In this document: piece after piece, positions 1 through 32,000 of the stretch
Position numbering within the stretch: position 1 is the stretch's first letter
How the letters are laid out: the number at the start of each line of letters is the position of its first letter
Assembly (NCBI GenBank): GCA_964640155.1
Contig: CAZXEQ010000001.1
Span: forward strand, 141,256-173,255
Source: an uncultured bacterium
Lineage (GTDB): Bacteria; Auribacterota; JACPWU01
DNA length: 32,000 nucleotides
Direction: 5' to 3'
Position numbers and translations under genes: made by a program
The notes under the pieces: model-generated
What the model saw: the letters and a program-made list of their open reading frames with translations, nothing else
Database searches by the model: none
What the model was told of the DNA's origin: nothing

Positions 1-2990
1 TAGCGAGTATGAGTTATTTCATGCCTTAAACCTCCTTTAACGAACTCCAGATTGTCTAGTCCAAAAAAGAATGAAACATCTGCCTTTTCAATATCATCAG
101 TTTCTGAATAAATCAGATTCACATTTGGAAGAGTTCGTAACAAAACAACGGCTCTTCTAAAAAAATCAAGATCTGGATCAGGTTGGCGGCTATCGATTAA
201 AACATTCTTACGTAAAATGACATTGAATTTCTTATCCTGAAATCCTTCTTGATTCATTAAACTTTTAACAAAGGTGTATAATCCTCCAATATTTCCAAAT
301 CCTCCTCCTTTATTCCATAAATACACATTGATTACTTGAAAATCTTTTTCAGTTCCTGCTTTTACATTTTCTTGATTTGGAGTTTGAGATTTCAACTCAC
401 GAACCAACTCTTGAAATTTAGATCTTTCTTGTACGTAGGCGTATAAAAAATGAGAAAAATTATTATTTCCAAATACCGTCTCAACTATTTGAATCGCATG
501 TCGAGATCGATCTGTCCAGTCGCCAGATAAATGAGCCAGTAAACTTGAGAAAAGATAATATTGAACTTTCAAGACAGGGGAATTCGAATTTTTTTCATTA
601 AAAAAAATGAATAAATTTTGAGGCAGATCATACGCTGCACCTAAAAAATAATCATTTTCATGCCATACTTTAGCCTCACACTTTGTAAATTTTGCTTTGC
701 ATCGAATAGAATCACAAATATCTTCAATGGCCTCCGAAAATGCTTTTTGATCTGCATCACTTAACAAAGTCATTCTTTCCTTAAAAAGGAGATAAAATTG
801 TGAAGTCTCTTTATCCATATTTTTAACATTGTGATCTTCCAACGTTCTCCTTTGAATATCTTGGACAGCTAATTCGTTTCCATTTTGACCACAAAAAGCC
901 AATACATCAGTCGACTTAGCAGTTAAATTTAACTTTCCAAAAAAAACTTCAAACATAGCAATAAGTCCGGGATACTCAGATTGATAATTCTTTTGCAGAA
1001 AATCTACGGTTATTTCTGCTTGTGTCTGATCACTAGGATTAAGTTCAGCAAGCTTTCCACTGATTTCTTCAGGATAAAACTCTGCAATAATTTTAAGAAT
1101 ATTTGCAATTTGTTCTGAATTGAGTGTATCTAAAAAAGCTTTGTCTTTACCCTCTCTCATCAATTTATTTAAAAGTTCGTTAAACTTTTGCCTTCTTACT
1201 TCTGAAGATCCAAGCATTTCTTCCCACAACCTTCGTTCATGCTCATCAAAAGTACCTTTGGCCACACGCTCGAGCATTGCTCCAAAAGAAGGCAAAGCCA
1301 AAGTCCAATATCCGTCTTTCTGAACTCTAGAGGCCAAACGCTTTTCAGAAAATTCATTTTCATCAAATGAGATATTCTCATCCATCATTAATTTTTCATA
1401 AAGAACATCTGAACCTAGTTCTGTAACTTTGGGGGTCAAAGTAATATATGAAATTCCCTTTTCTTCTAAGAGCTTTTGTATACCTTCGGTGTGAAAACCT
1501 CCAGTAATTAAAACAGGGGTTTGGGGATGATGGATGGTGCCATCCACTGCCTTTAACGCATTTTCCGTCATTACTTTGTCTCGCTCTAGAGCGTATTGAT
1601 AAAAGTGCTGGGAAGATTGAATTAAATGATGAAGCGACTCTATGTTTGGGATTGCTTCGTCAGCCGTTGCAATCGGCTTCCTCGCAATGACATGCGCATT
1701 AGAGATCTTGTCATTGCGAACGACTGAAAGGAGTGAAGCAATCTCTGTAAGTTTTTTTTGAAATTTATCAAAATCCAACTTCTTTATTCTCTCCAAATCT
1801 TTTCTGGGCAATTTTAACTGAATGAAGTCATTTACGAGTTCCCATTCTTGTTTTAACTTCCATTCATCTTGTAAATTTTCTTTTTGAACCATCCTTTCAA
1901 TCATGTTTTTTAAATCGCTTAAACAAGTTTCGATTAACTTTTCCAAATCCATTTTTTCTTGTTTTTCAAGAAATGAGAAATATTCCTCAAGAAGTGGAAA
2001 ATCCTTTTCGAAGTTTTCCCCCATTTTTTCATAAACTAATTTCAAATACGCATGATAGCCTTCTATTTTTAAAGATCCCAAACGATACTCGAGTTGTTTT
2101 TTTATAAACTCCTTCATATCTTCTTGTACAAGACCCTTGCTAAGCTTTTCTAATAAAGATTTTTGCTCAAGTTCAATTTTTGTTTGAGAAAAGGCTTCTG
2201 CCTGTTCTTTCAACTCCAGCATACTTTTCATTGAGTCTGGCAAAGTTTGATGATTCTTTCTCAAAATTTCTTTTAATCGACTAATGGTTTCCGAAGTTAA
2301 CTTTCCTTCTTCTCTAAAAGATTTTTCAGATTGAATAAAAAACTGAAGATCCCTTGATGCTTTCTTTTGGATCGATCTTTGAATCCCATTCTCCCATTGT
2401 TCCAACTGAGGTTTTAATTCACGGTAAAGTGTTTTCACCTCTCTAAAGGCTTTAAGATTGCGAAGATAGAGCGAAGTTTCTTCGACTCCAAATAATTCAA
2501 ACTTTCCTGGCCATCCAACTCGAATCGCTTCATATTCAGCTCCTGTAAAATAACCTTCTTCTAAGAAATGTCGAGCAGTACGTTCTCGAACAGTATTTTC
2601 AGGGAAAGCCTGAATCAAACTCATTTGAAAAGGTCCTTCAGCTCCCTCAAGGAAAATATGACTTAACCCAAGTTTATTTTGAAGTTGTCGTAGTGTTTGA
2701 GCAATAGCAAGTTGAGCTTGAGATTGACAGTGAAGATCTTGAAGCAAAACAATAAATTTATTTTGATCCTGACCTCTAAAGGTTTTTTGAAGATGGGCTG
2801 AAGTGAGATTTAATTGAAGTAATTTTTCAAATGAGGAAACACCCAAATCTGAAGAGGGACTTTTAACTACTTTTTCTACTGCTAAAGCCGAAGAATCTTG
2901 AGGGAAAAGCCCCGTAAAGAAGAAAGCTACAATGAGGCAAATAGAAAGAATCCGGCGAAAGGTTTGGGAACCCTGATCATTCAAAAACAT
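1..2990 (-). CDS. Large membrane-anchored hypothetical protein, C-terminus beyond the left window edge; N-terminal half ChaN/TraB/Tiki-like by motif
   Basis: Absent from the ORF track because no stop lies inside the window. ATG 2990-2988 with AAGGGG about 11 nt upstream. I translated the frame by hand and re-checked it at 2399, 1799, 1439, 1199, 599 and 59: open throughout (996 codons). N-terminal FRRILSICLIVAFFFTGLF looks like a signal anchor. IVLLQDLH, HIFLEGAEGP and LITGGFHTEGI resemble the paired GxxH plus Glu motifs of the ChaN/erythromycin-esterase/TraB superfamily (recalled, not searched). Confidence 0.75.
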   Translation of the reverse strand, partial: MFLNDQGSQTFRRILSICLIVAFFFTGLFPQDSSALAVEKVVKSPSSDLGVSSFEKLLQLNLTSAHLQKTFRGQDQNKFIVLLQDLHCQSQAQLAIAQTLRQLQNKLGLSHIFLEGAEGPFQMSLIQAFPENTVRERTARHFLEEGYFTGAEYEAIRVGWPGKFELFGVEETSLYLRNLKAFREVKTLYRELKPQLEQWENGIQRSIQKKASRDLQFFIQSEKSFREEGKLTSETISRLKEILRKNHQTLPDSMKSMLELKEQAEAFSQTKIELEQKSLLEKLSKGLVQEDMKEFIKKQLEYRLGSLKIEGYHAYLKLVYEKMGENFEKDFPLLEEYFSFLEKQEKMDLEKLIETCLSDLKNMIERMVQKENLQDEWKLKQEWELVNDFIQLKLPRKDLERIKKLDFDKFQKKLTEIASLLSVVRNDKISNAHVIARKPIATADEAIPNIESLHHLIQSSQHFYQYALERDKVMTENALKAVDGTIHHPQTPVLITGGFHTEGIQKLLEEKGISYITLTPKVTELGSDVLYEKLMMDENISFDENEFSEKRLASRVQKDGYWTLALPSFGAMLERVAKGTFDEHERRLWEEMLGSSEVRRQKFNELLNKLMREGKDKAFLDTLNSEQIANILKIIAEFYPEEISGKLAELNPSDQTQAEITVDFLQKNYQSEYPGLIAMFEVFFGKLNLTAKSTDVLAFCGQNGNELAVQDIQRRTLEDHNVKNMDKETSQFYLLFKERMTLLSDADQKAFSEAIEDICDSIRCKAKFTKCEAKVWHENDYFLGAAYDLPQNLFIFFNEKNSNSPVLKVQYYLFSSLLAHLSGDWTDRSRHAIQIVETVFGNNNFSHFLYAYVQERSKFQELVRELKSQTPNQENVKAGTEKDFQVINVYLWNKGGGFGNIGGLYTFVKSLMNQEGFQDKKFNVILRKNVLIDSRQPDPDLDFFRRAVVLLRTLPNVNLIYSETDDIEKADVSFFFGLDNLEFVKGGLRHEITHTR

Positions 2991-3183
2991 GTGCAGTAAC
3001 CCCTTCTAGAACAACGAATTAGATCGCATCCTCTTAGGATACTGTCCCGCCCCACAACACAACGTTTTATTATACCATGAAAAAGCCCATTTGCATAATT
3101 TTTTGATCATATATAAAGACATAACTTATCGGGAATAAAGGAGATGTGAATTCCTCACATTCAAACTATCTTTTCATTTTTTA

Positions 3184-3213
3184 TTGACTCTTCATCTCAA
3201 AAAAAGAGATACT
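3184..3213 (+). promoter_or_regulatory. Candidate sigma70-type promoter for fabI-1
   Basis: TTGACT (3184-3189), 18-nt spacer, GATACT (3208-3213), 24 nt upstream of ATG 3237. GAGG Shine-Dalgarno at 3228-3231. Confidence 0.4.
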
Positions 3214-3236
3214 AGTCAAAATTTAATGAGGCAACC

Positions 3237-4004
3237 ATGCTTCTTGAAGGTAAAAACGCTTTAGTGTTTGGAGTGGCAAATAAACGCAGTATCGCTTGGG
3301 CCATTGCTCAAGCCCTTCATAATCATGGTGCTCGCTTAGCCTTGACTTATCAAGGTGAGCGTATTGAAGAAAATGTTCGCGAGCTTGCAAGTACACTTAA
3401 AGATCCTGTTGTACTCCCTTGTGATGTTTCAAAAGATGAAGAAATCGATACTGCCTTTCGTGATCTTTCAAAGTCCTTCTCTCATTTAGATATTTTAGTT
3501 CATTGCATTGCTTTTGCCCGAAAAGAAGAATTAGAGGGAGATTTTTTAAGTACCTCAAGAGATGGATTTCGTCTTGCACTTGATATTAGTGCCTATTCAT
3601 TACCTGCGATTGTCAAAAGGGCTCTTCCCTTATTGGAAAAAAGAGGAGGAAGCGTCATTGCCCTTACCTATCTAGGAGGTTATAAGGTTGTTCCAAATTA
3701 TAATGTCATGGGTGTTGCCAAAGCGGCTTTAGAAACTTCTATTCGATATCTCGCCTATGAATTGGGTGAAAAAAATATTCGAGTCAATGGAATTTCGGCA
3801 GGACCTGTTAACACTTTAGCCGCTCGAGGCATTGCAGGATTCAGTAAAATGCTCGATATTTATGAAAAACGAGCTCCCATGAAAAGAAATATCACAGCTT
3901 CAGAAGTAGGCGATGTGGGATTATTCTTAGCCAGTGATCTTTCTAAGTCTATGACGGGTGAACTACTATACGTGGATGCGGGATATCATATTACCGGCGT
4001 TTAA
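3237..4004 (+). CDS. fabI: Enoyl-[acyl-carrier-protein] reductase (NADH), FabI
   Basis: 255 aa. GVANKRSIAW dinucleotide-binding N-terminus. TYLGGYKVVPNYNVMGVAK carries the Tyr-x10-Tyr-x6-Lys spacing of E. coli FabI Y146/Y156/K163. ISAGP motif present. Confidence 0.9.
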   Translation: MLLEGKNALVFGVANKRSIAWAIAQALHNHGARLALTYQGERIEENVRELASTLKDPVVLPCDVSKDEEIDTAFRDLSKSFSHLDILVHCIAFARKEELEGDFLSTSRDGFRLALDISAYSLPAIVKRALPLLEKRGGSVIALTYLGGYKVVPNYNVMGVAKAALETSIRYLAYELGEKNIRVNGISAGPVNTLAARGIAGFSKMLDIYEKRAPMKRNITASEVGDVGLFLASDLSKSMTGELLYVDAGYHITGV

Positions 4005-4083
4005 ATAAAATATTAAAAATCAAATTGCAAATATCAAAAAAATAAACTCATTAATTTTGATTTTTAATATTTAATTTTTGATT
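4004..4083. repeat. Heptamer-array hairpin, AT flavour (element H)
   Basis: Left units aataaaa/tattaaa/aatcaaa/ttgcaaa/tatcaaa (CAAA at 4021/4028/4035). Right units tttgatt/tttaata/tttaatt/tttgatt (starts 4056/4063/4070/4077). 4008-4024 and 4056-4072 form a perfect 17-bp inverted repeat. Confidence 0.7.
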
Positions 4084-4098
4084 TATCCAGAGGGTTAT

Positions 4099-4863
4099 AT
4101 GCAACTTAAAGGTAAAAAAGGTGTGATTTTAGGCGTAGCCAATGCTAGAAGCATTGCGTGGGCCGTTGCTCAAAAGTTTCATGAAGAAGGAGCAAAATTT
4201 ACCATCACCTATCAAAATGATAGAATTGGAAGAGTTGTCAAAAACCTTGCCACCAAGCTTAATCACACACCCACCTTTGCTTGCGATGTCAATTCAGACG
4301 AACAAATTAATGCTCTATTCGAACATATCAAAAATGAATATGGTTCTATTGATTTTTTAGTCCATAGCATCGCTTATGCTCCCCCAAAAGATTTAAAGGG
4401 ACATTTCTACGAAGTTTCTAGAGAAGGTTTTCGAGAAACACTTGAAGTCAGCGCTTTTTCTCTAACAGCCCTGGCACAAAGAGCTGTTCCTCTCATGAAA
4501 AATGGGGGTAGTATCATCACCATGACTTCTATGGGTGGATGGAGAATTGTTCCTAATTATCATGTCATGGGAATAGCAAAATCAGCCTTAGAATCAAGTT
4601 TGCGTTATTTGGCAGCTGATCTTGGAACTAAAAATATTCGTGTGAATGGTATTTCTTCTGGACCCATTCGAACTGTTTCAGCCAAAGGCATTCGAAAATT
4701 TGCAAGCATGCTTAAAACACATAAAGAACGCTCCCCGTTACGTCGCACCTCCAAAGCCAGCGACACAGCACAAGCTGCTGTTTTTCTTTCCAGTGATCAA
4801 TCTACGAATATTACTGGCGAAGTTCTCTTCGTGGACTCTGGATATCATGTGATTGGAATATAG
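4099..4863 (+). CDS. fabI: FabI paralogue (enoyl-ACP reductase family), divergent active-site region
   Basis: ATG 4099 preceded by GAGGG (4090-4094); the track ORF starts at an upstream TTG at 4078. Roughly half the residues match FabI-1 by eye. PNYHVMGIAK keeps the Tyr/Lys pair, but the first Tyr position is Ser (MTSMGGWRIVPNY). Confidence 0.85.
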   Translation: MQLKGKKGVILGVANARSIAWAVAQKFHEEGAKFTITYQNDRIGRVVKNLATKLNHTPTFACDVNSDEQINALFEHIKNEYGSIDFLVHSIAYAPPKDLKGHFYEVSREGFRETLEVSAFSLTALAQRAVPLMKNGGSIITMTSMGGWRIVPNYHVMGIAKSALESSLRYLAADLGTKNIRVNGISSGPIRTVSAKGIRKFASMLKTHKERSPLRRTSKASDTAQAAVFLSSDQSTNITGEVLFVDSGYHVIGI

Positions 4864-4865
4864 TG

Positions 4866-4900
4866 CTCGTTCTGCGTAAAGCGTTTTGCGTCATGCGAAA
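4866..4900 (+). repeat. Heptamer half-array, GCGT flavour (element A)
   Basis: Five direct units ctcgttc/tgcgtaa/agcgttt/tgcgtca/tgcgaaa. CG at 4868/4875/4882/4889/4896 (exact period 7). Starts 3 nt after the fabI-2 stop. Confidence 0.75.
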
Positions 4901-4977
4901 AATCAGATTTTAAATCTCAAGAAATTTCAAGTAAATCGCCTCTCAATAAAAGCTGCATCGCTTTTAATCTTACAGAA

Positions 4978-7332
4978 CTAACATCCATCTCCATCACCCG
5001 GATAATGCCTGCTCGGAGTTGGTCCTGATCCTTGACCTTGGGGCTGATGATGTCCCTCAGGGCCTTGAGGTTGTTGAGGCTGACCATGAGGTAGCACCGG
5101 TTGATTATTCTGTTCGATTTGCTTATTTGCAGATTCCTTAGAAGCCTTTTGGCTCTCGGTATTCGGCACGGAAGGCCCACTCACAGACTCCCCCGTCGGA
5201 GACCACCACGAAGGCGGAGGTGGAGGAGTCTCAACCGGCTCTTCAGAATTTTGAGGCTGGGAAGGAGCACTTTGAGCGCTCGCCAAAGCCTTATTAGCAC
5301 ATGCCCTCGCTGCTCCAGCAGAGGACTCACATTGGGATTCAAAAAGTTCAATAGTATCTACTGTAGCACGCAGATCCTCAACTTTATCTTCTAGGGGCGC
5401 CATATCCACAGGGAAGGCAGGCAATGCGCCTGAAATGGAACTCGACAAGCCCGCCTGAAGTCGTGCTACAATCGCCGCTGCTTCTTGAATCAGAGCTTCT
5501 CCACCTTTCTCTGACTTGAGACTGCTTCCCAACATATTGGCTTGACCAATCAAAATTTGGGCCTCACTCTTGGACGCATAAAGATTTAGAATCCCAAGAG
5601 CTGCGCTTTTTGAACTTTCAACCTCAGCAACGAATTTTGGTATTTCTCCACCACTACCAGATATAGCGGAGACTTGAGCACTTGCTGCAGCAATAATTCC
5701 AGGCAAATCAGAAACTTGCGTTCTTAAACCCGCAATTTCAACTTCCAGATCCTGCGCTTGAGAGCGCAAACCTTGGATAGAAGCTAAAGAAGCTTTGGCT
5801 GATGCAGCCACAGATGCAGCAGCCGCCCCCTCTCCTTTTACCTCAGCCGCCGCCATTTCAGCCTTGTCTGCAGCTTGTACAGCTCTTTGGGCATCCTCTT
5901 GAGGGGTCGGAGAATTTTTAATATTTGCGGCAATGTCACAAGCCATATCCCTTGCCTGTCGGACATCTTCATAGGCGCTCGTTGCGACAGCCTCGCCCAA
6001 CAATACTGTGTTCAAAACCGATGGCACTAAATTTGAACCCTGGGAACCCAATTGACTCATCTGATTCATCTTTTGAGAAATCAGTTCAAATGTTGAAGCT
6101 GATTCATTCATCTTTACTTCTGCTTGTTGAGCTTCATTCAGTGCAGCCGTAATTTTTGCAATCACTCCCTGTGCTGCAGCCTCCGAAGCCTGTCCTTTAC
6201 TAATGAATGTTCGAGCCTGTTCAAGAGCTTTTTTAAATTCTTCATCTTCCTGACTCGTCTCTTTTGCTTCCTCCTTTTTCTCCTCGGCCTCTTCATCCTC
6301 CACATAAAATACAATGGTCACTGATTTGCGTTTCCCATCACTGTCCACACAAGTAAATTCCATGGAACGTGTCCCTGCAGTTGAGAATGTCACAGGAAAA
6401 GATACGTGATCGCCCATCGAAGGTCTTTTTTCAATTGTAATAGTCCGGTTATCCTCTGAATTAATAGAAGATGTAGATAATGTATACGGGGGTGCTCCTC
6501 CTACAAGAGAGAATTGAACATTTTTCATTTCGTTTTTCTTCAGATGTGTATCTCTATCTATTCTTTCCGCAGTCGCGAAGAAAAAAAACTCATGGTCGGG
6601 CTTGGCATCTTCATCTTCTGTCTCTTGGGGCTTGTCTTGTTCTTCTTTTTGAAATTCTTTATCCGTCATCTCATTAAGTTTTTTTAGTTTATTCCTAAGC
6701 TCATCCAATTGTTCATCATTTTTTCTGAATGCCTCCAGATTATCTTTTTGCTTTTGTTCCTGTTCTTGGACAACGCTATCATCGATTCCAAAACCTTTAG
6801 AGCCTTTCTTGGCCAGTTCATCCATTTCGCTCTTCCACTTACCATAAGCCCCATCTAGTTTTTGTTGATGTTCCTGTTTTAATTTTTTTGCTTCCGGCGT
6901 CGCATCCCAAGCTTGTCTCGTTTTTTCTCCCACTAACCACTTTCCCTTATCAATACACCAATCGGTAAAAGCCTTCGTTTGTGCATCATCCAGAGTTTGT
7001 TGCAAGTTATTATATTCTCTCGTTTTCGCATACATCTCTCGAGTGGTCTCTAACGCTCGAGTACTTGCTTTTGCCTCGTCTTTGAGACCACGGCGTTTTA
7101 TTTGAATCTGAATCTCTTTAGATTCTTTGAGCAATGCATTTCGATTTGCCTCCAACTTTTGAATTTCTGCCTCAGTCGTTTTGATCGCCTCTTGTCTTTT
7201 CGCAATGGCGTCTGCCAACTCCATTTTTTGGGGGACAGATTCAGCAATTCCAGTTGCCGAAATAGAAAAGAAACCAAAACATAACAAGATAATCTCTGCA
7301 AATCTTCTTGATCCATACATGAAATGCTTCAT
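4978..7332 (-). CDS. Secreted 784-aa multidomain protein: coiled-coil, Ig-like domain, Ala/Ser/Gln-rich helical region, Pro/Gln-rich tail
   Basis: Long uninterrupted ORF with AAAGGA Shine-Dalgarno 8 nt upstream of ATG 7332. N-terminal hydrophobic signal (AEIILLCFGFFSISATGIA). K/E-rich heptad-like segment. LVGGAPPYTLS resembles the GGxPPYT signature of dystroglycan-type/putative Ig domains. Tail contains PPPPPSWW and PQQPQGPEGHHQPQGQG and ends GDGDGC. Confidence 0.8.
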   Translation of the reverse strand: MKHFMYGSRRFAEIILLCFGFFSISATGIAESVPQKMELADAIAKRQEAIKTTEAEIQKLEANRNALLKESKEIQIQIKRRGLKDEAKASTRALETTREMYAKTREYNNLQQTLDDAQTKAFTDWCIDKGKWLVGEKTRQAWDATPEAKKLKQEHQQKLDGAYGKWKSEMDELAKKGSKGFGIDDSVVQEQEQKQKDNLEAFRKNDEQLDELRNKLKKLNEMTDKEFQKEEQDKPQETEDEDAKPDHEFFFFATAERIDRDTHLKKNEMKNVQFSLVGGAPPYTLSTSSINSEDNRTITIEKRPSMGDHVSFPVTFSTAGTRSMEFTCVDSDGKRKSVTIVFYVEDEEAEEKKEEAKETSQEDEEFKKALEQARTFISKGQASEAAAQGVIAKITAALNEAQQAEVKMNESASTFELISQKMNQMSQLGSQGSNLVPSVLNTVLLGEAVATSAYEDVRQARDMACDIAANIKNSPTPQEDAQRAVQAADKAEMAAAEVKGEGAAAASVAASAKASLASIQGLRSQAQDLEVEIAGLRTQVSDLPGIIAAASAQVSAISGSGGEIPKFVAEVESSKSAALGILNLYASKSEAQILIGQANMLGSSLKSEKGGEALIQEAAAIVARLQAGLSSSISGALPAFPVDMAPLEDKVEDLRATVDTIELFESQCESSAGAARACANKALASAQSAPSQPQNSEEPVETPPPPPSWWSPTGESVSGPSVPNTESQKASKESANKQIEQNNQPVLPHGQPQQPQGPEGHHQPQGQGSGPTPSRHYPGDGDGC

Positions 7333-7339
7333 TGGAGTA

Positions 7340-7356
7340 ATCCTTTCATAAAGGAT
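7340..7356 (-). promoter_or_regulatory. Hairpin pairing the Shine-Dalgarno of the 784-aa gene
   Basis: atccttt-cat-aaaggat: perfect 7-bp stem with a 3-nt loop. On the mRNA the AAAGGA Shine-Dalgarno is one arm of the stem. Confidence 0.3.
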
Positions 7357-7560
7357 GACATATCACTAAGTTTTTATGATGGAAGCTTGGGTGAATTTGA
7401 GAATGATCTGTATTAATAAAGAGGGTTAAAAGGACCACGGCCATCAGCAGACTTGAAAAGGATTTCAGCATGCTTTTGCCTTTTTTGGATAAGACTTCAA
7501 CAGAAGGTATTATACCACAATTTAGGAAAGCAGATTAAATAGTGAACATCGCAAAGCAGC

Positions 7561-8811
7561 TTAATCTACAAATCTCTTTGCGACAAGCGTAGCATTATGT
7601 CCACCAAAACCAAGGGAGTTAGAAAGAGCAACATCTACTTTTAATTGGCGAGCTTGATTTGGAACATAATCTAAATCACAATCTGGATCAGGCGTTTCAT
7701 AATTAATGGTCGGAGGGACAAAACCTTCCTGCATCGCTAAAGCACAAACGATAAGTTCCATAGATCCTGCTGCACCGAGGAGATGCCCCATCATGGATTT
7801 TGTCGAACTGATAGGAACTTTTTTCGCGTAATCTTTAAAAACGCGCTTAATTGCCATTGTCTCGAGCTTATCATTCAAAGCAGTCGAGGTTCCATGTGCA
7901 TTGATATAATCAACGTCTTCTGGATTAAGACCTGCATCATCTAGAGCCATTTTCATGCAGCGTGATGCCCCTTCTCCATCCGGAGCTGGAGCAGTCATAT
8001 GATAAGCATCGCCGGTTAATCCATAACCTACCACTTCACAATAAATTTTAGCTCCTCGTTTCTTTGCATGTTCTAATTCTTCTAACACAAGAATTCCAGC
8101 ACCTTCACCCATCACGAAACCATCGCGATCACGATCAAAGGGACGGCTGGCTCTTTGAGGCTCATCATTGCGTGTAGAAAGTGCGTGCATTGCACAAAAA
8201 CCACCTAATCCTAAATTGGTAATGGCGGCCTCTGCCCCACCTGCAATCATGGCATCTGCATCACCATGAAGAATCAGTCGAGCGGCTTCTCCAACGGCAT
8301 GAGCTGATGTTGCACAAGCAGTCGCAATACAAGAATTTGGGCCACGAGCCCCTGTTTGAATAGAAATTTGTCCCGGTGCCATATTGACAATCAACATAGG
8401 GATTAAAAAAGGAGACATTCGGGAAGGACCTTTTTCCAACATAATCAAATGTTGTTCTTCAACCGTGGTGATTCCACCAATTCCAGAACCCACAAGAACA
8501 CCAATACGCTCTGGATTGGAATTTGGAACATCTAATTTTGCATCTTCCAAAGCCATCTTTGCAGCAACCACAGCAAAACGCACGAAAGGATCCATACGTT
8601 TTAAATCTTTAGGACCAATCCATTTTGAACCATCAAAATTTTTGACTTTGCAAGCAATGCGCGTCTCAAACTTGCTGACATCAAAATCCGTAATCGGAAC
8701 AGCACCACTGCGCCCGTTAACAAGATTATCCCAAAATTCCTTAAGAGTGTTTCCTACAGGAGAAACAACTCCCATTCCTGTAATAACCACTCTTCTGTTT
8801 TTCATGATCAT
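7561..8811 (-). CDS. fabF: 3-oxoacyl-ACP synthase II (FabF)
   Basis: [11 protein letters not shown] active-site Cys. NAHGTST and GHLLGAAG His motifs. The start is probably ATG 8811 (AAGGA 9 nt upstream) rather than the track's TTG at 8844. Confidence 0.9.
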
Positions 8812-8863
8812 AATTTTAAATCCTTCAACAGTTCCTAGTTTCAAAACTTGAAACTGTTTTTTG

Positions 8864-8915
8864 AAACAAAAAGGGCATTTCTCACTCTTTTTTAAAAGTC
8901 AGAAGAGAAATGCCC
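8864..8915 (-). terminator. Intrinsic terminator/attenuator between acpP and fabF
   Basis: Perfect 11-bp stem gggcatttctc (8873-8883) / gagaaatgccc (8905-8915). It is followed on the minus-strand RNA by UUUUUGUUU (8872-8864). Starts 12 nt after the acpP stop. Confidence 0.55.
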
Positions 8916-8926
8916 AAATTGATTTA

Positions 8927-9172
8927 TTAAGCGCTTTTTGACTTCTGCCTTGTTTCAATATATTTAACGGCATCGCCAACAGTCTTAAGCTTTTCTGCTT
9001 CTTCATCAGGAATTTCAGCGTCGAACTCTTCTTCAAAGGCCATGACCAGTTCTACTGTATCCAAAGAATCAGCTCCCAAATCTTCCACAAAGGAAGCTTC
9101 AGTAGTTACTTCTTCTGGATTAACCCCCAACTGCTCGACAATAATTTTTTTAACTTTTTCTTCGACTGACAT
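8927..9172 (-). CDS. acpP: Acyl carrier protein
   Basis: 81 aa, acidic. [12 protein letters not shown] phosphopantetheine-attachment Ser motif. GGAGG 8 nt upstream. Confidence 0.95.
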
Positions 9173-9246
9173 TCAATGACCCTCCTCTTTTCGCTAAAAT
9201 TTCCTAATAAATTATAGTAACTTTTACTCTTCTATCCTACTCTTTT

Positions 9247-9987
9247 TTATGTGACCAAGCCTCCACAAACTTGCACCACTTGACCATTCACATAACGAGA
9301 CAAATCACTTGAGAGAAACAAAACAACATTTGCAACATCTTGAGCTAAACCGAAACTACCCATGGGAATTTGCTTCAACATCGTCTGCTTAATTTCCTCA
9401 GGTAATTTATCTGTCATTGCTGTTTGAATAAAACCAGGGGCTACTGCATTTACGGTGATCCCCCTTGAAGCGAGTTCTTTGGCAACAGATTTTGTTAAAG
9501 CAATGACACCTGCTTTTGATGCGGCATAGTTGGCCTGCCCTACATTTCCAATGAGACCAATCACTGAAGCAATATTAACAATTCGACCTGAACGATTCTT
9601 CATCATGGGCCGAGCAACTGCTTTTGTGAAGTTGAATGTCCCCTTTAGATTAACATTCAAAACCAAATCCCAATCCTTTTCATCCATCCGGATTAGGAGT
9701 GTATCTCTCGTGATGCCAGCATTGTTCACGAGTATATCAATGGTCGAAAAATTGTCAAGAATTTTGTCCGTCACTTCCTTGACACTTTCAGAGTTGGAAA
9801 CATCTGTCTTATAAAATTCGCTTTTTCTTCCCAAAGCGCGTATTTCTTGAACCGTTTGTAGACCCACTTCTTCATTCGTATCACAAACAGCAACATTCGC
9901 ACCCTCTTTTGCGAAGGTCAAAGAAATGGCTTTGCCTATTCCTTGAGCTGCTCCCGTTACTAATGCATTTTTACCTGATAAAAGCAT
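9247..9987 (-). CDS. fabG: 3-oxoacyl-ACP reductase (FabG)
   Basis: TGAAQGIGKA cofactor motif. NNAG. Ser...YAASK catalytic triad spacing. ATG 9987 with GGAGG 5 nt upstream (the track start is an upstream GTG at 10011). Confidence 0.9.
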   Translation of the reverse strand: MLLSGKNALVTGAAQGIGKAISLTFAKEGANVAVCDTNEEVGLQTVQEIRALGRKSEFYKTDVSNSESVKEVTDKILDNFSTIDILVNNAGITRDTLLIRMDEKDWDLVLNVNLKGTFNFTKAVARPMMKNRSGRIVNIASVIGLIGNVGQANYAASKAGVIALTKSVAKELASRGITVNAVAPGFIQTAMTDKLPEEIKQTMLKQIPMGSFGLAQDVANVVLFLSSDLSRYVNGQVVQVCGGLVT

Positions 9988-10001
9988 GCATACCTCCTTT
10001 A

Positions 10002-10078
10002 TTCGTAACACGTACTGCGTCGTGCGTGATGCGTTTTGATTTTACGCATCACGCAGTACGCACAACGCTTAACGTTTT
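10002..10078. repeat. Heptamer-array hairpin, GCGT flavour (element B)
   Basis: Left units ttcgtaa/cacgtac/tgcgtcg/tgcgtga/tgcgttt (CG at 10004/11/18/25/32). Right units acgcatc/acgcagt/acgcaca/acgctta/acgtttt (CG at 10045/52/59/66/73). 10023-10034 pairs perfectly with 10044-10055 (12 bp). Confidence 0.8.
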
Positions 10079-11002
10079 TTTCAATTCGTCTAAACTTTCC
10101 ACATCTTCCACATGAAACATTTTTGTTTCTGGAGCAATTTTTCTTTGTAAACCAGAGAGAACTTTACCACAACCTACTTCTACAAAGGTATCAAAACCTT
10201 TTTGAATTAAATCTTTTACTCCTTGCTCCCATAAAACAGAATCTGTGACTTGTCGAATCAGAAGATTTTTGATTTCTGAAGGATCACTCACACTTTTCCC
10301 CAACACATTCGAAACAAAAATAGTTTTGGGAGTTTGAATTTCAATATTTTTCAAGAACTGTTCCAAACGATCACGCGCAGATGCCATAAGCGGAGAATGA
10401 AAAGCCCCACTCACTTGAAGTTCAATCGCACGTTTTGCGCCTGCCTTTTTTAATTCCTCAACCGCTTTTTGAATTCCTTCTGGAGTGCCACTGATCACCA
10501 CTTGCCCGGGTGAATTTACATTGGCAACAGTGACGATAGCTTCTTGAGCAACTTTTTGACAAATTTCTCTAATTTTAGATTCTTCAAGACCCAAAATAGA
10601 AGCCATGGTTCCTTTTCTTTCAGAACAGGCTTGTTGCATGTACTGACCTCTAGCCTGAACAACCTTTAAACCTGTTTCAAAACTCATACCTCCTGCCACT
10701 GTTAAAGCTGTAAATTCTCCCAAACTCAAACCTGCTACCCCATCAAAATGAATTTGAGGACATTCATTCTTTAAGACTTCAAAGCATGCAAAACTCATTG
10801 TAAAAATAGCAGGTTGGCAAATACGTGTTTCAGTTAAAGAAGTTTCAGGCCCTTCAAAACATAATTTGGCAAGATCAAAACCTAAAATCTCATTGGCCTT
10901 CAAGAAAATTTTTCGAAATGAGTCGTGTTTTTCAAAGAATTCACGACCCATCCCTATATATTGAGCACCTTGACCAGGGAAAAGAAAAGCTGTTTTCACC
11001 AT
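10049..11002 (-). CDS. fabD: Malonyl-CoA:ACP transacylase (FabD)
   Basis: AFLFPGQGAQ N-terminus. GLSLGE nucleophile elbow (GHSLGE type). Likely start ATG 11002, overlapping the fabH stop (ATGgTGA); the track start is at 11023. Confidence 0.9.
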   Translation of the reverse strand: MVKTAFLFPGQGAQYIGMGREFFEKHDSFRKIFLKANEILGFDLAKLCFEGPETSLTETRICQPAIFTMSFACFEVLKNECPQIHFDGVAGLSLGEFTALTVAGGMSFETGLKVVQARGQYMQQACSERKGTMASILGLEESKIREICQKVAQEAIVTVANVNSPGQVVISGTPEGIQKAVEELKKAGAKRAIELQVSGAFHSPLMASARDRLEQFLKNIEIQTPKTIFVSNVLGKSVSDPSEIKNLLIRQVTDSVLWEQGVKDLIQKGFDTFVEVGCGKVLSGLQRKIAPETKMFHVEDVESLDELKKTLSVVRTA

Positions 11003-11988
11003 TTTATTAAACATCCTCCCCATGTAAACCCAGCCCCAAAGGCAACCAAAAGAACATGGGCCCCCGTTTTCATCTTCCCTTTTCTATTGGCTTCATCTAA
11101 AGCGATGATCACAGACGCAGCCGAAGTATTTCCATAACGATCTACATTGATAAAAATCTTTTCTTCAGGGAAAGAGAGTTTTTTTGCAACAGAATCAATA
11201 ATTCTTTTATTGGCTTGATGGGGAATAAAAAGATCGATGTCTTCCATTTTCAAACCGTATCGTGAAAGGGTTTGAAGCGTCACATTGGACATCATATCAA
11301 TGGCTCTTTTATAAACCTCACGACCTTCCATTCTAATGGAGTGTAATTTTTCATCCACTGTTTGGTGACTGGCAGGCATAAAAGATCCTCCTGCAGGAAC
11401 CTTCAAAGCCTCAGCTCCTCCCCCATCGGAACCCAAAAATCCACCGATGATTTGATGTCCTACAGATCCACTTTTTAAAACAGCAGCGCCTGCACCATCC
11501 CCAAAAAGAATCGCTGTAGATCGATCAGTCCAATCCACCAAACTTGAGATTTTCTCTGCACCAATTACAACAGCGGTTTTATATTGACCACTTTCAAGAA
11601 AATGCTTGGCTGTTTCCAAACCAAAAACAAATCCAGAACAAGCTGCGCTTAAATCAAAACAAGCTGCCCGTGTCGCTCCAATTTTTTGCTGAACCAAACA
11701 AGCCGTAGAAGGACAAAGCATGTCGGGGGTCATCGTCGTCACGATTAAAAGATCTATTTCAGAAGCTTGAATATTCGCTTCTTTTAAAGCTGAGCGAGCT
11801 GCCTCTGCAGCCATATCGGAAGTACTCACATCGGCATCAGCAATTTTTCTTTCTCGAATTCCTGTGCGCTCCACAATCCATTGATCTGATGTTTCTACTA
11901 TTTTTTCAAGATCAGCATTGGTAAGCGTTTTAGAAGGAAGATACACGCCTGTTCCTATAATACACGTCATGTGGGATGTGTCTTTCAT
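10996..11988 (-). CDS. fabH: 3-oxoacyl-ACP synthase III (FabH)
   Basis: AACSGF active-site Cys. HQAN and GNTSAAS motifs. 330 aa. Confidence 0.9.
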   Translation of the reverse strand: MKDTSHMTCIIGTGVYLPSKTLTNADLEKIVETSDQWIVERTGIRERKIADADVSTSDMAAEAARSALKEANIQASEIDLLIVTTMTPDMLCPSTACLVQQKIGATRAACFDLSAACSGFVFGLETAKHFLESGQYKTAVVIGAEKISSLVDWTDRSTAILFGDGAGAAVLKSGSVGHQIIGGFLGSDGGGAEALKVPAGGSFMPASHQTVDEKLHSIRMEGREVYKRAIDMMSNVTLQTLSRYGLKMEDIDLFIPHQANKRIIDSVAKKLSFPEEKIFINVDRYGNTSAASVIIALDEANRKGKMKTGAHVLLVAFGAGFTWGGCLIKW

Positions 11989-11991
11989 GGG

Positions 11992-13032
11992 TTAGTTGTG
12001 AGAAGGTGCTTGAGATTCAAAGGGAAGTGATCTTATCATGCGATCCATCTCATCTTCGATGTGGCGATTAATCTTATTTGAAATTGCTTCTTGTGCCACA
12101 CGAATTGCATTTTTGACGGCTTTCGCATTTGAACGACCGTGAGAAATAATACAAACTCCATCGATACCTAAAAGAGGAGCACCACCATATTCTGCATAAT
12201 CAAAGCGCCGCTTCAAATTTCCAAAAGCATTTTTCATGAGGAGCGCTCCTAGTTTTGATACCCAGGATTGTGCGATGCTTTGTTTCAAAAGATGTTGAAA
12301 AATTCTTGCGCTTCCCTCTATCGATTTTAAAGCAACGTTTCCAATGAATCCATCGGTCACAATAACATCTGCAATATTTCTAAAAAGATCTCTTCCTTCT
12401 ACATTGCCAACAAAATTTAAGGATGTTTTTCTTAAAATTTTAAATGTTTCTTTGCTAAGATGATTTCCCTTCGCCTCTTCTTCTCCTACATTCAAAAGCC
12501 CAATACGTGGATTCTCTTTCTTAAGCATGTATTTTGCATAACACATCCCCATCACAGCAAACTCAATTAAATGATTAGGTTCACAATCTACTGTAGCTCC
12601 TGCATCAATTAAAATATTGGTTCCACCATAAAGATTGGGCATCAGGGTTGCAATGGCAGGCCGATCAATTCCCTTTAAAAATCTTAATTTTAATTTTGTG
12701 GCAGCAACACAAGCTCCCGTATTTCCTGCAGAAACAACAGCATCTGCTTGTCCCTTTTTTACCAATTCAACCGCACGGGCAATAGAAGCATCTTTTTTCT
12801 TGCGAAGACCTGAGACAGGGCTTTCATGCATGTGAATGACTTCAGAGGCATGATGAATATCAATATTGAGGTCTTTTGCTATTTGAGGACTGATAAATTC
12901 ATGAATCCTCTTGGCGTCTCCAACTAAAATCAAACCTTCTTCAACAATGCCCTCTTTGACAGCAAGAATGCACCCTTCAACAACTTCTTTAGGGGCATAA
13001 TCTCCACCCATGGCATCAATGGCAATGCTCAT
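11992..13032 (-). CDS. plsX: Phosphate acyltransferase PlsX
   Basis: 346 aa. IAIDAMGGD N-terminus and SAGNTGA motif typical of PlsX. Canonical position between rpmF and fabH. GAGG Shine-Dalgarno at 13041-13038. Confidence 0.9.
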   Translation of the reverse strand: MSIAIDAMGGDYAPKEVVEGCILAVKEGIVEEGLILVGDAKRIHEFISPQIAKDLNIDIHHASEVIHMHESPVSGLRKKKDASIARAVELVKKGQADAVVSAGNTGACVAATKLKLRFLKGIDRPAIATLMPNLYGGTNILIDAGATVDCEPNHLIEFAVMGMCYAKYMLKKENPRIGLLNVGEEEAKGNHLSKETFKILRKTSLNFVGNVEGRDLFRNIADVIVTDGFIGNVALKSIEGSARIFQHLLKQSIAQSWVSKLGALLMKNAFGNLKRRFDYAEYGGAPLLGIDGVCIISHGRSNAKAVKNAIRVAQEAISNKINRHIEDEMDRMIRSLPFESQAPSHN

Positions 13033-13044
13033 AACAACCTCAAA

Positions 13045-13131
13045 TGAGTTATAAGTTGTAAGTCATAAGTCTTAAGTTAAAAAAAATAAAAAGTACGTCC
13101 GATTGGCCTACTACTTATGACTTATGCTACT
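13045..13131. repeat. Heptamer-array hairpin, TAAGT flavour (element E)
   Basis: Left units tgagtta/taagttg/taagtca/taagtct/taagtta (AGT at 13047/54/61/68/75). Inverted units ctactta/tgactta (ACT at 13113/13120), then degenerate. 13059-13070 pairs perfectly with 13113-13124 (12 bp). Confidence 0.75.
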
Positions 13132-13135
13132 TTCA

Positions 13136-13315
13136 CTAAACCTTAGCGCGAATGACTTCTTGGCCTTTGTAATATCCACAATTAGGGCAAACGCGATGAG
13201 AAAGCTTCGGCTGTTGACAATTCGGACATGGCACCGTTTGAAGCGGTGTATATTTGTAATGTGCCCGAGACTTGTCACGCCTTGATCGGCTATGTCTATT
13301 TGGGGGTAATGCCAT
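13136..13315 (-). CDS. rpmF: 50S ribosomal protein L32
   Basis: 59 aa, below the track cutoff. Hand translation: MALPPNRHSRSRRDKSRAHYKYTPLQTVPCPNCQQPKLSHRVCPNCGYYKGQEVIRAKV. It has the CxxC...CxxC zinc ribbon. GGAGG upstream. Canonical yceD-rpmF-plsX context. Confidence 0.85.
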   Translation of the reverse strand: MALPPNRHSRSRRDKSRAHYKYTPLQTVPCPNCQQPKLSHRVCPNCGYYKGQEVIRAKV

Positions 13316-13453
13316 AAAAACCTCCTTTAAATACGTATCATCATTTAAAAATACTTGGGCGCGATTGTAGCATACGCTTTTAAAATTACCATTAAAAACC
13401 GTCGATCATAGTGCCTGATATGTCGTGCGCAAAAAATGCACACACAAGACGCT

Positions 13454-13936
13454 TCACAATTTTTTAGGTTTTAATTGATCTAACACATCAAATGGACTGC
13501 CCTGAGTGGTTTTTCCCTTCTTTTTTGGCTTTTTACAATGGCAAGAACCCAAATTCAAGTTTTGACCACATTGGGAGCATAAGCCCTTACAGTTTTCACG
13601 ACAAAGAGGTCTTAACGGGAGTCCCATAATAATCTCTTCACGAATAGGGTCCGTAATATCAATCACATCTCGACCTAAAATCTCACAATCGTACGAAAAT
13701 TGCTCGTTTTCAATAGAAAATTCAAAATTTTCCAAACAGTTGCTACAAATAAGTTCCACATGCGTAGCAATTCGGCCAACCACAATTAAATTGCCAGAGA
13801 CCCTAAAAGCACGGACTTCTATTTGAATATTTTCTTCAAACTTCTCACGATCATTCTGAATTTGTAGAATATCAGGAGATTTTTCCCCTTCTAGAAGAAG
13901 GCCTTCCTCTGGAATTCTTTCAATATAAATCTTCAT
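13454..13936 (-). CDS. yceD: YceD/DUF177 family protein (23S rRNA accumulation protein)
   Basis: 160 aa. Position immediately upstream of rpmF. C-terminal Cys cluster (CRENCKGLCSQCGQNLNLGSCHC) typical of the family. Confidence 0.75.
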   Translation of the reverse strand: MKIYIERIPEEGLLLEGEKSPDILQIQNDREKFEENIQIEVRAFRVSGNLIVVGRIATHVELICSNCLENFEFSIENEQFSYDCEILGRDVIDITDPIREEIIMGLPLRPLCRENCKGLCSQCGQNLNLGSCHCKKPKKKGKTTQGSPFDVLDQLKPKKL

Positions 13937-14084
13937 CCTAATTCCTCTAAAACTAAGTATGTCATTCCCGAGTGTTTCTATCGGGAATCCATTTTAAATA
14001 AATCTATTGCCTGTCCACTATGGAGCCATAAACTATTATTTACTAACAAGTCCGTAGTTTATAATACACATCAAGAACTTGTAG

Positions 14085-14144
14085 TACTACAGGGCCGATT
14101 GAAAGTCCTGTCGGACTGTCAGATAAACAACGGCCCTGTCAGTA
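14085..14144 (-). other. GC-rich compound hairpin starting at the coaD stop codon
   Basis: acagggccg (14089-14097) pairs with cggccctgt (14131-14139). Inner stem agtcc/ggact (14104-14108 / 14113-14117). No U-tract follows on the minus-strand RNA. Confidence 0.35.
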
Positions 14145-14621
14145 TTTCCTAAACTTTTGATGAAGTTTCTTTATAACATGTTCTGGAACAAAGGAAGAAA
14201 TATCCCCTCCCATTTTTGAAATTTCCTTGATGATACGAGAGCTTAAATATGAATAGGTTTCATTGGGCATCATAAAAATAGTTTCAACTGAATCACAAAT
14301 TTTTTTATTGGTTAAAGCCATTTGAAATTCAAATTCAAAATCCGAAATAGCTCTTAAACCACGGATCACAACACCAATTTTATTCGTAGAACAATATTCC
14401 ACCAGTAGTCCTGTAAAAGAACTTACCTCAACCCCTGGAATGTCCTGCACAGCTTCCTTTAACATTTCCTGTCTTTCTTGTAATGAAAAAAGAGGATGTT
14501 TCTCCTCATTTTGAGCAACAGCAACAAGCAAAGGGTTAAAGATTTTTGACGCACGACGAATAACGTCTAAATGACCAAATGTCAATGGATCAAAGCTTCC
14601 TGGATAAATAGCTTTTTTCAT
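14139..14621 (-). CDS. coaD: Phosphopantetheine adenylyltransferase (CoaD)
   Basis: YPGSFDPLTFGHLD (HxGH nucleotidyltransferase motif). YLSSRIIKE near the C-terminus. ATG 14621 with GAGG upstream (the track ORF extends to 14660). Confidence 0.9.
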   Translation of the reverse strand: MKKAIYPGSFDPLTFGHLDVIRRASKIFNPLLVAVAQNEEKHPLFSLQERQEMLKEAVQDIPGVEVSSFTGLLVEYCSTNKIGVVIRGLRAISDFEFEFQMALTNKKICDSVETIFMMPNETYSYLSSRIIKEISKMGGDISSFVPEHVIKKLHQKFRKY

Positions 14622-14687
14622 ATTTCCTCTTCTAAAGCTAGTATTGTAAGGGGTGAGCACATGTGAGTAAAGAAAGATTTGTTAAAA

Positions 14688-14754
14688 CAGTAATTCGTAC
14701 ATCGAGTTAGTAGTTCGTTTTTTCGAACTACCAATTGCTAACTACGAATTACGG
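14688..14754. repeat. Heptamer-array hairpin, TARTT flavour (element F)
   Basis: Right units cgaacta/ccaattg/ctaacta/cgaatta (14724-14751). Left units taattcg/tacatcg/agttag/tagttcg (14691-14717). Inner stem is 8 bp around a T6 loop. Outer stem 14690-14699 / 14743-14752. Confidence 0.7.
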
Positions 14755-15319
14755 TTTTGTAAAACGATATTTCAGTTTGACCATACTTTCTTGAATCTTG
14801 TTTCTCTAAGGATCCCCACTTTGTAGGACTTGCCCATCCCGAAGGATGCTCAATGACCAACAGCCCTTCTTTGAATAAAATTTTCTCTATTTTTTCCCAT
14901 AATTCGTTAATCCATGCTTTTTCATAAAGTCGATAAGGAGGATCCGCAAAAACCAATTTAAACTGGCTATTCTTTCTTATCAAAAAATCTAAAGCCCGAA
15001 AAGCATCCAGACATAGAACATTTGCATTTTCAAAATGTAATGTTTCTAAATTAGTTTTTATAATATCTGAAACTTTTCTGTCTTTTTCAACAAAATGAAC
15101 ATGCTGGGCTCCTCGAGACAGAGCTTCTAATCCAAAAGCACCAAATCCGGCATAAAGATCTAAAACAGAAACCCCTTCAACAAAAGCACCCAAAATATTA
15201 AAGATAGCTTCGCGCACACGATCTGCCGTTGGACGAACAGAATTTGTCCCAAGTGTTTTAAGACGATGTCCTCTAGCAATACCTGAAATAATTCTCATAT
15301 TCAATTCCCATTTTTTCAT
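14738..15319 (-). CDS. rsmD: 16S rRNA (guanine966-N2)-methyltransferase RsmD family
   Basis: VLDLYAGFGAFGLEALSRGA SAM-binding motif. FADPPY catalytic motif. The start overlaps the recG stop (ATGA); an alternative ATG lies at 15298. Confidence 0.85.
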   Translation of the reverse strand: MKKWELNMRIISGIARGHRLKTLGTNSVRPTADRVREAIFNILGAFVEGVSVLDLYAGFGAFGLEALSRGAQHVHFVEKDRKVSDIIKTNLETLHFENANVLCLDAFRALDFLIRKNSQFKLVFADPPYRLYEKAWINELWEKIEKILFKEGLLVIEHPSGWASPTKWGSLEKQDSRKYGQTEISFYKTVIRS

Positions 15320-17412
15320 CCCACATTCAAATATTTTGATTGATCTAAAAATCTTTCCTTAATGATTTTACGTAAAGCAGGATGTTTTTCTAAAGAAAAA
15401 TCCTGTTCTAAAAGCGCATCAGCTGAAACTCTGGCTTTTTGAATCATGTCAAAATCTGTAATCAAATTTCCAAAACGAAGTTCAGGAATACCATGTTGTC
15501 TAACTCCAAGAAATTCTCCGGGCCCTCGAATTCTTAAATCTGCCTCTGCAATTTTAAAACCATCTCGGGTATCCACCATCGTCTGTAATCTTTGAATCCC
15601 CTCTTCTGTATGCGGATCTGCTTCCAAAACACAATAAGACCGAAGCGGCCCTCGACCAATTCTTCCTCGCAATTGATGAAGCTGAGCCAAACCAAAAACA
15701 TGCGCATTTTCAATCAACATAAGCGTCGCATTGGGTATATCAATTCCCACTTCAATCACAGTCGTAGAAACCAAAACATCAATTTTATGATCTTTAAATT
15801 GATATAGTACTTCGTTTTTATCAAGTGACTTCATTCGACCATGAACGAGTCCTAATCGCAATTGCTGAAAAACTTCTTTGGACAAATGTTCAAACATTTT
15901 TGTCGCAGCTTTAAGTTCTTTTTTTTCAGACTCGTCTACCAACGGATAAATAATGAAAGCTTGCCTGCCTTTCTGAATTTCTTTTTGAATAAATTGATAG
16001 GCGTCTTGGAGCTTGTTCTTTCTTATCCAATGAGTCGATACCTGCCCGCGTCCAGGAGGCATTTCATCTAGACTAGAAACATCTAAATCGCCATAAACCG
16101 TCAGGGCAAGTGTTCGAGGAATAGGGGTTGCAGTCATCACCAAAACATCGGGCATACTTCCCTTTTCTCGCAGTCGCGCCCTCTGTAAAACTCCAAACTT
16201 ATGTTGCTCATCAATGACAACCATTCCTAATTTTTGAAACTGAACATCTTGCTCTAAAAGGGCATGTGTTCCTATTACCACTTTCATTTTCCCTGATTGA
16301 AGATCTTCAAGTAAGGCTTTCCGAATTTTTTTCTTTTCATTCCCAACTAAAAGCCCAACACTCACACCCAAAGATGTAAAAAGTTTCTCTAATGTTCGAA
16401 AATGCTGTTCAGCTAAAACTTCTGTCGGAACCATCAAAACTGTCTGTAACCCATTTTGAATAGCTAAAAAAAGTGCAAAACAGGCAACAAGCGTTTTACC
16501 GGAGCCCACATCTCCCTGAAGCAAACGATTCATGGGAGAAGATCCTTGAAGGTCTTGTATGATTTCTCCCAAAATTCTTTCTTGTGCATTCGTAAGCGAA
16601 AAGGGCAAGATTTTTTTAAAAGCTTCCATAGATTCCGCAACGTATTGATACTTTAAAATACGAGGAATTATTTCATTATTTCTCTTGCGAATTCCCATGC
16701 TTAATTCCAAAAGATAAAATTCCTGAAAAGCCAATCTTTGTCGAGCCACTTCAACCCTTTGGAGAGACTGGGGCAAATGAATCTCTTTAACTGCTTCTTT
16801 AAGATTCATCAAATGATGCTCCACTAAAACATCTTTAGGTAAAAATTCTTTCAAAGCATCTGCATGCTCATCAAAAGCATGCTTTACAATCGATCGCATG
16901 GTTCTTTGCCCCAATCCTTCAGTGAGAGGATAAATGGGAACAATACGCCCCGTATGCAAGAGATCGGTTGCGTCCCCTTGCAAAATTTCATAATCGGGAC
17001 TCATCATTTGAAGTTCTCGTCCATACCATTGAACTTTTCCACTCAAAATGATCGTCTGTCCGATTTCAAAACGATTTTTGAGATAGGGCTGATTAAACCA
17101 TGTTGCAAAAAGGACGCCTGTGGCATCTTCCACCGCCAATTGAAAAATGGAAAAGCGCCTTTGCGTGGTTCGGACTCCCGAGGTTACAATTTTTCCTTGG
17201 ACGGTTTGAAAAGTATCCACTTGAAGGCATCGAATAGGACTAAAAGTTGTTCTATCTTCATAACGGCGAGGGGATAGATAAAGAAGATCCAAAACGGTTT
17301 CCAAACCCATTTTCTTCAAAAGCAAGGCCCTTTTAGGACCTACACCTTTGATGTATTGGCATGAAATATTCGATGGATCTTTCTGAACAGGCGGCGAAGC
17401 AACTTCTGGCAT
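15316..17412 (-). CDS. recG: ATP-dependent DNA helicase RecG
   Basis: 698 aa. N-terminal wedge region. GDVGSGKT Walker A. DEQH Walker B. QLRGRIGRG motif VI. Confidence 0.9.
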   Translation of the reverse strand: MPEVASPPVQKDPSNISCQYIKGVGPKRALLLKKMGLETVLDLLYLSPRRYEDRTTFSPIRCLQVDTFQTVQGKIVTSGVRTTQRRFSIFQLAVEDATGVLFATWFNQPYLKNRFEIGQTIILSGKVQWYGRELQMMSPDYEILQGDATDLLHTGRIVPIYPLTEGLGQRTMRSIVKHAFDEHADALKEFLPKDVLVEHHLMNLKEAVKEIHLPQSLQRVEVARQRLAFQEFYLLELSMGIRKRNNEIIPRILKYQYVAESMEAFKKILPFSLTNAQERILGEIIQDLQGSSPMNRLLQGDVGSGKTLVACFALFLAIQNGLQTVLMVPTEVLAEQHFRTLEKLFTSLGVSVGLLVGNEKKKIRKALLEDLQSGKMKVVIGTHALLEQDVQFQKLGMVVIDEQHKFGVLQRARLREKGSMPDVLVMTATPIPRTLALTVYGDLDVSSLDEMPPGRGQVSTHWIRKNKLQDAYQFIQKEIQKGRQAFIIYPLVDESEKKELKAATKMFEHLSKEVFQQLRLGLVHGRMKSLDKNEVLYQFKDHKIDVLVSTTVIEVGIDIPNATLMLIENAHVFGLAQLHQLRGRIGRGPLRSYCVLEADPHTEEGIQRLQTMVDTRDGFKIAEADLRIRGPGEFLGVRQHGIPELRFGNLITDFDMIQKARVSADALLEQDFSLEKHPALRKIIKERFLDQSKYLNVG

Positions 17413-17494
17413 AAGGCTATCCTGTATTTATAGTTGACATTCCAAGCTTGATATGAGAGATTAACGCCTCTCATTTGAAATTCAGGAGTGTATT

Positions 17495-17725
17495 ATGGCA
17501 AAAATATGTGAAGTTTGCGGTAAAAAACCAAGTGCAGGTAACAAAATCTGCCGACGCGGTCTTGCAAAACGTAAAGGTGGAGTGGGTGAGAATCTAACCG
17601 GTATCACAAAACGTAGATTCATGCCTAATCTTCAAAGAGTCAAAGCTATCATTAATGGCGCTATCAAGACTATTCGTATTTGTACCCGCTGCCTCAAGGC
17701 AAATAAGGTTTTAAAAGCAGCCTAA
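17495..17725 (+). CDS. rpmB: 50S ribosomal protein L28
   Basis: 76 aa, basic. MAKICEVCGKKPSAGN...KRRFMPNLQ matches the L28 N-terminal signature. AGGAG 6 nt upstream. Confidence 0.85.
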   Translation: MAKICEVCGKKPSAGNKICRRGLAKRKGGVGENLTGITKRRFMPNLQRVKAIINGAIKTIRICTRCLKANKVLKAA

Positions 17726-17734
17726 CAATTGTCA

Positions 17735-17755
17735 TACGTAGTGCGTCTTGCGTTC
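17735..17755 (+). repeat. Heptamer half-array, GCGT flavour (element C)
   Basis: Units tacgtag/tgcgtct/tgcgttc with CG at 17737/17744/17751. Starts 10 nt after the rpmB stop. Confidence 0.6.
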
Positions 17756-17819
17756 TAAGATGTTTTGCTTAGAGCGTGTACTCCGGTATATTTCCAATCA
17801 TTTAAAATTCTTTGCTACA

Positions 17820-17941
17820 GTTTGCTCAAAAAGTCCCAAAATGCAAGGCACATGCGAGCGACTGCGGAGGCGTACGTTTGATGGTACGCCGCACAAAGAA
17901 GCGAAGTATGTAACGAAGTAGATTGGGCTTTTTCAGCAAAC
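17820..17941. other. About 120-nt compound hairpin between convergent rpmB and gspF
   Basis: gtttgctcaaaaagtcccaa (17820-17839) pairs with ttgggctttttcagcaaac (17923-17941): 19 bp with one mismatch and one bulge. Inner GC stem ggcgtac/gtacgcc at 17869-17875 / 17884-17890. Confidence 0.6.
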
Positions 17942-17943
17942 TA

Positions 17944-19107
17944 TTAAATTCCCCCCTCAAATATCGGCAATATCACTCCAATCACTATAAAACCGATGAA
18001 GGCTCCTACCAGTAGGAGAAAAATGGGTCCAATAAGGGTTGTAATTCGATTTAGATTTTTATTCAAATCTCTCTCATAAAAATCTGCCACTCTTTCACAT
18101 GTCTCTTTTAGTTTTCCATTTTTAAACCCCATGGAAAGCATTCGGACAAAGTCTTGCGGGAAAAGTTGATTCATCATCCAAAAGTCATCAAAAGGCTTTC
18201 CTTCTTCTAAAAGCAATTTCCATTTTAAAAGTTCTTTTTCTAGGAGAGAATCTCCTACTCCAGCAAGACCAATGGCCTCTTGAATCTGAACACCTCCGGA
18301 AAGCAAAAGAGCTAAGTTTCTTGAGAATTCAAAAGCATGTTTTCTTTTCATAAAAGAGCCGACAAAAGGAAATCGAAACAAAAGAGAGTAACATTTGATT
18401 TGATTTTTTCGATAAAACTGTCTTGCTCCATAACTCGCAAGCACACCGATCAATATCAAAAGCCATAATTGATTTGAAATACTTTTGCCTACTTTTAAAA
18501 TTAACTGGGTGGTCCAAGGAAGAGGTTTATCCCACTGTTTAAAAAGCTCCATCAAGGTTGGAAACACCCATTGAAAAATACAAAAAAGAACAAAAAGACT
18601 CACTCCAAATAGAAAAGCAGGATAAAGTAGACTTTGAATCCAACTTTCAGAAAATTTTGATTTTTTTTCAGCGTAAAGAGCTAAGGTTTCTAGAGCTTCC
18701 GGTAATTGTCCTGATTTTTCTGCAATGGTCAAAATACGCAAGAAAAGACTAGGAAAAAAAACTATTCCCATTAGGGCCTGTTCTAATGTTTTTCCCTCTT
18801 TGAGTCTATAAGCAATGGAATAAAGCTTCTTGCGAACAGTGGATTTTTTCCAGCCTTGAGCAGCATTTTCAAAAGCTTCATCCAGAGTAAATCCCGTTTT
18901 CAAAAATAGGGAAAGTTGTCGAGCCAGCATCGCATGTTCGGCAAAAGAAATTTTATCTTTTGAAAGCTCCCCCATTTCTTTCAGCTGAACAAGAATCAGA
19001 CCACGATCAAAAAGATGAAGTTTGGCAGCCTTCATATCTTTGGCTTCAAGAAAACCTATTTTTTTCTCTTCCCTTGCATCAAGGGCGATGTATTCAAAAA
19101 GGGGCAT
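17944..19107 (-). CDS. gspF: Type II secretion / type IV pilus platform protein GspF family
   Basis: 387 aa. Duplicated GspF-type cytoplasmic domains separated by hydrophobic segments, with a C-terminal TM segment (LIGPIFLLLVGAFIGFIVIGVILPIF). Confidence 0.85.
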   Translation of the reverse strand: MPLFEYIALDAREEKKIGFLEAKDMKAAKLHLFDRGLILVQLKEMGELSKDKISFAEHAMLARQLSLFLKTGFTLDEAFENAAQGWKKSTVRKKLYSIAYRLKEGKTLEQALMGIVFFPSLFLRILTIAEKSGQLPEALETLALYAEKKSKFSESWIQSLLYPAFLFGVSLFVLFCIFQWVFPTLMELFKQWDKPLPWTTQLILKVGKSISNQLWLLILIGVLASYGARQFYRKNQIKCYSLLFRFPFVGSFMKRKHAFEFSRNLALLLSGGVQIQEAIGLAGVGDSLLEKELLKWKLLLEEGKPFDDFWMMNQLFPQDFVRMLSMGFKNGKLKETCERVADFYERDLNKNLNRITTLIGPIFLLLVGAFIGFIVIGVILPIFEGGI

Positions 19108-19127
19108 AAAACTAATTCGAACCTTCT

Positions 19128-20858
19128 TTATATTTTAATATCTTTGATGACTAATTGAACCTTCCTCTGACCCCCATATTCATTAATGCCAATCTCATAA
19201 ACCGCATGAAAGGGGGTATTTTGAGAAATTTTAGAAGCCCACTGGGCCATACCAAAAGCAATTCCTTCTAAAGGGGTTCCCCTTTTTTGTCGAATCCATA
19301 GCTTAAGATGATCCTTCCCGACCAGTTGACAAGGTTTATCTAAAACCAATCCTTGAGTCATAAAAAGAGGAACAGGATTCTCTTGCCCAAACGGCGACAG
19401 CATCTCCAATTGTTCAGCAAGATCTAAAGAAATATCTGAAGCAGAAAGTTCAAAATCAATTTCCCATCGTGGAATTAAATTTTCGGCTGTCAAAATTTTC
19501 TTCGCGTATTGATTAATTCGCTCTCGAAAAAGAGAAATTTTATCTTTTTCAATTTTGATTCCCGCAGCATAAGCATGTCCCCCATAGCCTGTCAGTAAAT
19601 CTTCGCATTGTTTTAATGCCTCGCAAAGGTGGAACCCTCGAATACTTCGAGCTGATCCCTTACTTAAATCTCCATCCGCAGAAATAATAAATGTGGGACG
19701 ATAACGAAGCCTGAGAATGCGAGAAGCTACAATGCCAATCACTCCTAATGGCCATTGATCCTTATGAAGCACCAAAACCCAATCTTCATTAAATTCACTA
19801 TTTTCTTCCAAAATTTGAATGGCTTCTTCTACGGTTTGTTGCTCAATCGTCTGACGTTTTCGATTACTGACATCCAAATTTTGAGCCAAAGCTTGAGCTT
19901 CACCTGAATCTTGGGTTAAAAGCAAGCGAATCGCATCATAGGCTGTTCCAACACGTCCTGCCGCATTCAAGCGTGGAGCAATACGAAAACCAATATCAAC
20001 CGTCGTCCAACTTCTGTTTTGAATTCCAATTTCTTTTAAAAGAGCAGCTAAACCCAAACAAGTGGTTTTAGACAATCTTTCCAGTCCCCGCTTTACAATA
20101 ATTTTATTTTCTCCCTTTAAGGGAACTAAATCAGCAACCGTTGCAATGGCCACACGATCTAGATAATCTTTCAAATCAATTTTTTTCGCCCATAATGCAC
20201 CTTGTTTTAACCCCTCTTTTAGAATTCCATGTGCAAATTTAAAAGCAACTCCTGCAGCACACAAAAATTTAAAAGATTCATTATCAGAAGCAAGTCGCGG
20301 ATGGATGACAGCTAAACAATTGGGTAAAGTTGTTTTAAGTTCATGATGATCCACAACAATGACATCTAATCCTTTCGAGGTTGCTTCCCCAATTTCATCA
20401 AAAGCACTTCCTCCGCAATCAACCGTAATAAGAATACGTACGTTTTCACGTACGCATTTAGCAATCGCTTCTCGACTGATGCCATACCCCTCTGTCACAC
20501 GATCTGGGATATAGGGTTGGGCATTGATTCCTATTTTGGAAAAAAGATTACAAAGAAGCGCTGTGCCTGTAATTCCATCGACATCATAATCTCCATGCAC
20601 AAGAATTTTTTCCTGGTGTTCAATGGCTTGAAAAATTCTCTCAACCGCTTTTTTCATTCCAAGAAAAAGAAAAGGGTCCGAAAGATCTTTTAAACGTCCT
20701 TCAAGACAAAACTTGCCTTCCTCGTGCGTCTTAATTCCACGATCAAAAAGGAGTTGAGCAAGAATGGGAGAAATACCAAGAGATTTAGACAAAACCGAGG
20801 CTTCATCTGTACGAGATTTGACTTGCCACAACTTTGAAGAATCCAAAATTTCTTTCAC
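19128..20858 (-). CDS. recJ: Single-stranded-DNA-specific exonuclease RecJ
   Basis: DHH-family motifs HGDYDVDGITG, ITVDCG, VVDHHE and GGHAYAAG. 576 aa. GTG start 1 nt after the gspE stop. Confidence 0.9.
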   Translation of the reverse strand: MKEILDSSKLWQVKSRTDEASVLSKSLGISPILAQLLFDRGIKTHEEGKFCLEGRLKDLSDPFLFLGMKKAVERIFQAIEHQEKILVHGDYDVDGITGTALLCNLFSKIGINAQPYIPDRVTEGYGISREAIAKCVRENVRILITVDCGGSAFDEIGEATSKGLDVIVVDHHELKTTLPNCLAVIHPRLASDNESFKFLCAAGVAFKFAHGILKEGLKQGALWAKKIDLKDYLDRVAIATVADLVPLKGENKIIVKRGLERLSKTTCLGLAALLKEIGIQNRSWTTVDIGFRIAPRLNAAGRVGTAYDAIRLLLTQDSGEAQALAQNLDVSNRKRQTIEQQTVEEAIQILEENSEFNEDWVLVLHKDQWPLGVIGIVASRILRLRYRPTFIISADGDLSKGSARSIRGFHLCEALKQCEDLLTGYGGHAYAAGIKIEKDKISLFRERINQYAKKILTAENLIPRWEIDFELSASDISLDLAEQLEMLSPFGQENPVPLFMTQGLVLDKPCQLVGKDHLKLWIRQKRGTPLEGIAFGMAQWASKISQNTPFHAVYEIGINEYGGQRKVQLVIKDIKI

Positions 20859-20859
20859 A

Positions 20860-22323
20860 CTACCCTACCACTCTCAAAACCTCTTCACGTGTTGTTACAT
20901 TTTGTACAGCTTTTTCAAGACCGGCAGCTTCTAATCCTACAATTCCCTTATCTGTCATGGTCTGTCTAAACGCTTGAAGATCTTTTTTCTCATAAATCAA
21001 TTTTCTAAAATCTTCATCTAAAACTAAAAGTTCAAAAATACCCGTACGCCCTCTAAATCCTGTGGAAAAACAAGTCGAACAACCTTTCATTCCACAATTT
21101 TGACAGATGCATCTAACCAGTCTTTGTGAGATTACTGCCATTAAAGCAGAAGCAATCAAATAAGGTTCAATACCAATATCTAAAAGACGTGTTACAGCAC
21201 CTGGAGCATCTGTGGTATGAAGCGTGGCTAAAACCAAATGCCCTGTCAAAGCAGCCCGTACTGCAATTTGAGCAGTCTCTTGATCACGAATTTCTCCCAC
21301 TAGAATAACATCAGGATCTTGGCGCAAAAGAGAACGTAAACCTTGAGCGAAGGTAAGTCCAAGTGCCGGCTTCACCTGCATTTGAGTAATCCCTTCTAAT
21401 TTGTATTCCACAGGATCTTCAATGGTCATGACATTTTTACGAGACAAATCTAATTCTGAAATAAAAGAATAAAGCGTGGTTGTTTTGCCACTTCCGGTAG
21501 GACCAGTGACTAAAATCATTCCATTGGGTCTATTCATCAAGGGCTGTAAAATTTGATTATCTTTAGAAGACATTCCAAGTTCTGGAGCTCGAATCAAAAG
21601 ATTGTCCCGATCTAAAAATCTTAAAACCAGACGCTCTCCCTGAACGGTCGGAACTACCGACAAACGAATTTCAATTTCTTTATCTGCTGATTTCATTGAA
21701 AATCGTCCATCTTGAGGTTGTTGCTTTTGCGTCACATCCAGTTTGGCCATCACTTTCAGACGAGCCACCATCCCCTCCTGAATTTCTCGAGGAAGTTTAT
21801 GAGCTTCATGCAAAAAACCGTCTCGACGATACAGAACCGCCAAATAATCTGTCTTAGGATGAAAGTGAACATCGGTTACTTTTTCCTGAGTTGCTTCCCT
21901 TAAAATCGAATTAACCATTTTGACAATCGGAGCATCACTTCCCTGTCTGATTAAATCCTCACCTGAAAAAATAGTTGAGCTGTTTTCAGAAAAATTCTGT
22001 CCCTGAAGAAGACCTTCGACATTCTGCAAATTAGACTCCATCAGTTTTCTCAAAAGGTGTTCTATCTTTTTCAAATCCATTAACACAAGATCAATAGAAA
22101 CATTCAACGCTTGAGTCAGATTATCAATAGGATAAAAAGGATGAGGTTTAGCAACCGCAAGTTTTAATCGATTATTTTCTAACGACACGGGAAGAAGACG
22201 AAAAGTCCAAAAATACTCTAAAGGAACTTTTTTAAAAATGTCTCGAGGAATTTTGTCTAGAGTAATGTCTTCGAGAATCGGAAGTGATGAATCTGTCATT
22301 AAATATTTATACCTTTCAATCAA
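20860..22323 (-). CDS. gspE: Type II secretion ATPase GspE family
   Basis: Walker A GPTGSGKTTT. Asp box and Walker B (DPDVILVGEIRD). His box (ATLHT). Tetracysteine CICQNC...GCSTC. The start is uncertain: TTG 22323 or ATG 22299. Confidence 0.9.
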   Translation of the reverse strand: MIERYKYLMTDSSLPILEDITLDKIPRDIFKKVPLEYFWTFRLLPVSLENNRLKLAVAKPHPFYPIDNLTQALNVSIDLVLMDLKKIEHLLRKLMESNLQNVEGLLQGQNFSENSSTIFSGEDLIRQGSDAPIVKMVNSILREATQEKVTDVHFHPKTDYLAVLYRRDGFLHEAHKLPREIQEGMVARLKVMAKLDVTQKQQPQDGRFSMKSADKEIEIRLSVVPTVQGERLVLRFLDRDNLLIRAPELGMSSKDNQILQPLMNRPNGMILVTGPTGSGKTTTLYSFISELDLSRKNVMTIEDPVEYKLEGITQMQVKPALGLTFAQGLRSLLRQDPDVILVGEIRDQETAQIAVRAALTGHLVLATLHTTDAPGAVTRLLDIGIEPYLIASALMAVISQRLVRCICQNCGMKGCSTCFSTGFRGRTGIFELLVLDEDFRKLIYEKKDLQAFRQTMTDKGIVGLEAAGLEKAVQNVTTREEVLRVVG

Positions 22324-22349
22324 AGCAAAAAGACAAAACCTTCTCAGCT

Positions 22350-24017
22350 CTATTGCTTCAAGGCCTTTTGTTGACTACTTTCTACTTCACTCTTATCACT
22401 GATGTTTGACTTTACTTTAATTCCTTGAACCGTCTGTAAGTCTTCTCTTTTCTTTTCCGTGATTGACTTTAATTTTTCTTCAGAATCTAAAATATGAGGG
22501 CAAATAAAAATGAGAAGATTTGTTTTAATGGTTTGATCTGTTTTTCGAGTAAAAGGGATTCCTAAAATAGGAATATCTCCCAGAATAGGAACTTTCTGGA
22601 TAAGTTTTCCTTTTCTTTCTCGAATCAGTCCCCCAATCACAGCTGTTTGAGAATCTTTAACAGTAATCATTGTTTTAGCTTCGCGTTTGGAAGTTTCCAC
22701 AGCACCTTCAAAAGATTGCCCTATCACATCTTCTACTTTCTGATGTACTTGCATTCGAACCATGCCATCTGGAGAAATATGAGGCGTTAATTGAAGCGAA
22801 AGACCAATGTCTTTAAACTCAAAAGTCCGCACTGTGCTTCCCTCAGGAGTTACTTGAGAGTTTTTGATAAAAGCCCTATTTTCTCCGACTAAAATTTCAG
22901 CTTCGGTATGATCTGTTGTTAAAATTTGAGGAGTCGAAAGAATATTAATGTCTGAATGATTGCGAAAAGCATTTACCAAAATTCCCAGCCTAGGAATTTG
23001 AAGAGTCCCAATTTGAATCGTATCATGTAAATAAGCAGCACTTGTCCCTTCCAGCTTTCCACCGGTCACAACATTATGAACAATATCATCTGCTTGATTG
23101 ACTCGGTCTCCGCCAAAACCTTCTTGAGAACCATAAAGAGCACCTTCAATTGCAGCCCATTCAATCCCCAATTTTTCCAGCTTGTCTAAATTAACTTCTG
23201 CAATCAAAACTTCAACCAGAACCTGCTGGCGTTTGACATCTAAAGAACGAATGGCTTTTTTGAGCAAGGGATATCTTTCTCTTGAAGTATGAATCAAAAG
23301 TGAATTGGTCATGGCATCTGCCACCACAAAAGAAGCATCTTTAGTTTGTGATTCTGGACGAGATTCCATCATTTTCTTCTCTTGTTCAAAAAGCTGAGTC
23401 AAAACTTGTGCGATGCCTTCTGCATCTGCATTTTTAACCGGATACACATAAACATGGGGAACACTTCCAAGTCCTTTTTTATCAAGATCTAAAATAATTT
23501 TCTGAATACGCACCATGTTGCTTGCTGTATCTGCCACAATTAAAGTATTGGTCGATGCGTATGCTGAAACATGTCCTCCTCTGGTCAAGAAAGAACCAAT
23601 GATTACAGAAACTTTTTCAGCGTTCCCATACTTTAATGGAATAATTTGTGTTACAAAATGATCCCCTGAGGCCATCATTTCGCCACTCAACACCATCTGC
23701 GTACTTTCTTGGCGAGCTGCATCCACCGGAACAACCTTTGTTACTTTTCCAGAAGAAACCATGGCATAACCACTTGTTTTTAGAGCAGCTTCCAGAACTT
23801 GGCGAACTTCAGCTAAAGGAATTTTGCTGGGGCCGGAAATACTCACCAATCCTTTAATATTTTCATCCACAATAAAATTTTCACCTGTGATCTCGCTGAC
23901 AAATTTAATCACAACACGCAAATCAGTATCTTCAAAATTCATAGAGACCAGATTGTCTTCTGCATAACCCATCCAAAAATAATTTAATAACATCATGCTA
24001 ATAAGAAATTTTTTCAT
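22350..24017 (-). CDS. gspD: Secretin GspD family
   Basis: Signal peptide MKKFLISMMLLNYFWMGYA. N0-like segment (NFEDTDLRVVIKFVSEITGENFIV). C-terminal secretin domain (ILSTPQILTTDHTEAEILVG, VPILGDIPILGIPF). Confidence 0.9.
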   Translation of the reverse strand: MKKFLISMMLLNYFWMGYAEDNLVSMNFEDTDLRVVIKFVSEITGENFIVDENIKGLVSISGPSKIPLAEVRQVLEAALKTSGYAMVSSGKVTKVVPVDAARQESTQMVLSGEMMASGDHFVTQIIPLKYGNAEKVSVIIGSFLTRGGHVSAYASTNTLIVADTASNMVRIQKIILDLDKKGLGSVPHVYVYPVKNADAEGIAQVLTQLFEQEKKMMESRPESQTKDASFVVADAMTNSLLIHTSRERYPLLKKAIRSLDVKRQQVLVEVLIAEVNLDKLEKLGIEWAAIEGALYGSQEGFGGDRVNQADDIVHNVVTGGKLEGTSAAYLHDTIQIGTLQIPRLGILVNAFRNHSDINILSTPQILTTDHTEAEILVGENRAFIKNSQVTPEGSTVRTFEFKDIGLSLQLTPHISPDGMVRMQVHQKVEDVIGQSFEGAVETSKREAKTMITVKDSQTAVIGGLIRERKGKLIQKVPILGDIPILGIPFTRKTDQTIKTNLLIFICPHILDSEEKLKSITEKKREDLQTVQGIKVKSNISDKSEVESSQQKALKQ

Positions 24018-24047
24018 ATCTTCTAATACGATTCCAAGTTTAAGGTT

Positions 24048-24917
24048 CTATGTTCTTTCTTTTTGCCCTTCAACCAAATAAACCAATTGCATTTGATGTG
24101 AACCTCGTTTTAAATCGATTTTGAGGTCCCCTTGTTCTAAATTTTGATAAAACGCCATTAAAGAACTTAAATCTGTTACTTCTCGTCCATTGATTTTTTC
24201 AATGATATCCCCTGTTCTAAAACCTAATTTTTGAATGGCACTTTCGGGCATCACATCCAGCAATTCATACCCCAAGGATTTTCCTTCTTCTGCATAAGGA
24301 ATGAATCGAACCCCTTTCATCACATCTGCCCAATGCGTCAACATATCTTGAACCATCGCAAATTCTAACTTCATGGCATTGACATTTAAATCCTTTTTCC
24401 CAATTTCACTCACAGGAGAAGGTTTGATTGGGTCAGAAAAACTGGCTTGTGGTAAATCTCTTCCTTCTATTTTACTTGCGGTCGAATGTGTCGTTGAGGA
24501 TCTTTCTAAACGAACTTTCTCTGAGCCATTCTCTATTTCCAATGAATTTTCAAGAATACTTTGAACAGTCCATCCTTCAATTTTTTCTCCACTTTTAACC
24601 AATTTTTGTTTCCCCTGATATTCAATAATGGCAAAAAGCTTTTCTCTAACACCTGCTGTTCCCTTAAATTGAAAAGGGATAGAAGATAAATCAAAAGAGC
24701 GATTAACCAGTAAAGGTTCATCTAAATTAAATTGAGACGCTAAAGAAATTTCATTCGAGGAGGGGTCTTTCACAACCTTTACATCTTGAATGGATTTTTG
24801 ATAAGAATTCCCAGATATCCAAGATTTAACTAATAACCCACCGCTTATAATTAAAACAATACAAAGCAAACAGTTAAGACTCGAAAATATTTTTTGAACC
24901 ATCCAAGGTTTTATCAT
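24048..24917 (-). CDS. GspC-like inner-membrane protein with C-terminal PDZ domain
   Basis: N-terminal TM segment (LNCLLCIVLIISGGLLV). PDZ-like C-terminus (GYELLDVMPESAIQKLGFRTGDIIEKINGREV). Sits immediately upstream of gspD. ATG 24917 with GGAGGG upstream (the track start is TTG 24932). Confidence 0.6.
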   Translation of the reverse strand: MIKPWMVQKIFSSLNCLLCIVLIISGGLLVKSWISGNSYQKSIQDVKVVKDPSSNEISLASQFNLDEPLLVNRSFDLSSIPFQFKGTAGVREKLFAIIEYQGKQKLVKSGEKIEGWTVQSILENSLEIENGSEKVRLERSSTTHSTASKIEGRDLPQASFSDPIKPSPVSEIGKKDLNVNAMKLEFAMVQDMLTHWADVMKGVRFIPYAEEGKSLGYELLDVMPESAIQKLGFRTGDIIEKINGREVTDLSSLMAFYQNLEQGDLKIDLKRGSHQMQLVYLVEGQKERT

Positions 24918-25305
24918 TTTGTTTCCCTCCAACCACCTTACCTGAATATTTTCTTATTAAAAAAAATGTTAATACAACAAAACTTGCTCCCAGTGTATCC
25001 ATCATCCAATCCAAACCGCTTGCTTCTCGTGTAGGAACCCAATACTGATGGATTTCATCCGATAATCCATAAAGGCTTGCAAAAGAGATTGTTGCAAGAG
25101 CTGGATGTTCCCGAATCTTTTGAATCTGATCAATCACAGCCATGCGATAGAACAAAAGAGCCAAGACAGCATATTCTACAAAATGCTCAATTAAGTCAAT
25201 CCCTTTAAATCCTGGTAAACCCTGAGGGAACTGAAGAGAGGAAACATAATAAATGATAGCGCAATATGCAAGAACAAATAAACGCCTTAACGCAAGCAAA
25301 CTCAT
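24874..25305 (-). CDS. VanZ-like membrane protein
   Basis: Four hydrophobic segments. SDEIHQYWVPTREASGLDWMMDTLGA matches the VanZ-family D-E-x-H-Q...R...D signature. The start overlaps the upstream stop (ATGA). Confidence 0.7.
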   Translation of the reverse strand: MSLLALRRLFVLAYCAIIYYVSSLQFPQGLPGFKGIDLIEHFVEYAVLALLFYRMAVIDQIQKIREHPALATISFASLYGLSDEIHQYWVPTREASGLDWMMDTLGASFVVLTFFLIRKYSGKVVGGKQNDKTLDGSKNIFES

Positions 25306-26027
25306 CGCCCTATTTCCAATCGAACAGCTAAAATTTCGGGAAGACCTGCCTTTCTTATCTTGCTTTGAGTTTTTCGAAAATCATAGGGAACTCTTCGAAA
25401 ACGTACAGATCCCTGTTCATCATCAAAAAGACAGTAAGAAGCTCGTGTGTCTCTATCTCGTGGCTGACCTACGCTTCCTACATTCACAATATACTTTGTT
25501 TGAGATTCCAAAGAAAAATCCAAAGCTTGCGTTTTCCCAACTTCTCCATCCTGTAATGTAAAAATAAGAGGAACATGTGAATGACCAATAAACAGAATTT
25601 TCTCCTGAAGCAACTCAAATGTGTACGAAGCATCCTCTTCTGTAAAAAGATATTCCCAAGCGTCTGGAACATTCAAAGAGGCGTGTACCAAAGAAAAAGA
25701 AGTACCACGATAAACCAAAGGGAGACTTGATAAGAACTTTACATCTTCAGAAGTAATTTGATCCATCGTCCATAGAGCAGCTTCACGTGCATGACTGTTA
25801 AAGTACTCAATATTTGTTTTTTGACAAACAGCCCAATCATGATTGCCTGCAACAATTTTGGCGGGGAGTTGTCGAATCTTGTCAATGCAAGGACGGGGAT
25901 CAGCACAATATCCAACAATATCCCCCAAACAAAGATAGGCACCTGCTCCTTCTTGCTGTGCGTCTTCTAAAACAGCATTCAGAGCTTCTAAATTTGAATG
26001 AATGTCAGAAATAATGGCGTATAGCAT
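25302..26027 (-). CDS. Calcineurin-like (PPP/ApaH-type) metallophosphoesterase
   Basis: ISDIHSN (DxH), LGDIVGY (GD), AGNHD (GNHD), IGHSH and GSVGQPRD motifs in canonical order. Confidence 0.8.
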   Translation of the reverse strand: MLYAIISDIHSNLEALNAVLEDAQQEGAGAYLCLGDIVGYCADPRPCIDKIRQLPAKIVAGNHDWAVCQKTNIEYFNSHAREAALWTMDQITSEDVKFLSSLPLVYRGTSFSLVHASLNVPDAWEYLFTEEDASYTFELLQEKILFIGHSHVPLIFTLQDGEVGKTQALDFSLESQTKYIVNVGSVGQPRDRDTRASYCLFDDEQGSVRFRRVPYDFRKTQSKIRKAGLPEILAVRLEIGR

Positions 26028-26031
26028 AATT

Positions 26032-26115
26032 CACGTCGTGCGTTGTACGTCATGCGTCATAATTATATTCTCGCGTTTTTCATTTTCACGCAGAACGCTA
26101 GACGCATTACGTTCT
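26032..26115. repeat. Heptamer-array hairpin, GCGT flavour (element D)
   Basis: Left units cacgtcg/tgcgttg/tacgtca/tgcgtca (CG at 26034/41/48/55). 28-nt spacer. Right units acgcaga/acgctag/acgcatt/acgttct (CG at 26089/96/103/110). Confidence 0.8.
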
Positions 26116-26119
26116 TTGA

Positions 26120-26398
26120 TTAATATCCAATTGCAAACTTCTGAAACTCAAGACTTGCTTCCAACCAATGGACTTCCACTCCTTCAATGTATCGAGAAAG
26201 AAAACTTTTACGAATTTTCTGAAGAAATTTTTCTAATTCAACTTCTTCTCCTTCCGCAATAAGCTGAACTCGACCATCAGGCAGATTCTTAATCACTCCT
26301 GTAACTACAAACTCTTCGGCCAAACGATCTGTTGTTGCTCGAAAACCCACCCCTTGCACACGACCCCAGAAAAAAGCTTGAACACGTTTTTGACTCAT
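26120..26398 (-). CDS. acyP: Acylphosphatase
   Basis: 92 aa from ATG 26398. WGRVQGVGFR signature. Confidence 0.85.
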   Translation of the reverse strand: MSQKRVQAFFWGRVQGVGFRATTDRLAEEFVVTGVIKNLPDGRVQLIAEGEEVELEKFLQKIRKSFLSRYIEGVEVHWLEASLEFQKFAIGY

Positions 26399-26416
26399 AG
26401 ACCTCAACTTTTAGTC

Positions 26417-26896
26417 CTACTTTTGTAGTTCTTTTAATTTTTCCTTCACCGCTTCCACATGTCCATCAACTTTAACAGAAGACCAGACAGCAGCGATTTT
26501 ACCTTTAGGATCAATTAAAAAAGTGCTTCGAATGACACCGAAATATTCTTTACCATAATTTTTCTTGAGACCCCAAGAACCGTACTCTTCTAACATTTTA
26601 TGATCAGGATCGCTCAGTAATGTAATTTTAAGACCCTGTTTCTCAATAAAGCCACAATGACTTTTTGAGGAATCTGGACTTACTCCCAAAATCACAGCAT
26701 CTAATTTTGTAAAAGAGGAAAGTTGCTTTGTAAAGTCATTCGCCTCTATGGTACAACCAGGGGTATTATCTTTTGGATAAGAATAAAGCACCACCCATTT
26801 CCCCTCAAAATCTTTTAAAGAAACTTCCTTCTCGTCTTGATTCAATAAACAAAACTCTGGAGCTTGATCCCCTACTTTTAAGGCATTGGCTATCAT
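26417..26896 (-). CDS. bcp: Peroxiredoxin Bcp/PrxQ type
   Basis: 159 aa. YPKDNTPGCT peroxidatic-Cys motif. Thioredoxin-fold length. Confidence 0.9.
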   Translation of the reverse strand: MIANALKVGDQAPEFCLLNQDEKEVSLKDFEGKWVVLYSYPKDNTPGCTIEANDFTKQLSSFTKLDAVILGVSPDSSKSHCGFIEKQGLKITLLSDPDHKMLEEYGSWGLKKNYGKEYFGVIRSTFLIDPKGKIAAVWSSVKVDGHVEAVKEKLKELQK

Positions 26897-26971
26897 ATCT
26901 GTCTCCTTTTTATAGTTTGCAACATAATAGCTAAACTATGCTTAAACTTAAAGCAGTTAACTAAAAATGTG

Positions 26972-26999
26972 ATTATACATTTTAATCTCTTCTTTTCAA
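26972..26999 (-). promoter_or_regulatory. Candidate sigma70 promoter for bcp
   Basis: On the minus strand: TTGAAA (26999-26994), 16-nt spacer, TATAAT (26977-26972). About 75 nt upstream of ATG 26896. Confidence 0.5.
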
Positions 27000-27096
27000 A
27001 AGAAAGAAAAAATATTGTAACTATTTCTTACTGAATATATTAAGTAATTTTACTCTAAAATAAAACATTCGAGAAAATAATATTTTGCTCCTAAAT

Positions 27097-27125
27097 TTGA
27101 CAAACATAGATTCATGTGGTAAATT
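27097..27125 (+). promoter_or_regulatory. Candidate strong sigma70 promoter (extended -10) for the FG-GAP gene array
   Basis: TTGACA (27097-27102), 17-nt spacer ending in TGg, TAAATT (27120-27125). 50 nt upstream of ATG 27175. Confidence 0.55.
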
Positions 27126-27174
27126 CTTTACGGTGGAGGGAGAAAAAACTGTAAACCGAAAAGGAGTCAGTTTT

Positions 27175-29193
27175 ATGTCTATCCGCACTAAAGTGTTATA
27201 TACCATCTTAAGCTTCCTCACTCTTTCACATGCTTTATTCTCTGATTTGGCTGATTTTAGAGGACCTAACCTTCAAACTCTCTCTAGAGGAGCTAATTTT
27301 AGTTTCACTGGAACCTCCTTAGTAGGATTTAATTCATTTCAGAATCCTCTTAAAGATATTGATGGAGATCAAAAACCTGAAATAGCTGTTTATTCTGCCC
27401 ATCCTACACGAAAAATTTTTATATTTTTAAGCTCCTCCTTTCTCAATTCTCGAACAAGAGACGTCCCCATCAGTTCAGCAGATTTTAGTTTTACTCTGAA
27501 CTTACCTACAGCAACCCTTGTTAAGGTTTATTCTATTGGAAATATCGGTGGAGATTCTCGCAGTGACATTCTTATTTCTGACAATGGAGGTAAACATTAT
27601 ATTTTCTTAAGTTCCAATCTTATTGATGCTTCAAGTCGTCGTCCCAGATCCAGGGAAATAGATCTTTCAACAGCTGATTTTACCCTAACTCCACCCTATA
27701 GAGTATCTGACACAATGAGAGATAATAATTTTTGGGAAAGGGCCATTTCACATGGTGATATCGATGGCGATCATTATGACGATATTTTAATAGCAGAAGA
27801 TTTAGCAGGTCATGAAGATGTACCTCCTCAAAAAGTCTTATTACTTATCTTAAGCTCTCGACTCAGAAACCTCTCAGCGCAAGAAATTCCTTACAGTTCA
27901 GTTTTTGAACTGACCACCAGAGCCATAAATTTCTCAGAAAATCAGTTTATTCCTGACGTTAATGGCGATCATCAAAGCGATATTATTGTTCGAACATTTT
28001 ATAGAGATAGAATTGTGGACTATCTTCTACTTAGCTCAACAGTTACTAGATTGAGGGAATCTCATGTTAATTTGGAAACAAGTGCTGATTATGCATTTAC
28101 TCAACGGGACAATCGTGTTCAAGATTCTTATCCATCCGTTTATCATCTTATTGCATGTGCCGATATCGATGGAGACAGCCGTTCGGATTTATTTTTAACA
28201 AGTGAGATCATGGATGGAGAAGCAACAGATGGATTTAAGAAAATTTACTTTATTCGTGGATCAACCCTTCGGGAATCTAATCGTGGATACTTTAATCTAT
28301 CTACAGGAGCAGACAAAACGATTATTGCGCATCCTGATCTTGCCAGCAGCGCCCAACGAATTTTCAGCATTTATAACGCTGGTGATGTTACTGGAGACGG
28401 AATTAGTGATATTCTTTTGGGTCCCAGTGAACTATTCGACGAAGGACCATCACCTAATTTACACGCAGCTTATCTTATTTCTGGAGAACGATTCCGTTCA
28501 ACAAGTCATCTTCCTATTGATATTATGTCTTCTGACTATTACTTCACTCCTGTCAACATTGATATCTCGGTATCATCAGTTTTACCACCCAATGTTATTT
28601 TACCTCCCGATATTGATCCCAACGACCTCCACGTACTAACTTTCTATAATGGAATGTCCGACATTCAAACAGCAGATTTCGATGGAGACGGAAGATCTGA
28701 TATTTTAATTCGTCTGAATTATGATTACATCATTCCTGAGTTTCAGATGGGCATAGCTTTAAGGAATGAAAATCCAACTCGAACATACATTATTTTAAGC
28801 CGTAATTTATCTGCCATACAAGACATACCACTGCAAAGAACAGAATACGTCATCCCAAATTCAGTCAAAGTTGTTGAGGATTTGGACGGGGATCATTTAA
28901 AAGATATCTTCACTTATGAAGTTAATAATCACACCACAGCTCATTTGATCTTTACAAATCAAATTTTTCGAGATACCCCACCGATTTATCAAATTCCCTG
29001 GGAATATCTTATTTTAAACCTCCCCTTCCCTCCAAAGCCAGAACCTGAACCTTGGCCAGAGAAAAAAGAAGCCATCAATTTATTGGAAGATCAGATTCAA
29101 AACTCGAGAGAAGAACAAATCCAAGAAAATATTCAAGATAAAACCAGTAAATCAAATGCTTTGACAAAGACAGGAGATAAACATGAAAATTAA
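27175..29193 (+). CDS. Secreted FG-GAP/integrin-alpha-like repeat protein 1
   Basis: ATG 27175 with AAGGAG 8 nt upstream (the track ORF starts at TTG 27085, inside the promoter). Signal peptide MSIRTKVLYTILSFLTLSHALFS. Eight DxDGDxxxD-type loops (for example DIDGDQKPE, GDIDGDHYDD, ADFDGDGRSD). Pro-rich C-terminal linker. Confidence 0.8.
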   Translation: MSIRTKVLYTILSFLTLSHALFSDLADFRGPNLQTLSRGANFSFTGTSLVGFNSFQNPLKDIDGDQKPEIAVYSAHPTRKIFIFLSSSFLNSRTRDVPISSADFSFTLNLPTATLVKVYSIGNIGGDSRSDILISDNGGKHYIFLSSNLIDASSRRPRSREIDLSTADFTLTPPYRVSDTMRDNNFWERAISHGDIDGDHYDDILIAEDLAGHEDVPPQKVLLLILSSRLRNLSAQEIPYSSVFELTTRAINFSENQFIPDVNGDHQSDIIVRTFYRDRIVDYLLLSSTVTRLRESHVNLETSADYAFTQRDNRVQDSYPSVYHLIACADIDGDSRSDLFLTSEIMDGEATDGFKKIYFIRGSTLRESNRGYFNLSTGADKTIIAHPDLASSAQRIFSIYNAGDVTGDGISDILLGPSELFDEGPSPNLHAAYLISGERFRSTSHLPIDIMSSDYYFTPVNIDISVSSVLPPNVILPPDIDPNDLHVLTFYNGMSDIQTADFDGDGRSDILIRLNYDYIIPEFQMGIALRNENPTRTYIILSRNLSAIQDIPLQRTEYVIPNSVKVVEDLDGDHLKDIFTYEVNNHTTAHLIFTNQIFRDTPPIYQIPWEYLILNLPFPPKPEPEPWPEKKEAINLLEDQIQNSREEQIQENIQDKTSKSNALTKTGDKHEN

Positions 29194-31021
29194 ATTTTAT
29201 ATTAGCTTAATTGCTCTACTCTTATTATTTCAAGCTCTTTCATACGTTCAGGGATCAGATATTTCTCTAAGTAATGCTGCTGTAAAAATAGATGGTCAAA
29301 TGAGCGGTGATTATATCGGATATAAGGTTTGGAAGTTAGGAGACATTGATAATGATGGGCTCTCAGATTTTGCAATCAGTTCAATAAATCCTACTATTAC
29401 AGCACCTACAGGGCGCGTTGGAATCTTCTTTGGAAGAAGAGAGCGCTCAAACTGGCCAACCCATCTCTCCTTTGACAGAGCAGATATTATTCTAACAGGA
29501 GAAACAGCCGGAGATAAATTTGGAGAATATGTTTCAGGAGATGGAGATATCAATGGAGATGGTTATAAAGATATCGCCATTGGAGCACCTTGTAATGGAG
29601 AAACTGCTTTTAATGCTGGAAAAGTTTATCTTCTCTTAGGCCGTTCTCGGGAAAGTTGGACACGAATTAATGGCCCTGTTATTAATGCTGCTGATATTAT
29701 GTTAATAGGAGAACGCAGAGGGGATCAAGCCGGACCTGTAACTCTATGTGGAGACTTTAATCATGATGGATTAAGCGATTTAGCTATTGGCGCACCTGGG
29801 TATGATCGAGAGAGAAGATGGGAAGATGGGACTACTTATGCTAACTGGAATGTTGGTAAAGTTTATCTTTTTTTTGGGAATACTTTATCTGCACGGACTC
29901 GTTCTACAATCTCTTTAAGCACTGCAGATCGATCACTTGCACCTGAAAATAATTCATCCTTTCGAGAATATAGCAGTGATTTTTGCCTTTTTGGAAAATC
30001 TTTAACTTTCGTAGGAGACATTAATGGTGATCGTATAGATGATTTGGTTGTAGGTGCTCCTGATCATAGAGAGTATGATGCAATTTATTACCACGAATAT
30101 CTTAATATTAATGAAGATGATTTATTAAATAATGTTCTTGTTTTTAGAGGTGATATGGGATACGGAAAAATTTTTATTTTTCTAGGTAATGAAGAGCGTA
30201 CTTTACAGGTAAATCGTACTATTGTTGGAGATTTTCCTCGCTATTATCCTTGGCTTGGAGTAGCCGGGTTTATTACACATGATCCACGATCTGTAGCATA
30301 TGTTTCTGAAGCACGCCCCTATTACTTTGATCATCGATTTACTGATCCTTATGCTGAAACAGTAGCCGCACGAACGGCTATTGGTCATGCAGGATCATTT
30401 GGAGATACTATCTCTAAATTAGGTGATATTAATCATGATGGTTGTGACGACTTTCTAGTAGGCTATGGTTTTAGAGGTCATGTAGTTCTTTTTATGGGAA
30501 GTCGCTCTTTAGGAATATTAAATGGTCTTAGAATAAGTAGAATTTTCGATAGAGGAACGTCTTCTTGTAATCCTAGCATTTCAGGTGGAGATATTAATGG
30601 AGATGGATATGTAGATATTCTTTTAGGTATACCTACGTTTTTACTTCCATCTCTTTCTACTTCCAGACAGGGAGAAGTTAATTTAATACTTGGAGGTAGG
30701 GATTGGCCAATAGGGATAAATGGTATTGAGGCAGCAACAGATATCCATTTTACAAGTGAAGCTGAAGGAGATTATGCCGGATATAGTGTTGCTGCTGTAG
30801 GTGATATTGATGGAGATCAAAAAGAAGATATTGTCATTGGAGCCTATGGACATAATGAAATGGGAAGAGCTAGATCAGGTCGTTCATATGTCATTTTTGG
30901 AGGAGAGCTTTTCCCTTCAAAGTCTTCCTCAGATTCAATCAAAAAGCTCGCTTCTTTTCCTACGTCCTTCTCTTTATTAAAAGAAAGTCAAACTTCAGAA
31001 GAAATAAAGAAAAAGAGTTAA
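29183..31021 (+). CDS. Secreted FG-GAP repeat protein 2 (seven-blade pattern)
   Basis: AGGAG 6 nt upstream. The start overlaps gene 1 by 11 nt. Signal peptide MKIKFYISLIALLLLFQALSYVQG. Seven FG...GD[IF][ND]xDGxxD[ILF]xxG[AY] repeats (GDINGDGYKDIAIGAP and similar). Confidence 0.85.
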   Translation: MKIKFYISLIALLLLFQALSYVQGSDISLSNAAVKIDGQMSGDYIGYKVWKLGDIDNDGLSDFAISSINPTITAPTGRVGIFFGRRERSNWPTHLSFDRADIILTGETAGDKFGEYVSGDGDINGDGYKDIAIGAPCNGETAFNAGKVYLLLGRSRESWTRINGPVINAADIMLIGERRGDQAGPVTLCGDFNHDGLSDLAIGAPGYDRERRWEDGTTYANWNVGKVYLFFGNTLSARTRSTISLSTADRSLAPENNSSFREYSSDFCLFGKSLTFVGDINGDRIDDLVVGAPDHREYDAIYYHEYLNINEDDLLNNVLVFRGDMGYGKIFIFLGNEERTLQVNRTIVGDFPRYYPWLGVAGFITHDPRSVAYVSEARPYYFDHRFTDPYAETVAARTAIGHAGSFGDTISKLGDINHDGCDDFLVGYGFRGHVVLFMGSRSLGILNGLRISRIFDRGTSSCNPSISGGDINGDGYVDILLGIPTFLLPSLSTSRQGEVNLILGGRDWPIGINGIEAATDIHFTSEAEGDYAGYSVAAVGDIDGDQKEDIVIGAYGHNEMGRARSGRSYVIFGGELFPSKSSSDSIKKLASFPTSFSLLKESQTSEEIKKKS

Positions 31022-31237
31022 GGTTTTCTTACACAAACTAAGCTTTTTCAAGAATTATTATATTCTAGTTCTAGTCGTAGGCTTATTGTTTACTTGCGAT
31101 TTACTTTGGCGTGACACAAGGCCTTTAAAGGCATGGTATAGCGTAAGCAGAAGTGCAAAGGAGAAAATATTAAGTAGTAAAAGCACAGAATCTAATTTGT
31201 AGACATAAAAATTAAAAAATAGAAAAAGGAAAAAACA

Positions 31238-32000
31238 ATGAAAACGAAACTCATATTAATTTTATCTACCTTGCTCATCACAAGTCAGATAGCACAAGTT
31301 AAAGCGGTAGATTTTAACCTTTAACGCTCCAATGTAAAAATTGACGGAGAAAGCTATCAAAATCATGTGGGTTATAAAACAGTTAAACTCGGTGATATTG
31401 ATGGCGACGGTCTTTCCGATTTTGCCATATCTACCATTGATTTACCAACTATGGCAGGGCGTGTAGGGATTTTTTTTGGGAGACGTGATAGCCGAGATTG
31501 GCCTGCAAATCTTACCTTGGGAAGAGCAGATGTTGTACTAACAGGAGAAATCAGCACAGATGTTGCTAATGGAGATCGTTTTGGTGAAAACATTGCAGGT
31601 GAAGGAGATTTCAATGGAGATGGTTATGGTGATATCGTCATTGGAGCACCTTGTAATGATAATAGCGGTAGAGCAAATGCCGGGAAAATCTATGTTGTTT
31701 TTGGCCGATCTAGAGCAGGCTGGTCTATGATCAGCGGATCCATTACCCGTGCAGCTGATATTACACTACTTGGCGAAAATTCAGGAGACCAAATGGGTCC
31801 TGTGGCTCTCGGAGATTTTAACGGCGATCGAATAAGTGATCTTGTTATTGGGGCTCCAGGTTATGATCCAATTGATCCTGCAGGTTATGGGCGAGGCGCC
31901 AATTATGGAAAAATTTATCTTTTATATGGTAGTACAGCTTGGCGATCATCCTCTTTAAGTCTGTCTATTTCATCTGTGGCTGATCTCAGCTATGGAATTG
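31238..32000 (+). pseudogene. FG-GAP repeat protein 3, paralogue of gene 2, with an in-frame TAA after the signal peptide; runs off the right edge
   Basis: Not in the ORF track. ATG 31238 encodes MKTKLILILSTLLITSQIAQVKAVDFNL, then TAA at 31322-31324. The same frame continues open from 31325 to 32000 (RSNVKIDGESYQNHVGYKTVKLGDIDGDGLSDFAIS...), colinear with gene 2 (SNAAVKIDGQMSGDYIGYKVWKLGDIDNDGLSDFAIS...). Confidence 0.7.

Follow-up and report, generated by a model that had tools for sequence, protein, structure and literature searches.

What occupies the short spacers behind seven stop codons in a 32,000-nucleotide stretch of bacterial DNA (hereafter, the window)? The initial annotation saw tandem 7-nt units at each of these gene ends, and the heptamer observation is real. 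Every register listed there, for CG, AGT, ACT and CAAA, is exact, and the gene identities and stop-codon distances given are correct. The seven loci are as follows.

fabI1-fabI2 spacer, 4003 to 4084, forward strand: AT-rich inverted heptamer arrays, one arm of AAATATC-type units at about 4003-4040, the other of TTAATTT-type units at about 4051-4084; the element shares bases with the fabI1 stop (4002-4004), and 15 nt separate its end from the fabI2 ATG.
fabI2 end, 4864 to 4900, forward strand: single arm of five units (TGCTCGT, TCTGCGT, AAAGCGT, TTTGCGT, CATGCGA), beginning 1 nt past the stop of fabI2, where two genes converge.
fabD-fabG hairpin, 10001 to 10076, reverse strand: inverted arrays of 5 + 5 units; in transcript sense, 5' arm (NNTGCGT)x5 at 10074-10044, loop AAAAUCAAA, and 3' arm (ACGCANN)x5 at 10034-10004. 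The 5' arm holds the fabD stop (10049-10051) and the last 8 fabD codons; the fabG Shine-Dalgarno lies 5 nt beyond the 3' arm.
rpmF-plsX element, 13043 to 13126, reverse strand: unequal unit numbers, 2 versus 5; in transcript sense, CAUAAGU x2 (13126-13113), a small stem plus U8 run (about 13112-13078), and ACUUNNN x5 (13079-13043) directly before the plsX Shine-Dalgarno.
rsmD-coaD hairpin, 14684 to 14758, reverse strand: TARTTNG-type units, one arm decayed; the 5' arm overlaps the final rsmD codons (stop 14738-14740).
rpmB end, 17733 to 17777, forward strand: three GCGT units (CATACGT, AGTGCGT, CTTGCGT), beginning 8 nt past the rpmB stop at a convergent gene end.
acyP-pde hairpin, 26031 to 26114, reverse strand: inverted arrays of 4 + 4 units; in transcript sense, 5' arm (NNNGCGU)x4 at 26114-26088, beginning 6 nt past the acyP stop, a 29-nt loop, and 3' arm (ACGNNNN)x4 at 26058-26034, ending 7 nt ahead of the next ATG.

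Period 7 is strongly over-represented. Runs in which one 3-mer repeats at this period in at least 4 copies occur 10 times in the window as a whole, compared with 0.23 in dinucleotide shuffles. The excess is absent at periods 4, 5, 8 and 10-12; period 6 gave three runs and period 9 one. In the window's intergenic DNA (4.3 kb, comprising spacers plus 30 nt either side), we counted six period-7 arrays where shuffles averaged 0.03, an enrichment of about 200-fold, and none of 300 shuffles had more than one. The same intergenic set contained none at periods 5, 6, 8, 9 or 10. The motif GCGTNNNGCGT has 10 matches, where 0.10 are expected, all within the four GCGT loci. By autocorrelation, with arm limits set post hoc, the best period was 7 in 12 of 12 arms (z 2.5 to 4.9), including those of the AT-rich fabI1-fabI2 spacer (z 2.8 and 3.3; TRF arrays at 4008-4038 and 4051-4084) and of rsmD-coaD (z 2.5 and 4.2; the whole-spacer signal is weak, 0.29). 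Corresponding values are 4.4 and 4.8 for fabD-fabG, 2.7 and 3.4 for acyP-pde (CGT x4 and ACG x4), 4.1 at the fabI2 end (CGT x4 and GCG x4; two GCGTNNNGCGT matches) and 3.2 at the rpmB end (one GCGTNNNGCGT match). At rpmF-plsX, AGT x5, TAA x4 and AAG x4 recur in register, and TRF also reports period 7. We conclude that the arrays have a defined anatomy, specific for period 7.

The architecture is not peculiar to this organism. The window comes from a PVC-group MAG, its PlsX being 97% identical to that of a Candidatus Auribacterota MAG, and we compared two relatives: L001, at the same species level, and L002, with 82% PlsX identity. Built on other cores, inverted arrays of heptamers are also present in L002, further PVC bacteria, Armatimonadota, cyanobacteria and many metagenome contigs, a distribution that spans phyla. 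In non-coding DNA from 81 loci (1.36 Mb), there were 49 period-7 arrays and 1-6 at each other period from 4 to 13. Densities per 10 kb of non-coding DNA were 22 in the window clade, 12.7 in photosynthetic cyanobacteria, 3 in other PVC and 0.65 in Firmicutes. Inverted-pair loci numbered 21 at period 7, against 2, 6, 0 and 2 at periods 5, 8, 10 and 11, and an inverted partner was present for 45% of 149 non-coding arrays. Many unrelated cores coexist per genome, with period 7 in all. Among the metagenomic matches listed for TGCGT-type hairpins, on contigs with a GC content of 0.43 to 0.74, at least 47 adjoin a stop codon and at least 21 a start codon.

All seven window elements overlap a stop codon or begin within about 10 nt of one, in line with the figure of about 12 nt in the initial annotation. 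As a rule, this is only a tendency; L002 has two arrays in divergent (5') spacers and, over all loci, 40 inverted pairs are co-directional, 19 convergent and 10 divergent. The arrays sometimes reach into the final codons of the preceding gene and alter C-terminal tails. It had also been noted, for the GCGT/TAAGT-type copies, that the arm nearer the stop has the transcript sequence U-R-M-G-U on either strand. In two-armed copies this is automatic, since X...revcomp(X) reads alike on both strands, and it is informative only in the two single-arm copies.

Because most loci consist of two inverted arrays, the transcript, and also either DNA strand, can fold into a ladder stem-loop. In such a ladder the 4-5-nt cores would pair, and the 2-3 free nucleotides per unit would form small internal loops. 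The clearest folds are fabD-fabG (31-nt arms, 77% complementary; MFE -37.3 kcal/mol, z -4.9; stems of 3, 4, 5 and 12 bp with 2-3-nt internal loops between) and rsmD-coaD (16-nt arms, 94% complementary; -28.8 kcal/mol, z -4.4). Two inverted repeats (I10 and I17) were detected at rpmF-plsX (-23.8 kcal/mol, z -2.2), where the inner stem and U-run are weak (z -1.4). The acyP-pde ladder alternates stems of 4-5 bp with internal loops of 1-3 nt (-24.3 kcal/mol, z -1.6). The AT-rich fabI1-fabI2 copy has a 22-nt inverted repeat, 95% complementary, and folds weakly (-13.8 kcal/mol, z -1.1); like the single-arm copies, it does no better than shuffles. No significant fold was found at the fabI2 end (z +0.9). 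The rpmB copy, earlier described as single-arm, does have structure: a 10-bp hairpin (GCGUUCUAAG/CUUAGAGCGU) takes its 5' half from the last unit.

On balance, we put about even weight on the following reading. These are degenerate heptanucleotide arrays that turn over in 7-nt steps, their inverted pairs forming U-tract-less hairpins behind stop codons, and they probably act as 3'-end or intercistronic RNA stem-loops. They occupy the stretch from a stop codon to the ribosome-binding site that follows, or the gap between convergent gene ends. Replication slippage, seven nucleotides at a time, and palindrome-centred rearrangements may make the arrays grow, shrink and give way to others. Persistence mainly at gene 3' ends would follow if a stem-loop did some good, or at any rate no harm, in that position. 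Such a U-tract-less RNA hairpin would probably act as a 3'-exonuclease barrier, a pause site or leaky terminator, or an intercistronic insulator, and less probably as a sequence-specific switch. Note that single arms keep an intact core (fabI2 end, rpmB end and fabI1-fabI2 of L002) yet fold no better than shuffles, which counts against this reading. So does a comparison of strands: in a broad sample, sense RNA folded no better than antisense (16 versus 23 of 40), and the folding test hence lends no support to RNA-level selection.

Could the hairpins simply terminate transcription? Intrinsic terminators or attenuators needing no U-tract, bidirectional at convergent ends and leaky within operons, would suit the gene 3'-end location and the 19 convergent pairs. 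Among the metagenomic TGCGT hairpins listed, U-runs follow the 3' arm in 14%, compared with a 3% background; at locus L136 an A-run flanks one side and a U8 run the opposite one, and the rpmF loop holds its own small stem and U8. However, 86% of those hairpins have no U-run, and some copies are in divergent 5' spacers. The two-armed window copies sit inside essential operons (fab genes), with the next Shine-Dalgarno or ATG 5-17 nt away. The organism also has the canonical type: a GC stem plus U-run directly follows acpP in the window, and looks quite different. We consider this explanation very unlikely, and agree with the initial annotation that hairpins followed by a Shine-Dalgarno and no U-tract are not classical terminators.

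Comparison with the relatives, also suggested at the outset, revealed hypervariable spacers and arms lost between near-identical strains. L001 is 91-97% identical to the window in coding DNA, 77-91% at third codon positions and 95.6% in the repeat-free yceD-rpmF spacer. The heptamer spacers are 72% (rpmF-plsX, 37 gap columns) and 78% identical (fabD-fabG, 24 gap columns). Judged by eye, the L001 fabD-fabG hairpin seemingly lacks the innermost unit on both arms. In these alignments the arrays change more rapidly than synonymous positions, and units are gained or lost. The rpmF-plsX hairpin is missing in L001 (fold z +0.1) and hence is not strictly maintained there, a further observation that weighs against 3'-end stem-loops. 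In L002, which has seven different cores, the fabD-fabG, rpmF-plsX and fabI1-fabI2 spacers also carry heptamer arrays, and their cores are unrelated. Orthologous spacers share the architecture and not the core.

Within the window too, the loci are alike in architecture rather than sequence, as first described. Cores of GCGT, TAAGT, AT-rich and TARTTNG types occur in this one genome, GCGT being common to four of the seven loci. In GCGT-type units, CG is fixed by construction. Of 26 units, 25 have T next, 24 have R at position 4 and 18 have T at position 3. The other two positions vary at random, even from one unit to its neighbour (identity 0.15-0.20, no higher than for random sequence). With CGT constant and neighbours unlike at free positions, the arrays are not recent products of slippage, nor can uniform neutral decay yield such a pattern. 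Arm order is also biased, the G- or T-rich arm tending to precede its partner: CGT-first outnumbers ACG-first 9 to 1, G-first outnumbers C-first 28 to 10 among pairs not selected by search pattern, and viral contigs show the same direction (7 versus 2). The random free positions beside a constant CGT, the arm order and the recurrence of GCGT at four loci, which would not be predicted if random seeds slipped locally, all count against the reading that we prefer.

These features keep alive a model in which the units are phased sites for a factor that binds single-stranded nucleic acid with a footprint of 7 nt, such as a cold-shock-domain, S1/OB-fold or KH protein, resembling TRAP on (G/U)AG repeats. 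A factor on the emerging 5' arm would decide hairpin formation, and single arms would be plain binding sites. The unit anatomy, the core conserved without a pairing partner, the genome's preference for one core (GCGTNNNGCGT) and the arm order are all in keeping with this. So is an excess of G over C on the sense strand in single arrays adjoining stop codons (26 versus 13, p 0.053); S1, Csp or CsrA have been proposed for TAACTGA repeats (MacGregor 2015). Conversely, unrelated cores coexist per genome (four here, seven in L002) and are swapped at orthologous spacers, evolution above the synonymous rate is unusual for functional binding sites, and no candidate protein was found among genes of the window. 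We regard a binding factor as unlikely.

Heptamer slippage and template switching might instead fill insertion-tolerant DNA only, leaving a mutational by-product without function. The hypervariable spacers and lost arms, the unequal arms of rpmF-plsX, the spill into ORF ends and the equal folding of sense and antisense RNA are compatible with this, as is a general heptamer excess in bacteria (Mrazek 2007, to the extent reported in PMC4679880). However, the core is conserved by position while the free positions are randomised, arm order is biased, a single core recurs at four loci and divergent spacers are under-represented, both here and in Rehm et al. 2015 (PMC4692102). We judge a pure by-product quite unlikely. 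Mobile or RAYT-dispersed palindromes of REP/BIME or MITE type, inserting after stop codons, are scarcely credible. The copies are extragenic and palindromic, and several have the GCGT core. Yet the resemblance to REP/BIME elements, drawn initially, fails on sequence, just 4-5 nt per unit being shared. Unit number differs among copies, many unrelated cores share period 7 in each genome and the relatives' orthologous spacers hold different ones. Common termini, inverted terminal repeats and target duplications were not found among window copies, nor a transposase or RAYT gene within the window.

Returning to 3'-end stem-loops of degenerate heptamers, we compared the arrays with known repeats. 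The initial annotation did not recognise the combination as described, but published heptamer repeats of Xanthomonas, Geobacter and cyanobacteria already cover such architecture. Heptanucleotide repeats are the most abundant class of long simple repeats in most genomes (Mrazek 2007, as relayed in PMC4679880). Xanthomonas (GGGANTN)n heptamers, in which positions 1-4 and 6 are conserved, are 89-93% intergenic, and each genome has 70-75 cases in which they form convergent inverted pairs (Rehm et al. 2015, PMC4692102). Their mean distance is 28 nt to the upstream ORF and 160 nt to the following one. Divergent spacers are under-represented, and the same gene pairs flank arrays in two species, with length and sequence varying (PMC4692102). 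The window arrays are similar in position and inverted-pair pattern. For Geobacter metallireducens, the genome paper records inverted sites of five heptamers (PMC2700814); these elements and the cyanobacterial STRRs are related cases, and the comparison with STRRs originally made is apt. What is new is the lineage, the very high density, turnover above the synonymous rate, orthologous spacers of like architecture and different sequence, and non-G-rich cores, which argue against a G-quadruplex explanation. The window loci are hence not a new kind of element. They are a real, dense instance of a class of bacterial heptanucleotide repeat that had been reported before, and the PVC-lineage counterpart of cyanobacterial STRRs and Xanthomonas (GGGANTN)n repeats.

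Heptamer arrays occur at seven loci in the window, with 12 arms in total (an arm being one run of tandem heptamers). Two arms, in reverse-complement orientation, lie between fabI1 and fabI2, fabD and fabG, rpmF and plsX, rsmD and coaD, and acyP and pde. Single arms follow fabI2 and rpmB. Every register quoted in the initial annotation proved exact on rechecking. To measure periodicity, we counted runs of an identical 3-mer, present in at least 4 copies at fixed spacing, across the whole window. Period 7 gave 10 runs, compared with 0.23 in dinucleotide shuffles. There was no excess at periods 4, 5, 8 or 10-12; period 6 gave 3 runs and period 9 gave 1. Within intergenic DNA alone (4.3 kb), 6 period-7 arrays were found, against a shuffle mean of 0.03 and a maximum of 1 over 300 shuffles. 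The window arrays comprise three or more head-to-tail units of exactly 7 nt, beyond chance expectation. One core is common to four of the seven loci. Matches to GCGTNNNGCGT numbered 10, with 0.10 expected, and were confined to these four GCGT loci (the fabI2 and rpmB ends, fabD-fabG and acyP-pde). For each of the 12 arms, including the AT-rich and rsmD flavours, the best period was 7 (z 2.5-4.9; note that arm limits for this autocorrelation were set post hoc). All strong arrays are in spacers or at ORF edges. There are seven loci in the 32 kb window and further ones in 25 kb of two relatives.

The window has a GC content of 38% and carries a conserved housekeeping block. Its genes are as follows.

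Gene content of the window
+ strand: two tandem fabI paralogues
Minus strand: fabF, acpP, fabG, fabD, fabH, plsX, rpmF, yceD, coaD, rsmD and recG
+ strand: rpmB
Type II secretion cluster, interrupted by recJ, then a VanZ-like gene, a phosphoesterase, acyP and bcp
Further genes: two FG-GAP repeat proteins and two large ORFs with no Pfam match

A PlsX of 97% identity is on a contig of a Candidatus Auribacterota metagenome-assembled genome (MAG; JAYRIK01), here L001. Auribacterota is a candidate phylum within the PVC group. A second relative, L002, is a groundwater MAG (JACPWU01) with a Chlamydiae label and a PlsX 82% identical. The two fabI paralogues (window 3237-4863, L002 16272-17850) are about 50% identical to each other and both are kept in this 82% relative. 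Of the ORFs lacking a Pfam match, one (4978-7332, - strand) encodes 784 aa, includes a stretch of 50.7% GC (5001-6000), compared with 38% for the window, and has a low-complexity C-terminus rich in Gly, Pro and His. The other (3-3005, - strand; at least 1001 aa) continues past the window edge. No tRNAs were found in the window. Rfam 15, at gathering score, gave no matches across the whole window; hence, the heptamer elements are not a curated RNA family.

The inverted arms were recovered by an independent search. Convergent arrays of the same unit, close together as in the Xanthomonas-type pairs, are present at five of the seven loci. Predicted folds for these are listed below.

Predicted folding of the two-armed elements
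fabD-fabG: MFE -37.3 kcal/mol, z -4.9
rsmD-coaD: MFE -28.8 kcal/mol, z -4.4
rpmF-plsX: MFE -23.8 kcal/mol, z -2.2
acyP-pde: MFE -24.3 kcal/mol, z -1.6
fabI1-fabI2: MFE -13.8 kcal/mol, z -1.1

Folding of the single-arm copies was not significant. At fabD-fabG and acyP-pde the structures are ladders, in which the cores pair as stems of 3-12 bp and the free positions form symmetric internal loops of 1-3 nt. According to the initial annotation, the stop-proximal arm has the transcript-sense sequence U-R-M-G-U, as in UGCGU, for genes on either strand. While true, this says nothing for two-armed copies. An array followed by its reverse complement is identical on both strands, and so the pattern follows from palindromy. 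Only single-arm copies are informative about orientation, and in both the sequence, read along the sense strand of the preceding gene, is GCGU.

We next consider the anatomy of the unit, using 26 GCGT units. Positions 1-2 are random, with pairwise identity of 0.26-0.27, and 0.15-0.20 between neighbouring units. Position 3 is T in 18 and position 4 is R in 24 of the 26. The CGT core is invariant. Note that CG is fixed by unit construction, whereas T, found in 25 of 26 units, is not. Near-identical units, as in a slippage-generated microsatellite, were not seen; the arrays are degenerate, like (GGGANTN)n of Rehm 2015. Since the free positions are randomised, and CGT is kept, the units did not arise by recent copying from each other, and uniform decay cannot yield this pattern. 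The anatomy is not accounted for by slippage alone. We consider it quite improbable that the elements have a purely neutral origin.

A factor that binds the arrays in phase is an unlikely explanation, kept alive by the conserved core, the genome-specific preference for a core and the order of the arms. Arm order is biased among pairs that were not pattern-selected (CGT-first 9 versus ACG-first 1; G-first 28 versus C-first 10). Viral contigs show the same direction (7 versus 2), with numbers too small to stand alone. Across inverted pairs of all comparison loci (L001-L209) and the window, the G-rich or G/T-rich arm tends to lead on both strands. Single arrays adjoining one stop codon have G exceeding C on the sense strand in 26 cases versus 13 (p 0.053), in agreement with the G-rich repeats that Rehm found downstream on the coding strand. 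The sense fold was the more stable in 11 of 13 hairpins from the window clade and a few others. For 40 co-directional pairs, drawn from all loci, the sense and antisense counts were 16 and 23, with no bias. We make no case for RNA-level selection from G-U asymmetry.

Position relative to genes was also described initially. In the window, every element is indeed 0-10 nt from a stop codon; elsewhere, stop proximity is a strong tendency but not a rule. Tabulated distances place the upstream stop nearer than the downstream start in the window, as for the repeats of Rehm. Two-armed elements fill the spacer, ending 5-17 nt ahead of the next start (about 60 nt for the rsmD-coaD copy). None of the window's three divergent spacers has an array. 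Among the matches listed, hairpins on metagenome contigs are stop-adjacent in 47 cases and start-adjacent in 21. When all loci are pooled, and both flanks are required to be within 150 nt, 40 pairs lie between co-directional, 19 between convergent and 10 between divergent genes. Exceptions are found in L002, where one hairpin is between divergent rpmB and recG and another is in a second divergent spacer.

Hairpins behind stop codons might be terminators. The window provides an internal reference, and one further structure, as follows.

Other structured elements
8860-8906, - strand: canonical intrinsic terminator just past the acpP stop, with a GGGCAUUUCUCUUCU...AGAGUGAGAAAUGCCC stem, then UUUUUGUUU
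17819-17942, - strand: 18-nt inverted repeat, 89% complementary, around 88 nt, 3' of gspF (convergent rpmB/gspF)

From the first element it is clear that this organism has ordinary stem-plus-U terminators at work within its fab cluster. The fold of this region is -36.3 kcal/mol (z -4.3), and there is a second hairpin upstream of fabF. At acpP there is a GC stem and U-run; downstream of the heptamer hairpins there is a Shine-Dalgarno sequence or ATG instead, which upholds the initial view that these hairpins are not classical terminators. The two-armed copies have no U-tract directly after a GC-rich stem; the U8 run at rpmF sits inside the loop. Among the matches listed, 14% of the TGCGT metagenome hairpins have a U-run, versus 3% for background. 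This enrichment is modest, and the classical terminator was rejected as a general reading. A leaky-terminator role would fit these U-runs but is very unlikely, given that just 14% of listed hairpins have one and that a Shine-Dalgarno sequence or ATG follows the two-armed copies. A simple terminator and promoter scan was uninformative: it flagged no heptamer hairpins in the transcript sense and, owing to its loop-size limit, missed the acpP terminator. The structure at 17819-17942 has no heptamer periodicity. It contains a GC-rich hairpin (GGCGUAC...GUACGCC), folds at -45.7 kcal/mol (z -4.5) and might serve as a large terminator, or represent a small structured RNA.

Turnover was assessed by comparing orthologous spacers in two relatives, L001 and L002; a metagenome scan with FabD found no further ones. 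Identities between the window and L001 are as follows.

Window compared with L001
Coding DNA: 91-97% identity, 0-2 gap columns
Third codon positions: 77-91% identity
yceD-rpmF spacer (repeat-free): 95.6% identity, 2 gap columns
rpmF-plsX spacer (heptamer): 72% identity, 37 gap columns
fabD tail and fabD-fabG spacer (heptamer): 78% identity, 24 gap columns

The fabD-fabG hairpin of L001 is homologous and shorter, with another loop; by eye, the innermost unit is gone from both arms. In the rpmF-plsX spacer of L001, an array (CCATAGT CAACAGT CGATTGT ...) remains on one side only, and folding is not significant (z +0.1). In L002, there are heptamer hairpins at fabD-fabG and rpmF-plsX, and a single-arm array at fabI1-fabI2. 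The L002 cores at these spacers (GTGAAGA/TTTTCAT, TCGT/ACGA and NNNGCGT) are unrelated to those of the window. The comparison shows an architecture kept at orthologous spacers, with sequence that is replaced faster than synonymous sites. Arrays also extend into ORFs. The repeat supplies the final 8-11 codons of fabD, and these are not the same in the three genomes.

Repeat-encoded FabD tails
Window 10049-10075: ...TLSVVRTA
L001 3460-3487: ...TLCVVRSA
L002 13095-13136: ...IVESEECKMKN

Hence, the C-terminal tail of an essential enzyme has been rewritten by repeat turnover. The repeat-free yceD-rpmF spacer corresponds to window 13316-13453. Since its identity exceeds that of third codon positions, it probably contains a constrained signal, such as a promoter, upstream of rpmF.

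We then asked how widely such arrays are spread. A census of plsX-centred loci from 80 other genomes (1.36 Mb), which we call an unbiased sample, contained 49 degenerate non-coding arrays at period 7 and 1-6 at each other period between 4 and 13. At period 7, these 49 non-coding arrays compare with 9 coding, although non-coding DNA is just 11% of bases. Densities differ between groups.

Array density in each group (number in 10 kb of non-coding sequence)
Window clade: 22
Photosynthetic cyanobacteria: 12.7
Other PVC: 3
Firmicutes: 0.65

Inverted-pair loci number 21 at period 7, versus 2, 6, 0 and 2 at periods 5, 8, 10 and 11, and about half of all arrays are in inverted pairs. Clear inverted heptamer hairpins, with cores that differ from one to the next, are found in L002, Kiritimatiellales, Armatimonadota and cyanobacteria. 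L002 alone has at least 6 hairpin loci (GTCGTTC, TCGT, GAAATTC, ACG/CGT, TGAGTCG and CAGAATT) as well as the GTGAAGA-type fabD-fabG hairpin. In two cyanobacteria, the plsX-fabH spacer has inverted heptamer arrays (L063 11036-11138 and L067 11113-11212); spacers of the same fatty-acid gene cluster bear arrays in the window clade.

The pattern (TGCGTNN)2...(NNACGCA)2 matched at least 120 metagenome stretches. Those listed are genuine extended arrays, on contigs of 43-74% GC. The 80 listed loci L081-L160 (405 kb) hold 159 period-7 arrays, versus 6-14 at other periods, and 64 arrays have other cores, several in inverted pairs. Among the listed contigs L081-L200, TGCGT hairpins reach 8 units per arm (L100 328-436, L109 1906-1985 and L142 11153-11247), and contigs with such hairpins also have inverted heptamer pairs of other cores. 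Free nucleotides in metagenome TGCGT arrays are often the same from unit to unit, and complementary across arms; the window arrays are degenerate instead. Taken together, the data suggest that the class has a wider range, and greater uniformity, than one would gather from the scattered literature. Beyond the core, copies have no shared sequence and no defined ends. A mobile-element origin is extremely unlikely on these grounds and was rejected.

We conclude that the elements belong to an already described class, the intergenic arrays of heptanucleotide repeats, and represent its inverted-pair form. They do not qualify as REP/BIME elements, classical terminators or G-quadruplex motifs. Our favoured reading, to which we give an even chance, is that the hairpins turn over in 7-nt steps and are tolerated, or mildly useful, as RNA stem-loops without U-tracts behind stop codons. 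A bolder proposal, which we hold to be quite a long shot, is that heptamer-ladder hairpins are one widespread class, independent of core sequence, that reflects a molecular ruler. Members of the class would all step by exactly 7 nt, combine free spacers with a conserved core, favour one core in a given genome and place the G/T-rich arm first. The ruler might be a conserved single-strand-binding protein reading RNA or DNA in a 7-nt register, for example controlling hairpin formation behind stops. Alternatively, it might be a dedicated repeat-generating activity. If true, such a class would unify STRRs, Xanthomonas GGGAATC, Beggiatoa TAACTGA and the TGCGT family of the window and many metagenomes.

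The STRR (short tandemly repeated repetitive) heptanucleotide sequences of cyanobacteria, cited in PMC4692102, were reportedly described by Mazel et al. in 1990. The likeness noted initially is borne out: both have tandem 7-nt intergenic units, at many loci, in several unit families. Furthermore, cyanobacterial loci L063, L067, L077 and L079 of our census also have inverted pairs. STRR arrays differ in often being long and nearly perfect, whereas those of the window have 3-5 units and are degenerate at 2-3 positions. Unit sequences and host phylum are also not the same.

REPs are units of about 35 nt with a genome-wide consensus and a link to RAYT transposases, and can shield upstream mRNA from 3' exonucleases. 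Like REP/BIME elements, the window copies are imperfect, extragenic palindromes that occupy the 3' ends of genes and the gaps separating cistrons, and mRNA protection is the favoured functional analogy. The resemblance drawn in the initial annotation goes no further. REPs have no internal 7-nt periodicity, and no consensus of about 35 nt was found here; the window copies share just a 4-5-nt core, with random spacer positions. No RAYT (IS200/IS605-like) transposase is encoded among the genes of the window. The uptake sequences of Neisseria and Haemophilus are genome-specific short motifs, over-represented and often in inverted pairs just downstream of genes. They differ in having a single copy per arm, DNA uptake bias as a known driver and no 7-nt period.

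Heptanucleotide repeats have been known since 1990 (STRRs) and, as Mrazek 2007 is relayed in PMC4679880 and PMC4692102, are the commonest long simple-repeat class in most prokaryotic genomes. Those authors suggested an origin by polymerase slippage, 7 nt being the length that interacts with DNA polymerase. From the same accounts, non-coding DNA over-represents period 7 there, as here. The repeats described are near-perfect and tandem, whereas the window units are not recent mutual copies and half of our arrays are inverted pairs. Our search of later literature found no paper accounting for the class. S1, Csp or CsrA binding has been proposed for Beggiatoaceae TAACTGA repeats. A Nostoc preprint states that heptamer repeats affect reporter expression, with the mechanism not given. 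In Geobacter metallireducens, dozens of loci carry heptamers (GGACCGG; MTYCTGA) in tandem runs of four or five, and one class is depicted as sites paired across two strands (Aklujkar et al. 2009, PMC2700814). The Geobacter elements have other cores, many GGACCGG copies are intragenic, and they were read as global-regulator binding sites.

The closest known system is in Xanthomonas, where each genome has 70-75 pairs of (GGGANTN)n repeats in convergent, inverted arrangement (Rehm et al. 2015, PMC4692102). Hence, the combination of inverted heptamer arrays, initially thought undescribed, was already on record, with the same positional bias. Gene neighbours of the Xanthomonas repeats are shared by two species, length and sequence vary, and no function was found. 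Like Xanthomonas GGGAATC and Nostoc GGGGA(C/T)T, the window units are degenerate heptamers that conserve a core and leave two positions free. There are about four units per array, some 90% are intergenic, they lie far nearer to the upstream ORF and they are rare between divergent genes. The focus of Rehm et al. was on G-quadruplex and i-motif structures. Cores here (TGCGT, TAAGT, AAATATC and TARTTNG) have no G-runs, and GGG is in no unit, so that neither structure can form and the G-quadruplex reading was rejected. The sole structural explanation put forward for the best-studied case is thereby removed. The window adds a very dense example in which, unlike in Xanthomonas, unrelated cores coexist in one genome, and the host belongs to an uncultured PVC-group lineage.
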